Source of the DNA: Candidatus Tayloriibacteriota bacterium
GTDB taxonomy: Bacteria > Patescibacteriota > Minisyncoccia > Phycocordibacterales > PALSA-1337
Assembly (NCBI GenBank): GCA_943350765.1
Contig: CALRAJ010000003.1
Coordinates: 1,456-65,455, forward strand
Direction of reading: 5' to 3'
DNA length: 64,000 nt
In this document: positions 1 to 64,000 of the stretch, piece by piece
Position numbering within the stretch: the stretch's first letter is position 1
Layout: every line of letters begins with the position of its first letter
Translations under genes and position numbers: made by a program
Notes under the pieces: generated by a model
Told to the model about the DNA's origin: nothing
The model's database searches: none
What the model saw: only the letters and a program-made list of their open reading frames with translations

Positions 1-171
1 TTAAAATATGTTTGCAAAATGTAGTTAGGGGATAACTTTCTTGACAAGGGTTGATATCGTTGTATTCTATGTATAGAGTTGTAAAAGAGCTTGGCAGTGC
101 GATGCATTGCCGTAAAGGTTTACACCGACTCTTGTAGTGGTTAGTGGTTTGGAAGTGGAGAAAGTTGCTCT

Positions 172-585
172 ATGAAAAAACTGTGTGAGGAGTTCTTGAG
201 AGGTTTCAAAGACCTACTTGGTTCAAGTCAGGCTGTTAAAATCCGTGATTATTTTGGGTGGACTACGGCATGTTCGTTCCCAGTCATTTGGATTATGTCT
301 GAGCTAGTGGGTTTTTTTGTCCGACCTCTACGCGGAAGTGAGACAACAGCACTGCTGATCTATGTGTATGTGGTCTCGTCACTGCTTGCTTTTGTCGGGA
401 TCATTTTATTGCCAATCGGACTGACATTGCAGAAAATGATCAAGGTACGAGCCAGCCGACTTAAAAGGAGGGTGGTTCATCCGAGACCCGAAGAGGTTGA
501 ACAAAGGATTTTTGAAGAACCTTTTGTGGTATACCCTTCTCCAAAAAGACCAGTAAGAGGTCGTCCTTTCCTAGGACTGCCCTGA
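172..585 (+). CDS. hypothetical membrane protein
   Basis: 137-aa ORF with two hydrophobic segments; TTGACA at 41-46 upstream; hairpin plus T-tract at ~598-633. Confidence 0.55.
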   Translation: MKKLCEEFLRGFKDLLGSSQAVKIRDYFGWTTACSFPVIWIMSELVGFFVRPLRGSETTALLIYVYVVSSLLAFVGIILLPIGLTLQKMIKVRASRLKRRVVHPRPEEVEQRIFEEPFVVYPSPKRPVRGRPFLGLP

Positions 586-677
586 CTGGTAATGCAACAC
601 AATGACCTATTGGTCGGTCATTGTGTTTTTTATTTGGATAAGGTATTTAGTATCAATAAAAATGCTACAATGTCTGT

Positions 678-3146
678 ATGAAAAAAGTTGAGAAAAAAGA
701 ACCGATAGTTGAAAAAGCAAAACGACTGGTGCTTCTAGATGCACACGCCATACTTCATCGTGCCTACCACGCCATACCTGACTTTTTCTCAAGTAAAGGT
801 GAGCCTACGGGAGCACTTTTTGGACTTTCTTCTATGCTTATAAAAATCATTGGTGATTTGAAACCAGACTATCTCGCGGCGGCGTACGACCTCCCAAAGC
901 CTACTTATCGCCACGAAGCTTTCAAAGACTACAAAGCTGGTCGGGCAAAAGCCGACCATGAGCTGGTCGCACAAATGAAGCGTTCGAGGGAGGTGTTTGA
1001 AGCCCTAGGTATTCCTATGTATGACTTGGCTGGATTTGAGGCAGACGACATGCTTGGGACCATAGTCCAACAAGTCCAAAGTCAAAAGTACAAAGTCGGC
1101 AATAGAGAAATTGATATTGTGATTGCCTCAGGCGACATGGATACGCTTCAGCTCGTGTCAGATAAAAAGGTTCAGGTGTATACCCTTAAAAAGGGAATCA
1201 AGGAAACGATTTTGTATGATGAGGCTGGTGTGTGTGAGCGATTTAAATTTGGTCCAGAACTTTTGCCAGATTACAAAGGTCTGCGAGGTGATCCATCAGA
1301 TAATATTCCGGGTATAAAAGGTATTGGTGAAGTGACTGCAACCATACTCATTACTACATTCGGCTCAATCGAGCAGATATATAAAAAGCTGGCAAAAGAT
1401 AGACAGGCATTTGTCGATGCTGGTCTCAGTGAGAGGATTATCGGACTACTCGAGGCGGGCAAGGAGGAAGCGGAGTTTAGTAAAATGCTCGGCACAATAC
1501 GCCGTGATGCACCGATTACATATATAGTGCCAGAAAAATCTTGGAGCGAAACGGTGGATATAAAAAAAGCGGAGAAACTTTTTAATGAGCTGGAGTTTCG
1601 GACACTATCTGCCCGACTCCATGCAGTTTTGGGAAAGAATCCGCCAGCGACCACTGCCCCAATCCTACCGACCGAAGATTTTCCACCAGCAGACTTCAAA
1701 CGCCTCGCTGTGGCTCTCTGGGTACTGGATTCCAACAAAACCAATCCTACCAGAGAGGACATTTTGGCATACGCGAATACAGAAACCCTAGCCGAGGCAT
1801 CAAAAATCATTTTTAATCGTCTCGAAAAAGAAGCTGGCTCAAAAAAGGTGTATGAGGAGATAGAGCTACCACTTATTCCTATTATTGAAAAAATGGAGCG
1901 CGTAGGAGTACGGGTCAGCACAGAGTATCTCAAAAAATTATCAACAGACTATCACGCTCAGCTAGCGGGGATTGAAAAAGAGATTATTTCTCTCGCTCTA
2001 CCCTTTACGCAAGGGTCTGGTATGGAAAATTTTAATATCGCTTCACCAAAACAACTCGGTGAAATCCTTTTTGTGAAAATGGGTTTAGCTGGAAAGCGTC
2101 AGAAAAAGACCTCGACTGGTAATTTCTCCACCAAAGAGTCCGAGCTCGAGAAGATTAAATTTGACCACCCGATTATTCCACTCATCCTCAAACACCGTGA
2201 GTTTTCAAAGCTCCTCGGTACTTACATCGATACCCTCCCAGAGCTTATTCGTGATGACGGTCGTATCCACGCACAATTTATTCCTGCTGGTAGTACCACG
2301 GGTCGCATGGCTTCTCAAAATCCAAACCTACAAAACATTCCAAACAAAGGCGAGCTGGGTCGAGCCATTCGACATGCTTTTGTAGCAGAAAATGGTTTCA
2401 AAATTGTAGCTTTTGACTACTCTCAAATAGAGCTTCGTATCGCAGCCTTTCTTTCAAAAGATGAAAAGATGTTGGCAATTTTTAGAGATGGGGAGGATAT
2501 ACATACCGCGGTGGCATCTGAGGTGTTTGGTGTAGACAAGGCATCGGTGACCAAGGATATGCGTAGGCAGGCAAAGGTGATCAACTTCGGTATTATGTAC
2601 GGTATGGGTGTGACTGCGTTACAGACCAACCTCGCTCCCGAAAGCACAGATGGGGTCGCGCCAACACCCATTAGTCGAGCTGAGGCACAGAAGTTTTACG
2701 ATAATTACTTCGCTAACTTTTCTGGTCTGGCTACCTATCTCAACGAAGTAAAGGCAAGTGCGTATCGGACTGGCTTTACCGAAACCTTTTTTGGTAGACG
2801 CAGATATTTTGAAGGAATAAAATCAAAGTTGCCATTTATTCGTGCTTCGGCTGAACGCATGGCGATCAATGCACCGATACAAGGGACTGAGGCGGATATT
2901 GTAAAGCTGGCGATGATTCAGATTGAGAATTATTTAAAAAAAGAGGGGATAGAGGATTCTGTCCGAGTGCTTTTGCAAGTGCATGATGAGCTTGTGTATG
3001 AAGTACGAAAAGATTTGATAGAAAAAGTAGTGCCTGCTGTAAAAAAGATTATGGAGCAAATTATCGATCCAAAAGATATTCACGGCGTGGTGTGTACGGC
3101 TGAGGCGAGTGTGGGGGAGAACTGGGGGGACATGAGGAAAATATAA
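678..3146 (+). CDS. polA: DNA polymerase I (5'-3' exonuclease + polymerase; 3'-5' exonuclease region reduced)
   Basis: LLDAHAILHRAYHA, FEADD, GDPSDNIPG, DYSQIELR, AKVINFGIMYG, QVHDEL motifs. Confidence 0.97.
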   Translation: MKKVEKKEPIVEKAKRLVLLDAHAILHRAYHAIPDFFSSKGEPTGALFGLSSMLIKIIGDLKPDYLAAAYDLPKPTYRHEAFKDYKAGRAKADHELVAQMKRSREVFEALGIPMYDLAGFEADDMLGTIVQQVQSQKYKVGNREIDIVIASGDMDTLQLVSDKKVQVYTLKKGIKETILYDEAGVCERFKFGPELLPDYKGLRGDPSDNIPGIKGIGEVTATILITTFGSIEQIYKKLAKDRQAFVDAGLSERIIGLLEAGKEEAEFSKMLGTIRRDAPITYIVPEKSWSETVDIKKAEKLFNELEFRTLSARLHAVLGKNPPATTAPILPTEDFPPADFKRLAVALWVLDSNKTNPTREDILAYANTETLAEASKIIFNRLEKEAGSKKVYEEIELPLIPIIEKMERVGVRVSTEYLKKLSTDYHAQLAGIEKEIISLALPFTQGSGMENFNIASPKQLGEILFVKMGLAGKRQKKTSTGNFSTKESELEKIKFDHPIIPLILKHREFSKLLGTYIDTLPELIRDDGRIHAQFIPAGSTTGRMASQNPNLQNIPNKGELGRAIRHAFVAENGFKIVAFDYSQIELRIAAFLSKDEKMLAIFRDGEDIHTAVASEVFGVDKASVTKDMRRQAKVINFGIMYGMGVTALQTNLAPESTDGVAPTPISRAEAQKFYDNYFANFSGLATYLNEVKASAYRTGFTETFFGRRRYFEGIKSKLPFIRASAERMAINAPIQGTEADIVKLAMIQIENYLKKEGIEDSVRVLLQVHDELVYEVRKDLIEKVVPAVKKIMEQIIDPKDIHGVVCTAEASVGENWGDMRKI

Positions 3147-3157
3147 AGCGAAAGAAC

Positions 3158-3327
3158 TATTCTCCCTTAGTAAAGGCCATCTACAGGTGGTCTATCGGTT
3201 AGGGATAGACATCTGTGGACGATCGATCAACAAACGATCGACTCTGCACCGACAGTACTCTGGCGCGGAGGGATTTGAAACTTAAATCCCTCGGCCTGGA
3301 GCCTGCTCCCTTTACAAAGGGAGAATA
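3158..3327. mobile_element. MITE-like palindromic element, family E
   Basis: Terminal inverted repeats TATTCTCCCTT/AAGGGAGAATA; related inverted copy at 4974-5116. Confidence 0.6.
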
Positions 3328-3349
3328 ATCCACGGTTTTAAGCCACACT

Positions 3350-3378
3350 AAACGCCTAAACACAGTGTTTAGGCGTTT
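3350..3378. repeat. REP-like palindrome (GGCTMAAC...GTTKAGCC family)
   Basis: AAACGCCTAAACAC-A-GTGTTTAGGCGTTT; about 10 related copies in the window. Confidence 0.7.
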
Positions 3379-3538
3379 AGTGTGGCTCTATAGAGCCGTT
3401 TCAAAAATAGTGTTTTTCTCGCTACGGTAAGCCTTTGTGTAAGGTTTAAGTGCCATGTTTGTCGGGCTAGGGTTGCTTTTTATCATTTGGTGTGGTAGCT
3501 TTTTAGTGGGTAAACCTTAACAAAGGAAGGATTGAAGT

Positions 3539-3912
3539 ATGAGCTTAGGTACATTTGAAGAATTGGAGAAGGTCGCATTCAGCGGAGAATTTGTTGCTGA
3601 GATTGCACGGAGACTGGGTATTGCTTTTACAAAGCCCCCCCAGTTATTCCTGGTTTTGAACACATGGAGCGTCGGTTTGTGATTGTTTGCAGTGAATATG
3701 TGGCGTGGCAGGATTTGTTGGAGGCTGTAGCTGGATATGCGGCAGATCATGGTCTGCACATCCATATGCAAAATTCAGCATCGAGCATTTGGATTTCGTG
3801 TACACTGGGTGGAAAAGGTGTCCCCATGATCCAAGTCACCATCTCAAATTTTAGTCATTCGTGTGGTGGCAGGATATTGATCACATGCTCAACCCTGACT
3901 CTAGATTGGTAG
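3539..3912 (+). pseudogene. hypothetical gene frameshifted at C7 tract
   Basis: ATG 3539 with AAGGAAGGA upstream; one extra C at 3635-3641 joins it to ORF 3664-3912. Confidence 0.5.
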
Positions 3913-3950
3913 TTCCTATTTTTGGCCAGTCGTTCATTCGCCTGGTTTTT

Positions 3951-4133
3951 TTATTGCAATTGTGGAGAATACCCCGACGGCTTGCCGCGGGGATGAATCC
4001 GCAAGAATGAAGATGAGGTCGGCGGAGCCGACACATATGCAACAAAGTTTACCCTGATGTCTCGCCTAATACCCCGCCGAGGTACTCCGAGGGAATAGCT
4101 TGCTACGGGGATAGGACGAGACTAAACTTTATT
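3951..4133. repeat. 183-bp structured dispersed repeat, copy 1
   Basis: Near-identical inverted copy at 47613-47795; GC-rich internal hairpins. Confidence 0.85.
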
Positions 4134-4250
4134 TTCCCTAAAACATTTTGAGTACAAAATGTTCGGGCTAGCCCGGGAGTACCCATCGCCCTAGGGCGGT
4201 CAAATTTTATTGAATTTGGTTTAGCCTCTAAAATCATCTATACTTAGACC

Positions 4251-4910
4251 ATGATCTACCTCATGTACGGCACAGACACCGACTCTGCTTTAAAAAAGGC
4301 ACAAGCGACAATTGCGTCTTTGCAAAAAAAGAAGCCAGATGCTTCATTTATTAAAGTGGAAAATAATGGACAGGAGAGCTTGTCTCTCGATGAATACATA
4401 GGTGGACAGGGTTTGTTTGAAAACAAACAACTGATATTTTTTGACCGAGTGTTGGAGAATAAAAAGGTGGCGGAGGATATACTCGACCGACTGGCGGACA
4501 TGCAAAAAACAGAAAATGTTTTTATTTTCCTTGAGGGTGCTCTGACCAAAGCTATATTAGGAAGATTTGAAAAAAGGGCGGAGAAAATAACTGAATATGC
4601 GAAGGCAAAGTCTGAAACAAAAGCTGATAAGTTTGATATGTTTTCTCTGACTAACGCACTAGGGGCGGGGGACAAGAAACAGCTCTGGATGCTCTATCTA
4701 CAAGCACAGGAGACTGGCTCGGTGCCTGAGCAAATTCACGGCCTGCTCTTTTGGAAAGTAAAAGATATGCTGGTAAAGAGAAACACTCGGGCGTATGATG
4801 AGCCAGCTCTCAAAACTATGTCATCTGAGCTCGTCTCGATGTACCACGATGCCCATCGAGGTCTCTGCGATTTCTCCATAGCACTAGAGGCATGGATATT
4901 GAAAAGATAG
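4251..4910 (+). CDS. holA: DNA polymerase III delta subunit-like (short form)
   Basis: MIYLMYGTD start, GLFENK, C-terminal FSLTNAL and ALEAWIL pattern. Confidence 0.7.
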   Translation: MIYLMYGTDTDSALKKAQATIASLQKKKPDASFIKVENNGQESLSLDEYIGGQGLFENKQLIFFDRVLENKKVAEDILDRLADMQKTENVFIFLEGALTKAILGRFEKRAEKITEYAKAKSETKADKFDMFSLTNALGAGDKKQLWMLYLQAQETGSVPEQIHGLLFWKVKDMLVKRNTRAYDEPALKTMSSELVSMYHDAHRGLCDFSIALEAWILKR

Positions 4911-4973
4911 TTTGAGACGGCTTGGACTAGCGGAAACCCATTTTTTCTGATATATTCTCTTTTGCTTCCTGTA

Positions 4974-5116
4974 TTTATTCTCCCTTTGAAAAGGGAGCAG
5001 ACCAGCAGGTCGAGGGATTTGAAATCTAGAAATCCATCCACGCCAGATTACTGTCGGTGAGTCGATCGTTTGTGATAGACACCTGTAGACGGTCCCTTTA
5101 GGAAAGGGAGAATAAA
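4974..5116. mobile_element. MITE-like palindromic element, family E, inverted copy
   Basis: Termini TTTATTCTCCCTTT/AAAGGGAGAATAAA; interior matches the reverse complement of 3158-3327. Confidence 0.6.
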
Positions 5117-5217
5117 TCAAAATGTACGCGGCTATAGCCCCGACGCGCAAAGCGGTCGGGATCCCGACCAAAGCGTCGGGGCTCAGTCGGCAAGAATTTT
5201 GATACAATTAAATATAT

Positions 5218-5293
5218 GCGGCTATAGCTCAGTCGGTAGAGCACCTGCCTTTTAAGCAGAGGGTCGTTGGTTCGATTCCAACTAGCCGCACCA
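5218..5293 (+). tRNA. tRNA-Lys(TTT)
   Basis: Cloverleaf, anticodon loop CTTTTAA, GTTCGATT T-loop, encoded CCA. Confidence 0.95.
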
Positions 5294-5315
5294 ATTTAAA
5301 AATCTCCCAAATTCA

Positions 5316-5499
5316 TTTGGGAGATTTTTAAATTGGTGCGGCTAGAGCAAGCCGACTGCTCGGCTTGCGTTTGGAATCGAACAGCGGAGCCATGTTTTTC
5401 TACCAAGAAAAACGGGCGAGCTGGTGCCCAGACTTTTCCGAGCGACGGCGAGGAAAAAGTCGCGGGCGATAAATGTACCCATGGTCCAACTAGCCGCAA
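5316..5499 (+). repeat. tRNA-Lys 3'-end cassette (inverted copy + body A + direct copy)
   Basis: TGGTGCGGCTAG...TTGGAATCGAAC is antisense to the tRNA 3' half; ends with direct copy CCAACTAGCCGCA. Confidence 0.8.
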
Positions 5500-5543
5500 T
5501 CACGCATAGGATCAATTGTTTTTAAAGGTCATTAGTAATTTTA

Positions 5544-5696
5544 TTAATAATCAAGGTCGTCTTTCGCTTTTTGATCTCGTTTGTAAAATTTTATCGAAAT
5601 ATTTAGAATAGAACCCCGTATATCTTCTAGTTTACTGTTTATCGCTATAAGTAAGCAGATTGTTAATAGTGCAAATATGGTGAGTAGTGTATTCAT
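5544..5696 (-). CDS. small hydrophobic peptide (50 aa)
   Basis: MNTLLTIFALLTICLLIAINSKLEDIRG...; TG-T-TACTAT box just upstream of the ATG. Confidence 0.45.
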   Translation of the reverse strand: MNTLLTIFALLTICLLIAINSKLEDIRGSILNISIKFYKRDQKAKDDLDY

Positions 5697-5781
5697 TTTT
5701 TTGTATAGTAACATACTACTATAGAATGAGTTTAGGGTTATCCACAGGTACTATATTCATTAAGTGCTACAATTAGTATAT

Positions 5782-5922
5782 AAGGTCATCAAATTTCATA
5801 TACCATCCAGATGGTAATTGTTTCCGACCAAAGGCGGGTCTAGCCCCTGAAATTAAGGAGCGAATTGCTCAAAACCCTTGCAAGGCTGAGAAACTGGATA
5901 GTACATGAAATTTGAGGATCTT
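5782..5922 (+). ncRNA. putative structured ncRNA, family unknown
   Basis: TG-C-TACAAT at 5765-5773; closing stem TCAAATTTCAT/ATGAAATTTGA extended by ATCCAG/CTGGAT; T-tract at the end; no ORF. Confidence 0.5.
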
Positions 5923-6038
5923 TTTCTTGTGTTTACTTATTGTACTCTACCATGTATGGCTTTATGACTAAAGAAAAAAGTGGATAAGTATTGTATTCGA
6001 GATTGAAAAAGGGAGATTGTAAACTAAGGTATATAAAG

Positions 6039-6188
6039 CTAACGAAAGAGATACTCTACAATTTTAGTACCAACTGGTGCTAAAATTGACACAGTAATCA
6101 TTATGGAAATCAATGAGAACCACGATACTTTCTCTGCAACCTCTTTTTCTAGTTTTTTAATTCTTATTTCAAGGTCTTCGTAATCCAT
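6039..6188 (-). CDS. small coiled-coil + TM peptide (49 aa)
   Basis: MDYEDLEIRIKKLEKEVAEKVSWFSLISIMITVSILAPVG...; follows the DoxX gene. Confidence 0.45.
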   Translation of the reverse strand: MDYEDLEIRIKKLEKEVAEKVSWFSLISIMITVSILAPVGTKIVEYLFR

Positions 6189-6206
6189 TTTATTTTTTAT
6201 AAGTTT

Positions 6207-6560
6207 TTACAACGGTAAATCAAACGCCCACGCACCTGCACCAGTAAAGAGTAGCGACAGTGCAATCACAAACAGGATCAAGTAATAATTGACACCAGCC
6301 GTGAGGAACGACCTACTCCTAATCTTCTGTACTAGTCTAAACCCGAGAATGAGCATGGCTAAAATAGAAGCAATCTGTGTGTATAGCCCGATGACAAACA
6401 AAATACCCACGAGTATTTTCACTATTGCCAGAGGTTTCTCTGTTTTCGACTTTGCCAAGCGCTCATAGCCAAAATAAATAAAGATAGTGCCGAGTAGTAA
6501 TCGGAGCAAAAAAGGTGAGAGTAAAGAAAGATACAACAGCTCTGGAAATGGATTTAACAT
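6207..6560 (-). CDS. DoxX-family membrane protein
   Basis: LLRLLLG, GLYTQIA, GAGAWAFD motifs. Confidence 0.8.
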   Translation of the reverse strand: MLNPFPELLYLSLLSPFLLRLLLGTIFIYFGYERLAKSKTEKPLAIVKILVGILFVIGLYTQIASILAMLILGFRLVQKIRSRSFLTAGVNYYLILFVIALSLLFTGAGAWAFDLPL

Positions 6561-6584
6561 ACTAAATAGTATATCATCACCTCC

Positions 6585-7085
6585 ATGGATACACAAAATG
6601 GCCTAAAACACGCAGAAAAAACAGCTTACATCATCCTTCATAATATCCGTAGTGTCTACAATGTCGGCTCGGCGTTCCGCACTGCCGATGCTCTCGGTAT
6701 CGACAAGATTTTCCTCACTGGCTACACACCAACACCGCTCGACCGTTTCAAGCAACTTAGAAAAGATTTGGCAAAAGTGGCACTCGGCGCCGAAAAAACC
6801 TTGGCTTGGGAATATGTCAAAAATCCAGCCGTACTCGTAGATCGCCTTAGGGGTGAGGGTGTGCAATGTGTTGCTGTCGAGCAGTTTGAAAAGTCGGTAG
6901 ACTACAAAATGGTGAAAATAGAGTATCCAACAGCGTTTCTTTTTGGTAATGAAGTGTCCGGTGTTTCAAAAAGTTTGCTTTCAAAAATGGATGTGATTGC
7001 TGAGATACCTATGGGAGGTAAAAAAGAGTCTCTTAATGTATCGGTGTCTTTGGGTGTAGCACTCTTTAGGATGCTGGGGAAGTGA
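6585..7085 (+). CDS. TrmH/SpoU-family RNA methyltransferase
   Basis: NIRSVYNVGSAFRTADA, FGNEVSG, IPMGGKKESLNVS. Confidence 0.92.
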   Translation: MDTQNGLKHAEKTAYIILHNIRSVYNVGSAFRTADALGIDKIFLTGYTPTPLDRFKQLRKDLAKVALGAEKTLAWEYVKNPAVLVDRLRGEGVQCVAVEQFEKSVDYKMVKIEYPTAFLFGNEVSGVSKSLLSKMDVIAEIPMGGKKESLNVSVSLGVALFRMLGK

Positions 7086-7264
7086 CTCTTTGCAAGTCCT
7101 TGCGAAGAAAAAAGCTTCAACGGCTCAGTGGTTTTACGGCTGAGCCGTTCCAGCTAAAATATGGCTCTAGATATAGGTTTAAACGGCTAAACACTAGTGT
7201 TTAGCCGTTTAGGTATTAGCGAAAACAGGCGATTTTGGGTATAAACCTCATGATCGTTTACTCT

Positions 7265-7441
7265 CTATTTTGTCTGCACAAAAGCGGGTTCTACGAAAGG
7301 CTTTTTTTGGTCTTTTGATCTCTCGGGAGCACCAGATAGGAACCATGCGAGACCGAGAATAATCAAAAATCCCACAAGCCATTTGAGGTCATCTACGGGG
7401 TCTGCTTTTGGTCCTGGTTTTGGTTTTTTGTCGTCTGCCAT
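7265..7441 (-). CDS. small membrane protein (58 aa)
   Basis: MADDKKPKPGPKADPVDDLKWLVGFLIILGLAWFLSG... Confidence 0.55.
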   Translation of the reverse strand: MADDKKPKPGPKADPVDDLKWLVGFLIILGLAWFLSGAPERSKDQKKPFVEPAFVQTK

Positions 7442-7497
7442 GGAATAGAATAGTTAAAAGTACGAAGTCGTAAGTCAAAATTTCTAATTCGTTTAAA

Positions 7498-8430
7498 TTA
7501 AGTATAACACTGTTGGTGTGTATCGCAAAAGTGTGCGCTTCGACCGCCTATTTTGAGTTTGGTGATTTTGCCCAGACATTTTTTCTTGGCACAGCTTTCA
7601 TGGGTTTTTTGGTAAGCTTGATGATGATGCTGGAAACTACCCTTGGTGCCGAGTGGGGTGCGGTAGTCAGAGGTGGAATCACCACCAAAATCAATACCCT
7701 TTTTGAGGAGGAGCTTGGTCGAAGCGAACATTTTTTGCAATTGCTTATCGGGAATCCTTGATACTATCGACAGTGGATGAATATCAGAATCCCAGAGGAT
7801 TTCGTCTGAGTAAATATTACCTATACCTGAGATGACCATCGGCTCGATCAAAACCTGCTTGATTTTACCTTTGGGTCTGGTCATCAGGCGTATTTTAAAT
7901 TTATCAAAGTCGAAATCTTTTTCTAGCGGTTCCGGACCTATATCAGAAAGGTGGTGAGATTTTTGAGCGGTAGCGGTAGGAAGTAGGGTGATTTTGGCAA
8001 ATTTGCGGACATCGGAGAGGGCAAGGTGGCGACCGTTTTTAAACGAGATGATAAAATGAACAAATCGGCTGTACGGGTCTTTTAACTCCTCTGGCTCCAT
8101 TGCTTCCCAAACTGATTTCGACTCAGTACTTTTGACTTTTGACTTCAGGTATTTCCCGTACAGTAGTTGCCCCGTCATTTTCATGTGGACGAGGATCGTC
8201 TGGTCGTTGTCTAGGTTGATGAGTATATTTTTACCTCGCCTCGTGACATTTTTTATTTTTGCGTCGGTCACAGCAACTCGAAACTTTTGGAAAAACTTCG
8301 GGTCTTTAATAGTGTCTTTTCCTAGATGAGTCTTTCCACCATAGTCTGTCCAGACATCAGTAATCTGCTCGCCAGTGATCAGCTGGTCTAGCATCGTCGC
8401 TGTTGTGTGGACTTCGGGCAATTCGGGCAT
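7498..8430 (-). CDS. mutM: formamidopyrimidine-DNA glycosylase
   Basis: MPELPEV start, HMKMTG, GIGNIYSDE, C-terminal zinc finger. Confidence 0.95.
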   Translation of the reverse strand: MPELPEVHTTATMLDQLITGEQITDVWTDYGGKTHLGKDTIKDPKFFQKFRVAVTDAKIKNVTRRGKNILINLDNDQTILVHMKMTGQLLYGKYLKSKVKSTESKSVWEAMEPEELKDPYSRFVHFIISFKNGRHLALSDVRKFAKITLLPTATAQKSHHLSDIGPEPLEKDFDFDKFKIRLMTRPKGKIKQVLIEPMVISGIGNIYSDEILWDSDIHPLSIVSRIPDKQLQKMFASTKLLLKKGIDFGGDSTSDYRTPLGTKGSFQHHHQAYQKTHESCAKKKCLGKITKLKIGGRSAHFCDTHQQCYT

Positions 8431-8436
8431 GGATGT

Positions 8437-9003
8437 TTATTTTCCGAGCGATTTAAGAGCCGATTTTACACGGGCGCTAGTAGAGGTGATCTCTTTGGGT
8501 ACCTGCTTGAGTGCCTCGCGGGCTTCGTGAGGATTGTAGCCGAGGGATTTGAGGGCTTCGAGTGCATCTACCTCGTCCCTTAGGGTGATGTCAGTCTCGC
8601 CTTCATCGATAAACTTACCTCGAAGCTCGAGGACTATTTTGTCTGCTATTTTCCTACCGATACCTGAGACTTTGGTGAGGTGTGAAGTGTCGCCAGAGGA
8701 TACGGCTTTTCTGAGGGCGGGGAGGCTCGAGACATTGAGTACGCCGAGAGCGGTTTTCGGACCAATACCAGAAATAGATATGAGTAATTCAAAAAAGGAT
8801 AGCTCATCTTTGCCTTGGAAGCCGTAGAGTGTCATGGAGTCTTCGCGAACAGCTAGATGTGTCCAGAGCGAGATAGTTTTGTCTAAGGTAGAGCTTTCGA
8901 GTAGAGGGAGAGTGGTAAAGATTTTGTAGCCGACACCTTGGACATCGAGTACTAGGTACTTGTCGTCTTTGTGGATTACGGTACCCGTGAGGTAGGAGAT
9001 CAT
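8437..9003 (-). CDS. ruvA: Holliday junction branch migration protein RuvA
   Basis: MISYLTG, VREDS.TLYGF, SGIGPK, ALKSLGY. Confidence 0.96.
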   Translation of the reverse strand: MISYLTGTVIHKDDKYLVLDVQGVGYKIFTTLPLLESSTLDKTISLWTHLAVREDSMTLYGFQGKDELSFFELLISISGIGPKTALGVLNVSSLPALRKAVSSGDTSHLTKVSGIGRKIADKIVLELRGKFIDEGETDITLRDEVDALEALKSLGYNPHEAREALKQVPKEITSTSARVKSALKSLGK

Positions 9004-9083
9004 GCTGGGTACTATAGCATATTTTGGAGTTATATATAGAGCTGAGCTTGCCTAAATTTAAAATATGGTATAGTATTGTCCTC

Positions 9084-9356
9084 ATGCCAATAACCACATC
9101 TGCAAAGAAAGCCCTCAGAGGATCACAAAAGAAGCATGTTTTTAACATGCGTGCAAAGAAGTCGATTGACACTATTATGAAAAAGTTTAAGAAATTGGTG
9201 TCAGAAAAGAATGTAAAAGACGCCCTAGCTATTCTACCGTCACTTTACCAAGTACTCGATAAGGCTAGTAAGATAGGCTATATCAAGCCAAACAACGCTT
9301 CCCGCAACAAATCTCGGGTAGTGGCGATGTTAAAGAAGATAGAGGGGAAGGAGTAG
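9084..9356 (+). CDS. rpsT: 30S ribosomal protein S20
   Basis: MPITTSAKKALR...LDKASKIGYIKPNNASRNKSR. Confidence 0.95.
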   Translation: MPITTSAKKALRGSQKKHVFNMRAKKSIDTIMKKFKKLVSEKNVKDALAILPSLYQVLDKASKIGYIKPNNASRNKSRVVAMLKKIEGKE

Positions 9357-9366
9357 TGGGAAATAA

Positions 9367-9404
9367 AGAAAACTGCCGACCAGAAGGTCGGCAGTTTTCT
9401 ATTT
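9367..9404. terminator. intrinsic terminator after rpsT
   Basis: AGAAAACTGCCGACC-AGAA-GGTCGGCAGTTTTCT. Confidence 0.75.
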
Positions 9405-9563
9405 TGGTGCTCTTGGACAGACGCTTCGCTATCGAACTCCTGGGGAACCCCGTCTACAGGTGCACATCATCTACCGATGTGCCACGGTTCTCCCAATCCT
9501 TCCTCCACGGGAAAACGCCTGTTTTCCCGACCCCTTTCCTGTTCGATTCCTGCCAGGAACGCA
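9405..9563 (-). repeat. tRNA-Arg(GCG) 3'-end cassette (body B)
   Basis: Inverted copy GTTCGATTCCTGCCAGGA at 9541; body GGAAAGGGGTCGGG...CCCGTGGAGGA; degenerate direct copy ending GAGCACCA. Confidence 0.75.
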
Positions 9564-9585
9564 ACAAACAGCTACGCCTTTTTTG

Positions 9586-9657
9586 TGCTCCTGGCAGGAA
9601 TCGAACCTGCATTTCTCCCTTCGCAGGGGAGTGTCCTATCCGTTGAACGACAAGAGC
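9586..9657 (-). tRNA. tRNA-Arg(GCG)
   Basis: Anticodon arm CTCCC-CTGCGAA-GGGAG; CCA not encoded. Confidence 0.9.
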
Positions 9658-9666
9658 GGTAGGTAA

Positions 9667-9810
9667 ACCCCAAATTATGGAATACCGTCGCGGGCGTATC
9701 TTTTTGAAAGACTTCGGAAGCGGGTAGCTGAGACTTGAGAGATTTCTTACCAAAGAAATACTCGTGCTTTCAAAAAGATACGCTAAGAAAGGTGTTTCGT
9801 AATTTGGGGT
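9667..9810. mobile_element. MITE-like element, family D
   Basis: Termini ACCCCAAATTA/TAATTTGGGGT; core GTAGCTGAGACTTGAGAGATTT shared with copies at 44181, 51022 and 53063. Confidence 0.65.
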
Positions 9811-9882
9811 AAAGAAATATTAGCCAAACTAAAATTATCTAAAACACTAGCAGGAAACGCGATTTACCTTATCACACAAACA

Positions 9883-10344
9883 CTAAAATCCCAAGTATTC
9901 CAAGAGTCTGTGGCTGAGTGGCTCAACATATTCCTCTTGGTGTAAATATTTGGAAAGATATTGCTCTACAATGTCTGGATTGATGTCGCCAAGGAGGATT
10001 GTGATGTGTGGAACCATGACGCGTTTTGAGTGTATATAAAGTCTTGGTTCGTGATGATTGGTTTCTACCCAAAACGACTCGAGTGAGCGATATGGATACA
10101 AGGTGTTGCCAGAAAGTATGCCTTTTTCATTTATTTCATATTTTACCTCTAGTGGTACACGATGTGCATAGAGCGAGAGGGTAAAGGTACCTAATAGTAT
10201 AAAAATTGCGAGTAGAACATTATTAAAAATAATCGCTACTCCAGCAAGTGAAATAGAAATAATCCCCACTGCCCAAAACCAGTCTACGGTTTTTACTTTG
10301 TGTGAATATTCCGGTGCAACCCATTGTATAGGGAGGTATGCCAT
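9883..10344 (-). CDS. conserved hypothetical membrane protein (2 TM + soluble domain)
   Basis: W.APEY...KTVDWFW and LESFW pattern familiar from CPR proteins. Confidence 0.75.
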   Translation of the reverse strand: MAYLPIQWVAPEYSHKVKTVDWFWAVGIISISLAGVAIIFNNVLLAIFILLGTFTLSLYAHRVPLEVKYEINEKGILSGNTLYPYRSLESFWVETNHHEPRLYIHSKRVMVPHITILLGDINPDIVEQYLSKYLHQEEYVEPLSHRLLEYLGF

Positions 10345-10479
10345 GTCTGTATTGTATCATTTGTTTGCCATGAGCCACAATGGTAAAAGTGGGTATAAAA
10401 CAGTTTTAGTCCTAGGACGAGTTGGTTTAGCTTAACAGCCTTCCATTTATCTATTTTTATGCTAGTATACAAAGTCTAA

Positions 10480-10566
10480 GGATGGGTGCCAGAGTGGTCT
10501 AATGGAACAGTCTTGAAAACTGTCGCCTTCGCAAGGGGGCCGTGAGTTCGAATCTCACCCCATCCG
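10480..10566 (+). tRNA. tRNA-Ser(TGA)
   Basis: ACAGT-CTTGAAA-ACTGT arm, long variable arm, G discriminator. Confidence 0.94.
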
Positions 10567-10586
10567 CAGAGGAACGAAGTGAATAA

Positions 10587-10730
10587 GGAATGGGTGAGTT
10601 CGAACTGGAAGGGGGTCGGGGAAAATGGCGTTTCCCCGTGGAGGAAAACAACGAGTACTCGAGTGTTAGAAACCGTGGGTTTCTAAAACGCAGGCTACTG
10701 CCGAGCAGTGAGGTTCTCACCCCATCCGCC
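10587..10730 (+). repeat. tRNA-Ser(TGA) 3'-end cassette (body B)
   Basis: Degenerate inverted copy GGAATGGGTGAGTTCGAAC, body B, direct copy TCTCACCCCATCCG. Confidence 0.75.
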
Positions 10731-10897
10731 TTCGGTCCGCCGGAGCAGACCTACGGCGTGACGCAGTCCGCCAGTGGGTTTGCATAGGCGACCTTCGCCA
10801 TACTGAAGCATGGCTACGGCGTAAAAAAGTCCGCAGTAATTATGCGTCGACTTTCGCTAGAGTAATCTATATACTTGTATAGTGCTATAATAAAGCA

Positions 10898-11137
10898 ATG
10901 CATTATGTGTATAGTTTGAAATGTAAAGATGGTTATTATATTGGCTGTACCGATAATCTAAAAGATAGGATACTTAGGCACAAAGGAGGTAATGTGCCTG
11001 CTACCGCAAGTAGACTGTCCCTAGAGTTAGATTTCTATCTCGCGGTCAAGGATAAATACATAGCTTTTAATCTTGAGAAATATTTTAAATCTGGATCAGG
11101 TCGGACATTTATTAAAAAACATTTTATGACAATATAA
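10898..11137 (+). CDS. small GIY-YIG nuclease
   Basis: YVYSL...YIGCT..L..R...H, EKYFKSGSGR. Confidence 0.9.
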   Translation: MHYVYSLKCKDGYYIGCTDNLKDRILRHKGGNVPATASRLSLELDFYLAVKDKYIAFNLEKYFKSGSGRTFIKKHFMTI

Positions 11138-11194
11138 TGTCGAGATATTTTGATTTGCAACAGTTATCGATAATCATGAAAATTAAAAAATAAC

Positions 11195-11656
11195 ATGAAA
11201 TTATTAATTCCAAATTCTAATGAAATTGAATTGAAGACACTGATCTTAGATCTCAACGGCACACTCACGGTAAGAGGGGTGTTGGTCAAGGGAGTTTCAA
11301 AAAAACTAAAAGTATTGAAAAATAAGGGTTTAAAAGTAGTTTTATTTTCGGGTGATACTAGGGGTAATGGAAAAGATATATCTGATAAGCTAGGTATTGA
11401 ATTTTTTGTAACTTCTACTGGAGAAGAAAAACGAATAGAGGCTTCAAAATTAAATCCTGAAACATGCATTGCTATCGGTAATGGATTAATCGACACAGCT
11501 CTTTTTCGAACTGTAAAATTGTCTATAGCAACACTTCAATCTGAGGGTGTGCATGTCAAATGTCTTGAGGAAGCGGATATAGTAGTTTGTTCTATTTTGG
11601 ATGCCTTAGATTTATTGATCGATGAAAAAAGTTTAGTTTCAACATTGAGAGTGTAG
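11195..11656 (+). CDS. HAD-superfamily hydrolase (soluble P-type ATPase-like)
   Basis: DLNGTL, SGDTRG, AIGNGLID. Confidence 0.85.
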   Translation: MKLLIPNSNEIELKTLILDLNGTLTVRGVLVKGVSKKLKVLKNKGLKVVLFSGDTRGNGKDISDKLGIEFFVTSTGEEKRIEASKLNPETCIAIGNGLIDTALFRTVKLSIATLQSEGVHVKCLEEADIVVCSILDALDLLIDEKSLVSTLRV

Positions 11657-11728
11657 GATAGTTTTGAGTTTTGTGGAAATATATTATATAATTTATGACG
11701 CGCAAGAACTGACGCGCAAGAACGGTTC

Positions 11729-11992
11729 TTGCGAGTTTCCAAGTGTGTTGGTGGTCACTCCCTTTCTGGAAAAGAATTAGAAGTTGGATTGGAGATTACT
11801 AATTCTTCTAGAGCAAAGGAGGGGCAAGAAAAAATTGCTTTAGATTACTATACGGCAGATAGTGTTCAAAAAATGTGGTCAGCAAAAATTACTAATTTTT
11901 GGATAAATATGTCAGTGAGAGATGAAAGTGGTTTTATATTAAGAGATGAGAGAGTAGAATTAGAAAGAAATATTTTACTAAAAAGTATTTAA
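11729..11992 (+). CDS. hypothetical protein (start uncertain, possibly a remnant)
   Basis: ORF only; 14-bp tandem duplication upstream. Confidence 0.3.
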   Translation: MRVSKCVGGHSLSGKELEVGLEITNSSRAKEGQEKIALDYYTADSVQKMWSAKITNFWINMSVRDESGFILRDERVELERNILLKSI

Positions 11993-12018
11993 ATATAAAT
12001 ACATAGATACTTCTTGAT

Positions 12019-12522
12019 ATGACCAAAAGAATTTTAATTGTAGGAGATTCAGGAAGGGGGAAGAGTACCATGGCAGAGAAACTCTCGAAAAAGACAGGTA
12101 TACCTTTTTATTCCACGGATGATTTTTATTGGAAGACAAAGTTCACTGAAGTTAATGATAAACAAAAAAGTATCGAAGATATTGGAAAGATCTATAGCAA
12201 TAATGAATGGATTGTAGAAGGTGGAACTCGCCACTTAATTCAAGAGGGACTTGCTTGTGCGGACATTATTTATCTTCTGGAATTTAATAATATCTTCCTA
12301 CAGTATTATTTCTTGTTTTTTAGACATACAAAAAGAGAAAACGAACGATTGATTGATTTTTTGAATCTACTAAAACATATTACTTATAAAAGATACAAGA
12401 AGGGTTATGGGAATCATTTACCATCACTTGAAAATATGCTTAAGCCGTATGAGAATAAGGTTATAAGACTTAGATCACGAAAAGAAATCTATAGATGTGT
12501 GGATGAGATTACCCGAGGCTAA
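12019..12522 (+). CDS. adenylate kinase-like/FlaR-type P-loop protein
   Basis: GDSGRGKST, DDFYW, WIVEG. Confidence 0.8.
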   Translation: MTKRILIVGDSGRGKSTMAEKLSKKTGIPFYSTDDFYWKTKFTEVNDKQKSIEDIGKIYSNNEWIVEGGTRHLIQEGLACADIIYLLEFNNIFLQYYFLFFRHTKRENERLIDFLNLLKHITYKRYKKGYGNHLPSLENMLKPYENKVIRLRSRKEIYRCVDEITRG

Positions 12523-12597
12523 ATATTCTTGTTGATCTAATATGTTATAATACAAAAGAAAGAGATTTTTATTAGTTTTAAAGTATTAATTGTTTTT

Positions 12598-13296
12598 ATG
12601 CAAAAAATTATCACCACAGTAGTCATCATTATAGTTATTGCCCTCGCCTCTTTCTTATACCTCACCCGACCGGTCAATGCCCCAACACAGTCAGTAGAAT
12701 CGGTAGCAGAAAGGCTTCCTACAGGCACTCCTACCACAGAGCAAAAGCTCTATCGTATTTCCCAAAAACAATCAGAAGTCCAGTTTAGTATTGGTGAGAT
12801 TTTGAACGGCTCACCCTTTACCGCAGTGGGGAAGACAAGTGAGGTAGCCGGAGATATACTCGTTTCAAAAAATACCGTTACCGTGGGGGAGATAGTAGTA
12901 AATGCAAAAACATTTAAAACGGACAGTACCCGTCGAGATGGAGCTATCGTCCGCTTTATTCTCAAATCAGATCAGCCAGCCAACGAATTTATTACATTTA
13001 AGCATACAAAACCTATCGTTCTTGCTTTGCCACCCGTTGTCGGCAAGGAAGTCACCGCTACTGTTTCAGGAGACCTGACCATCTCTGGAGTTACAAAGCC
13101 AGTAGTCATGAATGTAAAAATGACACTTCTGACTGTGAAAAATCAAATCTCAGGGGATGAATCATTTGTGATTACAGGAGACACTACTGTCAAGCGTTCA
13201 GACTTTGGACTAAAGATTCCCGAGCTTTCTTTCTTGGCGAGTGTGGATGATGTAGTAAAAATACATGTTGCGGTCACGGCAAATAGAATCCCATAG
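12598..13296 (+). CDS. YceI-family protein
   Basis: N-terminal TM; TDSTRRD, GDLTISGVTKPV, KRSDFGL. Confidence 0.88.
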   Translation: MQKIITTVVIIIVIALASFLYLTRPVNAPTQSVESVAERLPTGTPTTEQKLYRISQKQSEVQFSIGEILNGSPFTAVGKTSEVAGDILVSKNTVTVGEIVVNAKTFKTDSTRRDGAIVRFILKSDQPANEFITFKHTKPIVLALPPVVGKEVTATVSGDLTISGVTKPVVMNVKMTLLTVKNQISGDESFVITGDTTVKRSDFGLKIPELSFLASVDDVVKIHVAVTANRIP

Positions 13297-13360
13297 GTAG
13301 GGAAAATCCCTTACCTAGACTATGTTCGACTATTTTTCCAGTCTAGGATACTATATAAAT

Positions 13361-13666
13361 ATGCCCATCACTTCTTCACTGGTTGTTTCGTTTGCGATAG
13401 GGATTATTGTCGGAACACTTTTTGTCTACAAGAAAAGTGGGTCGTACGGAAAGAATAGACAGCACAGAGAAAAGGAAAAAAGAAAAGCATTAATAATGGA
13501 TTTATTCGCTACTCGCTTTGAGGTGCGAAATAATGATGTTGAGCGCATGTTTGCCGTGTCTGATGCGACGGCTACGAACTATTTGAGTGAGCTAGAGGCT
13601 GAGGGAAAGGTAAGGCAGGTGGGGAGTCGGGGGAGGTTTGTGACTTACGAGAAAATCAAAGGCTAA
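13361..13666 (+). CDS. membrane-anchored winged-HTH protein
   Basis: N-terminal TM then NNDVE..FAVSDATATNYLSELE..G. Confidence 0.75.
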   Translation: MPITSSLVVSFAIGIIVGTLFVYKKSGSYGKNRQHREKEKRKALIMDLFATRFEVRNNDVERMFAVSDATATNYLSELEAEGKVRQVGSRGRFVTYEKIKG

Positions 13667-13951
13667 ACAGGGGTGTTTAGCCTTTGAGCGTGGCTACACA
13701 GAGCCATTTTGGGTTTTTGGCTAAAACAGTCCTAATCGACCAAAATGGACTACATTTTGGTCGATTAGGACTGTTCGCCCGAGCATTTTTTGCTAAAAAT
13801 ACTTTAGGGCCTTATTTGGAGGTTTTTTATGTGAAATTGGTGTGGAAAGTGGTCTGGGAAGCAGGACTTGCCCCCGAAAATCTACTGATTTTCGGGGGGG
13901 CATGACTCCGTACTTTCGACTTTCGACTACCCTTTGTGCTATGCTCTCAGT

Positions 13952-14389
13952 ATGAAATATCTCGGTATAGACTATGGGTCAAAGCGAGTAGGTGTGGCGG
14001 TGTCTGATGAGACCGGGAAATTTGCCTTTGCAAAGGCGGTGCTAGTAAATGATAAAACACTTTTGCAGACCATCCACAAAATTTGTATGGAGGAAAAAGT
14101 AGAAGTAATTGTGTTGGGTGAATCAAAAGATTATGACGGTAAAGATAATCCGATTATGAAGCAAATCATGAGACATAAAGGAGAGCTTGAGACGGAGATT
14201 GGTGTGCCGGTCTACCTCGAGCCAGAGTTTATGACTTCATCCCAAGCAGAGCGGGTTGGATCACAAGACTTCAGCCAGAACAGAAGATCTGGACTAGGTA
14301 CGAGAAGTCCAAAGACTAAAAATATAATGCTCGACGCCTCCGCCGCGGCACTGATTTTGCAGAGTTACCTAGATAAAAATAGACAGTAG
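13952..14389 (+). CDS. ruvX: RuvX/YqgF-family nuclease
   Basis: LGIDYGSKRVGVAVSD, E.MTS, DASAAALILQSYLD. Confidence 0.93.
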   Translation: MKYLGIDYGSKRVGVAVSDETGKFAFAKAVLVNDKTLLQTIHKICMEEKVEVIVLGESKDYDGKDNPIMKQIMRHKGELETEIGVPVYLEPEFMTSSQAERVGSQDFSQNRRSGLGTRSPKTKNIMLDASAAALILQSYLDKNRQ

Positions 14390-14542
14390 ATATCAGACAT
14401 TAGTATTTAGACAACAGGCATCAGACATGTAAAAATACCCGCGGCGTACTCGCCGCGGGCCCTTTGTCCACGTATTTTCTAATGTCTATAATCTAACTAC
14501 TAAAATCTACCTTCTAGTCTTCGTTTGTGCTATGCTCTCAGT

Positions 14543-15319
14543 ATGGAAAAAATACGACTTTCGGCAAATATTATCTATGTGACCGATCTTCCGCGTGCCA
14601 AGGCATGGTACGAGAAGAATTTTGGTATGAAAACTCTAGAATATAGTCCGCCAGAATTCCTCGAAATGTCTCTTGGTGATCAAATCTTTTATATTGAAAC
14701 TGAAAATCCAAAAAGACCAGAAGGTTTTCGTGAGGTGTCTGTGGGTGGTGCCAGCTCGGCTATTTTTGCGGTAGATGATCTAAAGAAGACTGTTGAAGAT
14801 CTAAGGTCGAAAGGGGTAAAAATTGTCGCTGAGCCAGTCGAACCGTTTTGGGGAGGCTTGGTGGCAAAGGTGGCGGACCCAGATGGTAATTGTTTTACCT
14901 TAGATCAGGAAGTGAAGGTTGTGGTACCACCCAAAACACACATTTCGTACGAAGAATTCGCTCAAGTGGAAATCAAGGTGGGTAAAATACTTTCGGCAGA
15001 AAAAATTCCTGATACGGATAAGCTTTTGAAACTGGTGGTAGAATTTGGGCTAAAACCGTCGTCTCAAGAAATGGGAGACGACGGTTCGTCTAAAGCGAAT
15101 CAGCCGGATGTTCGCCAAATCGTTTCTGGAATCTTGACATATTTTCCAGACCCAGCTGTACTTGTGGGGAAAAAATGTATGTTTGTGACCAATCTGGAAC
15201 CTCGCAAAATCCGTGGCCATGAAAGCAACGGCATGCTTTTTGCGGTAAGCACTCCAGAAGGCACTTTTTCACTGCTCGAGCCGATAGACGCAATACCGCC
15301 GGGAACTAAAGCGAAATAA
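14543..15319 (+). CDS. VOC/glyoxalase domain fused to tRNA-binding OB domain (CsaA/Trbp111/MetG C-terminal-like)
   Basis: FAVDDL...PFWGG...DPDGN, then EIKVGKI...DKLLKL...RQIVSG...NLEPRKIRGHESNGM. Confidence 0.8.
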   Translation: MEKIRLSANIIYVTDLPRAKAWYEKNFGMKTLEYSPPEFLEMSLGDQIFYIETENPKRPEGFREVSVGGASSAIFAVDDLKKTVEDLRSKGVKIVAEPVEPFWGGLVAKVADPDGNCFTLDQEVKVVVPPKTHISYEEFAQVEIKVGKILSAEKIPDTDKLLKLVVEFGLKPSSQEMGDDGSSKANQPDVRQIVSGILTYFPDPAVLVGKKCMFVTNLEPRKIRGHESNGMLFAVSTPEGTFSLLEPIDAIPPGTKAK

Positions 15320-15320
15320 T

Positions 15321-15920
15321 ATGAGCATACTTGAGCTTCTCGATCCAAAAATATTAATACAGACAGTGGGTATTCTCGGAGTTTTTGCGGTGATTTTTGC
15401 CGAGTCTGGACTTTTTTTCGGATTTTTCTTGCCTGGCGACTCACTTCTTTTTACGGCTGGGTTGCTGGCATCACAAGATTATTTTAGTATCACTTCACTT
15501 ATCTTCGGCTGTATTATTTTTGCTATCCTCGGTGATAATGTCGGGTATGCTTTTGGTCGACGGGTGGGGGAGAAGATATTTATTCGAGAAGACTCTTTCT
15601 TTTTTCATAAAAAGCATGTTGCGCGAGCGCAAATATTTTATGAAAAATACGGTAAAAAGGCGATTGTTTTGGCACGATTTGTGCCAGTGGTTAGGACTTT
15701 TGCACCGATTTTAGCTGGAGTAGGAAAAATGCAATACCGAACTTTTTTAGTCTACAATATTGTCGGTGGCGTGGTTTGGGTCTCGGCGTTGTCTCTACTC
15801 GGCTTTGTTTTAGGAAATACGGTACCAGACATAGATAAGTATGTATTGCCGATTATAGCGTTAATTATTTTTATTTCCATCTTACCTATATTGCTTTCGT
15901 ATATAAAAAGCCGAAAGTAA
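15321..15920 (+). CDS. DedA/VTT-family membrane protein
   Basis: FAESG..FGFFLPGDSLLF, ARFVPVVRTFAP. Confidence 0.93.
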   Translation: MSILELLDPKILIQTVGILGVFAVIFAESGLFFGFFLPGDSLLFTAGLLASQDYFSITSLIFGCIIFAILGDNVGYAFGRRVGEKIFIREDSFFFHKKHVARAQIFYEKYGKKAIVLARFVPVVRTFAPILAGVGKMQYRTFLVYNIVGGVVWVSALSLLGFVLGNTVPDIDKYVLPIIALIIFISILPILLSYIKSRK

Positions 15921-16046
15921 AAGGATATTGGTAGTTATTCATTCCATTTATTTAGTTGCCGTAGTATAATATAGGGGAAGTTTTATCCATGTTTTTGGGT
16001 GTGTACCTCGAATTATAAAATGCTCTTGCAGGCGTATATTTAAGAT

Positions 16047-17051
16047 ATGAATTTACAAAAAGTTCTTACATTTTTTCCACCCCCTACTTTTATCGATAGA
16101 CCATCTATTGGGCTTGATATTACCGATGAGGCTGTCTATTTTGCTGAGCTTCGACGGGGGAAAAATGGCTTCGAGCTAGGTAAGTACGGAGAAAAAATAC
16201 TTCCAAGAGGAATGGTGGAGGCGGGGCATATCAATGATCCAGAAGGTTTGTCAAATATTTTAAAAGAACTCAAGGATCGGCACGGGTTTCAAAATGTTCG
16301 CACCTCACTACCAGAAGAAAAAACCTATTTATTTAGTACCGAGATTCCCTATACTGATGATATTTCGCAAATGAAGAAAAGTTTGGAGTTTAAACTTGAG
16401 GATAATGTGCCAATACCTCCAGCTGAAACTATTTTTGAATTTGACTTAGTCTCTAATCTGGGTATCGTAAAAGACCACCTCGATGTGAGTGTGCTGGCAG
16501 TTTCTGACAAAGTCGTCAGTGCGTACACTAGCGTTTTACATTCAGCGGGGCTAAATCCTTTTTCATTTGAAGTAGAAACAAGAGCACTTGCAAAAGCGGT
16601 GGTACGAAAAGGGGATGATAGTACTATAATGATTATCGATGTAGGTAACCTAAAGACCGGTGTGTATGTGATCTCTGAAGGTGTTGTGCGTTTTTCATCG
16701 ACCCTAAATCTAGATATTAGACAAGAAACTTTCGATGAAAACAGAGACACAACTGCGATGCTGGCGCTTAGAGCAGAGATCCAAAGAATTCAGACATACT
16801 GGAATACTCATAATGATAAAAATAACGAGTTTAATGTAAAAATAGAGAAAGTTCTCATTTGTGGACAACCTGCGATAGGTTTAAAATTAGATCATTATTT
16901 TTCAAGGAAGCTACAGTTGCCAGTAGAGTTTGCTAATATATGGTCCAATGTGTGTTCGTTTGATTCATATATACCAGTACTAGATTTTAATGAGTCATTA
17001 AAATATGCAGTTGCTGTTGGTCTGATCCTTTCTCAATATCACAATTTTTAA
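16047..17051 (+). CDS. pilM: type IV pilus assembly protein PilM
   Basis: IGLDIT, IIDVG, LICG, YAVAVGL actin-fold motifs. Confidence 0.85.
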   Translation: MNLQKVLTFFPPPTFIDRPSIGLDITDEAVYFAELRRGKNGFELGKYGEKILPRGMVEAGHINDPEGLSNILKELKDRHGFQNVRTSLPEEKTYLFSTEIPYTDDISQMKKSLEFKLEDNVPIPPAETIFEFDLVSNLGIVKDHLDVSVLAVSDKVVSAYTSVLHSAGLNPFSFEVETRALAKAVVRKGDDSTIMIIDVGNLKTGVYVISEGVVRFSSTLNLDIRQETFDENRDTTAMLALRAEIQRIQTYWNTHNDKNNEFNVKIEKVLICGQPAIGLKLDHYFSRKLQLPVEFANIWSNVCSFDSYIPVLDFNESLKYAVAVGLILSQYHNF

Positions 17052-17054
17052 ATT

Positions 17055-17606
17055 ATGTATCATCTTCTTCCACTAGCCGAAAAAAGATTACTGCTCTCTG
17101 AGTATAAAACTCGTTTTTTGATTGTTTCATTGGTAGCATTACTAGTACTTATTTTGCTTGGAATAGTATTTCTTCTACCCTCATTATTTTTAGCCGATGC
17201 AAAAAATCAAGCTGTAAATAGTCGCATCAAGATATTGAAAGACACAGTCCTGAGTAAGCAAGACAGCACTATAAGTACTATTTTTGAGAGTACTAAATCT
17301 GATTTGAAATTATTGACGAGTGGACAAGATTCTCTATCGCTTAGAACTTTGCTCGAGACAATCATAAACGATCGTATTTCAGGAATAAGTATAAGAAGCT
17401 TTTCTTTTTCTCGCATAGAGGCTGATGGAAGTATTCTTGCAACAATAAAAGGGGTGTATACAGAGAGAGATTCGCTAGTCGCTTTTCGCAAGAGTCTGGA
17501 GAGAGAAAAGATATTTAATAGGGTTGATTTGCCGATCTCGTCTTTAGCAAAAAGTAAAAATGCAGATTTTACTATTGAGCTAGTTGCCTCCGAACCTAAA
17601 AAATAA
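17055..17606 (+). CDS. PilN-like protein
   Basis: HLLP motif + TM; directly after pilM. Confidence 0.7.
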   Translation: MYHLLPLAEKRLLLSEYKTRFLIVSLVALLVLILLGIVFLLPSLFLADAKNQAVNSRIKILKDTVLSKQDSTISTIFESTKSDLKLLTSGQDSLSLRTLLETIINDRISGISIRSFSFSRIEADGSILATIKGVYTERDSLVAFRKSLEREKIFNRVDLPISSLAKSKNADFTIELVASEPKK

Positions 17607-17610
17607 AAAT

Positions 17611-18189
17611 ATGCACAATTCAAAAAACACCATTCTTTTAGTTTCAATTAGCCTCATCTGTATACTTGCTATATTTGTTTTGTGTTGGGCGGTTATCGGT
17701 ATTAAGCAAAAAGTCGGTGATACCGCTTCAACATTATCTGATGTAGGTGTGTTGGAAAAAAATGACATGGAGTACCAGATATCAGAAAAAAATATAAAAC
17801 TAACACAAGGAGATCGTGCCAAAATCGCATCATACATAGTTTCAAAAGACGGTGTGGTGGATTTTATAAAACTAATAGAAAGCATTGCTAGTAAAAGTAA
17901 TATGGAAATATCGATTAAAACAGTGAGAGAGTCCGGCACTGTTGAGCAGGCTACCTCATCACCAAAAGTAATGCTCAGTTTACCACTCAGTGTTACAGGT
18001 ACTTGGCAAAACATCATGCTCTTTCTGGCCTTGCTTGAGAGCTTGCCTTACAGAATAACTTTATCCAAGGTCGATTTTAGAAGAATAGAATCCGAGGAGG
18101 TATTAGATACAAAGAAAAAAAGTCAATTTTCAAAGTCCAATCCTGGCTGGCAGGGTGATTTTGAATTGAGTGTATTAAAATTTAAATAA
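17611..18189 (+). CDS. PilO-like protein
   Basis: N-terminal TM; VTGTWQNIMLFL..LESLPY; operon position. Confidence 0.7.
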   Translation: MHNSKNTILLVSISLICILAIFVLCWAVIGIKQKVGDTASTLSDVGVLEKNDMEYQISEKNIKLTQGDRAKIASYIVSKDGVVDFIKLIESIASKSNMEISIKTVRESGTVEQATSSPKVMLSLPLSVTGTWQNIMLFLALLESLPYRITLSKVDFRRIESEEVLDTKKKSQFSKSNPGWQGDFELSVLKFK

Positions 18190-18194
18190 AGTAT

Positions 18195-18555
18195 ATGACA
18201 GATAGTATATTCACAAAAGAAGGTATTGCGATAAAACCAGTATCACAAAAAAAAGTTCAAAAAGCTCCTAAGCGCTATTTTAGACGATTAGGACATGATG
18301 TAAATCAGGATTGGCTGATGATCGTGGGGAGCTTTATGTGTTTATCGGTTATTTTTTTTGATTATCGCTATCTGGATATATAGTACTGTATATGCTGGAA
18401 AAAGCTTTTCATTTGAAACCAATTCAATACCAGCGTCTCCTGTTCTAATAAATACAAAATCACTAACCGAAACCATAGAAAAGTATGAGCAAAAAAGACT
18501 AAAGTTTAATTTTTTGCAACAGAATGGGGTGAGGAGCTTTGACCCATCTCTGTAA
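18195..18555 (+). pseudogene. fourth pil-operon membrane gene, frameshifted at T8
   Basis: T8 at 18352-18359; T7 fuses ORFs 18195-18383 and 18358-18555 through one continuous TM helix. Confidence 0.65.
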
Positions 18556-18588
18556 GAGTGCTATAGTCCTCGATAAGTAATAATAAAT

Positions 18589-18663
18589 GCCCTCGTAGTT
18601 CAATGGATAGAACTGCGGACTTCTAAGCCGTCAATGTTGGTTCGATTCCAACCGAGGGCACCA
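18589..18663 (+). tRNA. tRNA-Arg(TCT)
   Basis: Anticodon loop CTTCTAA; encoded CCA. Confidence 0.93.
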
Positions 18664-18684
18664 AATAAACCTGTAAGGGTTTTT

Positions 18685-19025
18685 TGTGCAACCTCGGTTG
18701 GAATCGAACCGGAAAGGGGTCGGGGAACGGGAGTTCCCCGTGGAGGAAAACAACGAGTACTCGAGTGTTAGAAACCGTGGGTTTCTAAAGAGCCCGACAC
18801 ACGGAGGGCGAGTGAGATAGCGAAGCGCCCAACCGAGGGCACAAAAAAATGCGGAGCACTTTTTGTGCCCTCGAGCAGGCAAACTGCTTTGCCTGCGGGT
18901 CGGAATCGAACAGCGGAGTCATGTTTTTATACCAAGAAAAACAGGCGAGCTGGTGCCCAGACCAAAGTTTTTGACGAAAAACTTTGAGTCGCGGGCGATA
19001 AATGTACTCATGGTCCAACCGAGGG
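18685..19025 (+). repeat. two tandem tRNA-Arg(TCT) 3'-end cassettes (body B then body A)
   Basis: Inverted copies at ~18685-18709 and ~18864-18911; direct copies CCAACCGAGGG at ~18829 and ~19015. Confidence 0.8.
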
Positions 19026-19062
19026 TTTGATTTCGGTATTAAAAAGTGTATTATGGTTTCAT

Positions 19063-19665
19063 ATGGAATACAAAAAGCTCGTACAAAAAATCGCTAACCT
19101 TGATTGGGCTAAAGCAAATCCTGGTGATATAGTTTTGTTATCTCTTTGTACCGCAAAGGAGTTTGCATCTAGTCTTCGTTTTGGATTTGATTTATATCCA
19201 AACGATGAACGCTTCAAGGAAATGGCAAGTGGTGAGCTTAAAACGGACAACATGGTTTTTGAGGATTATGCAAGGAAAGGGGATCATTGGGAATTTCTGG
19301 ATCATTTTGTCACAAAGTACAAAATTACACCAACAAAATCAACAATTCCATCTGCGATGGAGAATTATGTCTCTGCGGTCGAAGGATTTTCTGATGCCGA
19401 TCGAGCGATGACAGTTTTTTCTCGTGAAGAAGAGTTAACTTTGATATTTGAAAAAATTGTCGCGGCACATGATTGGGATAGCCTCGGTTTTGGTTTTTAT
19501 AAATACTATCTAAAACAGCACATATTATTTGATTCTGGGGATAATGGACACGCACATCTTACAAAGCATTTTCCTATGCACAAGCCGACCCTCGAGAGAT
19601 TCTATAAAGCACGCTTAGACCTATACGCCTCACTCTTCCCATACGGCTCAACAGAGCCAAAATGA
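19063..19665 (+). CDS. putative heme-oxygenase-like diiron (DUF3050/CADD-like) protein
   Basis: Helical; E...DHWE, SREE and YYLKQHILFDSGDNGH resemble HDO ligand motifs. Confidence 0.5.
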   Translation: MEYKKLVQKIANLDWAKANPGDIVLLSLCTAKEFASSLRFGFDLYPNDERFKEMASGELKTDNMVFEDYARKGDHWEFLDHFVTKYKITPTKSTIPSAMENYVSAVEGFSDADRAMTVFSREEELTLIFEKIVAAHDWDSLGFGFYKYYLKQHILFDSGDNGHAHLTKHFPMHKPTLERFYKARLDLYASLFPYGSTEPK

Positions 19666-19697
19666 ACGGCTCAACAGGCCTGTTGAGCCGTTCATTT

Positions 19698-20585
19698 CTA
19701 CACCCCTCCATTCACCGCTTTTTCTGCCATTTTTAAGGCCCCTTCTTTTGACCACGCTTTTGCAATAAAACCATTTTTGTGACAGAACTCTGCGTCTGAA
19801 ACTCCACAAATACCCGCCAGCTCAACACGCATTCGCCCACGCCATTCGGTGGGAAAGAGTACTCGATAGCTAAAACCTTTGGCTGTGTCATTTGGCACAC
19901 AGGCGATGACCCATTCTCCAGTATTTTGGTCTGGGTGGATTACAAACAAGGGCTCTTTGAGCTTTCCTAGAGTTGATTTCCATGGGTAGGGATGCTCGAG
20001 TAAAATTATTCTTTTGTCTTTTGCATGTGCATAAGCTGTGCGAACTTCTTCTAGGTCTCGGAAAAAGTATTCGGCTTTTTCAATTTCTTTTAATACGATG
20101 ACTTTGATGAGCGGGAGAAGCTCAGTAAATGTATCATCGACATTGGCACTATCTCGCCAAGTCGGGGTGAGGGCTGAGAGAACATTGTTAAATAAATATG
20201 GATAGACACCTTCCCGTACTGGGGAGAAAAGAGCAACGCCGTTGTCGGCGGCATCGATAGGCTGGACCAGCTTTTTGTCTACTATGTCTGCAACCCGAGG
20301 ATCCTTTGCAATAAGATGGGCGTATTCTTTCCACACCAGTCCAAAGCTGGCATAGGGGATACCATTCGCTCTCTGACCTGCCCCGCCTTCCTGATGGTGG
20401 TCAAAACGACCATTTTTGGCGTCATTTATACCGCCTACATCGATGGCGTAGTCGGCATTTTTAATGAGATCAGTGTCTCGTGTGCGGACGATTTTTATTC
20501 CATCACCAAAAATAAGAAGGAGAGTGGCAATAGCAAAAAGCTCATCTTGATGGAAGCTTCCGCTGTGGGTAGTGAGGGTTTTCAT
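19698..20585 (-). CDS. MYG1-family protein
   Basis: THSGSFHQDE, RTRD, DVGG, FDHHQ, FCHKNGF. Confidence 0.92.
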   Translation of the reverse strand: MKTLTTHSGSFHQDELFAIATLLLIFGDGIKIVRTRDTDLIKNADYAIDVGGINDAKNGRFDHHQEGGAGQRANGIPYASFGLVWKEYAHLIAKDPRVADIVDKKLVQPIDAADNGVALFSPVREGVYPYLFNNVLSALTPTWRDSANVDDTFTELLPLIKVIVLKEIEKAEYFFRDLEEVRTAYAHAKDKRIILLEHPYPWKSTLGKLKEPLFVIHPDQNTGEWVIACVPNDTAKGFSYRVLFPTEWRGRMRVELAGICGVSDAEFCHKNGFIAKAWSKEGALKMAEKAVNGGV

Positions 20586-20654
20586 CGGTTGGTTGATTGA
20601 AACAATTCTAACATTTTTTGAGAATGGTCGAAAGGGGGGAAAGGTGACTAAGAT

Positions 20655-21167
20655 TTATTTTGGACTGTAGAGTAGTTTGAGCATTTCAAGTCCTCGATGT
20701 GTTTGTACAGATAGAGCGTTTTTTGACTCACCAGTAAGCAAAGACATTTCTTTGAGTGATAAATCCTGGACATATTTCATTCGCATAACCTTTTGATATT
20801 TTGCAGGTAACTGCTGGATTAAAATGATTGCTCTTCTTCCATCGAGTACATTTAGGAAACCATTTGAATTGGGAGCGATTGGTTCAAATCCCTTGTCGAG
20901 GATCATATCGAGCGAGCTTGTTTTGTGTTTTCTGTACTGATCAATAATGAGGTGATTGAGAATGTGGTAGAGAAAGGATTTCATCACATCGATTTTTCCT
21001 CCTTTAACAAGATATCTCCATGTTTTTACAAATGTGTCTTGTACTAAATCTTCACTAGTCGCATGATCGTGTGTTTTATAGTATGCATGCACATTGAGGC
21101 CTTTTTCAAAGTCACGGTGTGCCAAAGCCAATATTGCTTGTCTTTGAGTATTTTGTTTTGGAGTCAT
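20655..21167 (-). CDS. ECF sigma factor
   Basis: SEDLVQDTFVKTW, IIDQYRK, region-4 HTH. Confidence 0.88.
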   Translation of the reverse strand: MTPKQNTQRQAILALAHRDFEKGLNVHAYYKTHDHATSEDLVQDTFVKTWRYLVKGGKIDVMKSFLYHILNHLIIDQYRKHKTSSLDMILDKGFEPIAPNSNGFLNVLDGRRAIILIQQLPAKYQKVMRMKYVQDLSLKEMSLLTGESKNALSVQTHRGLEMLKLLYSPK

Positions 21168-21585
21168 TGTGGTAGTGATTATGCCGATTTGATCAGTGAT
21201 ATATTACAGAAACATTACAAAGAGGATGGGCTGGTCAGAATATAACCATATTCTGCAATACCAAATCCTATTAGATGTATAATGGTATATTACACAGAAA
21301 TTACGAATGCGTAGAGCGTATGTGAGACCGAACCATAAGTATACCACAGTACTAGTATAATGGCAAGGTTAATCCTGTGTAAGAACAGCTTATTTGTGGC
21401 GGCATCTAGGGTAGACAGGTTTTTAAAATGGAGGGAGCCTAATACGGACGATCACTTTGTTACAGTTGTCTGTAATTAATCCCACTCCCGCACGGCTTTC
21501 TTTATGGCTGTAATGATGGTTATTGATTTGCGGGTGTGTTATATACTTGTGTGTGATAGGTATTCAAGTAATTTCTTAAAATTAA

Positions 21586-21969
21586 ATGCAAAAGCAAAAA
21601 ACAATATTAATAATTGAAGATGAAAAAAGCCTCCGTGAAGCCATGGTGGATATCTTGACTATTAAAAATTTTATAACCCTTTCTGCAAAAAACGGCAAAG
21701 AGGGAGTTAAGCTAGCACTTTCAAAGCACCCTGAACTTATATTGCTTGACCTTATTATGCCTGAAATGGATGGTACTGCTACACTAAAGGCGATCCGAGA
21801 AGATGTCTGGGGTAAAAATGTCCCCATTATTATTTTAACAAATCTAGGTACGACCTGTGATCAAAATTTGGGTGGGGCTATAGAGAACAAGTTGACACAT
21901 TATCTAATCAAGTCAGACTGGAGACTCCATGCTATAGTGGAGAAAATAGAGCGTATTTTGAAAGTCTAA
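21586..21969 (+). CDS. single-domain response regulator
   Basis: IIEDE, LLDLIMPEMDG, ILTN, YLIK. Confidence 0.92.
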   Translation: MQKQKTILIIEDEKSLREAMVDILTIKNFITLSAKNGKEGVKLALSKHPELILLDLIMPEMDGTATLKAIREDVWGKNVPIIILTNLGTTCDQNLGGAIENKLTHYLIKSDWRLHAIVEKIERILKV

Positions 21970-21976
21970 TAATTAT

Positions 21977-23383
21977 ATGAATAAAAAAGCTATAATTTCT
22001 GCATTCGAAGACATAATTCTTAGCCTCAAGGTTTTGGCAAAAGAAAAAGAAAGTGTTCGACGAAAGCTTGTTACAACAGCAGCAAAACTTGCAGCAACTG
22101 CTGAAAAGCTTGCGATTACTGCAAAAGAAAAAGAAAGTGTTCGACGCAAACTCGTTATCACCGCTGAAGAAAAGGAAGATGTCCGTCGTAGGCTCGCAAT
22201 AACCGCTGAGAAACTCAAAAAATCTTATGAGACACTTGAACAAAAAGTTCTTGAGCGTACAAAAGATCTTGAAATGTCTCGAGCAAAAGAAAAGGCAATT
22301 TTACTCTCGATCGGCGATGGTCTACTAGTGACTGATGAAAAACGAAACATCATCATAATAAACAAAACAGCCGAAAAACTGCTCGGTGTAAAAAGTCAGG
22401 AAGTCGTCGGAAAATCTTTTTTCGAAGCGGTTTTACTTGTGGATGAAAAAGGAGTGAGTATTCCATCAGATAAGTATCCAATAAAAATGAATACAACGGG
22501 GATTGCTAGCACTGTTGCTGGTACTACTTACTATTGTTTGCGAAAAGATAAAACAAAATTTCCTATGGCGATCACGGCAACCCCAGTTCTTTTGGGTGGA
22601 AAAGTTATTGGAACGATTATAATCTTTAGGGATGTGACCAATGAGCGTGATGTGGATAAAGCCAAAACAGAATTCGTTTCACTCGCAAGTCATCAGCTCC
22701 GCACCCCACTCTCAGCGGTTAATTGGTACGCAGAAATGCTTTTGGCAGGTGATGTTGGAGAATTGAATGAAAAACAAAAAAAGTATTTAGATGAAGTGTA
22801 TCGAAGTAATCAGCGTATGGTCGAATTGGTAAACGCCCTCTTGGATGTCTCCAGTCTCGAGTTGGGAACATTTGTTATTGAGCCAGAATCAACCAATGTA
22901 ATCGAACTCATCCAAAGTGTAATAGATGAACAGATGCCACAGATCAATGGTAAAAAGATATTAATGTCTTTTTTATTTGAAAAAGATATTTCATTAATGC
23001 GTGTTGACCCTAAACATCTTCGGATGGTGGTACAGAACATTTTATCTAATGCTGTGAAGTATACTCATGACGGTGGTGATATTAAGATAGAAGTTTCATC
23101 ACCAGAAAAAAAGAACATTCTTCTAAAGATTTCTGATAATGGTTATGGTATTCCAAAAAACCAGCAAGATAAAATCTTTACTAAGCTGTTTCGGGCGGAC
23201 AATGTTAGGGGTAAAGACACTGATGGTACAGGACTTGGGCTATACATCGTAAAATCGATCGTGGAAAACTCAGGTGGGAAGGTTTGGTTTGAATCATTTA
23301 GAGATAAAGAAAGCAAGGGTACCACTTTTTATGTAAAGTTCCCATTGAATAGTGGTATGTCGATTCCTATAAAAAATAATTAA
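21977..23383 (+). CDS. cytoplasmic PAS histidine kinase
   Basis: PAS domain, ASHQLRTPL, NAVKY, DNGYGIP, GTGLGL; N-terminal 14-aa repeats. Confidence 0.93.
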   Translation: MNKKAIISAFEDIILSLKVLAKEKESVRRKLVTTAAKLAATAEKLAITAKEKESVRRKLVITAEEKEDVRRRLAITAEKLKKSYETLEQKVLERTKDLEMSRAKEKAILLSIGDGLLVTDEKRNIIIINKTAEKLLGVKSQEVVGKSFFEAVLLVDEKGVSIPSDKYPIKMNTTGIASTVAGTTYYCLRKDKTKFPMAITATPVLLGGKVIGTIIIFRDVTNERDVDKAKTEFVSLASHQLRTPLSAVNWYAEMLLAGDVGELNEKQKKYLDEVYRSNQRMVELVNALLDVSSLELGTFVIEPESTNVIELIQSVIDEQMPQINGKKILMSFLFEKDISLMRVDPKHLRMVVQNILSNAVKYTHDGGDIKIEVSSPEKKNILLKISDNGYGIPKNQQDKIFTKLFRADNVRGKDTDGTGLGLYIVKSIVENSGGKVWFESFRDKESKGTTFYVKFPLNSGMSIPIKNN

Positions 23384-23388
23384 TAACT

Positions 23389-23847
23389 ATGATTAAAAAA
23401 CCAGTCAAACAGAAAACAATTTTGGTTATTGAGGACGAGAGACCATTACTCGAAGCTATTAACGCTAAGCTCGAAAAAAATGGTTTTAGTGTAATCGGCG
23501 CAAGAAGTGTTGAGCAGGCATTTGGTGTAGAACTTGGAAAAAAGGGTATGGGAGCAATCACTATCCAAAATATTGAGCAGGCGCTCAAGTATCTCGAAGA
23601 CCTAGAGCATGTCGATGCGATTTGGCTAGACCACCATCTTTTGGGCAATGAGGACGGACTTGATTTTGTAAAGAAATTTAAAGCAAACGGGGGGCGATGG
23701 GGGAAGATACCTGTCTTTGTAGTCAGCAATGCAGCAAGTCCTAAAACAATAAAATCATATGCTGAGTCTGGAGTAAATAAATACTATGTAAAATCTAACC
23801 ATCGACTCGATGAGATTGTTGAGGATATAAAACTGTCTTTGCGATAG
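23389..23847 (+). CDS. single-domain response regulator with insertion
   Basis: VIEDE, IWLDHHL, VVSN, YYVK. Confidence 0.8.
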   Translation: MIKKPVKQKTILVIEDERPLLEAINAKLEKNGFSVIGARSVEQAFGVELGKKGMGAITIQNIEQALKYLEDLEHVDAIWLDHHLLGNEDGLDFVKKFKANGGRWGKIPVFVVSNAASPKTIKSYAESGVNKYYVKSNHRLDEIVEDIKLSLR

Positions 23848-23934
23848 TTAGGCAACATCACTTGTAATATATTTATTTCTGGTACGGCTTAGTATGTGAA
23901 GAAGAAGTTTAATAATTATTTAACTAAAAAATAT

Positions 23935-24186
23935 ATGGGAATCATTTTATGGATTATTTTTGGTGCATTAGTTGGTTGGGTAGCGTCTTTGTTTATGAAG
24001 ACTGATGCTGAGCAGGGGACTATATTAAATATCGTGGTCGGTATTGTAGGTGCTGTGCTAGGTGGCTGGCTTATGAGCTTTTTTGGTAAAAGCGGTATAA
24101 GTGGTTTCAATATTTACAGTTTTATTGTTGCTTTACTCGGTGCGATATTGTTTATTGCGATTGTTAAGGCTTTAAGGCGAGCGTAA
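23935..24186 (+). CDS. GlsB/YeaQ/YmgE-family membrane protein
   Basis: [13 protein letters not shown]...[13 protein letters not shown]. Confidence 0.9.
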
Positions 24187-24263
24187 TAATCCAAAGTTTC
24201 CAAAGTCAGTTTATCATATCGTTTTGGGTTGTCGAAAATTCTAAAGTTATATCAGTTTATTTT

Positions 24264-25868
24264 ATGTCTATGAAAATCTATCAATACATGTCGACAGTAC
24301 TTACCAGATCAGTTTTTGTTTTGCTTTTGTTGATGTCGTGGACAAACTTTGCTTCTGCACATAGGAATCCTATCACTTGTAATGGTAGTGCCTTAAACAT
24401 TCTTCTTTTTACAGCTTCTACACCAGTTCATGTCGGTGACACTATTACTTATGATGTGAGTATATTTAATGGCACTAGCGCTACTCCTATTTCTTGTAAT
24501 GCTACTGTTATTACCGCCTCTGTTACTACACCTGATGGCATACTGCACGCTATTATGCTCAAGCGTACATCCCTAAGTAATTTAGAGATGGATAATTATC
24601 CAGCAATAGTGTCTTATGTCGTGAGAGCTCAAGATGTCCGTCCTGATGGTACAGTGAGGACTACTGCAAAAGTGGATGGGACGATTCATCAAAACGATAC
24701 TGATAGTGGAGGAGGTGGAGATCAAGAGGTCAATACAGAAATTATAAATACACTCAATATTATTAAAACTGTTATAAATGATAATGATGGTACCGCTGTT
24801 TCTGCCGATTTTTCTATAAATGTAAAAACCGCAGCTGGGGCGCATGTCTCAGGAAGTCCTGCTGTGGGTGTGGTATCGCCGGGTAGACCGTATTCAACAC
24901 TTACGGCAGGTACTTATGTTGTAAGCGAAACTACAAATGCTTCATATACCCAAAGTTTTAGTGGAGACTGTGATACAAACGGTAGCGTTACAATCGCTGT
25001 AGGTGATAGTAAGACCTGTACGATTACTAACAATGATATCGCCCCTCCGCCTCCATCTGGCGGTGGAGGAGGTGGGGGTGGAGGCGGCGGACCACTTCCA
25101 GTACCAATTATCGGTATTGCAAAGGTGCCAGAACCACTTGCTCTATCTACAGGACCAGGTTTGGTTACATACGATTACACTGTCTCTAATCCAGGAACAC
25201 AGCTATCACTGGTCAATGTTACAGTCGCTGATGATAAGTGTAGTCCCGTAGTCTTTCTTTCAGGCGATCTAAACAGTAATCTCAAACTCGATCTAGCTGA
25301 AAAATGGAAATATAGCTGTACCACAACTCTGGCAACTACTACTACGAACACAGTAACTACTGTTGGTTACGGGGATGACGGCTACCGTCGTTCCACTACG
25401 GCTACTGCGGTTGCCACGGTTGTTGTCAGTACTCCACTACCTTCTCCCACTATTCATATAGAAAAAGTACCAAATCGTCTAACTCCATTTCCATTTGGTG
25501 GTGGTGAGGTGATTTATACATATACGGTAACTAATACAGGTGTGTTGGCAATGCACGATGTGGTCGTCACTGACGATAAATGTTCCCCTGTTTCCAGCCC
25601 ATTTGGTGATATAAATAACGACAGTTTACTCGATATTAGTGAAACATGGATTTACACTTGTAAAATGAATATTCCCGTCACAACAGTAAATGTCGCTACA
25701 GCTTTGGGCACGGCAAATGGTTTTACAGTCTCAAGTGTTGCAACAGCCACTGTTCAGGTAGCTACCCCAGGTTTTCCAAAGACAGGTTTTGCTCCTGCAG
25801 AAAAGATTACCCTTTGGACTCTAATCATGAATTTCATGGATAATCTATGGAATCAAAAATCACATTAA
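24264..25868 (+). CDS. secreted Ig-like repeat surface protein, candidate sortase substrate
   Basis: Signal peptide; repeated Y.YTV.N.G...V.DDKCSPV domains; Pro/Gly linker; FPKTG near the C-terminus. Confidence 0.8.
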   Translation: MSMKIYQYMSTVLTRSVFVLLLLMSWTNFASAHRNPITCNGSALNILLFTASTPVHVGDTITYDVSIFNGTSATPISCNATVITASVTTPDGILHAIMLKRTSLSNLEMDNYPAIVSYVVRAQDVRPDGTVRTTAKVDGTIHQNDTDSGGGGDQEVNTEIINTLNIIKTVINDNDGTAVSADFSINVKTAAGAHVSGSPAVGVVSPGRPYSTLTAGTYVVSETTNASYTQSFSGDCDTNGSVTIAVGDSKTCTITNNDIAPPPPSGGGGGGGGGGGPLPVPIIGIAKVPEPLALSTGPGLVTYDYTVSNPGTQLSLVNVTVADDKCSPVVFLSGDLNSNLKLDLAEKWKYSCTTTLATTTTNTVTTVGYGDDGYRRSTTATAVATVVVSTPLPSPTIHIEKVPNRLTPFPFGGGEVIYTYTVTNTGVLAMHDVVVTDDKCSPVSSPFGDINNDSLLDISETWIYTCKMNIPVTTVNVATALGTANGFTVSSVATATVQVATPGFPKTGFAPAEKITLWTLIMNFMDNLWNQKSH

Positions 25869-26443
25869 AACGGGTATTGGTTGTCGCCAGCACCATAGTA
25901 ATTATTGTATCTTCATTGACTATTTTTCTGGATTTTCGTGGTTTTGGTCATTCATCAAAAAATCCAAGTCTAGCTTTTTGGAAGCAATCTGTTTCTGGAT
26001 TTCCTGTTCGAATCAAGATTTCTACGATAAATGTCGATACTGTCGTTGAGTCAGTCGGTCTTACTAATGAAGGATTGATGGATGTACCAAAAGATCCTGC
26101 AAATACAGCATGGTTTAACCTAGGACCACGACCTGGAGAAAAAGGAAGTTCAGTTATCAATGGACATGTAGACAGAATAGACGGCACCCCAGGTGTTTTC
26201 TCTAATTTAGATAGATTGAAAAAAGGGGATAAGCTGTATACCGAGGACAATGAGGGAAGAAAGACCACTTTTATAGTGCGTGAGTCGAGGATATATCGTG
26301 AAAGTGAGGATGCTTCAGATGTATTTAATTCAGATGATGAAGTGGCTCACCTCAACCTCATTACCTGTTCAGGACCGTGGAGTAAGGCAAGTAAAACATT
26401 TTTAAATAGACTGGTTGTATTTACAGATATGCAGGCGGAGTAG
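25847..26443 (+). CDS. class F sortase
   Basis: PGEKGSSVINGHVD, LNLITC, RLVVF. Confidence 0.9.
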   Translation: MESKITLKRVLVVASTIVIIVSSLTIFLDFRGFGHSSKNPSLAFWKQSVSGFPVRIKISTINVDTVVESVGLTNEGLMDVPKDPANTAWFNLGPRPGEKGSSVINGHVDRIDGTPGVFSNLDRLKKGDKLYTEDNEGRKTTFIVRESRIYRESEDASDVFNSDDEVAHLNLITCSGPWSKASKTFLNRLVVFTDMQAE

Positions 26444-26552
26444 TGTAATAACTATATCTTCTAGACGGCATCATAGGTGGGAGTATAAAAAGGCCGATTA
26501 TACTAAATTTACACAATTATTCCATAATTCTATTAAAATTAATAAAAAATCT

Positions 26553-27215
26553 ATGAAAAAAATAATCAATCTATCGCGTATCAGTATTTTATCAGTAGCG
26601 ACATCACTTGCACTGCTGTTTGTTTTATTGGCAAGCACGCCAGTAGCACAGGCTGCTATCACAAGTCAGCTAGAGCTGGGTTCAAGAGGTACTCAAGTTT
26701 CTGAGTTACAACAGTTTCTAGCAACAAACTCTCTGATTTACCCGGCAGGAATCGTTTCTGGCTATTATGGTCCACTAACAAGAGCGGCGGTGCTGCAATT
26801 TCAGGTAGCCTATGATATTTCACAGGTGGGTCGTGTTGGACCAACTACCATGGCAAAAATGAATAGCATTATGTCGTCTGGCTTGGGTTTGGATGTAAGT
26901 TCTCCAATGATTGCTAATAAGTCATTGCAGACTAGTAGAAACAGTGCCACGGTCAATTGGATGACAGGAGAGCCTGCTCAAAGCCAAGTGTATTTGGACA
27001 CACAGCCACTTCGGTCTGACGAGGCGACTATGCATGCACAGCAACCCTATGTAAGCGGTACATTATCTTTGGGAAATGTTGTGGCCAATAATTCTCACTC
27101 AGTCGTGATCAATGGTCTCCAGCCAAACACTGTCTATTATTTCATCACTCGTGCAATAGATAGATCTGGAAATGTTAGTATGACTTTGCAGAATTCTTTT
27201 GTTACAAACCAGTAG
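26553..27215 (+). CDS. peptidoglycan-binding + FN3-like secreted protein
   Basis: GSRGTQVSELQQFL, GYYGPLTRAAV..FQ, GLQPNTVYYF. Confidence 0.85.
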   Translation: MKKIINLSRISILSVATSLALLFVLLASTPVAQAAITSQLELGSRGTQVSELQQFLATNSLIYPAGIVSGYYGPLTRAAVLQFQVAYDISQVGRVGPTTMAKMNSIMSSGLGLDVSSPMIANKSLQTSRNSATVNWMTGEPAQSQVYLDTQPLRSDEATMHAQQPYVSGTLSLGNVVANNSHSVVINGLQPNTVYYFITRAIDRSGNVSMTLQNSFVTNQ

Positions 27216-27271
27216 TAATAATTAGAAAGTAGAAACAAAACCACCGAGCCATGCTCGGTGGTTTTGTTTGT

Positions 27272-27415
27272 TGGTGCGCGATGAGGGAATCTTTTTCCCT
27301 AGAGGACGGTCACCGTCGCTGAGCACTTTTTTGTTCGCGAGTACACTAAAAAAAGTGCTCAGCGAGGCTTCAAGTCCCTACGCAAAGCGTACCCACGCTT
27401 TGCTCATCACATACG
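27272..27415 (-). repeat. tRNA-Val 3'-end cassette (body C)
   Basis: Direct copy TCCCTCATCGCGCACCA at 27272-27288; inverted copy TTCAAGTCCCT[hairpin]CATCAC at ~27369-27410. Confidence 0.75.
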
Positions 27416-27439
27416 AAAAAATCCCTTTCGGGATTGTTT

Positions 27440-27515
27440 TGGTGCGCGATGAGGGACTTGAACCCCCGACCTTTCCAGTGTAAATGGACTGCTCTACCAA
27501 CTGAGCTAATCGCGC
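27440..27515 (-). tRNA. tRNA-Val(TAC)
   Basis: Anticodon loop TTTACAC; encoded CCA. Confidence 0.93.
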
Positions 27516-27603
27516 ATGAGAGAATACTTCAATACAATAGCGTACTTAGGGATATTTATCAACTTTTTATGTTGGTTCACACATATCCCATGAGATAAAA
27601 AGT

Positions 27604-27632
27604 TTGACAAAATAACAATTTATTGCTATTGT
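27604..27632 (+). promoter_or_regulatory. sigma70-type promoter
   Basis: TTGACA-N17-TATTGT with TG extension. Confidence 0.6.
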
Positions 27633-27701
27633 TGTTTTACTTAGCAAACACGCAAGGTGAAATAGAGGGTAGGGGTGCTGTTTGGAGACAATTTTGCATG
27701 T

Positions 27702-28424
27702 ATGAAAATCGATATTTTATTTGAAGACAAGGATTATGTGGTGATCAATAAGCCAGTCGGTCTTATTGTGCATTCAGATGGTAAAAGAGAAGAGTCAACA
27801 GTTGCTGACTGGATGCTCGAGACTTATCCAAAAACAAAAGATGTGGGGGAGCCAATAGTGCTTTCTGATGGGCAAATCCTTTTGCGTCCGGGTATTGTGC
27901 ATCGTATTGACCGTGATACTTCGGGAACTCTTATTTTATGTAAGAATCAAAAAGCTTTTTTGTCTTTAAAAGATCAGTTTAAAGCAAAGACCGTTGAAAA
28001 AGTTTATCGTGCTTTTGTGTACGGTGATGTAAAGGAAAAAGAGGGGGTGATCGACCGACCTATTGGACGAAGCCGTAAAGATTTTAGAATGTGGTCAGCT
28101 CAGCGTGGGGCAAGAGGGGAGATGAGAGATGCGATAACTGAGTTTAAGACAATTGCAACAAGCAAGACCGTATCCTTGATCGAGGCACACCCAAGGACTG
28201 GGCGTACACACCAGATCAGGGTACATTTTAAAGCTATCAACCATCCACTCGTTGCGGACTCGCTTTATGCACCTGGTCATCAGGCACTACTCGGTTTTAA
28301 ACGCCTCGCTCTACACGCACTCAAGATAGAATTTAAGGATTTGAAAGGTAAGGTGATCTCAGTGGAAGCACCGTACCCAGATGATTTTAAAAAAGCGATG
28401 GGGAGTATCAAAAAGGCAAACTAG
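27702..28424 (+). CDS. RluA-family pseudouridine synthase
   Basis: VINKP.G, VHRIDRDTSG, TGRTHQIRVH. Confidence 0.94.
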   Translation: MKIDILFEDKDYVVINKPVGLIVHSDGKREESTVADWMLETYPKTKDVGEPIVLSDGQILLRPGIVHRIDRDTSGTLILCKNQKAFLSLKDQFKAKTVEKVYRAFVYGDVKEKEGVIDRPIGRSRKDFRMWSAQRGARGEMRDAITEFKTIATSKTVSLIEAHPRTGRTHQIRVHFKAINHPLVADSLYAPGHQALLGFKRLALHALKIEFKDLKGKVISVEAPYPDDFKKAMGSIKKAN

Positions 28425-28639
28425 GCCTTATTTTGTGGAGATTTAAACGGCTAAACGCTAGCGTTTAGCCGTTTAGCATGGCTCTATATAGCCATTTGAG
28501 TTTTTTGGGCTATTCGGAGCGATTTTGATCGTAAAATAACATAAAAATGAAGTATGTGGAGATTTGTACACCCGTTTTACACCCTGTGGAACAGCTCTAT
28601 TGCTAAAATAGATGCTTTGTGATAAGTTGTTCTGTACCT

Positions 28640-29092
28640 ATGACAACGATACAAAAGACTATTTCTTCAGTAAATGTGGATGAACGAGCTACGCTTTCTA
28701 TGCGAAGCGGTGATACTGTGAGAGTTTGGCAGAAAATCAAGGAAGGTGAAAAGACACGACTTCAAGCATTTGAAGGTTTGGTGTTGGCCCGAAAACACGG
28801 GGCAGAGTCGGGTGCTACATTTACAGTACGAAAGGTTATGGATGGTGTGGGGGTAGAGAGGATTTTTCCACTATACTCGCCGTCTATTGATAAAATAGAA
28901 ATAATTCGCCGATCAAAAGTACGACGAAGTAAGCTTTATTTCGTTCGAGAAAAGGCCACAAAAGAAATCCGACACCAGATGAGAAAATATATTGCTCAGA
29001 ACAAAGATTTAAATACCGATACAAAGCACAATAAGAGTGAGGGAGCGACAGAGAAAAAAGCCGAACCAGTACTAGAAGAGGTAAAGGCATAA
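28640..29092 (+). CDS. rplS: 50S ribosomal protein L19
   Basis: [32 protein letters not shown]. Confidence 0.97.
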
Positions 29093-29199
29093 AAAGAGAT
29101 CAAAACTGCCCGCCGTATCCTCGGCGGGGGATTTTAGTTGAAAGTAGAGCAAATTTTAGGTATAGTGGAGGTAGTCGGTACTATGTATAGATATAAAAC

Positions 29200-29284
29200 G
29201 CTCGGGTGATGTAATTGGTAAACATGTACGCTTGAGGTGCGTATGCCGTAAGGCGTGGGAGTTCAAGTCTCCCCCCGAGCACCA
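29200..29284 (+). tRNA. tRNA-Leu(GAG)
   Basis: TACGC-TTGAGGT-GCGTA arm, variable arm, CCA. Confidence 0.94.
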
Positions 29285-29364
29285 GTAGTAACTTGTTCGG
29301 AATTAAAATAAAAAACACATAGGTTAGCCCCAATCCATGTGCGTGTCGTATTTGGTGAAATGAG

Positions 29365-29568
29365 CTACCGACTGACCATGTAGTACTGGCGAGGACTGCC
29401 TCGCTGGACGACATGAAGCGCTTTCGTTGTAGGCTGGACATCGTTGACTCGGACCACCGTTCTTCCTGGAAAGGACGCATCAACCCTTTCGCAGGTACTG
29501 CACCCAGAAAGCATGAGTGCGACTATGGCAAACAGACCGATAAACCAAAGATTTTTCGTTGTTTTCAA
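29365..29568 (-). CDS. small putative lipoprotein
   Basis: Signal peptide with LSGC lipobox. Confidence 0.55.
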   Translation of the reverse strand: MKTTKNLWFIGLFAIVALMLSGCSTCERVDASFPGRTVVRVNDVQPTTKALHVVQRGSPRQYYMVSR

Positions 29569-29679
29569 TCTTTTTCACCTCCGTTCATCCAAGATTCTTA
29601 CTACTAGCAAGTCTACGCCCGATAGGCTGTTTTAGCAAATGTGTGTTTGCGCGTGTGTGATTTCTGCTATACTATCCTC

Positions 29680-30231
29680 ATGCTTTACACTAGAAAAGGG
29701 GACACAGGTACGACCGGTACATTTGGCTGTAATCAGCGTATGTCAAAAAGCTCGCTTATAGCAGAAGCACTCGGATCACTCGATGAGGTTAATTCATTTT
29801 TGGGCGTGGTAAAGGTTTGCTCGGCGGATAAAGATTTTATTTTAATCAATCAAAACTTTTTAGAAATAGTACAAACTGTTCAACAAAATCTATTTATCAT
29901 TCAAGCTGAGCTTGCTGGTACACCCATGTCTATTACCGAGGAAAAAGTTGCAGAGCTAGAAAAACTCACAGATACTGCGGAAAAGGAAATGCCACCTATT
30001 CGTACTTTTTTTATATCTGGTGGGACTGAGCTAGCCTCACTTTTTGATGTATCACGCACGATGGCTAGGCGAGCTGAAAGGCGAGTGGTAGCGGTACAGG
30101 AAGAGGGGCTGGTAAAAGTTGGTCAATATACGCTAGCCTACCTCAATCGTCTCTCGAGTCTTCTATATGCTCTCGCTCGACTTTCCAATCATAAGTGTGG
30201 TATAAATGAGTCTGCACCGCAATACAAGTAG
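29680..30231 (+). CDS. PduO-type cob(I)alamin adenosyltransferase family protein
   Basis: YTRKGDTGTT, GSLDEVNS, RRAER, YLNRLS. Confidence 0.92.
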   Translation: MLYTRKGDTGTTGTFGCNQRMSKSSLIAEALGSLDEVNSFLGVVKVCSADKDFILINQNFLEIVQTVQQNLFIIQAELAGTPMSITEEKVAELEKLTDTAEKEMPPIRTFFISGGTELASLFDVSRTMARRAERRVVAVQEEGLVKVGQYTLAYLNRLSSLLYALARLSNHKCGINESAPQYK

Positions 30232-30292
30232 AGTGTGTTGAGGTACCTGTTTTAGATTTTAAATCTATATTTTAAATTCTTAACTGTATCAC

Positions 30293-30364
30293 GGTGGCTA
30301 TAGTTTAGTGGTAAAACTCCGGTTTGTGGAACCGGTATCGAGAGTCCGATTCTCTCTAGCCACC
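30293..30364 (+). tRNA. tRNA-His(GTG)
   Basis: G-1, anticodon loop TTGTGGA, C discriminator; variant T-loop TCCGATT. Confidence 0.9.
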
Positions 30365-30413
30365 CAAAAATAATGAGACAAACGCGGAGCGTTTGTCGAC
30401 TGTATTTTTGGCA

Positions 30414-30536
30414 TGGTTAGAGAGAATCGGACGACGGAGCGGGGTACCCACATAACAATGTGGGTCGCGAGTCGGTGCCCAGACCGAGGCGAGTGGCGAC
30501 GAGCCTTGAGTCGCGGGAGATTCTCTCTAGCCACCC
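30414..30536 (+). repeat. tRNA-His 3'-end cassette (body A)
   Basis: Inverted copy TGGTTAGAGAGAATCGGAC; body GGTGCCCAGAC...GAGTCGCGGG; direct copy GATTCTCTCTAGCCACCC. Confidence 0.8.
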
Positions 30537-30588
30537 CACATTTGTTTTATTATGTGACTTTTTATCACTAACTCGGTATACTTACTAA

Positions 30589-31533
30589 ATGGAACAAAAA
30601 ATCAATCTTCCTCCTACATACAAGCAGATGATAGAGGAAATGGGCAAACAGCTTCAGTTACGCAAATCACTTTTGTTTAAAAGAGTGCTTTTTATTACTT
30701 GGCCGATTTTACTTTTGATTATTTCTGGCTACGGATTTCAGGCCGTTTATGATTTGGAAACGCTACCAGTAGAAAAACAAACTTGGGTTATCGGGGTTGC
30801 GACTGTGTATATTATCTGTTCTATCATCTACTCCATGATAGTGGGTTTTATATTTGAAATTGAAAAACGGATCTGGATTGATTCGTTTTTTGACCAAAAA
30901 AATCTCGACTCAACGACCAGCTGGAGGATCGCTAAAAAGCTATTTTGGCCTGGATTTAAGTTTAGATTGCAGATTTTGTGGCGATACTACCTGATACCTA
31001 TGGGGCTGGCGACCTTGATAGTCGGGGGTATTGTTGTCGGTGTATTTAAACAAGCTACCATGAGTATCTCTCAAGATAATATTATAATGGTTGCTTTGGT
31101 TAGTTTCATCCTGCTGATCATCGGTCTCACCATCTACAGCTACTATATTAAAACCAAATTACGCTACGCTTGGTTTATATTCCTGGATACATTTGGGGTT
31201 TCGTATTCTTTTGTCAATTTTGTAGCTGAAATGGAAAAGCTCAACACTATCAGCAAGTCAGAAACATTTAAAAAATCTTTGATTGCCACTGTAGGAACGG
31301 ACTCAGTACGAGATCTGGCTGGGGTAGCTATAGGGACTTTGAGTTTCGCCATGTCGCACCTTGGTGGTGCTGGTAAAATGTTGGGGCAACTCGCAAGTGT
31401 TTATGGAAATGAATTAAGTCGTCAGGCCACTGACCTCGGCAACATTACTGCTCAATACCTTATTTATAGATTTGCTAGAAAGGAGCTAGTGGGAAGTGAG
31501 CAGGTGGTCAATGAAGCTTTGTATCGGCTTTAG
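30589..31533 (+). CDS. hypothetical multi-pass membrane protein
   Basis: 314-aa ORF with several TM segments. Confidence 0.75.
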   Translation: MEQKINLPPTYKQMIEEMGKQLQLRKSLLFKRVLFITWPILLLIISGYGFQAVYDLETLPVEKQTWVIGVATVYIICSIIYSMIVGFIFEIEKRIWIDSFFDQKNLDSTTSWRIAKKLFWPGFKFRLQILWRYYLIPMGLATLIVGGIVVGVFKQATMSISQDNIIMVALVSFILLIIGLTIYSYYIKTKLRYAWFIFLDTFGVSYSFVNFVAEMEKLNTISKSETFKKSLIATVGTDSVRDLAGVAIGTLSFAMSHLGGAGKMLGQLASVYGNELSRQATDLGNITAQYLIYRFARKELVGSEQVVNEALYRL

Positions 31534-31539
31534 TTGTAT

Positions 31540-31986
31540 ATGAAAATACTTTTTATTGTTGTGGGGAAGAAGCACGACACTTTGGTGGAAAACGGTGTCG
31601 CTGAGTTTACCGCTCGTATCGGTAGATACACACATATTGAATGGAAAATAGTTCCTGCGTCAAATGCAAAAGAGGAGGCAGAGAAGATTTTACACGGTTT
31701 GGATGAAAACGACACAGTCGTTGCCCTTGATGAAAAGGGTAAAATGATGAGTACATCTTTGCTTGCACAGTATGTTGAAAAGTCTTTGGCAGGCGGGTCA
31801 AAAAGACTTATCTTCGTGATTGGTGGTGCTTACGGTCTAGACCAGTCTGTAATAGATCGTGCGGAGCTTGTCTGGTCACTTTCAGCACTTACATTTCCGC
31901 ATCAGCTAGTGCGACTTATACTATCTGAGCAGATTTACCGAGCGTTCACGGTTATCAGAGGGGAAAAGTATCACCATGAGGGGTAG
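31540..31986 (+). CDS. rlmH: 23S rRNA m3Psi1915 methyltransferase
   Basis: LDEKGK, FVIGGAYG, LTFPHQLVRLIL.EQIYRA...KYHH. Confidence 0.95.
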   Translation: MKILFIVVGKKHDTLVENGVAEFTARIGRYTHIEWKIVPASNAKEEAEKILHGLDENDTVVALDEKGKMMSTSLLAQYVEKSLAGGSKRLIFVIGGAYGLDQSVIDRAELVWSLSALTFPHQLVRLILSEQIYRAFTVIRGEKYHHEG

Positions 31987-32277
31987 GTTGGTGAAATACA
32001 CCCGAAATTTTCAGTAGAAAATTTCGGGTGTATTTCAACGGCTCAACAGGCTACAAAAACCTTGTACCGAGTTCTGCTAAACTCGGTATCTTCCTCGCCT
32101 CCTCTCGTCGAGTCGTTGAAATGGCTCTATAGAAGCACAGTATTAAATTGGCATATAGTGTCTTTGGTAACCCAGAATCCCCAACGGCTCAATGGTTTTG
32201 TACCTAAAACCAGTGAGCCATTGTCCCAGAAGTCTTGTTTTGAAACCCCTGATATTGCATGTTATACTTTAAATACT

Positions 32278-32898
32278 ATGAAAACAATATCAAAATACAT
32301 TCCACGTTTTTTACTTTTTGTGTACGCAGTGGTTTTTACTTGGGGGGCTATTGAGCCATCCTCACGGGCAGTTTGGAAAGTAGAAAACGGCCCGATTTTT
32401 GCTATCGCTTTGATACTGACCGTCCTCTATATACGAGGTACGCGCTTTTCAAATTTATCATACATATTGATGTCAGTTTTGCTCATCTGGCATACGATAG
32501 GGGGTCATTATACATTTGAGCTTGTACCATTTGACTGGTTTTCTGACATGTTTGGATTTGAACGAAACATGTATGACCGCATCGGGCATTTTTCGGTAGG
32601 ATTTTACGCTTTTCCTATTTTTGAATACTTACTCCGTAGTGGCAAAATGTCTAGACCTCTTGCATATGCTTTTGGACTTTTTACTATAGCCTTTGTGGCA
32701 ATGGGGTACGAGCTGGTAGAGTGGATTTATGCAGTGATGAGTGACCCTACCGCGGGTGCGGCCTTTTTAGGTAGTCAGGGTGATATTTGGGATGCACAAA
32801 AGGATATGGCGATGGATACCTTGGGCGCACTTGTTATGATCCCACTACACATGGTTTTAAGAGGGGGTAAGGATTTACCAGAAAATCGTGGGAATTAA
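32278..32898 (+). CDS. DUF2238/YjdF-family membrane protein
   Basis: GGHYTF, RNMYDRIGHF, FLGSQGDIWDAQKDM. Confidence 0.9.
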   Translation: MKTISKYIPRFLLFVYAVVFTWGAIEPSSRAVWKVENGPIFAIALILTVLYIRGTRFSNLSYILMSVLLIWHTIGGHYTFELVPFDWFSDMFGFERNMYDRIGHFSVGFYAFPIFEYLLRSGKMSRPLAYAFGLFTIAFVAMGYELVEWIYAVMSDPTAGAAFLGSQGDIWDAQKDMAMDTLGALVMIPLHMVLRGGKDLPENRGN

Positions 32899-32940
32899 AA
32901 ACACTGTATAAAATCAGTTAGATGTGTTACTATTATTAAC

Positions 32941-33408
32941 ATGAAAGAAGATGTTCGGGTAAGCAGAATACTTGTTAACTTTTTCGATAGGCTCGAAGAC
33001 GGTATTCGAGCTAGACTCAGTCGTTATCCATTAGTATATGCAATAGTTGGTGGTACTGGCACGGTGCTTTTTTGGCGTGGTATCTGGCATACCGCGGATC
33101 TTTTTGAGGCTCGTTTGGCAGAAATAGGGAGTCCTTGGGCAGTACTATTCTCTGGTCCAGGGACGATGTTTGTGGGGTTAATCATTCTGCTCATGACAGG
33201 TCTCATGGTGTCAGTATTTATTGGAGACCAGATCATACTTTCAGGTATTAAAAGAGAGAAAAAGCTCGCTGAAAAGACCGAAATAGAGGTTAGGGGAGAG
33301 TCAAATATCCTAGCTGATCTCAGGGAGGAAATCCATCACCTAGAGGAGGCTTTTGGTACTACGGTGGGTGGTAAAGAAAATGGTAAAGAAAAAAAAGAGA
33401 TTCAATGA
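32941..33408 (+). CDS. conserved hypothetical membrane protein
   Basis: FFDRLED..R..LSRYP..YA..GG...VLFWRG.W. Confidence 0.75.
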   Translation: MKEDVRVSRILVNFFDRLEDGIRARLSRYPLVYAIVGGTGTVLFWRGIWHTADLFEARLAEIGSPWAVLFSGPGTMFVGLIILLMTGLMVSVFIGDQIILSGIKREKKLAEKTEIEVRGESNILADLREEIHHLEEAFGTTVGGKENGKEKKEIQ

Positions 33409-34949
33409 ATTACCGAGATACTCCGTATTTTTCCGTAGGTCGTGCGACTGACTTGTCTGGTATGGATCGAGTGATTTATAGATGGCTCGAAAGATTGCCT
33501 GGCATTTTGTCTTTGGGGACAATCATTTTTATTATAATTATCTCGTATACGAATCCTACTTTTGCAGCATTGTTTATTATCATTTTTGACTTGTATTGGC
33601 TGTTTAAAACTATCTATCTTTCGATGCATCTGCGTTACAACTGGAAGCGCATGAAATATATGCTAGCCCGAGACTGGGATCCACTGTTGGCAAATCTAAA
33701 ATATGATCACCTTGTGCATATGGTGATACTACCTTTTGTTAATGAGGGTAGAGAAGTTGTGGAAAAAAGCATCACTTCACTTTTAGATGCAAAATGGGAT
33801 AGTAAAAACATTGTTGTTGTCCTTGCGGGGGAGGAGAGAGCTGGAGAGACATCTCGCGCTTTAGCTATGGAAATGGTAGAAAAATACGGTAAAAAGTTTG
33901 CACACTTTCTTTACACTGCCCACCCAGCTGGGATAGCAGGGGAGATGGTAGGGAAGGGTTCAAATATCGCATACGCTGCTGAACAGTCGCGACTACTAGT
34001 ACTCGATCCAATGAGGATAAAGTACACAGATGTTATTGTTTCAGCTTTTGATATTGATACGGTAGTGTATCCAAATTATTTTAAATGTTTGACTTGGAAC
34101 TTTCTCACTGTGCCAGATCCGCACAAAACTTCGTTTCAACCAGTGCCGATTTATAATAACAATATCTGGGATGCCCCAGCATTTTCTCGGGTGGTGGCTA
34201 TGTCGGCGACTTTTTGGCAAATGATTCAGCAAGAACGACCAGAAAGATTGGCTACTTTTTCATCACATGCTATAAGTTTTGAATCTTTGTACAAAATAGG
34301 TTATTGGCAGAAAAATATGGTGTCAGAGGACTCACGAATCTTCTGGAACCTTTTTGTAGCACATGACGGTGATTATTCTGTCGTCCCTATCGCATACCCA
34401 GTGTCCATGGACGCAAACCTTGATGATGGCTTTTGGCTGACCATGTTGAGTATTTACAAACAACAGAGACGGTGGTCTTGGGGAGTAGAAAATGTTCCGT
34501 ATCTTGTATTTGCTTGTATCAAAAATAAAGCTATTCCACTACATAAAAAGCTTCGTGCCGTCTTGACACAGGTTGAGGGTTTTTGGTCTTTGGCTACTAA
34601 CCCCATTATGATATTTCTTTTGGGCTGGTTACCGCTCGTTTTGGGAGGACGACTATTCCGTACTACTATTTTATCCTACAATCTACCTATAATAACTGGG
34701 TACATCATGTACTTCTCAATGGTTGGGCTTATTCTTTCTGCTTTAGTAGCGTTTAGCTTTTTGCCACCAAGGCCACCGACACACAAAAAAAGACATAGTA
34801 TATATATGGCATTACAATGGGTTTTGATCCCACTCACGATTACTATTTTTGGAGCGATACCAGCACTTGAGGCTCAGACTAGGCTTTTGCTAGGTAAGTA
34901 CATGGGATTTTGGGTTACACCAAAACATCGAGAAATAAAAAATGTATAA
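33405..34949 (+). CDS. membrane-bound GT2 glycosyltransferase
   Basis: GKGSN, DID, SED, QQRRW motifs plus TM helices. Confidence 0.9.
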   Translation: MNYRDTPYFSVGRATDLSGMDRVIYRWLERLPGILSLGTIIFIIIISYTNPTFAALFIIIFDLYWLFKTIYLSMHLRYNWKRMKYMLARDWDPLLANLKYDHLVHMVILPFVNEGREVVEKSITSLLDAKWDSKNIVVVLAGEERAGETSRALAMEMVEKYGKKFAHFLYTAHPAGIAGEMVGKGSNIAYAAEQSRLLVLDPMRIKYTDVIVSAFDIDTVVYPNYFKCLTWNFLTVPDPHKTSFQPVPIYNNNIWDAPAFSRVVAMSATFWQMIQQERPERLATFSSHAISFESLYKIGYWQKNMVSEDSRIFWNLFVAHDGDYSVVPIAYPVSMDANLDDGFWLTMLSIYKQQRRWSWGVENVPYLVFACIKNKAIPLHKKLRAVLTQVEGFWSLATNPIMIFLLGWLPLVLGGRLFRTTILSYNLPIITGYIMYFSMVGLILSALVAFSFLPPRPPTHKKRHSIYMALQWVLIPLTITIFGAIPALEAQTRLLLGKYMGFWVTPKHREIKNV

Positions 34950-34952
34950 AAT

Positions 34953-35798
34953 ATGGAACCACTTTCAAATAAAAAAAGACGCTTGTATTTCTATACTTAC
35001 CTGATCGTTTTCTTAGCGCTTCTACCTGTGGTGGTTTTGTTTGTTCAGGGGTATAGACTAGGTACGGGCTTTTCCATGCTTAGAGTGGGAGGGATATATG
35101 TGGGTGGTGTGGACTCTGATGTGGAAGTGTATCTGGATGGTACGAGACAGGAAAATTTAAAAAGTTTGAAAAGAGGATTTTTTGTAGAAAGTTTGGCACC
35201 CGGTACATATTCGTTGTCGATAAAAAAGGAAGGGTATAGTCAGTGGGACAAGATCGTCATAGTGGTGGGGGAAAAAGTTGTCGAAGCATACCCCTTACTT
35301 ACACCTTTGAAAATAGAGATGGTAAATATACCAAAACAGGTGGAGAGTGAGGGTGGGTTTTTTAGTTCTGCGACCTCGACTTCGTTTGTGGATAATGAGG
35401 TTTTTGCGGAAGTTTCAAAGTTGTTTGAGCAAGGCACTACCACCCAGTCGATCAAGCGACAGAGGGTAACTATTTGGAGTGAGGGTGCGAGTATCAAATA
35501 TAGGTGGGAGGACGATTTCTCGACTGTGTTCCCAGCTTTATGTGGTTATCAGAATTGTATTGCCACAAGTACTGTCTATGTGGCAAAAGAAAATATAAAT
35601 CGAGTCGGTTTTTACCCTGAGAGAAATGATGTGGTGCTATTTTCTCTCTCTGATGGTGTCTATGCAGTAGAGATAGACAGTCGTAGTCCACAAAAGATAG
35701 TCCAGATTTATTCGGGTAAAAATCCAGATTTCCGAGTAGAAGATGATGAAATTTTATATATAAAGGAGGGGGAGGATATTTTCCAGGTTGAGATCTAG
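34953..35798 (+). CDS. PEGA-domain membrane-anchored protein
   Basis: TM-GYR, VYLDG, LAPGTYSLSIKKEGYSQW. Confidence 0.8.
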   Translation: MEPLSNKKRRLYFYTYLIVFLALLPVVVLFVQGYRLGTGFSMLRVGGIYVGGVDSDVEVYLDGTRQENLKSLKRGFFVESLAPGTYSLSIKKEGYSQWDKIVIVVGEKVVEAYPLLTPLKIEMVNIPKQVESEGGFFSSATSTSFVDNEVFAEVSKLFEQGTTTQSIKRQRVTIWSEGASIKYRWEDDFSTVFPALCGYQNCIATSTVYVAKENINRVGFYPERNDVVLFSLSDGVYAVEIDSRSPQKIVQIYSGKNPDFRVEDDEILYIKEGEDIFQVEI

Positions 35799-35897
35799 TC
35801 GCTGTTTAGATTACAGCAACATAGCTAGTCATACTTGCACCCTTTAGACCTATTACGCCTATAAATAAGGTTTTTTTCCATACCTATGTCAAACCCA

Positions 35898-35926
35898 TTG
35901 ACAATCTACCTATTTGGGTGTATAAT
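35898..35926 (+). promoter_or_regulatory. consensus sigma70 promoter upstream of the DGR target
   Basis: TTGACA-N17-TATAAT. Confidence 0.8.
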
Positions 35927-35997
35927 AGGGGGTAGGGTAATAAGTCCTTTAAAAAACCAGCTTGGCTAGTCCACCTATGTGTGTAGTAGCGGAAACC

Positions 35998-36050
35998 TTC
36001 GCCACAGCACTTTGAGGCTCAATATTTGGGTATCAAAGTGCTGTGGCGAA
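35998..36050 (+). other. 18-bp perfect hairpin in the target 5' leader
   Basis: TTCGCCACAGCACTTTGA / TCAAAGTGCTGTGGCGAA. Confidence 0.8.
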
Positions 36051-36155
36051 CCGACTCCATATCTAAGTGATCCCTCGTGTATTACTGTGGCCTATGTAAG
36101 GCCTTGTGCACGAAACACTATTGATTCTGGAGACGCTGAAACCGCGCAAATACAA

Positions 36156-37545
36156 ATGAAAGAATCGACCCAAGAGCAACTGAATCAGTTTTTTGGCATA
36201 ATAGACATTTTTGGGACACAAAACTGATATACTACGGCTCTATTCAAAGGTAATTCAAATATTAACAAATATGCTTTCAAAAAAAACGCACAAGGTGTCC
36301 ATTATGTCAGTCATTGAATACAGTAAAAAATGGTAGTGGAGATCATGGCCAAAGATACAGATGTAATGATTGTAACAAGAGGTTTAGGTTGAAAGATTAC
36401 AAGAAAGAAAAAGAATCTGAATATATATGGAACGAATTTGTGTTTGCAAAGCAAACACTCAGAGAGTTGTCAGAAATATTTTCATACACTAAAAAACAAC
36501 TCCAAAGAATCTTTGATGGTATACAAATCACACAAAAGATTCACACCCCACGAGCACTACACCTCGTAGTTGATGCCACCTACTTTGGAATGAAGGAAAC
36601 TAGGCTTTGGGGAGTACTAGTTTTTCGAGATCAAACCAACAAAGAGAATCTATGGTGGCAATTCATAGATGAAGAAAGAATACACTACTACAGAGAAGGT
36701 AGAGACTACCTTCTCTCTCTGGGGTATACAATACTATCTGTCACCTGTGATGGATTCAGTGGCTTACCTGAGCTATTTTCACCCATTCCTGTACAGTTCT
36801 GTCACTTTCACCAAGCCCAGATCGTGAGAAGGTATACAACACTTAATCCGAGTTTTTTGCTCAGTTGCTGACTACCGTCAAACCTGGCCAGATGGATCAT
36901 AAACGGATGCAGGCTGCGATTAAGGACCCCCAGCTCACCGAGCGCATGTATGCGTTCGTTAATGGTTACGAGGTTGCGCCACTGCAGGTGGTTATCCCTC
37001 CAGTCGTGGAGCTGGCAACTTTTATCCCCCTCCACCTCTCGATCCCGCTCGCCACTCACAAGGCCCGCTCGATGTCGGAGCTTTTCCGCAATCGTGGCAA
37101 GGTCATCTTCTACTACCGCGATGGCGACCTCGACGGTTGGTTCACCGCGAACTCCCCACAGTGCCCAGCTGGCACCGCCTCCCTCGTCAAAACCCCCAGG
37201 GCAATGACGTTCCGGCAGATGGCGCAGTCGGCCACTGGACTCCAGTCTGAGTCCCTCGCCGACCTCTCCCGTGCCATTGTCACCAAAGGCCTCGACATCG
37301 TCCCCACCCAATGGGACGACGCTATCGGCGCCACTCAGAACGGCACGGATCTTCTCCTCGTCAACGGCTATGCCAACTTCGCTTTTACGAAGACAGACAA
37401 GAAGCTCAAAGATGAGAATCAACAGGTAGTCGTGCTCTGCGCCCGCCGCGACGACGACGGCCGGTGGGGCGCCGGCGTCTGCGGGCTCGACAACGACGAC
37501 GAGTGGAACGCCGACTACAGGCTTCTCCTCCGCAACTCGCCCTAG
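36156..37545 (+). CDS. DGR target gene with C-terminal VR, interrupted by an IS fragment
   Basis: Removing 36196-36859 gives a 241-aa ORF MKESTQEQLNQFFAQLLTTVKPG...RLLLRNSP; 3' part is ORF 36865-37545. Confidence 0.85.
36196..36850 (+). mobile_element. truncated IS256-family (Zn-binding variant) element
   Basis: CPLC...RYRCNDC, VVDATYFG, VTCDG, VQFCHFHQ; C-terminal half missing; AGTTTTTTG on both sides. Confidence 0.8.
37432..37538 (+). repeat. DGR variable region (VR)
   Basis: 107-nt ungapped match to TR; 15 of 17 mismatches at TR adenines. Confidence 0.96.
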
Positions 37546-37603
37546 GGCACTTTTGCCCTTTGACACTTCTTCCCCCAGCACTACGGTGCTGGGGGATTTT
37601 TTT
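37544..37603 (+). other. two stem-loops 3' of VR (DGR cis hairpin and/or terminator)
   Basis: AGGGCA-CTTT-TGCCCT and TCCCCCAGCAC-TACG-GTGCTGGGGGA followed by T7. Confidence 0.75.
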
Positions 37604-37786
37604 ATAAAATTTGATATACTGCCATTTAGGATTTGCTGACATACTCGGCGTAAGCTTGGTATGGCGAGTCCTGCAACATTCAAAAAAGAAATAGTTGGTG
37701 CCTCACTCTGGTGAGAAAAAGTCTCAAAATACTATTCAGCCCCAAGAGAATTCAAAGGGTGTTGTAATAGATGGAGCGAGGTACAA

Positions 37787-37893
37787 ATGCTCTACGCCAA
37801 CCGCAACGACGACGGCCAGTGGAATGCGAACGTCAACAGGCTCGACAACGACAACGAGTGGAACGCCGACAACAGGCTTCTCCTCCGCAACTC
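37787..37893 (+). repeat. DGR template region (TR)
   Basis: 10 AAY codons in the VR frame; 31 adenines in 107 nt. Confidence 0.96.
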
Positions 37894-37901
37894 TTGCTTT
37901 T

Positions 37902-37925
37902 CTCCCGCTTACTGCGGGAGTTTTT
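37902..37925 (+). terminator. hairpin/terminator 3' of TR, overlapping the avd stop
   Basis: CTCCCGC-TTACT-GCGGGAG-TTTTT. Confidence 0.6.
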
Positions 37926-38253
37926 GTTCTATGGAATAGATCCAGCCATGAAGCATCTTTCCGGCAGCGACCAATTTTTCATTTAGTAAGATAAACTTCT
38001 TGTCCTCGAATATGTTCATCTCCCAGCCAACAGATAAGAAGAATTTGATCAGATCCAAGTGCTCCTGAGCAGCCTTTATTAGAAGTATTTTTTGTTCGCC
38101 ACTACAATAGGTGGCCTGGTAAATTGACCTCAATGCCTCGGTGAAATAATCTTCAATTTTTGAAGCAATGCCAAATCGTACTGGTTTCGGTAAATTTTCG
38201 CTGTATGTAAACCATAGAGAATATGTTTCTTTCAGGTGTTGTAGCACTGGCAA
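37909..38253 (-). CDS. avd: DGR accessory variability determinant (Avd-like four-helix bundle)
   Basis: LPKPVRFGIASKIE, LDLIKFFL, GKMLHGW; between TR and RT; likely true start 38308 is out of frame at G10. Confidence 0.85.
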   Translation of the reverse strand: MPVLQHLKETYSLWFTYSENLPKPVRFGIASKIEDYFTEALRSIYQATYCSGEQKILLIKAAQEHLDLIKFFLSVGWEMNIFEDKKFILLNEKLVAAGKMLHGWIYSIEQKLPQ

Positions 38254-38284
38254 AATCGTGCGGGGGGGGGGTAGACTTTGTAGT

Positions 38285-39319
38285 ATGGCTCGGATTCAAC
38301 TGATTCATACCTATCAGCATATCATTTCTGTTGAAAATTTGCTTTCAGCGTTGAGAGAATTTACCAAGGGCAAAAAGCAGAAAAAAGATGTCCAACAATT
38401 CTCACTTCGTCTGATGGATAATATTTTGAAACTCCATCGAGATCTTGCGGATAGAACTTATGTACATGGAGATTATCACGCTTTCAATATTTCCGATCCA
38501 AAGCCACGCAATATTCACAAAGCACTGGTGCGAGACAGACTGGTACATCACGCTATATACAGAGTGTTGTGCCCCTTTTTTGACCGTACTTTCATCAGTG
38601 ATTCGTATTCGTGTCGTCTGTATAAAGGCACACATCGAGCACTGAATCGGTTTAGGGATTTTGGACAAAAAGTTTCAAAAAATAACACACGCACCTGTTG
38701 GGTTTTGAAATGTGATGTGAGGAAGTTTTTTGCTTCTATTGACCACGGCGTCTTGTTCGCTATTCTAGAGCAGTATATTCCAGATAAAGATATCCTATGG
38801 CTACTCACTCGAGTGATCGATAGTTTCCATTCTACCCGTTTTGGTGTCGGACTTCCTCTCGGCAATCTCACATCACAGCTTCTAGTGAATATTTATATGA
38901 ACGAGTTTGACCAGTATATGAAGCATCGGCTTAAGGCCAAACACTATATTCGATATGCTGACGATTTTGTTATTTTGAGTAATGATAAAAAACGGCTCGA
39001 AAATATTTTGATAGAAATTAGTGACTTTTTGCAAGTAAAGCTTCGCCTGAATCTTCATCCAGACAAAGTGTTCATAAAAACATTTGCATCAGGTGTAGAT
39101 TTCCTTGGCTGGGTACACTTTTCTGACCATAGGGTACTGAGGACTTCCACCAAGAAAAGAATGTTTAAACGATTGGCTGAGGGAGAGGTATCGGAGACGA
39201 CCATCCTTTCGTATTTAGGCATGCTGAGTCATGGTAATGGGATGGGGTTGCAAGAGATGATTACTGGGCTGTCAGGATTGAATTTGGCTGGCGGAGGTAT
39301 GAGTGATAGTAAAACTTAA
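38285..39319 (+). CDS. DGR reverse transcriptase
   Basis: KPRNI, RDRLVHHA, KCDVRKFFASIDH, GLPLGNLTSQ, YIRYADDF, DFLG. Confidence 0.95.
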   Translation: MARIQLIHTYQHIISVENLLSALREFTKGKKQKKDVQQFSLRLMDNILKLHRDLADRTYVHGDYHAFNISDPKPRNIHKALVRDRLVHHAIYRVLCPFFDRTFISDSYSCRLYKGTHRALNRFRDFGQKVSKNNTRTCWVLKCDVRKFFASIDHGVLFAILEQYIPDKDILWLLTRVIDSFHSTRFGVGLPLGNLTSQLLVNIYMNEFDQYMKHRLKAKHYIRYADDFVILSNDKKRLENILIEISDFLQVKLRLNLHPDKVFIKTFASGVDFLGWVHFSDHRVLRTSTKKRMFKRLAEGEVSETTILSYLGMLSHGNGMGLQEMITGLSGLNLAGGGMSDSKT

Positions 39320-40599
39320 TTCTCACATTTTCCAGCATTCTCGCCCGCGAGGTATCCAGTAGTCCAGCATATCTGTAGGCTATATCCGCCCGAAGGTCGG
39401 TCAAAGTTTAGGATATCACCAACGCAGTAGAGATTGGGGTATATTTTTGACTGCATGGTTTTGAAATCTATTTCCTCAAGGGCTAGTCCGCCACTCGTAA
39501 CGATGGCTTTTTCGAGTCCGAGGAGCTTTTTGACTTGGCAGGGAAGCTGTTTTAAACTCTTGACAAGTATCAGACGGCTGACCTTACTTATTTTATTGAC
39601 ATATTCTTCTGGATGAATGGTAAGTAATGATAAAATACCCGCAGTCATTTTTGGAGAAACGATCATACCGAGGACATTCTTAAACTTTTTATTTTGATTG
39701 ATCTCAAAGATACTGCGTATGTGTGTGTCTAGGGCAAGATGATCTATATTTGGAAATAGGTCGATATTCAATTTTACCTCTCCATACTTGAGTAGCTCAC
39801 CGATATCTTTACTCATATTGAGTATGAGTGGACCACTAAGTCCAAAATGGGTAAAAAGGATTTTACCATTTTTAGAAAACTGTTGTATATCGTTTTGAAA
39901 TACGGATACACGAGCGTCTTTGATACTGACACCTTGAGTCTGTTTTATCCAAGCGTCTTTGACCTCGAGTGGTACGAGGGCTACATCCGGCTCGATGACC
40001 TTGTGACCTATTTTTTGTAGCCAGAGAAAACCTTCACCAGTCGAGCCTGTCTCTGGGCGAGATTTACCACCTGTCGCTAAAATGTATTTTTTTGCATGTA
40101 AAGTTTTACCATTTGAAATCGTAACACCAATAATCTGCCCATCTTTTTCTTCAAAGCCTGTTACTTCGGTATTTGATCGGATCTCAACATTATTTTTTCG
40201 CATGTACTCGACTAAAGTATCCCAGACACTTTGTGCTTTGTCGCTCATAGGGAAGACACGCTGTTCCGCCTCTATCTTGGTCGGCATATTTTTTAGGTGA
40301 AAAAAGTCGAGGGATTCTGCTACACCAAATTTAGACAAAGGAGAAAATAAAAATTTACCTTTGTCGCCGAGTTTACCGACGAGCTTGCGAATATCAAATT
40401 CGGCATTGGTAACATTGCATCTGCCACCGCCTGTGATGAGGAGTTTTTTGCCTAGAGTTTCATTTTTCTCTACCAAAAGCACTCTGGCACCACTTTCCCC
40501 AGCTTTACCAGCAGATATCATGCCTGCTGGACCGCCACCTATTACTATCACATCCCAGACCAGCTCTTTTTTGGGAGTTTTTTTGCCTAGAGAGTTCAT
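39316..40599 (-). CDS. HI0933/BaiN-family NAD(P)/FAD oxidoreductase
   Basis: GGGPAG, GKKLLITGGGRCNVTN, ATGGKS, GGYSLQ. Confidence 0.93.
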   Translation of the reverse strand: MNSLGKKTPKKELVWDVIVIGGGPAGMISAGKAGESGARVLLVEKNETLGKKLLITGGGRCNVTNAEFDIRKLVGKLGDKGKFLFSPLSKFGVAESLDFFHLKNMPTKIEAEQRVFPMSDKAQSVWDTLVEYMRKNNVEIRSNTEVTGFEEKDGQIIGVTISNGKTLHAKKYILATGGKSRPETGSTGEGFLWLQKIGHKVIEPDVALVPLEVKDAWIKQTQGVSIKDARVSVFQNDIQQFSKNGKILFTHFGLSGPLILNMSKDIGELLKYGEVKLNIDLFPNIDHLALDTHIRSIFEINQNKKFKNVLGMIVSPKMTAGILSLLTIHPEEYVNKISKVSRLILVKSLKQLPCQVKKLLGLEKAIVTSGGLALEEIDFKTMQSKIYPNLYCVGDILNFDRPSGGYSLQICWTTGYLAGENAGKCEN

Positions 40600-40665
40600 T
40601 AACCCCTATTATAACAAATTACACTCTACTTGTCAATGTATTAAAAAAATGCTAGTATCACCAAC

Positions 40666-42219
40666 ATGACCATGAATATATTAAAAACAAAGGCAGGTAT
40701 GGCTATAATCGGGATTATCGTTATTGGTTTGGGTACACTAGTCTATATCAAATCTACCAGTCAGACCACTTATGATACTGTAAAAGTAACTCGCGCAGAC
40801 CTATCGGAGGAGGTTTCTGTATCTGGTCGGGTAAAATCGGCAAGGAGCGTCAACTTGGCTTTTGAAAAAGGTGGAAAGGTCGGGTCAGTGTATGTAAAGA
40901 CCGGTGATCGGGTTGCGGTGGGTAAACCGCTTGTATCAATAGATGCTAGTGAGCTTTTATCCCTCTATCGAGGTGCAGAAGCAAATGTTTTGGTAGAAAA
41001 ATCGCGTTTAGATGAAGTTTTGCGTGGTCCACGAAAGGAAGAAGTTTCGATAAGTGAAACAAAGGTTAAAAATGCTGAGCTAGTCCTTTTGGATAAAAGG
41101 GAGGCGCTGGCTAATACACTTACAGATGCATATACAAAATCTGATGACGCTGTACGCAACAAAACAGAGAAGTTATTTAATAACTCGAGAAGTTCGTCAC
41201 CAAAGTTTATTCCACAGATAGCCAATTCTCAGCTAGAAACTACCATAGAGACACAGCGTTTGGCGTTAGAACAAGTGCTGATTTTCTGGAGAAAAAGTTT
41301 GGACACGATGAGCCTTGATGGTATGACTTTGGTTACCGTGGAATCAAAAAAGAACCTTGAACAAGTGAGAATGTTTTTAGACAATGTGGCGATGGCTGTA
41401 AATTCTATGACACCAAACATAGGTAGTACTCAGGCAACTATTGACGGCTACAGAACAGACCTGATAACTGCTCGAAACAATATCAATGCTTCAATAAGTG
41501 CCGTGAGTGGCGCAGATGGTCAGGTCAGGTCTGGATTGATCGCACTCGAGCTTGCAAAAAATGATCTGGCACTACTTTTATCTGGTAATACATCCGAGCA
41601 AGTCAGTGTGCAAAAGTCAAAATATGATCAGGTGGTGGCAAATGCAGAAAATTATCAAGCACAAATAAGGAAAACAATCATCTACTCGCCGATAGAAGGT
41701 GTGGTAACTAATGTTGAGGCGAAAGTGGGGGAAATATTTCCAGCAAATACTGTTGCGGTATCTGTTATCTCCGCGTCAGACTTTCATATAGAAGTGAATG
41801 TTCCAGAGGCTGATATTTCAAAGATTTTGGTGGGCAATACGGCAGAAGTAACCCTCGATGCATATGGGCAAAGTGAGTTATTTCCAAGTGTGGTGATTCT
41901 TATTGATCCAGCGGAAACCATCATAGATGGAGTTCCAACTTATAAAGTTACGCTCAAGTTTACTCAAAAAGATGCTCGAGTGCGTTCTGGTATGACAGCA
42001 AATATTACGATTAAAAATAATCCGCATATCCAAGTACTTTCTGTTCCAAGTCGGGTTGTGTTTGAAAAGGCTGGCGAAAAATATGTAAAGGTTGTGGGAG
42101 GTAAGGATGAAATTATTGAAAAGAAAGTTACTACTGGGATTAGATCATCGAACGGTGCGCTAGAAATAGTGAGTGGTCTAGAAGAGGGTGAAGAGGTGGT
42201 ATTTGCTACTAAAAATTAG
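40666..42219 (+). CDS. efflux periplasmic adaptor (MFP) subunit
   Basis: TM, lipoyl halves, long coiled coil, SPIEGVV, VPEADI, GMTAN. Confidence 0.88.
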   Translation: MTMNILKTKAGMAIIGIIVIGLGTLVYIKSTSQTTYDTVKVTRADLSEEVSVSGRVKSARSVNLAFEKGGKVGSVYVKTGDRVAVGKPLVSIDASELLSLYRGAEANVLVEKSRLDEVLRGPRKEEVSISETKVKNAELVLLDKREALANTLTDAYTKSDDAVRNKTEKLFNNSRSSSPKFIPQIANSQLETTIETQRLALEQVLIFWRKSLDTMSLDGMTLVTVESKKNLEQVRMFLDNVAMAVNSMTPNIGSTQATIDGYRTDLITARNNINASISAVSGADGQVRSGLIALELAKNDLALLLSGNTSEQVSVQKSKYDQVVANAENYQAQIRKTIIYSPIEGVVTNVEAKVGEIFPANTVAVSVISASDFHIEVNVPEADISKILVGNTAEVTLDAYGQSELFPSVVILIDPAETIIDGVPTYKVTLKFTQKDARVRSGMTANITIKNNPHIQVLSVPSRVVFEKAGEKYVKVVGGKDEIIEKKVTTGIRSSNGALEIVSGLEEGEEVVFATKN

Positions 42220-42220
42220 T

Positions 42221-43471
42221 ATGAATTTTAAATCAATTTCAGTCGGTATATTTTTGGCGGTTCGTCAGATTCGTCGAGCCAACATTTGGACCAATATCCT
42301 GATTGTTTTTGTGATGACACTGACATTTCTAAATCTCGTGGTGGTTGGAGGTATCTTGGTCGGTCTTATTGAAGCATCAGTGGAGTCAAACCGCACACAT
42401 TATTCAGGGGATATCCTCATATCCAATCTACTCGAAAAGACCTATATTGAGGGTAGTACGAAAATGGTAAAGTTTATAGAGGGGTTGCCAGAAGTATCTG
42501 CTGTAACCGCTCGGTATGTGGAAAGTGGGCGACTGGAGTCTGGGTACAAGGAACGCACAAATCAAGGAGATATTTTAGATAATGCTAGTGGTTTGGTTAC
42601 GGGTATTGATCCAGTAAAGGAAAATAATGTTACAGATATTGCGAGTAAAGTAATAGAAGGTGAGTACCTAGATACATCAGACGAAGACCAGATTTTGATA
42701 GGAGGTAATTTGCTTTTCAAGTATTCACCTATCGATTCTCCAGGACTAAGAAATTTAAAAACAGCAGATATTGGCTCACGAGTTCGTTTGGTAATAAATG
42801 GCAATACAAAGGAGGTTACAATAAAAGGTATTATAAAAAGCAAGGTTGGCGAGCTAGATCAGCGGATTTTTATAGTCGATAGGGTACTCAGGGGAATGAT
42901 TGGTCGTACAGACTATAATGTCGATGAGATTGCTATAAAACTCAAAGATCCTTTGTATGTTGGTCAGGTTAAGCAGGTTTTGGAGGACGAGGGTTTTGGT
43001 CGGTTGGCAAAAATCAGGACATGGAATGAGGCACAGCCAAAGTTTCTGATAGATATAAAAGATGCGTTTAGTCTGCTCGGAGATATCATCGGCTCGGTGG
43101 GCCTAGTGGTAGCTTCGATCACGATATTTATCGTGATTTTTGTAAACGCTATTACTCGTCGAAAATATATCGGTATTTTGAAAGGGGTGGGGATAGACTC
43201 CTTTGCGATAGAGGTTGCCTATATTATTCAATCACTTTTTTATGCAGTGGCTGGGACAGCTATTGGGATTGTTGTTCTGTATTTTGTTTTGGTACCATTT
43301 ATTGACGCCCATCCGATCAACTTTCCTTTTAGTGATGGGATATTGGTCGCAACTGTGTCAGGGACACTTTGGCGAGCATTGGCACTTCTTGTTGCAACTG
43401 TTATTGCTGGGTATATTCCAGCCAAGATTGTTAGTAGGCAAAATACCCTCGATGCTATTTTAGGTCGTTAA
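42221..43471 (+). CDS. ABC transporter permease (FtsX/MacB type)
   Basis: TM-large loop-3TM layout; IGILKGVG. Confidence 0.9.
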   Translation: MNFKSISVGIFLAVRQIRRANIWTNILIVFVMTLTFLNLVVVGGILVGLIEASVESNRTHYSGDILISNLLEKTYIEGSTKMVKFIEGLPEVSAVTARYVESGRLESGYKERTNQGDILDNASGLVTGIDPVKENNVTDIASKVIEGEYLDTSDEDQILIGGNLLFKYSPIDSPGLRNLKTADIGSRVRLVINGNTKEVTIKGIIKSKVGELDQRIFIVDRVLRGMIGRTDYNVDEIAIKLKDPLYVGQVKQVLEDEGFGRLAKIRTWNEAQPKFLIDIKDAFSLLGDIIGSVGLVVASITIFIVIFVNAITRRKYIGILKGVGIDSFAIEVAYIIQSLFYAVAGTAIGIVVLYFVLVPFIDAHPINFPFSDGILVATVSGTLWRALALLVATVIAGYIPAKIVSRQNTLDAILGR

Positions 43472-43480
43472 GATAATCAC

Positions 43481-44164
43481 ATGACATATATTATTTCTGC
43501 AAAAAAGCTAGTCAAATCATTTCATAACGGGGTTACCGAGCAAACGGTGCTTCGAGGAGTGTCGCTAGACATTTCACTCGGTGAATTTGTGATTATTGTT
43601 GGTCGTTCTGGTGCCGGTAAATCAACTCTGCTTTATCAGCTAGGACTTCTCGACCATTCGACATCTGGGACACTTCGTATCGGGGAAGTGGATACAGAAA
43701 AGCTGTCTAGTCGGGAAAGGACGGATTTTCGTCTGACTGAGCTAGGCTACATTTTTCAAGATTATGCTTTGGTGCCAGAGTTGACTGCCTCAGAAAATAT
43801 CATGATACCGCTTTTGATGAGAGGTTTTAGTAAAAGAGAGGCGTTAGTTTTAGCAAAGGATGCATTAGAAAAGGTTGGGATTGCTGATAAGTGGAAAAAT
43901 CTACCAAGCCAGCTTTCGGGTGGGGAACAACAGCGAGTATCGGTAGCTAGGGCGATAGTTGGCAAGCCAAAGATTATTTTTGCCGATGAGCCGACAGCCA
44001 ATCTAGACAGTGAAAGCTCGGCTCTAGTGGTCAATCTATTTCGTACTTTACACAAAGAGGGGCAGACCCTGGTCATGGTGACTCATGAGGAAGAGTACAC
44101 ACAGTATGCTGACCGAGTAATAACACTCCGTGATGGGGAAATTGTGGATATAAAGAGTAGGTAG
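43481..44164 (+). CDS. ABC transporter ATP-binding protein
   Basis: GRSGAGKST, LSGGEQQR, ADEPT, VTH. Confidence 0.95.
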   Translation: MTYIISAKKLVKSFHNGVTEQTVLRGVSLDISLGEFVIIVGRSGAGKSTLLYQLGLLDHSTSGTLRIGEVDTEKLSSRERTDFRLTELGYIFQDYALVPELTASENIMIPLLMRGFSKREALVLAKDALEKVGIADKWKNLPSQLSGGEQQRVSVARAIVGKPKIIFADEPTANLDSESSALVVNLFRTLHKEGQTLVMVTHEEEYTQYADRVITLRDGEIVDIKSR

Positions 44165-44180
44165 GACAGTAGGATAAAAT

Positions 44181-44424
44181 ACCCCGAATTACGAAATACC
44201 GTCTACATGTGTCGATCATAAACGATCGACCCTTTCTTGGCATATCTTTTTGAAGCCTATCGGTTAGGGATAGGCATCTGTAGACGAAGCCCTCGTATTT
44301 TCTTGCTAGAAAATCTCTCAAGTCTCAGCTACCCTGCTTGCGCCGTCTACAGGGACACATCATCTAAACGATGTGAAAGTCTTTCAAAAAGATACGCCTG
44401 CGACAGTATTTCGTAATTCGGGGT
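44181..44424. mobile_element. MITE-like element, family D, with nested modules
   Basis: 19-bp perfect terminal inverted repeat ACCCCGAATTACGAAATAC. Confidence 0.7.
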
Positions 44425-44482
44425 AAAATAAAAAAGCTGTCGGGTGAACGACAGCTCGGGACAATCTTTGTATGGGTGATAA

Positions 44483-45679
44483 TTATGCTTTCTTTCGATC
44501 ACCCTTTGGGATTTGCCTACTACCAACTGGACGAACTAACGGCATTCTTTCAAGTTTGCGTACTTCGTTCGCGAGTTTTCTTAGGGTAATTTCCTGAATC
44601 TGGCGGACCCGCTCTCGGGTGATACCAAACTTTAAGCCGACCTCCTCGAGGGTTTTCTCGTCGCCACCGTCGAGACCGTACCGATAGCGGATAATAGTCG
44701 CTTCTCGGGGGACTAAGGTCAAAACTATTTTCTGCACCATGGCACAATTGATTTTTTTCTCGAGCTCATCAGAAGGATCCTCGGCAGTCTCATCGGCGAC
44801 CACATCAATGAGTCTATTGGAATCCTCGTCGTTTCCCAGACTGCCATTTAGAGGGGCTGGGCTAGCTACTCCATGAGCTAGTCGCAGTTGAGCGATTTTC
44901 TCTGCCGTTGTCCCAAGCTCATCTGCCACTTCGGCATCCGCAGGCTCGCGTCCCAGCAACTCCTGCAACTTCGCAGTCGTTTTACGGACATGAAAGAGCT
45001 TGTCTACGATATGTACGGGTAGGCGGATGGTCTTGGACTGGTTGGCAAGCGCCCGCTTGATCGCCTGCTTGATCCACCACGCCGCGTAGGTGGAAAGCTT
45101 GGCGCCCTTACTGGGATCAAAGCGTTCGACTGCCTTCATGAGACCGATGTTACCCTCGCTGACGAGGTCGAGTAGAGGCACGCCGTAGTTTTCGTAGTCG
45201 CGGGCGATTTTCACCACCAGCCGAAGATTCGCTTTGATCATGTGTTCCCGTGCCTCCTTGTCGCCCCGCTTGATGCGTGCTGCTAGGTCGATTTCGTCTT
45301 GTGGCGTCAAGAGTGGGGTTTCCGCGATTTCGCGTAGATACAGCTGGAAGCTTGTACCGCCGTCGTAAGCACCTCGCACAATGACAGGTTCAGAGGGCAA
45401 TACCCCCTCGCGTGGAAACTTTAGGTATGATCGTTCAGGTACGACATGCCCAACTGCAAGAGTTTTTTCCTTAGGCACTTTGACTTTCGGAACCATCTTT
45501 TTCTTCAGATTAGGCTTTTTGTACTTTTTGGGTACCTTTTTTGCCGTTACCACCAACTTTACTGGAGATGCTTTACGGTGAGCGTGTCGTGGTCGGACGA
45601 CACTTCCTTTACGACCAACACACAACACCACTGAATTTGTGAGATGGTGTCTACCGTTTCCGACAATTTCTTGCTCCAT
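44483..45679 (-). CDS. RpoD/RpoS-type (group 1/2) sigma factor
   Basis: LYLREI, ANLRLVV, GNIGLMKAVERFD, STYAAWWIKQAI, TRERVRQI. Confidence 0.92.
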   Translation of the reverse strand: MEQEIVGNGRHHLTNSVVLCVGRKGSVVRPRHAHRKASPVKLVVTAKKVPKKYKKPNLKKKMVPKVKVPKEKTLAVGHVVPERSYLKFPREGVLPSEPVIVRGAYDGGTSFQLYLREIAETPLLTPQDEIDLAARIKRGDKEAREHMIKANLRLVVKIARDYENYGVPLLDLVSEGNIGLMKAVERFDPSKGAKLSTYAAWWIKQAIKRALANQSKTIRLPVHIVDKLFHVRKTTAKLQELLGREPADAEVADELGTTAEKIAQLRLAHGVASPAPLNGSLGNDEDSNRLIDVVADETAEDPSDELEKKINCAMVQKIVLTLVPREATIIRYRYGLDGGDEKTLEEVGLKFGITRERVRQIQEITLRKLANEVRKLERMPLVRPVGSRQIPKGDRKKA

Positions 45680-45810
45680 GATACCTCCTGTGGTTTGTTG
45701 ATATTCTGCTTACTTGATTTTCAAGTACACTTACCTTGTCTAGGTAGGTGTAGGGACTAAAACCACCTAAAACACTACAGTATATTTATATTTTGTCAAC
45801 ATAATGTTAT

Positions 45811-45839
45811 TTGACATTACTTACTATATTTGATATAAT
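45811..45839 (+). promoter_or_regulatory. consensus sigma70 promoter (divergent TTGACA at 45799-45794)
   Basis: TTGACA-N17-TATAAT with TG extension. Confidence 0.75.
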
Positions 45840-45857
45840 AGAAACAATAAAAATATC

Positions 45858-46757
45858 ATGGAGCACAAGGTCTTAAAACTACTAATTGCAACCACAACAC
45901 AGTCTGCCGAATACGAGCTCCTCGACAGTGGAGAGGGGGAAAAATTTGAGCGATTTGGCTCGGTTATATTATCTCGTCCCGACCCACAGGCACTCTGGCG
46001 TAAAACAATGACTGAAAAGGAGTGGGCTATTGCTGACGCTTACTTTTCTCGTGATGGCAAGGCTACCTCATGGACAATTAGAAAACCTATTCCTGACCGC
46101 TGGAAAATCGCTTTTGCCGGACTCTCGTTCTGGATCAAGCCCACAGCTTTCAAGCATACAGGTCTTTTTCCTGAGCAGGCAAGTAACTGGGATTGGATGA
46201 GGGCGGTGATTATTTCAACCAAGAATGCTGAGCCAAGTCGAGAGCTAAATGTACTCAATCTTTTTGGCTACACAGGTGGTGCCTCACTCGCTTGTGCGCA
46301 GGTGGGAGCAAAAGTTTGCCATGTAGATGGTTCAAAATCAGCCATTACTTGGGCGAGGGAAAACGCCGAAGCCTCTGGTCTCACTGATGCACCGATACGG
46401 TGGATTCTCGATGATGCAAAAGTGTTTGTTGAGAAGGAGATAAAACGCGGTAAAAAGTACGACGCCATAATCATGGACCCACCAGCTTTTGGTCATGGTC
46501 CAAACAAAGAGCTTTGGAAAATAGAGGATGATTTTCTCGAGTTGCTCGATTTGTGTAGTAAAATCCTTTCGGATAATCTGATTTTCTTTTTGGTAAATGG
46601 TTATGCGTCTGGCTACTCGGCTATCTCTTATAAAAATGCACTGGCACATACCATAGAAAAGTACGGTGGATCGACCGAGGTAGGTGAGCTGGCCATAGCC
46701 GAATCAAAAAGTCAGCGCCTCTTGCCTTGTGGGATTTTTGCACGGTGGAAGAGATAG
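45858..46757 (+). CDS. class I SAM-dependent methyltransferase (RlmI/K-like)
   Basis: KHTGLFPEQ, LNLFGYTG, MDPPAFG. Confidence 0.9.
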   Translation: MEHKVLKLLIATTTQSAEYELLDSGEGEKFERFGSVILSRPDPQALWRKTMTEKEWAIADAYFSRDGKATSWTIRKPIPDRWKIAFAGLSFWIKPTAFKHTGLFPEQASNWDWMRAVIISTKNAEPSRELNVLNLFGYTGGASLACAQVGAKVCHVDGSKSAITWARENAEASGLTDAPIRWILDDAKVFVEKEIKRGKKYDAIIMDPPAFGHGPNKELWKIEDDFLELLDLCSKILSDNLIFFLVNGYASGYSAISYKNALAHTIEKYGGSTEVGELAIAESKSQRLLPCGIFARWKR

Positions 46758-46778
46758 TTTTTCTGTATCTATAGCTAT

Positions 46779-47444
46779 ATGTTACCTGTAATCCTATACG
46801 AAGATAACCATTTGATAGTAGTCAACAAACCAGCTGGTGTTTTGGTACAAGGGGATATTTCGACTGATGATTGTCTTCTTGAGCAGGTTAAAAGCCATAT
46901 TAAAACACGCGATAATAAGCCCGGAAATGTTTTTCTGGGTTTGGTACATCGGCATGATCGCAATGTGTCTGGGGTACTACTTTTTGCTAAGACTAGCAAA
47001 GGTGCATCGCGACTGGGGGAGCAATTTCGGGAACATACTGTAGAAAAGATATACCACGCTTGGGTTACGGGCGTGCCTATAAAAAGATCAGAAACTCTGG
47101 TGAACTTTTTAATTAAAAACGAAAATGACAACAAAACCTCAGTATACGAGTCAGAAATTCGCGGGTCGCAATACGCCGAGCTTCGATATGAGGTGGTAGA
47201 TAAAATGGGAGATTTTTCGTTACTTAAAATAAAGCTTAAAACAGGTCGTCCACACCAGATTCGTGCACAGCTTGCCTATATCGGACACCCAATATTGGGT
47301 GATGGCAAGTACGGTTCAAAGACTTCTCTATCCGAGAGGAGGATTGCACTTACTGCCACTTCGCTTTCGTTTATAACCGCAACAGGTGAGGAAAAAAGGA
47401 TTATTTCTGTGCCAGCGCTAGATTTACCTGCGGGACTAAACTAG
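46779..47444 (+). CDS. RluA-family pseudouridine synthase
   Basis: VVNKPAG, VHRHDRNVSG, TGRPHQIR, GDGKYG. Confidence 0.92.
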   Translation: MLPVILYEDNHLIVVNKPAGVLVQGDISTDDCLLEQVKSHIKTRDNKPGNVFLGLVHRHDRNVSGVLLFAKTSKGASRLGEQFREHTVEKIYHAWVTGVPIKRSETLVNFLIKNENDNKTSVYESEIRGSQYAELRYEVVDKMGDFSLLKIKLKTGRPHQIRAQLAYIGHPILGDGKYGSKTSLSERRIALTATSLSFITATGEEKRIISVPALDLPAGLN

Positions 47445-47612
47445 CGTTCTTGGCTAAAATATTCAAAAATCTTGCTACCAAAATACGGCTCTAAGTCTAG
47501 GTTTCAAAGGCTAAACGCTAGCGTTTAGCCTTTGAAATATTTGAGTATTTTCTGGGTGTAATTTTTGACCTAGATGCGACCTTTTCCGCGGCGTACTCGC
47601 CGCGGGTTGTTA

Positions 47613-47856
47613 AATAAAGTTTAGCCTCGTCCTATCCCCGTAGCAAGCTATTCCCTCGGATTACCTCGGCGGGGTATTAGGCGAGGCATCAGGGTAAACT
47701 TTGTTGCAGAAGTGTCGGCTCCGCCGACTTCATCTTCATTCTTGCGGATTCATCCCCGCGGCAAGCCGTCGGGGTATTCTCCACAATTGCAATAAAGTTT
47801 AGTCTCGTCCTATTCCAGCGACAAGCTGTCGGGGTTATTATCCACAATTACAATAA
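47613..47856. repeat. 183-bp structured repeat, copy 2, plus an internally deleted tandem copy
   Basis: Inverted match to 3951-4133; 47791-47856 keeps both ends but lacks the interior. Confidence 0.85.
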
Positions 47857-47867
47857 AAAAACCACCC

Positions 47868-48080
47868 CTAAGCATTAGGGCGGTCTGAGCCAAGTAGTAA
47901 AATCCCAAAACTGCATAAACCCGGCACAAGTGCACCGTATTCAAGCATCTTGTTGCCGATCACTGTTCCGACAAAGATCCCGATGATACAAACGATCATA
48001 AGGATTGTTCCAATGAATACTGAATTTTCAAGTACAAGCTCGAAGAATTCTAATAGCAACCGCCTTTTTTCCTGTCCCAT
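47868..48080 (-). CDS. small membrane protein
   Basis: 70 aa, two TM segments. Confidence 0.5.
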   Translation of the reverse strand: MGQEKRRLLLEFFELVLENSVFIGTILMIVCIIGIFVGTVIGNKMLEYGALVPGLCSFGILLLGSDRPNA

Positions 48081-48180
48081 ATTTTACCTTTCCCTTTAAA
48101 TCAATTTCAAACCACTAGTAATGGTAGCATAAAACATGCTTTAGGTCAACATTACATAGAAGCCTTTCAAATGATACTCT

Positions 48181-49050
48181 ATGGTCATGACCACACAAAT
48201 CTTAGAAGGGATTTCATTACGAAATAGTACTATTGAGCGTCTTTCCACCAAAATTAAACTTCTTTCAGTACAGCCGACATTAGCAGTAATACAAATAGGC
48301 AACCTCGCGGACTCCACTGCCTTCATAAAAGCTAAAAAAGCTTTCGGAGATAAGATTGGTGCTCGAGTAACCCACACTATTCTTCCAGATAAAATAAAGA
48401 TGGATGGTGTTGTTGCTCTGATAAAAAAGCTCAATGCAGACTCGTCTGTACAAGGTATTTTGGTACAGTTACCCTTGCCATCACATTTAGACAAGCATAC
48501 TATTATAGACACTATTGATCCTAAAAAAGATGTCGATGGACTCACGAGTACTCATACGCAGGAGCTATGGGAAGACGGGTCAGATATTATTTTACCAGCA
48601 ACTGCAAGGGGGATTTTGGCACTACTTGATCATTATAATATTCAGGTGGAAGGCAAAAAGGTGGTCGTAGTCGGGCGCTCAACACTAGTGGGCAAGCCGA
48701 CAGCCATCGCACTTTTAAATAGAAATGCCACAGTGATTATTTGTCATCGAGGGACAGAGAATCTAAAAGAGGAGACTCGTCGAGCTGATATTTTAATAGT
48801 CGCGATAGGGAAAGCAAAGTTTATAAATAAAGATTTTGTCAGGTCAGGACAAGTTGTGATTGATGTGGGGATCAATATCACGAGTGAGAGTAAACCTCGG
48901 CAAGAAGTAGGGAAAAAGAGTTTTGTGGGTGATGTTGATTTTGAGGAAGTTTCAAAAATTGTGTCAGCCATAAGTCCCGTACCCGGTGGTGTGGGTGCAA
49001 TGACCGTAGCATCACTTTTTGAAAATTTACTTGATATAGTCGAGAAATAA
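48181..49050 (+). CDS. folD: methylenetetrahydrofolate dehydrogenase/cyclohydrolase
   Basis: GILVQLPLP, KDVDG, GRSTLVGKP, PVPGGVG. Confidence 0.95.
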   Translation: MVMTTQILEGISLRNSTIERLSTKIKLLSVQPTLAVIQIGNLADSTAFIKAKKAFGDKIGARVTHTILPDKIKMDGVVALIKKLNADSSVQGILVQLPLPSHLDKHTIIDTIDPKKDVDGLTSTHTQELWEDGSDIILPATARGILALLDHYNIQVEGKKVVVVGRSTLVGKPTAIALLNRNATVIICHRGTENLKEETRRADILIVAIGKAKFINKDFVRSGQVVIDVGINITSESKPRQEVGKKSFVGDVDFEEVSKIVSAISPVPGGVGAMTVASLFENLLDIVEK

Positions 49051-49131
49051 GACTGTTTCGGGTGCCTTTTTGGATTTTATGATATAATGTCGGTATAGGA
49101 GGGTTGCTTATTAGTTTAATCTATTATTACT

Positions 49132-49920
49132 ATGCTTACTTTATTTCAAAGTAAATTTTCTAAGGTTATTTTAGGGGTTTTTGCTGTACTCATTTGTTTT
49201 TTAGTATTGGTAAAAACTATGCACGAATATCGAAAGTATACACTTGCAGGCAGTGGCACGAGTGCTACAAATACCATTACAGTAACGGGTTCAGAAGATG
49301 TTTTTGTGGTACCTGATCTAGCAACATTTAGCTATAGTGTTACCGAGCTTGCAAAGACTGTAGCTGAAGCACAAAAGATTGCTACAGATAAAGCCAACAA
49401 AGCTATAGCTTTTCTAAAGCAGAATGGTTTGGCAGATAAAGATATTCAGACCACAAGCTACAGTATTTCTCCTCAGTACGACTATGTTTCAGGGGTATGT
49501 ACTCAGTATGGTTGTCCATCTGGCAAGCAGGTACTCAAGGGCTATGAGGTAAGTCAGAGTGTAACAGTAAAGACAAAGATTGATGATGCGGGCAAGATTT
49601 TGGCAGGTATTGGTCAACTCGGGGTAACTAATCTAAGTGGGTTGCAATTTACTGTGGATAACGAAGATATGTTTATTGCAAAAGCTAGAAAAAATGCCAT
49701 TGACGAAGCAAAGACAAAGGCTCAGGTGCTGGCAAAAGATCTCGGCGTGTCTTTAGTAAGAGTGGTCAATTTTTCTGAAGGCGGAGATTACCCTCGACCA
49801 ATGTACGCAAAAGCTATGACGATGGATTCTTCTGTCGGTATGGGTGGGGGTACTCCAGAGATTGCAAAGGGGGAGAACAAGATTACCTCAAGTGTTTCTA
49901 TTACCTACGAGATACGTTAA
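49132..49920 (+). CDS. SIMPL (DUF541) domain protein
   Basis: TITVTG, PDLA, DIQT, AKDLGVSL. Confidence 0.9.
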   Translation: MLTLFQSKFSKVILGVFAVLICFLVLVKTMHEYRKYTLAGSGTSATNTITVTGSEDVFVVPDLATFSYSVTELAKTVAEAQKIATDKANKAIAFLKQNGLADKDIQTTSYSISPQYDYVSGVCTQYGCPSGKQVLKGYEVSQSVTVKTKIDDAGKILAGIGQLGVTNLSGLQFTVDNEDMFIAKARKNAIDEAKTKAQVLAKDLGVSLVRVVNFSEGGDYPRPMYAKAMTMDSSVGMGGGTPEIAKGENKITSSVSITYEIR

Positions 49921-49983
49921 GATCGGTGTGCAGTACAGACTACATATTTAAAAAGAGCTATATTTATAATTAAAAATAATTCC

Positions 49984-50136
49984 ATGATTACAACAATTGC
50001 TTTTGTCCTAATTGTGCTATGGCTCGTAGGATTTATCGGATTTCATATACTTGGTTCGTTTATACACATCCTGCTGGTTATTGCGGTTATTATGTTCTTG
50101 GTAAGAATTATTCAAGGTAAAAATCCGATACAGTAG
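49984..50136 (+). CDS. lmo0937-family small membrane protein
   Basis: LIVLWLVG...GSFIHILLVIAVI..LVRIIQG. Confidence 0.75.
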   Translation: MITTIAFVLIVLWLVGFIGFHILGSFIHILLVIAVIMFLVRIIQGKNPIQ

Positions 50137-50278
50137 ATCGGACCGTTTATCTTTTTTTGTAAAATATGCCAAAAAGCCCATAAACATGGGCTTTTTGGCT
50201 AATGGTTGACATTTTTTAAAAAAAAGAGTAATCTTTAGGTATATCTACCCCTCACGGGGTTTTTTAATAAAAAAACAT

Positions 50279-50458
50279 ATGCAAATTGTTGATTATATCA
50301 AGGACACAAAGGGCGAATTGACTCATGTGAGCTGGCCTACCAAACGCCAAGCGGTCATGTACACGGTGTTTGTGGTGATTATTTCTATCGTTACAGCTTT
50401 TTTTCTAGGCTTTTTTGACTATATTTTTTCAATTGGGCTTAATAAGCTAATTTCATAA
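50279..50458 (+). CDS. secE: preprotein translocase subunit SecE
   Basis: [12 protein letters not shown] + TM; directly upstream of nusG; TTGACA-N17-TAATCT at 50206-50234. Confidence 0.92.
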
Positions 50459-50462
50459 AAAA

Positions 50463-51008
50463 ATGTCAAAACAACAAATCGAAGGTCAGCGAAATTGGTA
50501 TGCTATCCATACTTATGCCGGGTATGAAAATGCTGTTGTACGAAACCTAAAACAGCGTATCGAGTCTCTAGGTATGGAGGACAAGATTTTTAATGTTTTG
50601 GTACCGACCGAAAAGACAGTAAAAGTAAAAGGTGGTAAGCGAGTAGAAGAGGATACAAAAATATACCCAGGATATATTCTCGTGGATATGATCGTTACCG
50701 ATGACTCATGGTATGTGGTACGCAACACCCCTCGAGTGACGGGCTTTGTGGGTTCAGGTGTAACCCCCGTACCTCTGGAGAAAAAAGAGGTAGACCAGCT
50801 TTTGGGTAAAATGAATAGTAAGACGGTAAAGCATGCGATAGACCTGTCTCCCGATGACTCAGTAATCATCACAGACGGACCATTTAAGGAGCTTGAAGGC
50901 AAGGTGTCTGAGGTAGATGCTGAACGAGGCAAGGTCAAGGTACTCGTTTCGATGTTTGGTCGGGAAACTCCAGTAGAGCTGGACTTCTTGCAAATCAAGA
51001 AGATTTAG
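50463..51008 (+). CDS. nusG: transcription factor NusG
   Basis: [37 protein letters not shown]. Confidence 0.97.
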
Positions 51009-51021
51009 GGTATTGTGGGGT

Positions 51022-51145
51022 CACGAAGTTCTTTATCGGCATATCTTTTAAATGGCACGAGTATTTTCTTGCTAGAAAATCTCTCAAGTCTCAGCTACCC
51101 GCTTCCGAAGTCCATTTAAAAGATACGCCTTCAACGAACTTCGTG
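51022..51145. mobile_element. MITE-like element, family D, between nusG and rplK
   Basis: Shares core with copies at 9667, 44181 and 53063. Confidence 0.65.
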
Positions 51146-51259
51146 GCGGAGTACTCCATGCTTCTTGGGGTAATCTACCTTGTTTATTCATAATATTATA
51201 ATACTTACTCGTCCCGCCGTAGCTTTAGCGAAGGTGGAAATCTAACTTCTATTTAAAAA

Positions 51260-51682
51260 ATGGCTAAAAAAATTACAAAAAAATTAAAGCTCCAGATTGC
51301 TGGAGGAAAGGCAAATCCAGCACCTCCAGTCGGTCCTGCACTCGGTCAAGCTGGAGTAAATATCGGTGAATTCGTCAAGCGTTTTAATGACGCCACAAAG
51401 ACGATGATCGGAGATATTGTTCCTGTCGAAATTTCTGTTTACGAAGACCGAACATTTGATTTTATTCTCAAAACTCCTCCAGCTTCAAGTCTTATTCTCA
51501 AGGCTATTGGCAAGGAAAAGGGTTCGGGTAAGCCAAACTCTGCAAAGATCGGTACTATTACCAAAGCACAGATCAGAGCGATCGCTGAAAAGAAACTTCC
51601 AGATCTCAATGCCAATGATATCAATGCCGCTATGAAGATTATAGAAGGTTCTGCACGGTCAATGGGAGTTGACGTCAAATAA
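51260..51682 (+). CDS. rplK: 50S ribosomal protein L11
   Basis: [26 protein letters not shown]. Confidence 0.98.
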
Positions 51683-51780
51683 TGGCTAAAACAATTTTTA
51701 CTAAAATTGTTCGCCCGAACATTTTTCTACTGAAAAATGTTTTAGGGGTGTGGATGTGAAATAGATTTCTCTCTAAAAAT

Positions 51781-51815
51781 AAAAACCACCAGCCGTTTAC
51801 GGCTGGCGGTTTTTA
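51781..51815. terminator. terminator after rplK
   Basis: AAAAACCACCAGCCG-TTTA-CGGCTGGCGGTTTTT. Confidence 0.75.
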
Positions 51816-51883
51816 TTTGTGTGTGATAGTCTGAGAAAAGATGTTGGTCAACCAAAACTCAAAACTCGATCCAAAACTGAATT

Positions 51884-52330
51884 ATGCACCACAATTATTT
51901 TAAGAGGGTGATCTATGTTGGATGTGCTCTCACTACAGCTACGGACAAATTGAAAACTGATGTTGGGCGCTTGAAAACTGCCTTGCGTGATGATTACCAT
52001 GTTCTCGATTTCATCGGCTTGGTCAACGGAACACCTACAGATGTATATCGCTGGGATATTCATCGTTGTGTTGCCACATGTGAACTTCTCATTGCAATTT
52101 GTGACGAGTCTGCCACTGGCCTCGGCTATGAAATGGGGGTTGCTGTGGAGAAGCGGGGAATTCCTGTGATCGCTGTCGCACACTCGTCAGCAAAGGTCAC
52201 TCGGCTAGTCGTCGGTGTGGATCACCCCAGGTATCAATTTCTTCGCTGTGATGATATTTTGGATTTGTTGCCTCTGGTGGGGCGGATGTTGCCAGCGAAT
52301 CAGCAAAGCGTTTTCTCGTTTCTCGTATAA
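51884..52330 (+). CDS. nucleoside 2-deoxyribosyltransferase-like protein
   Basis: IYVG.AL, DVYRWD...V..C, ATGLGYEMG.A. Confidence 0.7.
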   Translation: MHHNYFKRVIYVGCALTTATDKLKTDVGRLKTALRDDYHVLDFIGLVNGTPTDVYRWDIHRCVATCELLIAICDESATGLGYEMGVAVEKRGIPVIAVAHSSAKVTRLVVGVDHPRYQFLRCDDILDLLPLVGRMLPANQQSVFSFLV

Positions 52331-52508
52331 ACACAGTTAAAGCCACTTGTTATAATACAAGTCCATGCCGAAATGCATGGTTTTTATTTGAGGATTTTAA
52401 AGAATTAGAAGAACGGAGTTTTTGATAAAACAGCCCTGATTAGAGGCACGGTTTGGCGGAAAGGCTCAACGGCACGCCGTTGAGCCTTTGAACTGTTTTT
52501 TGACCCAA

Positions 52509-53045
52509 TCATCGAGCTAGGTCTAGCCATTTATACTTTAATCCAGTTTTTTCATCTATTTTATCTTCTCGAAATGTCTCTTTAGTAAACTCTGGATATA
52601 GCGGAAAGAAAACATCTCCAGAGGCATCACTTTCTACGAGAGTAAGGTAGAGTTTTTGAGTAAAAGGTAATCCTTGGGCGTATATTTCTCCACCGCCGAT
52701 CAGAAAGATCTCTGGGTCATTTGGATTATTTTTGGTTTCTATCCCCCAAGCTTTTTCTATGGCTTCTTCAATATTTAGAACTACAAATGCGTCTGGAGCG
52801 GTAAAGCTTTTATTTCTGGTAACGACAAAATTACTACGGTTTGGTAAGGCTTTGCCTATGGACTGATAGGTTTTTCTTCCTAAAATTACCGCATGCCCCG
52901 ATGTGATTTGTTTGAAGCGTTTTAAATCATCAGAAATACGAAACAGAAGATGTGCCCCGTTTCCAATACAGCCGTTCTTTTTTGTAATAGCTACCACAAT
53001 ACTTATTTTGGGTTTTGTCATGTTGTTTTTGTTTCCGTAAGGCAT
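52509..53045 (-). CDS. folA: dihydrofolate reductase
   Basis: IG...L...SDDLKRFK, LGRKTYQSI...LPNR, IGGGEIY, GDVFFP. Confidence 0.93.
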   Translation of the reverse strand: MPYGNKNNMTKPKISIVVAITKKNGCIGNGAHLLFRISDDLKRFKQITSGHAVILGRKTYQSIGKALPNRSNFVVTRNKSFTAPDAFVVLNIEEAIEKAWGIETKNNPNDPEIFLIGGGEIYAQGLPFTQKLYLTLVESDASGDVFFPLYPEFTKETFREDKIDEKTGLKYKWLDLAR

Positions 53046-53062
53046 ATACTGATAGTATAGCA

Positions 53063-53202
53063 TTTTCAACTCCAAACTTCGTTGAAGGCGTATCTTTTAA
53101 ATGGACTTCGGAGGTGGGTAACCGAGACTTGAGAGATTTTCTACCAAGAAAATACTCGTGCCATTTAAAAGATGTGCCGAGAAAGAAGTTTGGAATTGAA
53201 AA
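53063..53202. mobile_element. MITE-like element, family D
   Basis: Inverted near-copy of 51022-51145. Confidence 0.65.
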
Positions 53203-53224
53203 TGTACCCTTTTAATAAAACAAC

Positions 53225-53905
53225 ATGTCCCACAGCTATGAAATCGAAATAAAAAGTCTGCTCGGCTCAAAAGAAAATGCCGACAAGCTCAAGCATGCTC
53301 TTTTGCAAAAAGACCCAAGTATGTCCTTGGTGGGTAAGGGCAAGCAACTCAATCATTATTTTAATACTCCAGCTGATCTTTCAAAATTGGAAAAAGTAGT
53401 CATGCCGATTATTGAAAAAAGTAAGATTGATTCGCTCAAGAAAATTGTCGCAGAAGGTAAAAAAGTTTCTATTCGTACTCGTGATGCTGATGGTAAAGTA
53501 CTTTTTGTTATCAAAGCTTCAATAAGTGATGATAGTAGTGCCAACGGAGTTTCGCGTATAGAGTTTGAGTCTATCGTCAAACTTTCACTCGGAAAGCTTG
53601 ACCAAGTGCTTTTAGATGCGGGCCTGACCTATCAAGCAAAGTGGTCTCGTGAGCGTGAGGAGTATCAGGTCGGAGATATGCATGTCTGCCTCGATAAGAA
53701 TGCTGGCTATGGCTACCTTGCCGAGTTTGAAAAAGTGCTTTCTTCGGCAGGAGAGGCAGAAAAAGCCAAGACAGACCTGCTCGCGTTTATGAAAAGTGTC
53801 GGTGTTATCGAGCTAGACCAAGCAAGGCTCGAGCGAATGTTTGCTCACTATAATGCTCATTGGGCGGAGTATTATGGGACAGATAATATTTTCGATATAC
53901 AGTAA
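53225..53905 (+). CDS. CYTH-domain protein
   Basis: YEIEIK (ExExK), RIEFE, REEY, GYLAEFE. Confidence 0.75.
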   Translation: MSHSYEIEIKSLLGSKENADKLKHALLQKDPSMSLVGKGKQLNHYFNTPADLSKLEKVVMPIIEKSKIDSLKKIVAEGKKVSIRTRDADGKVLFVIKASISDDSSANGVSRIEFESIVKLSLGKLDQVLLDAGLTYQAKWSREREEYQVGDMHVCLDKNAGYGYLAEFEKVLSSAGEAEKAKTDLLAFMKSVGVIELDQARLERMFAHYNAHWAEYYGTDNIFDIQ

Positions 53906-53921
53906 TAATTATAATAACTTT

Positions 53922-54491
53922 ATGTTTCTATCAGATATAGATATCAAAAAAGGACTAGAAAGTGGTGCTATCGTCATAAAGCCTTTTGATGAGAAAAAAC
54001 TTCAGCTGGCAAGTTATGATGTGACACTCGGAAACGAATTTGAGGTAACTAATCGTTTTAGTACCACTTTTGTTGATCCTGTAAATAAGATATACCCATC
54101 AACTCAAACAATAAAAGTTGCTGATGGAAATCAGTTCGTGTTGCATCCAGGAGAGACTGTTCTAGGAAAACAAAAGGAGTTTGTCGGTGTCGATCACAAA
54201 CATCTCATGCTTTTGTCTGGTAAAAGTAGTCTCGCTCGTGCAGGACTTGTTGTTCATAATACAGCTATGCTTTTTAATCCAGGGCATCATTTCTACCCCA
54301 CATTTGAGCTTTTAAATACGAGTTCTGTACCCATCATTTTACGTCCTGGAATGCCTGTAGCCCAACTTTTGTTTGCTGAACTAAAGACTGAGTCGGGTAA
54401 AACATATCATGGAAAAATGGGTGTCGGGCGGTTTGATCATAAGAACTCCGATCATTTTGCAGAACCAAAAGTAAAAGGGAAAAATAAATAA
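53922..54491 (+). CDS. dcd: dCTP deaminase
   Basis: [34 protein letters not shown]. Confidence 0.9.
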
Positions 54492-54543
54492 ACGAGCGTC
54501 GCGCTTTAATGGACGATTGCGCGACATAATTTCGCAAAATTAC

Positions 54544-55569
54544 ATGAAAAATAAAACCACTTCAAAAACTGCAAAACAACCTAAAATAGAGCGACATCCA
54601 GAATATCAGTATCTCGATCTACTCGCGGATATTATGAAAAACGGTTTTGAAAAGCACGAGTTCAATACGGGCATTGCTATTAAAAGTGTGTTTGGTAGAA
54701 GCATGCGTTATGACCTCTCCAAAGGTTTCCCACTTTTGACCACTAAAAAAGTTTTCTTACGGGGTATCATCCACGAGCTTTTGTGGTTTCTAAAAGGTGA
54801 TATCAATATTAAATATCTGGTGGACAACGATGTGCACATCTGGGATGACTGGCCATACAAAGAGTATAAAAAGAAGATGGAAAAAGGTGAAGTGCCAAAT
54901 CTCACCATTGATGAATTTATCAAAAAGATAAAAGATGATCCTGATTATGCAAAAAAGTGGGGTAATCTTGGCCCCGTATATGGTAGGCAATGGCGCAAAT
55001 GGCCTGCTGCGGACGGTAGAGAGATAGACCAGCTCGCTTGGGCGATAGAAAAGAGTAAAAAGTACCCAGACAGAAAGCATGTGGTTATTTCAGCGTGGAA
55101 TCCCGAGTATGTCTACGAGATGGCTTTGCCGGGTACTTCAATGGCTATTCCACCGTGCCATACACTTTTTAATCTCAATGTGACCAACGGCAAACTTTCT
55201 CTTGCTCTCTATCAGCGCAGTGCGGACTCATTTCTTGGTGTACCTTTTAATATTGCGAGTTATGCACTACTTACAATGATTTTGGCTCAGGTGTGCGGGT
55301 ATAAGGTAGGGGAGTTTGTGCATTTTTTGGGTGATACGCACATTTACGGTAACCACTATGAGCAAGTCAAAGAGCAAATGAAACGAAAACCGCGACCGTT
55401 TCCGACGATGAAAATCAATCCAGCTCGGAAAAATATTGACGATTTCGTATTTGAGGACTTTACTATAGAAAATTACGACCCGCATCCACCGATAAAAGGC
55501 GAGATCACTGCTGTAGGCGGTTTTAATGAAAAAGACCGCAAGGATTTTACGATGAAGAAAAATAAATAG
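54544..55569 (+). CDS. thyA: thymidylate synthase
   Basis: [35 protein letters not shown]. Confidence 0.97.
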
Positions 55570-55595
55570 TGTGTAAATGATAATTTTAAATTTCC

Positions 55596-56819
55596 ATGAA
55601 AGATACCCAAATCAAAAAACTCATCGAGTCTGAAAAAAAGCGTCAAAAAAAGGTGATCAACCTCATCGCCTCAGAAAATGTGGTATCAAAGGATGTGCTC
55701 AAAGCCCTTGGTTCCGAGCTGACTAATAAGTATGCGGAAGGGTATCCAGGTAAACGGTATTATGGAGGTAATGAAGTGGTAGATGAGCTAGAATCTCTCG
55801 CCCAGACTCGGGCACTACGACTTTTTGGACTTTCTCCTGATCTCTGGCATGTCAATGTCCAGCCACTTTCTGGCTCTCCAGCCAATCTCGCGGTGTATTT
55901 GGCACTTGTCCCTATTGGCGGGAAAATTATGGGCATGTCTCTCGACAACGGGGGACATTTGACTCATGGACACAAAGTTTCTATGACTGGCAAGGCTTGG
56001 GTACAGGTGCCGTTTGGGGTGGATCCAAAAACAGAAGTGATCGACTACGATAGTCTGAAACAAAAAGCGGTTGCTGAAAAGCCAGCTATCATTGTCGCTG
56101 GATTTACTGCCTATCCTCGCACCGTAGATTTTAAAAAGTTTAGAGAAGTGGCTGATGCTTGTGGCCCCGACTCTCCGGTCGGGACAGGCGCGATACTGAT
56201 GGTAGACATGTCACATTTTGCAGGGCTTGTGGCGGGCAAGGCTTACCCAAGTCCATTCGAATATGCCGATGTGGTGACGACTACTGTGCACAAGACCTTG
56301 CGTGGTCCTCGCTCAGCACTTATTTTTGTACGAAAGGATAAGACAAAGCTAAATACAAAAGGCGTCCCAGTGTCTTTTGCCGACCTCATAGACAAAGCTG
56401 TTTTCCCGGGACTTCAGGGTGGCCCACATTTAAATCAAATCGCAGCTGTAGCAGTGGCACTTAAAGAGGCGTCTACCCCGGCGTTTAAAAAGTATGCACA
56501 GCAAGTGGTAAAAAATGCCAAAGTTTTGGCTGACGAGCTCACGAAAAAGGGTTGGAGGATTGTTTCTGGAGGGACCGACTCTCATTTAGTACTTATCGAC
56601 ACATGGATGGGTGGCAAGGGTATTGGTGGAAAGGAGGCTAGTGACCGTCTCGAGAAGGCAGGTATTATTGTGAATAAAAATACGATTCCTGGAGAGACTC
56701 GTACACCGGTAGATCCGTCTGGTATAAGGGTGGGTTCTGCTGCCGAGACGACTCGTGGTAAAAAAGAGAAGGATTTTCGGAAGGTTGCAGAGAATATTGA
56801 TAAGGTTTTGAGTGCTTAA
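55596..56819 (+). CDS. glyA: serine hydroxymethyltransferase
   Basis: LIASEN, NKYAEGYPGKRYYGG, GGHLTHG, TT.HKTLRGPR. Confidence 0.97.
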   Translation: MKDTQIKKLIESEKKRQKKVINLIASENVVSKDVLKALGSELTNKYAEGYPGKRYYGGNEVVDELESLAQTRALRLFGLSPDLWHVNVQPLSGSPANLAVYLALVPIGGKIMGMSLDNGGHLTHGHKVSMTGKAWVQVPFGVDPKTEVIDYDSLKQKAVAEKPAIIVAGFTAYPRTVDFKKFREVADACGPDSPVGTGAILMVDMSHFAGLVAGKAYPSPFEYADVVTTTVHKTLRGPRSALIFVRKDKTKLNTKGVPVSFADLIDKAVFPGLQGGPHLNQIAAVAVALKEASTPAFKKYAQQVVKNAKVLADELTKKGWRIVSGGTDSHLVLIDTWMGGKGIGGKEASDRLEKAGIIVNKNTIPGETRTPVDPSGIRVGSAAETTRGKKEKDFRKVAENIDKVLSA

Positions 56820-56856
56820 TTGGTACTTACGGTAATGATATGTTATAATAAATTAA

Positions 56857-57312
56857 ATGGATAAAATAAAGATATTTAAGTATTTGTCGCGAGCACAAAG
56901 TGTTTTTATTGCAATTTTATCTTTTGGATATCTAACTTTGTTTTTTCTGCCATTTGTTAGTTCTGAGCTTGATGATCGCCTTGGCGAAACCAAATTTGTA
57001 ATCTTTGCTGTATTAGGAGTAGGCTGTATACTGCTTATTGTTTTGAGGGCATTTATTTATCACTTTAGAAAACAGATTGCCATAACCGACGAGACAGAGA
57101 TTAAAAAAGTCTTGAGTTCTAATGAGCCGATTTTTAAAGTGGGGATATTTTTAGCACTTATCTTTCTATTAGTCTTTTTTTCTTGGCTCGGATTGTTTGC
57201 TTTATCAGCTACCGACGGCAGACCCTCAGGTATTATTTTTGCCATAATATTTTATGGAGGTATATTGCTAGTGATTGTTACGTCCATTGTTCGTTTGTTT
57301 AAGAAGAAGTAA
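56857..57312 (+). CDS. hypothetical 4-TM protein
   Basis: Hydrophobic ORF with TATAAT 7 nt upstream. Confidence 0.65.
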   Translation: MDKIKIFKYLSRAQSVFIAILSFGYLTLFFLPFVSSELDDRLGETKFVIFAVLGVGCILLIVLRAFIYHFRKQIAITDETEIKKVLSSNEPIFKVGIFLALIFLLVFFSWLGLFALSATDGRPSGIIFAIIFYGGILLVIVTSIVRLFKKK

Positions 57313-57547
57313 GAAATTCTATTTTATTAAAAACAGTCATTGATAAAAACTAGAAAATAGCCTCGAGTAGGGGCGTAGTTTGGCGGAAAGGCTCGACGGG
57401 TGACCAGTGAGCCGTTGAACCTGTTTCCCCCGATTTTCAGTAGAAAATCGGGGGACTGACTGAGTACTCGGTACTTTCGACTTTTGAACTGCTCCCATTC
57501 TTAATTCCTAAATCTGGCTTCTACTCAAAATATGCTATAGTACTATT

Positions 57548-59245
57548 ATGATTTCAGACCAGATACAAAAGGCAGTACAGAGTGCTGTGGCAGAGCTTGG
57601 TATGCAAGCTGGTGAGGTAGTTCTCGAGCACCCAGGCGAGCTTTCTCGCGGTGACTATGCGACCAATGTGGCGATGGCTCTAGCTAAAAAGGCAGTGGTC
57701 AAGCCAAAGGATCTTGCTGAGAAAATTGCGACAGCTATCCGTGCTCAAAACATCCCAGAAATTGCCAAAGTAGAAGTCGCTGGTCCGGGCTTTATCAACT
57801 TTTACCTCTCACAAACTTTTCTCGTCTCTGAAATAGCTAAAATCGTATCTCTCGGCGGGCAGTACGGTCTCAATAAAACCCTCGCAGGTAAGACGGTGAT
57901 GCTCGAATACACTAGTCCCAATCTTTTCAAACCACTTCATATCGGCAACCTAGTAGGTAATATTCTGGGAGAATCACTATCTCGATTACTTATCGCTAGT
58001 GGAGCCGAAGTCAAAAGAATCAACTACCCTTCTGATATAGGACTGACGGTAGCAAAAGGTGTGTGGGGACTTCAGAAAACGGGCGGTAATCCAAAAGATA
58101 TCAAGGCTCTCGGCGAAGCGTATCGAGTGGGTAACACTGCGTATGACGAAGCTGGTGATGAGAAAAAAGAAATTGAGGTGATCAACAAAGCACTCTACGA
58201 GTATTCAAATCCGACACTGACTACTTTGCGAAAAGATGGTATTGCGACATCGCTTCTGCATCTCGAGATGCTTTGTAAAAAGCTTGGTACAAAGTTCGAT
58301 ACACAGTTTTTCGAAAGTCAGTCTGCTCTGCTCGGTCGAGATATTGTACTTGCTAATATCACTAATGGTATTTTTGAAAAGAGTGACGGTGCTGTCATAT
58401 ACAAGGGCGAGGTAGATGGACTTCATACCCGAGTATTCCTCAACTCTCATGGCCTCCCGACCTACGAAGCAAAGGAGGTGGGACTCTTTAAACTCAAAAG
58501 TGAGGCGTATCCAAACTTCGACATCTCGATAACCGTTACTGGTAATGAGCAACTAGACTTTTTCAGGGTAGTGTTTTCAGCGATTAAAAAAGTATTTAAG
58601 GAGGAGACTAAGGGGAAGGTCTTGCGTCATGTACCAAACGGCTTTTTGACCCTCACGACAGGCAAGATGTCTTCTCGAAAGGGTAATGTGATTACGGGCG
58701 AATCACTCATCGAGACTGTACAGGAAATGGTGCGAGAAAAAGTCAAAGACCGAGGATTTGATGTGTCTACCACAGAAATAGTCGCAGAGTCGGTGGCTAT
58801 TGGTGCGATAAAGTATTCTATTCTTCGTCAGCAGATGGGAAGTAATATTATCTTTGATTTCGAAAAGTCCCTGTCTTTTGAGGGTGATTCTGGTCCATAT
58901 TTGCAATACACGACCGTGCGCGCAAGAACCGTTCTTGCGAAAGCGAAAATAGTAGGACTTGTGCCGTCGACAAAAAATAGTCCAAAGTCGATAGGCGATC
59001 TAGAGCGGGTCATCTATCGTTTTCCTGAGGTGCTGGAGAGAGCAACCCACGACTATGCACCACATCTTCTTGTGACTTTTGCTGTTGAGCTTTCAGCCAC
59101 ATTTAATGCGTTCTATGCCAATCAAACCATTATTGACGGAAAGGATCCTGATTCACTATATCGTCTTGCAATCACCTCGGCGGTAGCGTCAGTACTTGAG
59201 CAGTGCCTCTATGTACTCGCCATTCCTTTGCCCGAGAAGATGTAG
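57548..59245 (+). CDS. argS: arginine--tRNA ligase
   Basis: GDYATN, AGPGFIN, PLHIGN, KMSSRKG, GDSGPYLQY. Confidence 0.96.
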   Translation: MISDQIQKAVQSAVAELGMQAGEVVLEHPGELSRGDYATNVAMALAKKAVVKPKDLAEKIATAIRAQNIPEIAKVEVAGPGFINFYLSQTFLVSEIAKIVSLGGQYGLNKTLAGKTVMLEYTSPNLFKPLHIGNLVGNILGESLSRLLIASGAEVKRINYPSDIGLTVAKGVWGLQKTGGNPKDIKALGEAYRVGNTAYDEAGDEKKEIEVINKALYEYSNPTLTTLRKDGIATSLLHLEMLCKKLGTKFDTQFFESQSALLGRDIVLANITNGIFEKSDGAVIYKGEVDGLHTRVFLNSHGLPTYEAKEVGLFKLKSEAYPNFDISITVTGNEQLDFFRVVFSAIKKVFKEETKGKVLRHVPNGFLTLTTGKMSSRKGNVITGESLIETVQEMVREKVKDRGFDVSTTEIVAESVAIGAIKYSILRQQMGSNIIFDFEKSLSFEGDSGPYLQYTTVRARTVLAKAKIVGLVPSTKNSPKSIGDLERVIYRFPEVLERATHDYAPHLLVTFAVELSATFNAFYANQTIIDGKDPDSLYRLAITSAVASVLEQCLYVLAIPLPEKM

Positions 59246-59304
59246 AGCGAAGCAGTATTACAAGCTGATTGTAAATGGGTATAAAAAATGATACTATCTT
59301 AAGT

Positions 59305-59595
59305 ATGTCAAATAACACACTGTCACTTAGTCTCCCCGTACAAATCATAAAGCAAAACAAGCGTTTTGTGGCATATACTCCTGCACTCGATATTTCTACT
59401 TCAGGAAAAACTGAAAAAGAGGCACAAGCTCGTTTTGTTGAAATGGCGGAAATATTTTTCGAAGAAATTATTGAGGCGGGGACAGCTTCTGATGTACTTT
59501 CTGAACTTGGTTGGAAAATAGCTCAGAAAAAGTGGACTCCACCACAAATAATTTCTTCCCAGCCAGTCGGCTTTTGTATACCAACTTTTGTATAA
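59305..59595 (+). CDS. HicB-like antitoxin
   Basis: FVAYTPALDISTSGKTEKEA RNase H-like fold; upstream of HicA. Confidence 0.75.
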   Translation: MSNNTLSLSLPVQIIKQNKRFVAYTPALDISTSGKTEKEAQARFVEMAEIFFEEIIEAGTASDVLSELGWKIAQKKWTPPQIISSQPVGFCIPTFV

Positions 59596-59596
59596 T

Positions 59597-59824
59597 ATGC
59601 CTCGCATTCAGTCTATCCACTGGCGAGATTTTGAGAAGTTTCTTCTGAATATTGGATGTGAGTTTAAAAGACAGAAAGGCGATCATCGGGTGTATTGGAA
59701 AAAGGGTATCAAAAGACCGGTGGTTATTCCGCAGGATGCCTCCTTGCCCGCGTTCATTATTCTGAATAATTTGCGAGTACTCGGTATATCACGCGAGGAG
59801 TATTTGAAAAGTGTCGAAAAGTAG
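59597..59824 (+). CDS. HicA-family toxin
   Basis: RQKGDHRVY, PVVIP, GISREEY. Confidence 0.85.
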   Translation: MPRIQSIHWRDFEKFLLNIGCEFKRQKGDHRVYWKKGIKRPVVIPQDASLPAFIILNNLRVLGISREEYLKSVEK

Positions 59825-59895
59825 AGAGTGCCAGACATCTTTCAAAACAGTGGGGCAGTGTGCTAGTATGGGAAACGACATCGTGCAATAATATT

Positions 59896-59982
59896 GGAGA
59901 GATGGATGAGTGGCTTAAATCAACGGTTTACTAAACCGTCGTTCCCTAACAGGAACCGTGGGTTCGAATCCCACTCTCTCCG
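59896..59982 (+). tRNA. tRNA-Ser with ACT anticodon
   Basis: Ser body (GGAGAGA acceptor, long variable arm, G73); arm ACGGT-TTACTAA-ACCGT. Confidence 0.88.
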
Positions 59983-60019
59983 CAAACGGCCCAAAAAGAA
60001 AGAAGTTCTTTTTGGGTAG

Positions 60020-60342
60020 CCGTTGCGCGAGAGAGTGGGATTCGAACGCCGGAACTCATAATTTTCAGTAGAAAATTTAGTGAGGCGGTGCCCAGACAAA
60101 TTTTTTCGACGGAAAAAATTTAGTCGCGGGCGAAAAACGTACTCGTGGTCTCGCTCTCTCCGCCTTCGGTCCGCAGTAGCTTGGCTTCGGAGTGACACAG
60201 TCCGCAGAAGATGAGCGAAGGCGGGAAGGGGATTCGAAGCCAGATTGAGTATTTTTTCGATTTTGTAATCAAATGAAGAAAAAATCCAATCGGGGTACTG
60301 AAACTGTAAGTTTCGAAAAGCGTACTCGTGGTCTCGCTCTCT
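60020..60342 (+). repeat. tRNA-Ser(ACT) 3'-end cassettes (body A, then a degenerate second unit)
   Basis: Inverted copy GAGAGAGTGGGATTCGAAC; GGTGCCCAGAC...AGTCGCGGG; direct CTCTCTCCGC; CGTACTCGTGGTCTCGCTCTCT occurs twice. Confidence 0.75.
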
Positions 60343-60450
60343 TTTCGATACTGCCATTGAAACAAAGGTACCTGGTCCATTTATCCACCTAAACAGGTTC
60401 CAACAGCGTACCAAACTACCCGCAAAGTTTTAATGTGATATAATTTCTAT

Positions 60451-60852
60451 ATGGATTTCGAAAGACTATTCGCTGAAGCCTCAAGGATTAATGCTTCAAG
60501 AAAACTATCTTCTACGGCCAACTGCGGTGGTGTAGGCTCCGCTTTAATAACTGCAAAAGGGAAAATATATACAGGAATATGTATTGATACATACTGTGGA
60601 TTAGGATTTTGTGCGGAACATTCTGCGATTGCTGAAATGCTTAAAAATGGAGAATCAGAAATTAAGGAAATACTTGCTGTTAAGGAAAGTTTTGATAATG
60701 CAGTCATATCACCTTGTGGCAGATGTCGAGAACCAATACTACAAATTGATCCAAAAAATAAAAATACGATTGCCTACATCTCTTACGACAAGGCGGTAAA
60801 ACTTTCTGAACTTTTACCCGAACACTGGATGGAGGGATACAAAAAGACTTAA
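60451..60852 (+). CDS. cytidine deaminase family protein
   Basis: CAEHSA, SPCGRCRE. Confidence 0.9.
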   Translation: MDFERLFAEASRINASRKLSSTANCGGVGSALITAKGKIYTGICIDTYCGLGFCAEHSAIAEMLKNGESEIKEILAVKESFDNAVISPCGRCREPILQIDPKNKNTIAYISYDKAVKLSELLPEHWMEGYKKT

Positions 60853-61015
60853 ATATCCTTATTCCGCAAAAAACCAGTTCCAACTGCTTACTAAAATACT
60901 CGCCAAAAACAAGAATTAAACGGACAATGAGGTCAGCCACCACTTGCCCGAACATATTATCAAAAATAATTATGGCTGACCTTATTATCATTATTACAGT
61001 TGATAAACTACTAAA

Positions 61016-61561
61016 ATGAAACCACAATTATTTATTATTACAGGGGTAAATGGTATTGGGAAAAGTTGTATTATTCCTAAACTGAGAGACCATCTCAATT
61101 CTATAAATTTTGTAGTACACGACTTCGATGAGCGCGGAGTTCCTGATAATGCTGATAGTGAGTGGCGAAAATCTGAGATAAAACATTGGTTTACAATTGC
61201 GGAGCAAAATATAAGTAAAAAATTGTCTACGGTTGTGTGTGGTTTTATGAAAATGAGCGATATCAAGCATGCTTTGGAAAATGGCTATAGTATAAAAGTA
61301 AGTGTCTGTGTGCTAGATGCCTCTCCAGAAACTATTTCTAGTAGAATCTTAAGTCGTTATCTCACTCCTGAAAGTCTTATAGAACTTAAGCGTACTACTG
61401 GTAAAACTCCCGAAAAGTTTGTGAGTGATAATGTATGGGTAGCCTCAAAATTCCGTGAAGAAGCAAAAGAAAATGCCTACTACCTACTTGATACAAATGA
61501 ACAAAGGCCAGATAAAGTCGCTACAAGCGTCATCGCATGGATTAATACACAAAATATATGA
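61016..61561 (+). CDS. P-loop kinase-like protein
   Basis: ITGVNGIGKS, HDFDE. Confidence 0.75.
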   Translation: MKPQLFIITGVNGIGKSCIIPKLRDHLNSINFVVHDFDERGVPDNADSEWRKSEIKHWFTIAEQNISKKLSTVVCGFMKMSDIKHALENGYSIKVSVCVLDASPETISSRILSRYLTPESLIELKRTTGKTPEKFVSDNVWVASKFREEAKENAYYLLDTNEQRPDKVATSVIAWINTQNI

Positions 61562-61751
61562 ATACAATGATACAATGAGGTCAGCCACAATTCTTTTTGA
61601 TAATATGTTCGGGGGAACGGTGGCTAACCTTACTAATTTTTCAGTAGAAAATTTAGTAAGGCGCTGCCCAGACCAAAGTTTTTGACGAAAAACTTTGAAT
61701 ATCGGGAGAAATTCTTACTCACTTATCCATAAATAGAATTAACGTAAACCT

Positions 61752-62300
61752 ATGGGAAACAAAGACATTACATTCATAACAGGCAATCAGAAAAAGGCGG
61801 ACTATCTCAATAAGTATCTTGGTTTTCCGGTTAAGCATATAAAACTCGAGCTCGACGAAATACAATCTCTTGATTTGAAAGATATTGTCGAGCACAAAGT
61901 CCGACAGGCGTATGACAAGATTAGAACCCCAGTCATAGTGGAGGATGTTTCTCTGGAATTTGAAGCTTTAAAAGGTCTGCCTGGGCCATTTATACGATTC
62001 TTTGTAGACAGTGTACCTTTTGAGACCATCTGCTCGATGGTTAATGGTAAGACTCGTAGAGCAACAGCAAAGTGTGTTTTTGGTTATTACGATGGAGAGA
62101 CATTAAAACTACTTGAAGGTAGTCTTGGTGGCGAAATTGCAGAAACTCCTATGGGCGAGAATGGTTATGGGTGGGATAAACTCTTTATTCCTGATGGATA
62201 CAAAGTTACTCGAGCACAACTTAGTGAAGAAGATGACCAGAAGACCTATGTGCAGATAAAGCCGTTTGCAGCACTGAAAGAATTTTTAACTTATCGATAA
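61752..62300 (+). CDS. Ham1/ITPase non-canonical NTP pyrophosphatase
   Basis: FITGNQKK, EIQ, VEDVSL, GLPGPFI, YGWDKLF. Confidence 0.9.
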   Translation: MGNKDITFITGNQKKADYLNKYLGFPVKHIKLELDEIQSLDLKDIVEHKVRQAYDKIRTPVIVEDVSLEFEALKGLPGPFIRFFVDSVPFETICSMVNGKTRRATAKCVFGYYDGETLKLLEGSLGGEIAETPMGENGYGWDKLFIPDGYKVTRAQLSEEDDQKTYVQIKPFAALKEFLTYR

Positions 62301-62304
62301 ACCT

Positions 62305-62853
62305 ATGTCCATAAAAATAACCTATTTTGTACACGGCACAACCACAGACAACGAGAAAGAAATTTCATCGGGCTGGTTTGATGTCGAACTTTCTGAAAAG
62401 GGAATAAAACAGGCGATTGATTTAAGGGAAAAAACGAAGGATCAGAAATTTGATGTAGTCTTTTGTTCTGATTTAAAACGCGCGGTGAAGTCGGCGGAAT
62501 TAGCTTGGAACGGGATCTATACAATTATCCCTGACAAAAGACTTCGAGAATGTAATTATGGTAAGCTTAACGCCGCCCCATCTTCAATTGTCGAACCGAT
62601 GCAAGAGGAAGAATGTATTAAGAATAAGTTTCCAGAAGGGGAGAGTTATGAAGATGTAAAAGCTCGCATAGCAGATTTTCTTGAATTTCTAAAAAAGAAC
62701 TATAACGGAAAAAGTGTTGCAATTGTTGCACACAAAGCTCCGCAACTTTCGCTAGATGTTTTGATCAAAGGCAAGACTTGGAAACAAGCCCTTGCGGATG
62801 ATTGGAGAAAAACAAAGTCTTGGAAACCAGGGTGGGAGTATATTTTAGATTAA
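62305..62853 (+). CDS. histidine phosphatase family protein
   Basis: VHG (RHG variant), SDLKRA, LRECNYG, GES, VAH. Confidence 0.88.
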   Translation: MSIKITYFVHGTTTDNEKEISSGWFDVELSEKGIKQAIDLREKTKDQKFDVVFCSDLKRAVKSAELAWNGIYTIIPDKRLRECNYGKLNAAPSSIVEPMQEEECIKNKFPEGESYEDVKARIADFLEFLKKNYNGKSVAIVAHKAPQLSLDVLIKGKTWKQALADDWRKTKSWKPGWEYILD

Positions 62854-63096
62854 ACTATTTGATAATGACATCAGGTCACCCTCCATCTCGGCGGGTACTG
62901 CTTCTGTTCCCTTTAACCTAACTTTGTATCAAGGGTACATCCTATATTCCTCTATACTTATGACCCTGATAATTTCCATCGGCTAAACCCTGTGTTTAGC
63001 CGATGAGAATGGCTCAACAGAGCCGTTTTAAAAAATGGTGAAAAATGGGGAATTTGCTAAAATAGACATGTAAACATGGGAGGAAAAATGCTTTGG

Positions 63097-63984
63097 TTAC
63101 CCCCGATACACCTTCTCCAGCTTCTCAATATCAAACTTTTTCATCTGCATAAAAGCCTCAGTCACTCGAGCAATCTGCTCTGGACTCCCTCCGCTGAGCA
63201 TGCTCTCCATACGGCTCGGCACAATCTGCCACGGGAAACCAAACTTATCGTTGAGCCATCCGCATTGGACCTCTTTTCCTCCCTCGGTCAATTTATCCCA
63301 ATAATAGTCCACTTCTTCCTGCGTGTCGCAACTCACAATAAAAGAAACCGCTTGCTCAAAAGAGAGGGGACTCGGTCTGCCACTGTCCATGAGCGCCATG
63401 TAGCAGTTTTCTATAGTAAAGCCTGCGTGTTTTATGGTCGCCTTTGCCTCAATTTTGTGGATGTCCTCGGGGCCATACTTCATCAAGTAATTTATTTTTG
63501 AATTGTGGAAAACATTCGTATAAAAATTAACCGCTTCTTCTGCTCGCCCACACACCGTGCCTGCAAACATTAGGGTAGGGGTAACTTTTTGTGGTGACTT
63601 CATTTGCGTTGAAAACATGATTTGCCATGAGACTCCGTGCTGATCCTGTGCCCAGCCGAATTTTTCTGCAAAAGGATACGCAGAAAGTTCCATTAGTATT
63701 TTTCCAGTTGCAGAAAGTTTGGTCCAGAGAGTGTCGACTTCGGCGATAGAGTCGCACGATATAATAAACGACACAGTAGGATTGAAGGGTAGATACGGAC
63801 CAGCAGTCATAAAATTGAAATCAAGCCCAAAAATCTCCATAGTCGCCGTCGATACATGTCCTGACGGTGTACCATCGAGACCACCAGAGCTTTTTATTTT
63901 TGACCCAGGAAATACTGACAGATAGAAGTCAGTAATCTTTTTCATATCTTTTTCAAACCACAAAAACGGTGTTATTTTTTGCAT
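63097..63984 (-). CDS. tandem VOC/PhnB-like protein
   Basis: KITPFLWF; two repeats each ending GW.(Q/N)D..G..WQI. Confidence 0.9.
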   Translation of the reverse strand: MQKITPFLWFEKDMKKITDFYLSVFPGSKIKSSGGLDGTPSGHVSTATMEIFGLDFNFMTAGPYLPFNPTVSFIISCDSIAEVDTLWTKLSATGKILMELSAYPFAEKFGWAQDQHGVSWQIMFSTQMKSPQKVTPTLMFAGTVCGRAEEAVNFYTNVFHNSKINYLMKYGPEDIHKIEAKATIKHAGFTIENCYMALMDSGRPSPLSFEQAVSFIVSCDTQEEVDYYWDKLTEGGKEVQCGWLNDKFGFPWQIVPSRMESMLSGGSPEQIARVTEAFMQMKKFDIEKLEKVYRG

Positions 63985-64000
63985 AATTTTATGCTACTTA

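Follow-up and report, generated by a model that had tools for sequence, protein, structure and literature searches.

Seven of the eight tRNA genes in the 64,000-nucleotide stretch of Patescibacteria DNA analysed here (the window) are followed by short, non-coding cassettes built in part from the adjacent tRNA's own sequence. The cassettes have a constant layout and fixed boundaries, carry a conserved fold, entered with a defined polarity and turn over between sister genomes. They are insertions, and very probably mobile ones. As a whole explanation we propose that they insert at the T-loop, moving as sense-strand single-stranded DNA (ssDNA) with a small, Ssn-like GIY-YIG nuclease nicking in trans, an account to which we give a probability of about 0.5.

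Layout and tailoring of the cassettes

Each cassette is 140–200 bases long and keeps one order: the tRNA end, a hairpin spacer, an inverted copy of the tRNA (about position 74 to 54), a common folded body (about 58–213 bases) and a direct copy (56–60 to about 74). The window, in which ARAGORN and Rfam place eight tRNAs, contains the following features:

5218–5293, + strand: tRNA-Lys(TTT), host gene (ARAGORN, Rfam)
5294–5333, +: Lys spacer hairpin, palindromic with the tRNA end
5334–5345, +: inverted copy of Lys 76–65
5346–5370, +: 25-nt side hairpin, common to other cassettes
5371–5381, +: inverted copy of Lys 64–54
5382–5484, +: Lys body A, with two hairpins whose internal loops are rich in G.A and a small end hairpin
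5485–5498, +: direct copy of Lys 60–73
9405–9584, −: Arg-GCG cassette; spacer, inverted copy 9542–9562, body B 9422–9541 (dispersed palindrome nested near 9450–9483), degenerate direct copy 9405–9421
10568–10729, +: Ser-TGA cassette; spacer, inverted copy 10587–10604 (one base missing), body B 10605–10714, direct copy 10715–10729
10730–10772, +: GIY-YIG element leader; a hairpin and short copies of the acceptor end in inverted and direct orientation
10898–11137, +: gene for a 79-aa single-domain GIY-YIG nuclease, putatively of the mobilising kind
18664–18842, +: Arg-TCT unit 1; spacer, inverted copy 18686–18708, body B 18709–18827, direct copy 18828–18842
18843–19025, +: Arg-TCT unit 2; spacer, inverted copy 18865–18910 split by side hairpin 18874–18898, body A 18911–19013, direct copy 19014–19025
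27272–27439, −: Val cassette; spacer, inverted copy 27369–27410 split by side hairpin 27380–27404, body C 27289–27368, direct copy 27272–27288, then a second terminator-like hairpin
30366–30536, +: His cassette; spacer, inverted copy 30410–30431, body A 30432–30518, direct copy of His 57–74 at 30519–30536
59984–60163, +: Ser-ACT unit 1; spacer, inverted copy 60025–60046, body A 60047–60148, direct copy 60149–60163
from 60164, +: gene-less GIY-YIG-type leader before Ser-ACT unit 2
to 60342, +: Ser-ACT unit 2; inverted copy to 60238, body D 60239–60331, direct copy 60332–60342

An earlier note, made from the letters alone, had claimed cassettes at all tRNAs of the window except Leu, and this holds: Lys, Arg-GCG, Arg-TCT, Val, His and Ser-ACT each carry their own positions 54–64 as an inverted copy matching at 11/11, Ser-TGA has one with a one-base deletion, and Leu-GAG has none (best match 7/11). 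The direct copies lie where the note had put them, those of Arg-GCG (10/14) and Ser-ACT (12/14) being degenerate, and its assignment of bodies A, B and a Val type (our body C) stands. It had the inverted copy end in '...TCGAAC'; the stop in the T-loop is right, at T54, but the final C is restricted to copies that precede bodies A and B. Two features add to those first listed: a second Ser-ACT unit with body D (60225–60342) and the 25-nt common side hairpin, which splits the inverted copy at 64/65 or 65/66 in Lys, Val and Arg-TCT unit 2.

The pattern is not particular to the window. Genome-wide, an inverted copy matching at 10/11 or better follows 20/41 tRNA/tmRNA genes (21/41 counting Ser-TGA), the tmRNA gene among them. 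Among relatives the pattern was found in 28/41, against 3/41 for a backwards control; the phylum-wide count of 133/301 genomes is an upper bound that includes chance hits and convergent tRNA pairs. Patescibacteria cassettes comprise at least five body types, with letters invariant across Paceibacteria and Saccharibacteria. Bodies are nearly confined to tRNA ends, and cassettes to tRNA/tmRNA ends. Contigs from Logan, of a run that is possibly the source sample, span tRNA and inverted copy at Ser-TGA and Arg-TCT without differences. As far as contigs show, the cassettes are thus no assembly artefact, and we regard the observation as confirmed, real and general.

Do the inverted copies match the adjacent gene or merely a generic tRNA? 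In 56 cassettes from three genomes, the inverted copy of 54–64 was identical to the adjacent gene at 10.55/11 positions and to other tRNAs of the same genome at 7.8/11, so the earlier note survives the refutation test it had set. The own tRNA was the best match of the inverted arm in 52/56 and of the direct copy in 39/56; for the acceptor part of the inverted arm it was best in 32/56, which counts against our account. The boundaries are fixed: the inverted copy ends within one base of T54 in 107/118 cases, and direct copies start at 55–60 and end at 71–78 in 59/62. In the minimal forms the direct copy spans 56/57–74 (18–19 bases), or 60–74 where a small hairpin interrupts. The inverted arm tracks the gene sequence beyond base 74, not a CCA end. 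A derivation of the spacer from the old trailer was unsupported beyond base ~78, three longer duplications excepted.

Turnover, polarity and fold

We compared the window's genome with two sister genomes. Orthologous Arg-GCG, Lys-TTT, Pro, Asn, Tyr and Asp genes carry different bodies, the Cys, Leu-TAA, Gly-CCC, Gln-TTG and Ser-GGA genes have a cassette in one sister genome and none in another, and remnants of older bodies are found stacked behind newer ones. Of 28 pairs of filled and empty orthologues, 20 were uninformative. In 6 the empty trailer clearly resembles, above background, what follows the direct copy; a resemblance to the spacer was seen in 2 and was only marginal. The direct copy behaves like the gene's former 3' end pushed downstream, rather than like a freshly synthesised terminus. 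Because bodies are swapped, stacked and present or absent at orthologous genes, and because the direct copy is a displaced old end, the cassettes are insertions. The earlier note had proposed a non-coding element tailored to its target, which presence/absence, swapping, stacking and own-gene specificity bear out. It had also proposed termini copied from the target tRNA: tailored, tRNA-derived parts there are, but the direct copy is not one of the copied termini.

Mismatched cases that could reflect allele exchange through crossovers within bodies are found at Arg-TCG of G002, Ser-ACT of G002 and of the window's genome (G000), and Tyr of G001; the direct copy of Ser-ACT unit 1 has the T-stem letters of the G002 allele of tRNA-Ser-ACT. 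Joints skipping a cassette, as expected of excision, were not found in four contig sets of one study, a type of data that cannot show absence.

In 26 related sequences, 19 of the 29 base pairs of body A vary on both sides, and pairing is kept in 96.7% of cells; such covariation does not separate RNA from DNA. GNA triloops are stable hairpins specific to DNA, and in 58 related cassettes C-GNA-G triloops number 28 on the sense strand, 1 on the antisense strand and 11.6 after shuffling in bodies (15, 0 and 2.7 in spacers). GNRA and UUCG loops were not enriched in these bodies, and A.G mismatches predominate in the cassettes. RNA parameters likewise favour the sense strand, in 56/58 cassettes. The triloop bias suggests sense-strand ssDNA rather than an RNA switch, and ssDNA is probably the folded form. 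The cis RNA switch offered as an alternative in the earlier note is unsupported, because cassettes are dispensable at orthologous genes and their loops are of the DNA type. At gathering score Rfam detects only tRNAs in the whole window, with generic hairpin matches below it.

A candidate enzyme and a proposed route of insertion

What could mobilise a gene-less cassette? The GIY-YIG subfamily of the window, found in only 24/301 genomes of the class, is preceded by a same-strand tRNA in 62/85 loci. Its leader repeats the cassette layout in miniature (hairpin, inverted copy, direct copy) and is tailored to its tRNA: the 5-base direct copy equals positions 70–74 of the adjacent tRNA in 54/55 parsed loci, all 6 with atypical ends among them, under a parse that limited which 5-mers could be returned. 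The leader adjoins tRNA base 74 in 55/62 relatives and a direct copy in the window and at locus L441, which fits the insertion polarity. In genome G109 two different Ser tRNAs are each followed by this element, with tailored scars. A T-loop-type scar of at least 9 bases follows the gene in 4/52 loci, against 1.5% of cross pairs. All four small GIY-YIG genes of the window's genome adjoin tRNA/tmRNA genes, as do 16/47 in eight other genomes. No description of Patescibacteria cassettes or of tRNA-docked GIY-YIG leaders was found in literature outside subscription journals.

The window protein has no NCBIfam match and may be called Ssn-like on its size, domain and hairpin neighbours. Ssn nucleases such as SsnA are, like it and its relatives, single-domain GIY-YIG proteins of about 80–100 aa beside hairpin repeats (PMC11893778). 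They are reported to act with directional ssDNA hairpins (NTS/SRM), SsnA binding the hairpin and cutting upstream of it, and are proposed to have spread their own repeats (PMC11893778). The SRMs differ in being fixed 20–50-nt repeats without target-derived arms, whose mobility is a proposal; the word 'tRNA' is absent from that paper (PMC11893778).

The association with cassettes is weak. No enzyme gene is regularly part of a cassette, and the first ORFs behind cassettes are heterogeneous, a GIY-like motif occurring in 1/94 versus 1/123 in a crude ORF pick that missed the window's own gene. A GIY-YIG gene lies between tRNA and inverted copy only at L356/L358, two near-identical loci that may represent nesting. 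GIY-YIG counts rise only weakly with cassette richness: the mean is 5.6 in 18 cassette-rich genomes and 3.1 in the 24 genomes compared with them (one-sided p 0.026, with UvrC-type hits included and kin not independent). G001 (16 cassettes) and G002 (22) each contain a single small GIY-YIG gene, in neither case near a tRNA, and G177 and G255 a single weak match each. GIY-YIG enzymes cut DNA, and none is known to join it. A small GIY-YIG nuclease is our candidate for the kind of mobilising enzyme, at somewhat below even odds.

We propose the following route. The sense strand of the tRNA gene would be cut in the T-loop near 56|57, and the left 3' end would re-copy 57–74 off the opposite strand, restoring the tRNA. 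A switch of template to a donor cassette would next supply the spacer hairpin. Folding back onto the fresh 3' end, synthesis would produce the inverted copy as far as T54; at the T-loop letters, which are universal, it would rejoin the donor and copy the body, whose end would finally be joined to the displaced old end. The newest units would land beside the tRNA and push older ones downstream, where these would erode. The side hairpin in the inverted arm would need an extra template switch or a later insertion and is counted against the route.

Other explanations have to be weighed against this one. The cassette could be a functional RNA in the tRNA trailer, co-transcribed, its copies pairing as an acceptor/T-stem mimic, and serving as a small RNA, processing signal or switch. 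Such a role has been proposed for the E. coli tRNA-linked repeat (TLR) products RtT and RrA/B/F, RNAs which are transcribed and processed, the repeat having been suggested as an RNase E signal (PMC8144298), and the sense-strand preference under RNA parameters agrees with it; for the Patescibacteria cassettes, contigs of one RNA run gave sparse cover. Against it stand the presence/absence, swapping and stacking at orthologous single-copy genes, the enrichment of GNA but not GNRA or UUCG loops, and the usual A-tract/hairpin/T-tract spacer ahead of the cassette, which by its appearance likely stops transcription (a terminator scan missed the Lys spacer); we consider this reading unlikely. That no dedicated enzyme is involved is distinctly unlikely. 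Here old att-like duplications and spontaneous quasi-palindrome template switching would build and refine the inverted arm, and homologous recombination or transformation would shuffle bodies between loci and lineages. The mismatched cases fit such allele exchange and no enzyme tracks the cassettes well, but the fixed T54 and 56–60 boundaries, body letters that stay invariant from Paceibacteria to Saccharibacteria, the near confinement of bodies to tRNA ends and spacers unrelated to the old trailer are all left unexplained.

A tyrosine recombinase could instead integrate a folded ssDNA circle whose stem mimics the tRNA end, one strand exchange at the T-loop yielding site, spacer, inverted site, loop and site. 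This is the product topology of the CTXphi mechanism, the fold appears to be ssDNA, and direct repeats starting at 57–60 resemble the att scars that tRNA-targeting integrases leave. Yet a circle would put the donor's 3' end on the tRNA, contrary to the tailoring across many tRNA types; the window's genome and 19/26 cassette-rich genomes encode a single tyrosine recombinase, no different from cassette-poor ones; and no body matched viral contigs (0 matches for bodies A and B) or phage records, making this reading improbable. An extra integrase as mobiliser was likewise rejected: none tracks cassettes, and the genome's sole tyrosine recombinase lies elsewhere. Largely refuted, finally, is a retro-element in which the window's diversity-generating (DGR) or another reverse transcriptase (RT) would copy the tRNA and then switch to a body RNA. 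An RT is indeed present in the window, and the direct-copy boundary near 59 recalls the stops of RTs at modified A58 of tRNA; but the window RT is a DGR enzyme with its own TR/VR pair and Avd, RTs occur in 11/26 cassette-rich and 8/26 pattern-free genomes (p 0.57), none was found in G001 with its 16 cassettes, and the inverted arm lacks the CCA end. The cassettes show no dependence on RT.

Relation to known elements and to E. coli TLRs

Elements with tRNA-targeting tyrosine integrases leave att scars at T-loop and 3'-end sublocations. Like them, the cassettes repeat the tRNA 3' end directly, have the old end moved downstream and a replacement end and terminator beside the gene, and accrete in tandem; unlike them, they have no integrase, cargo or arm repeats, carry an inverted copy and place one body at many tRNAs. 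CTXphi-type IMEX and integron attC share folded ssDNA, inverted site copies and the product topology, but their site is fixed (dif, attI) and the element brings its own ends, whereas cassette ends match each target. REP/RAYT elements and MITEs are also short, non-coding, palindromic and non-autonomous; the cassettes differ in having no fixed terminal repeats and in their confinement to tRNA/tmRNA ends, and a Y1 HUH transposase (PF01797) was not found in the 96.6% complete genome.

The closest likeness is to the TLRs of E. coli, reportedly unexplained since 1978. We found that the K-12 tyrT/tyrV and lysT-lysQ regions have a hairpin spacer, a tailored inverted arm (Tyr versus Lys), a common multi-hairpin body and a direct copy of 58/59–76, with GNA triloops 27 on the sense and 1 on the antisense strand. 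The TLRs (rttR/RtT, rrA/B/F) are described as lying directly downstream of a tRNA or rRNA gene, in tandem units without settled function, with an 18–19-base direct copy of the adjacent gene's 3' end (PMC8144298); the main text describes only this direct repeat, and the word 'inverted' is absent from it. The cassettes share the position directly 3' of a tRNA and the terminal copy of its 3' end. There are differences: the TLR inverted arm (~59–68) mostly stops short of the T-loop, lysQ excepted, whereas the Patescibacteria arm runs from ~74 to 54; TLR bodies look unrelated by eye, RtT having no Rfam match up to E 5 in 5150–19200; and at least five body types, the side hairpin, occupation of half of the tRNA genes and fast turnover set the Patescibacteria cassettes apart. 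Because TLRs show the same four-part layout, the cassettes are a variant of the same unexplained kind. The earlier note's 'undescribed' thus applies to the Patescibacteria cassettes but not to the layout as such.

TLRs hence belong to a wider kind of element that is very active in Patescibacteria, and these repeats, for decades without settled function, are offered a testable origin. In practice, annotators will take the duplicated tRNA ends for att sites of prophages or islands, and assemblies of reduced genomes break at them. More tentatively, with the odds against it, the cassettes may form a new class of mobile DNA, made of ssDNA units without genes that copy their ends from each target tRNA gene once a mini GIY-YIG nuclease resident at tRNA genes has nicked the T-loop, with E. 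coli TLRs as old members. One body could then enter any tRNA without harm. If nicking and template switching hold true, an ~80-aa nuclease and host repair would suffice to insert DNA at any tRNA gene while rebuilding that gene, and Ssn-like nucleases would acquire a role in mobility.

Layout and tailoring of the cassettes

The tRNA-tailored cassettes form a genuine family of insertions that is widespread and turns over fast. The earlier note had described a tRNA-tailored layout behind seven of the eight tRNA genes of the window and none at Leu-GAG, and re-examination bore this out. The window's own genome (G000; 756 kb, 8 contigs) carries 40 tRNA genes and one tmRNA gene, and an inverted copy of the gene's own positions 54-64 was found at ≥10/11 identity behind 20 of these 41 genes. 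Ser-TGA, with a one-base deletion in its inverted copy, raises the total to 21/41; the remaining genes score ≤9. Each unit runs from the tRNA end through a spacer hairpin, an inverted copy of about position 74 to 54 and a body to a direct copy, and the inverted copy is often interrupted at 64/65 or 65/66 by a common 25-base side hairpin. At least five body types can be told apart (A to E, our labels). When the genome's bodies were compared by BLAST with the genome itself, 37 matching regions lay ≤500 bases from a tRNA and 8 farther off, the latter being two decayed orphans together with matches to a nested dispersed palindrome and to a short hairpin. Dispersed sequences seen in this genome were:

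Window about 61610-61720, + strand: decayed body-A copy without adjacent tRNA or repeat arms
Contig C5 about 11930-12020: orphan E-type piece, akin to the decayed body-A copy
Window 9450-9483, 9710-9745 and about 5060-5095: dispersed palindromic repeat, at 9 or more genomic positions and also nested in the second hairpin of body B
Several intergenic sites, for example C3:15900, C3:49047 and C2:5509: short recurrent palindromic hairpin, its loop letters also present in bodies C and D

Specificity was measured on the tRNA loci of this genome and of two congeneric genomes (G001, G002), using a pattern anchored on body starts. It yielded 56 cassettes, at 18/41, 16/40 and 22/42 genes, and did not capture all, missing for example Ala and Asn of G000. 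Positions 54-64 of the inverted copy matched the adjacent gene at 10.55/11 and other genes at 7.8/11, so that the copies are closer to their own tRNA than the generic resemblance considered in the earlier note. The own gene was the best match in 52 of the 56 cassettes. Direct copies scored 11.2/14 against the own gene and 8.1 against others (own best in 39/56), and the inverted acceptor part 6.4/8 and 4.8 (own best in 32/56). At Arg-TCG of G002, Ser-ACT and Tyr of G001, just one of the two arms matches the present tRNA; these exceptions fit later allele exchange or conversion.

Orthologous T-arms of the three genomes differ by several compensated changes at Arg-TCG, Arg-CCT, Arg-GCG, Val-TAC, Ser-GGA and Ser-ACT, a pattern that suggests frequent whole-allele replacement. 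The Ser-type tRNA at window 59896-59983 has the anticodon ACT, unusual in bacteria, and Ser-ACT genes are present again in other Patescibacteria loci. The anticodon loop of tRNA-Thr(GGT) (G000:C6:13253-13510) is interrupted by a 182-base intron that is missing from both sister genomes.

Boundaries, fold and turnover

Boundaries were mapped on 282 tRNAs, a set enriched for cassettes, of which 118 had an inverted copy and 62 of those a direct copy at ≥11/12. The inverted copy ended at T54 or G53 in 107/118. Direct copies started at 55-57 in 19 cases, at 58-59 in 10 and at 60 in 33; the starts at 60 are mostly explained by a small hairpin lying between 59 and 60. The copies ended at 71-78 in 59/62 (mode 74). 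In minimal forms, the direct copy tracks the T-loop at its variable positions 57 and 59. Past about base 78, the spacer bears no relation to the DNA 3' of the direct copy, which argues that the spacer arrives with the cassette.

Body A consists of two hairpins: among 26 related sequences, 19 of 29 pairs were changed on both sides, 96.7% of cells were paired and covariation was 0.54 (0.18 when shuffled). When the inverted copy pairs with the direct copy, the body hairpins become part of a multi-way junction (z -6.0 for the Lys unit). In 58 cassettes, C-GNA-G triloops numbered 28 sense and 1 antisense in bodies (11.6 shuffled), and 15 sense and 0 antisense in spacers (2.7 shuffled). GNRA loops in the same cassettes showed no enrichment in bodies (14 vs 21.9 shuffled) and stayed inside the shuffled range in spacers (18 vs 11); UUCG loops were absent, and A.G mismatches predominated. 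GNA triloops, like sheared G.A pairs, are stable particularly in DNA. Judging from these loops, the folded form is likely sense-strand ssDNA and less likely RNA. The cassette mechanism is likely ssDNA-based.

Which end of the cassette is the old one? Orthologous genes in the three genomes have differing bodies or no body, and remnants of older bodies persist behind newer ones. Of 28 filled/empty orthologue pairs, 6 had an empty trailer that clearly exceeded background in its match to the DNA 3' of the direct copy, 2 had one that marginally matched the spacer, and 20 were uninformative. Independently of these pairs, the leader of the small GIY-YIG gene adjoins tRNA base 74 in 55/62 relatives and adjoins the direct copy at the window's Ser-TGA and at L441, a relative's locus. 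Because of the trailer matches and the leader position, the direct copy is best read as the displaced old 3' end.

Among 41 genomes (the window's own and 40 relatives), 8 had detectable body B; a generic T-loop/inverted-T-loop pattern was found in 28/41 vs 3/41 for a control. A 16-base core of body A occurs at ≥120 loci. Among the 80 of these analysed, 36/83 matches lay 3' of a same-strand tRNA, in records labelled Patescibacteria or unlabelled 'bacterium', and most matches away from tRNA look like chance and come from other taxa. Named relatives with the element are Paceibacteria, Nomurabacteria and Saccharibacteria; taken with the gene content, they indicate that the window's genome probably belongs to Patescibacteria. 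Viral contigs and phage records gave no match to the bodies.

Candidate enzymes

Which enzyme could build such insertions? The RT of the window belongs to a DGR, and RT, present in 11/26 cassette-rich vs 8/26 pattern-free genomes, does not track cassettes. The TR/VR identity of this DGR is 92/115, 16 of the 23 changes falling at adenines; a truncated IS256-type transposase adjoins its target gene.

DGR components in the window
36865-39319: whole DGR (RT, target ORF, TR/VR, Avd-like ORF)
36865-37545: target ORF, containing the VR (37431-37545)
37786-37900: TR
37909-38253, opposite strand: Avd-like ORF, Avd match below the curated cut-off
38168-39319: RT

Tyrosine recombinases are mostly single-copy in cassette-rich and comparison genomes alike, and a Y1 transposase was not found in the window's own genome. 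The small GIY-YIG genes are an unproven candidate. All four in this genome adjoin tRNA or tmRNA genes; the figure for eight other genomes is 16 of 47, counted with 10 long or weak matches excluded. Of 85 distinct loci encoding relatives of the window's 79-aa GIY-YIG, 62 have the gene 3' of a tRNA on the same strand, in most cases Ser. The leader of these relatives repeats the cassette layout in miniature: a hairpin, a short inverted acceptor end, a tiny loop and a 5-base direct copy, which equals positions 70-74 of the adjacent gene in 54/55 parsed loci, all 6 atypical ends included (7 loci were unparsed, and the pattern restricted possible 5-mers). A T-loop-type scar lies 3' of the gene in 4/52 loci vs 1.5% of cross pairs. 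On the other side, cassettes and GIY-YIG genes co-occur weakly across genomes, neither sister genome has a small GIY-YIG next to a tRNA, the window's subfamily is present in 24/301 class genomes, and a gene is not a regular part of any cassette. Only at L356 and L358 does the full layout contain a gene: here tRNA-Ser is followed by the GIY-YIG leader and gene, then by an inverted copy, a body resembling A and a direct copy. We give a little under even odds to a small GIY-YIG acting in trans as the enzyme of cassette insertion. Its nick would be followed by re-synthesis of the 3' end, then by fold-back and template switch. PMC11893778 offers an enzymatic precedent for the GIY-YIG step and makes no tRNA link.

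A second tailored structure occurs at tRNA 5' ends, where the gene's first bases are copied and a palindrome breaks the copy near base 10-12:

Window 5128-5190, + strand: gene-less, at Lys
G000 contig C1, upstream of tRNA-Thr(TGT): small GIY-YIG gene, intact tRNA next
Further loci L284, L294, L329, L336: small GIY-YIG gene, intact tRNA next

Relation to E. coli TLRs

In the main text of PMC8144298, E. coli TLRs are defined by 18-19 bases copied from the 3' end of the adjacent gene and had no known function; the word 'inverted' appears nowhere in it. In two E. coli K-12 regions, we found that TLRs likewise have a hairpin in the spacer, an inverted arm tailored to the tRNA (about 59-68) and shared hairpins, with GNA triloops numbering 27 sense and 1 antisense. 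The cassettes are therefore alike in architecture to TLRs, but no body-sequence similarity was detected. A mobilome preprint (10.1101/2024.07.17.603846) describes raised coverage at the tyrT/rttR region and puts raised RNA-gene coverage down to RNA/DNA hybrids, not circles; rttR is listed in PMC3318445 among the losses in some E. coli lineages. Our literature search found no account of Patescibacteria cassettes; the original TLR papers and supplements lay beyond its scope and may affect the novelty of the inverted arm. This analysis contributes specificity counts and polarity tests, along with a DNA-type signal in the loops, the architecture common to cassettes and TLRs, and the miniature layout in the GIY-YIG leader. 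The Patescibacteria cassettes belong with the TLR kind, as a variant.

Follow-up and report, generated by a model that had tools for sequence, protein, structure and literature searches.

An IS256-split target gene and a template RNA probably primed from upstream of the template repeat in a CPR diversity-generating retroelement

How is a diversity-generating retroelement (DGR) primed when its avd gene lies in reverse orientation and no spacer follows its template repeat (TR)? In the sources that we consulted, the only worked-out DGR priming mechanism needs avd RNA before TR and a 140-nt spacer (Sp) behind it, but in about 90% of catalogued CPR DGRs avd is reversed and such a spacer is absent, and we found no account of their priming in the literature. 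We addressed this question with a cassette in a 64,000-nt stretch of a Patescibacteriota genome (the window). We consider it likely that this is a CPR DGR in which a truncated IS256 element splits the target gene and a separate template RNA of about 300 nt primes itself from a strand upstream of TR.

The DGR cassette and its relatives

The cassette comprises the following features.

37432-37538, + strand: variable region (VR), from its ungapped alignment to TR
37544-37559, no strand assigned: short GC-rich inverted repeat after VR, a candidate target-recognition hairpin from its fold
37571-37604, + strand: terminator-like hairpin (37571-37596) and T run, closing the target gene (terminator scan)
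37787-37893, + strand: TR, from its alignment to VR; predicted first copied base 37888
37909-38253, - strand: accessory gene avd (114 aa), which runs antisense to TR and diverges from the RT gene (PF22296, NF033474)
38285-39319, + strand: DGR reverse transcriptase (RT), 344 aa, uninterrupted (PF00078; best PDB match bRT, 8ub7; motifs)

VR and TR form an ungapped alignment of 107 nt that contains 17 mismatches, and we reproduced the initial annotation's count of 15 at TR adenines (12 A>G, 2 A>T and 1 A>C), the remaining two being one T>C and one G>C. In all, 15 of the 31 TR adenines differ, against 2 of the 76 other bases (Fisher p = 3.8e-8). The changes had been described as falling mostly in AAY codons, and AAC or AAT codons indeed hold 11 of the 15 mutated adenines; the translations quoted for the TR and VR frames were recovered as well. 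TR adenines occupy codon positions 1 and 2 only (0/31 at position 3), none of their possible changes reaches a stop codon, and the protein variants that TR can specify were computed at about 1e18. VR lies at the 3′ end of the target gene, with the stop codon 4 nt beyond its end. The final 22 nt of the repeat are identical, as for an IMH end, and the two hairpins listed above then follow, which accounts for the stem-loops noted after VR. No VR difference appears in the rows shown for contigs of two DNA runs (X1 and X2), and contigs drop rare variants. A search for remote VRs, which had been suggested as a check, found none for the window TR in the 756-kb assembly; the best of its other sites agrees with TR at 41 of the 76 non-A bases.

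The RT carries the DGR-type motifs previously pointed out, LGNLTSQ at residue 192 and YADD at residue 224, and its best solved relative is the Bordetella phage bRT (E = 6.6e-44; next entry, 2.4e-21). The Avd-like gene is present as annotated, but on the opposite strand; its matches to PF22296 (36.6 bits, E = 7e-9, cutoff 40) and NF033474 (49.8 bits, E = 3.4e-13, cutoff 80) are significant but below the curated cutoffs. Its product has a pI of 7.0, and the Avd pI given by Wu et al. (2018, PMC5758913) is 9.5 ± 0.7. A-specific VR/TR divergence, together with Avd and a DGR-type RT, makes the cassette a real DGR.

A scan of species genomes gave 407 RT relatives, whose record titles mostly name CPR/Patescibacteria taxa, and the best 80 of the 407 were kept for locus comparison. 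Among these 80 loci, an antisense avd precedes RT in 77, the other three being cut by contig ends, and an A-specific TR/VR pair is present in 67, most of the others again being cut by contig ends. Family-wide, 1136 of 1222 VR/TR substitutions lie at TR A. The alternative of an ordinary duplication beside a group II intron or retron RT is effectively refuted: TIGR04416 is the best NCBIfam match of the RT, but scores 143.8 bits against a cutoff of 300, bRT leads the solved relatives by more than 20 orders of magnitude, and the A-specificity and the avd adjoining RT in 77 of the best 80 of 407 relatives also speak against it.

The order target-VR, TR, antisense avd, RT matches architecture B3, TR-(antisense avd)-RT, which makes up 90% of the CPR set of Wu et al. 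(2018, PMC5758913), and Roux et al. (2021, PMC8144416) describe a CPR-restricted DGR clade 2 whose targets lack recognisable domains. The window cassette resembles these DGRs, as described there, in how all four parts are ordered and oriented, in its chromosomal, non-phage setting and in its small target without a recognised domain; it differs in that its target is split by IS256. Since 90% of that CPR set falls under B3 and the relatives share the layout, the cassette is of an established CPR type and is itself ordinary, in agreement with the earlier statement that DGRs are established and common in CPR. The passages on B3 and clade 2 DGRs mention no leader RNA, long-range duplex or post-TR terminator. 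Over half of the candidate DGRs of Wu et al. (PMC5758913) were discarded as damaged or incomplete.

A structured template RNA and its proposed priming

The region around TR holds these further features, all on the + strand.

37612-37620: TG-n-TATACT, which resembles an extended -10 element and may be the promoter of the TR RNA (found by eye; similar motif in the 70-locus consensus)
37683-37697: 5′ strand of helix P0, predicted primer strand, pairing with 37888-37902 (cognate-duplex and covariation tests)
37698-37784: three-helix leader, P1-P3 (alignment, covariation)
37698-37709 with 37773-37784: P1, predicted stop duplex (covariation)
37713-37725: P2 (covariation)
37726-37738: 13-nt A-rich single strand (leader alignment)
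37739-37760: P3 (covariation)
37902-37925: hairpin with a T run directly behind TR, a predicted terminator that may also be a stem-loop bound by Avd (terminator scan)

We aligned the leader in 60 sequences, namely 58 related loci, the window and an RT-less module of the same genome, leaving out loci with long inserts or no anchor. Two-sided, compensatory changes occur in 19 of its 21 pairs, and 96.8% of the cells are paired, compared to 72% in shuffles (0/500 as high) and 32-53% in slid controls. The resulting model matches 29 of the 151 genomes of the class. Rfam gave no family at gathering score for the leader or locus RNA, and none of its RT motifs matched 35500-39600 (E up to 5) or two other loci (E up to 1). 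The window RNA is like Rfam RT-1 to RT-19, for which a DGR or retron link has been suggested (Weinberg et al. 2017, PMC5737381), in being a structured RNA near an RT gene, but is matched by none of these motifs. A complementarity between the leader 3′ end and the antisense codons of avd was dropped, as it gave no cognate signal.

A single strand at the 5′ end of the leader complements the 3′ end of TR together with the 12 bases that come next. An unanchored pairing scan of 28 window pairs, whose windows cut across P0, had given nothing clear (best z -2.8), and was replaced by an anchored test on the 65 of 69 loci with anchors. In these, the cognate P0 duplex reached -6.78 kcal/mol and the non-cognate duplex -4.89 kcal/mol (0/20000 permutations), with the own partner ranked first in only 4 of the 65 loci. 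Over 13 chosen pairs, two regularly mismatched positions being left out, 85.2% of the P0 cells are paired, compared to 41-54% when slid. Among 32 disjoint sister pairs of the RT tree, taken to limit kinship effects, 36 of 74 changes on the 5′ side are compensated, against 2-10 in six slid registers. The covariation score of P0 (0.29) is well below that of the leader (0.81), and its invariant pairs are incapable of showing covariation. By sequence comparison, P0 to P3 are thus shown to be four covarying helices, which place TR within a conserved structured RNA.

For 42 loci that could be anchored independently of the leader, we determined where VR/TR identity ends. Non-A bases stay identical up to position -4 (3/41 changed) but are changed at -3 (5/6) and -1 (25/29), so that the 3′ limit of identity is the base opposite an invariant G that lies just before P1 (37888 and 37697, respectively, in the window). 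At the other end, identity starts 3-5 nt after P1. The register decides whether the primer base is predicted as U or as A, and that base is not clearly an A as in Bordetella.

The hairpin with a T run after TR is present in 69 of 70 loci, at a median of 34 nt, compared to 41 of 335 control windows in RT genes, and this distance leaves no room for a 140-nt Sp. A BPP-1-type Sp downstream of TR is absent from the window, where about 35 nt after TR are enough to reach the hairpin, the T run and the antisense avd, and the T run overlaps the last codons of avd. On the upstream side, the promoter scan needs a -35, and the TG-n-TATACT element is absent from its output. An RNA-library contig covers 37638-37841 without differences at a depth of 25, the other three contigs of that run having depths of 2-5; such contigs tell nothing of strand, ends or level, and one and the same study produced this run and the possible source sample. 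Runs X4-X6 have small shares and indicate no habitat.

Handa et al. (bioRxiv 10.1101/2023.10.23.563531) describe a Bordetella RNA in which the primer is Sp47-56, base-paired to the 3′ end of TR, and the required G57 is opposite the first copied base. Copying is stopped by Sp59-70, which forms a duplex with the bases ahead of TR; next come a short hairpin, a ring of 13 nt and a stem that binds RT, and Sp3-33 forms the Avd-binding hairpin. The primer strand there lies two bases away from the stop duplex, and the end point of copying, avd383-387, comes after a duplex whose end is avd379. BPP-1 (8ub7) and the window share homologous RT and Avd proteins and A-to-N changes, and, going by that description, their RNAs are alike in having a primer strand, a stop duplex of about 12 bp, a short hairpin, a 13-nt single strand and a further stem, as well as a stem-loop just after TR, with the invariant G 37697 holding the place of SpG57. 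In contrast to BPP-1, however, the series from primer to stem is located before TR instead of after it, and avd, being antisense, gives no RNA to the stop duplex. The likeness to Sp47-140 is one of order and geometry. A circular permutation of the Bordetella avd-TR-Sp arrangement agrees with how the RNA elements are ordered and with the positions at which VR/TR identity starts and stops, and, by this analogy, priming is probably from upstream.

According to this permuted model, an RNA would start at about 37628, end in the hairpin and U run of 37902-37925 and be bound by RT and Avd. The template:primer duplex would form between the leader strand 37683-37697 and the TR 3′ end (37888-37902), copying would begin near 37888 from a nucleotide at 37693-37696 (37696 or 37693), perhaps from its 2′-OH, with adenines being misread, and would halt just before P1, and the cDNA would then replace VR. 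As the model names its helices, its start (37888) and its stop, it is directly testable. DGR-based protein diversification would also gain a handy part in a template RNA that is compact and has ends of its own.

We examined two other sources of the primer. The RNA may be structured as described and P0 only position or protect the TR end, with the primer coming from the RNA's own 3′ end, nicked target DNA or a protein; the candidate primer base is no conserved A at the Bordetella distance and the invariant P0 pairs cannot show covariation, which leaves room for this explanation, but the 3′ limit of VR/TR identity lies opposite the invariant G, at the place of the SpG57 that is reported as required in Bordetella, and we hold it to be unlikely. 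Priming from RNA downstream of TR as in Bordetella, by read-through antisense to avd, with a leader that only binds protein or stabilises the RNA, appears improbable too. Handa et al. analysed 278 DGRs with an Avd, CPR members reportedly among them, and in 207 they predicted stem-loops downstream as well as duplexes joining upstream to downstream RNA; the post-TR hairpin may be only an Avd-binding loop in an RNA that runs on antisense to avd. This conflicts with the hairpin and T run in 69 of 70 loci, and the 60 nt before TR have no locus-specific pairing to the sequence 10-120 nt after it; furthermore, the 12 nt just before TR already pair inside the leader (P1) and the TR 3′ end is occupied by P0.

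Our literature search found no description of a leader or of upstream priming in CPR DGRs, and the passages of Weinberg et al. 2017 (PMC5737381), PMC8867640 and two preprints that it returned contain none. Handa et al. (10.1101/2023.10.23.563531), as far as their text describes it, examined only 40 nt before TR, and a leader of this kind would therefore be missed. The covariation-supported RNA topology is thus apparently unpublished, judging from these sources. The cassette layout is already known, and what is added here is the broken target and the probably permuted RNA topology.

Template modules without RT

A self-search of the genome revealed a second B3 DGR on contig C8, which has a divergent leader (20.7 bits) and a further VR at the start of contig C1, and the RT-less module, a VR-leader-TR-hairpin unit without avd or RT about 57 kb from the window TR. 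The leader of this module folds like that of the window, its sequence having been in the training set of the model, and contigs from two RNA libraries of one study cover its leader and TR. Between VR and TR of this module, no more than 5 of 127 bases are different. A template RNA independent of avd and RT would allow one RT-Avd pair to serve several templates in trans, and service of the RT-less module by the window RT is possible. The wider proposal, that the template RNA of CPR DGRs stands alone, is circularly permuted and has its primer in its own 5′ leader, and that the window RT-Avd pair, whose own target is broken, drives the RT-less module in trans, is one that we put forward only tentatively and regard as rather doubtful.

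Outside this genome, 28 of the 34 leader matches have an avd and RT match adjoining (one of them only a remnant), one lies at a contig end and five are without an intact RT; RT-less templates as a general strategy are therefore unsupported. Relatives contain four RT-less VR/TR modules (L121, L123, L124 and L125), all in genomes with an uninterrupted RT elsewhere; two of these modules retain remnants of avd or RT, and one a whole avd. Two further genomes (G039 and G163) have decayed cassettes, and no intact RT was found in them. Decay explains the RT-less modules of the relatives equally well.

The split target gene and its product

The target gene and the element within it are laid out as follows.

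35898-35926, + strand: consensus sigma-70 promoter TTGACA-17-TATAAT, 12/12 matches, likely that of the target gene (promoter scan)
35998-36050, no strand assigned: 25-bp inverted repeat upstream of the target gene (repeat search)
36156-36194, + strand: 5′ piece of the target gene, 13 codons (alignment to homologue N-termini)
36187-36194, + strand: 8-bp target-site duplication, left copy (flank comparison)
36195-36850, + strand: IS256-family element of the variant Zn-binding type, 656 nt (NF048019)
36314-36871, + strand: ORF of an IS256 transposase fragment (NF048019, 158 bits, cutoff 150, profile positions 7-183 of 304)
36851-36858, + strand: 8-bp target-site duplication, right copy (flank comparison)
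36859-37545, + strand: 3′ piece of the target gene, 228 codons (alignment, AlphaFold2)

The ORF first annotated as a small, GC-rich target of unknown function is only the 3′ piece of a split gene. Its homologues reach about 15 residues further at the N-terminus, and the 13 codons ahead of the IS element are identical at 9-10 of 13 residues to the N-termini of four homologues; a fifth, whose N-terminus is longer, shares 1 of 13 residues in an ungapped comparison. The gene had, by count, 241 codons before the insertion. The inserted element scores above the NF048019 cutoff, has the left inverted repeat and is flanked by the 8-bp duplication, placing it in the IS256 family; about 425 nt on the right, together with the right inverted repeat, are missing, and the other IS256 copy of the genome runs on to that repeat. 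The target gene is thus interrupted after codon 13 by a truncated IS256, and for this reason the diversified target is probably crippled and yields no full-length protein here. Judging from the reading frame, a shortened protein could start at 36865, overlapping the transposase stop. An IS break of a target is a common kind of decay. Upstream, the identical perfect promoter also precedes the target of the RT-less module, and the same inverted-repeat arms are found ahead of that target and of 13 of the 69 targets examined.

We considered whether the IS-target junction could be an assembly error, with the gene intact in life. The collapsed IS body has about double the depth of its flanks (16.6 compared to 7.6-9.4 in X1), and contigs C2 and C3 break inside the other IS copy, as such an error might produce. 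However, both flanks carry the same 8-bp duplication and the two flanks of the other copy carry their own, different one. The left junction is bridged in X2 (36162-36852), the right one is crossed by contigs of two samples, with only 28-30 letters on the left side (rule: 31), and no joint skipping the IS was found among the contigs of the samples. We therefore judge an assembly error to be very unlikely.

The target had also been described as lacking a known function and phage neighbours. It has no Pfam, NCBIfam or PHROG family, and no phage-specific PHROG was found among the target, one homologue and seven neighbouring genes, two of the neighbours having generic matches. Its GC-richness is no oddity, as target GC exceeds RT GC in 63 of 66 loci. 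An AlphaFold2 model of the 3′ piece (mean pLDDT 91, 104-sequence alignment) predicts an alpha/beta domain at about residues 54-226 in the ORF of 226 aa, and VR lies in the last strands of that domain. Foldseek gave no match to this model at E 0.001 or better, and the viral fold library and the ESM Atlas returned nothing named. The top row of a wide fold search is Treponema denticola TvpA (PDB 2y3c; Z 4.6, rmsd 4.0, 146 aligned), with a Z below the tool threshold of about 8 and tied with other rows. The C-type lectin fold that had been expected is thus weakly supported at this Z, but C-type lectin and related folds dominate both fold-search lists, and the model shares with TvpA and other DGR targets of this fold the position of VR in the C-terminal strands. 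We regard a lectin-like binding surface on the target as likely.

DGR modules in the same genome and its relatives

The assembly under study (G000) carries an RT-less module and, on other contigs, a second DGR of the B3 type, in which the cassette order is TR, antisense avd and RT.

L001:3414-4835 (G000:C3, ~95.4-96.8 kb): RT-less module
L002:8166-10274 (end of G000:C8), with a target piece at G000:C1:1-342: second B3 DGR

In the RT-less module, a promoter and an inverted repeat are followed by the target gene (216 aa), the VR, the leader (the three-helix RNA that precedes the TR), the TR and a terminator-like hairpin, after which a TatD-like gene comes next. Its VR and TR differ at 5 of 127 positions, four of them TR adenines, and contigs from two RNA libraries span the leader and TR. 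The second DGR has an RT identity of 47%, a divergent leader and TR/VR mismatches that all lie at TR adenines (13/13). A near-identical target piece lies at the start of G000:C1; 20 of its 21 mismatches are at adenines, and its VR has a 1-nt deletion.

VR-leader-TR modules without an adjoining intact RT also occur in related genomes, and their divergence is strongly adenine-specific:

L125 (G076:C1): 16/18 mismatches at A
L121 (G154:C1): 14/14 at A
L123 (G142:C19): 13/14 at A
L124 (G119:C6): 21/22 at A

A contig from sequencing run X4, which belongs to a different study, extends across window 37024-38278 and represents a related DGR; its VR differences cluster at TR-adenine positions, and it has a 12-nt insertion 5′ of the VR.

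Mutation spectrum and target composition

Over 67 related loci and three from this genome, TR adenines accounted for 1136 changes, of which A>G was the commonest kind with 714. The target is GC-rich relative to the RT in 63/66 loci. In the window, both non-A VR/TR mismatches (37470 and 37473) fall on third positions of adjacent codons; one explanation is drift of the TR since the last homing event.

Inverted repeat and other features

Of 69 loci, 13 carry an inverted repeat 5′ of the DGR target gene, with conserved outer arms of 11 bp and a variable core; it may serve as an operator or as an RNA leader:

Window 35998-36050: inverted repeat
L001:3478-3529: inverted repeat

At window 36195-36858, which takes in the truncated IS256-family element that splits the target gene and the right target duplication, the endpoint of the element's deletion coincides exactly with that duplication, with 2-nt microhomology, which suggests an end-directed event. 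A self-search of the assembly was dominated by short palindromic repeats belonging to many families. The ORF list also includes an ORF with a long N-terminal extension that is, judging by its sequence, putatively sigma-70-like:

Window 44483-45679, minus strand: ORF with long N-terminal extension
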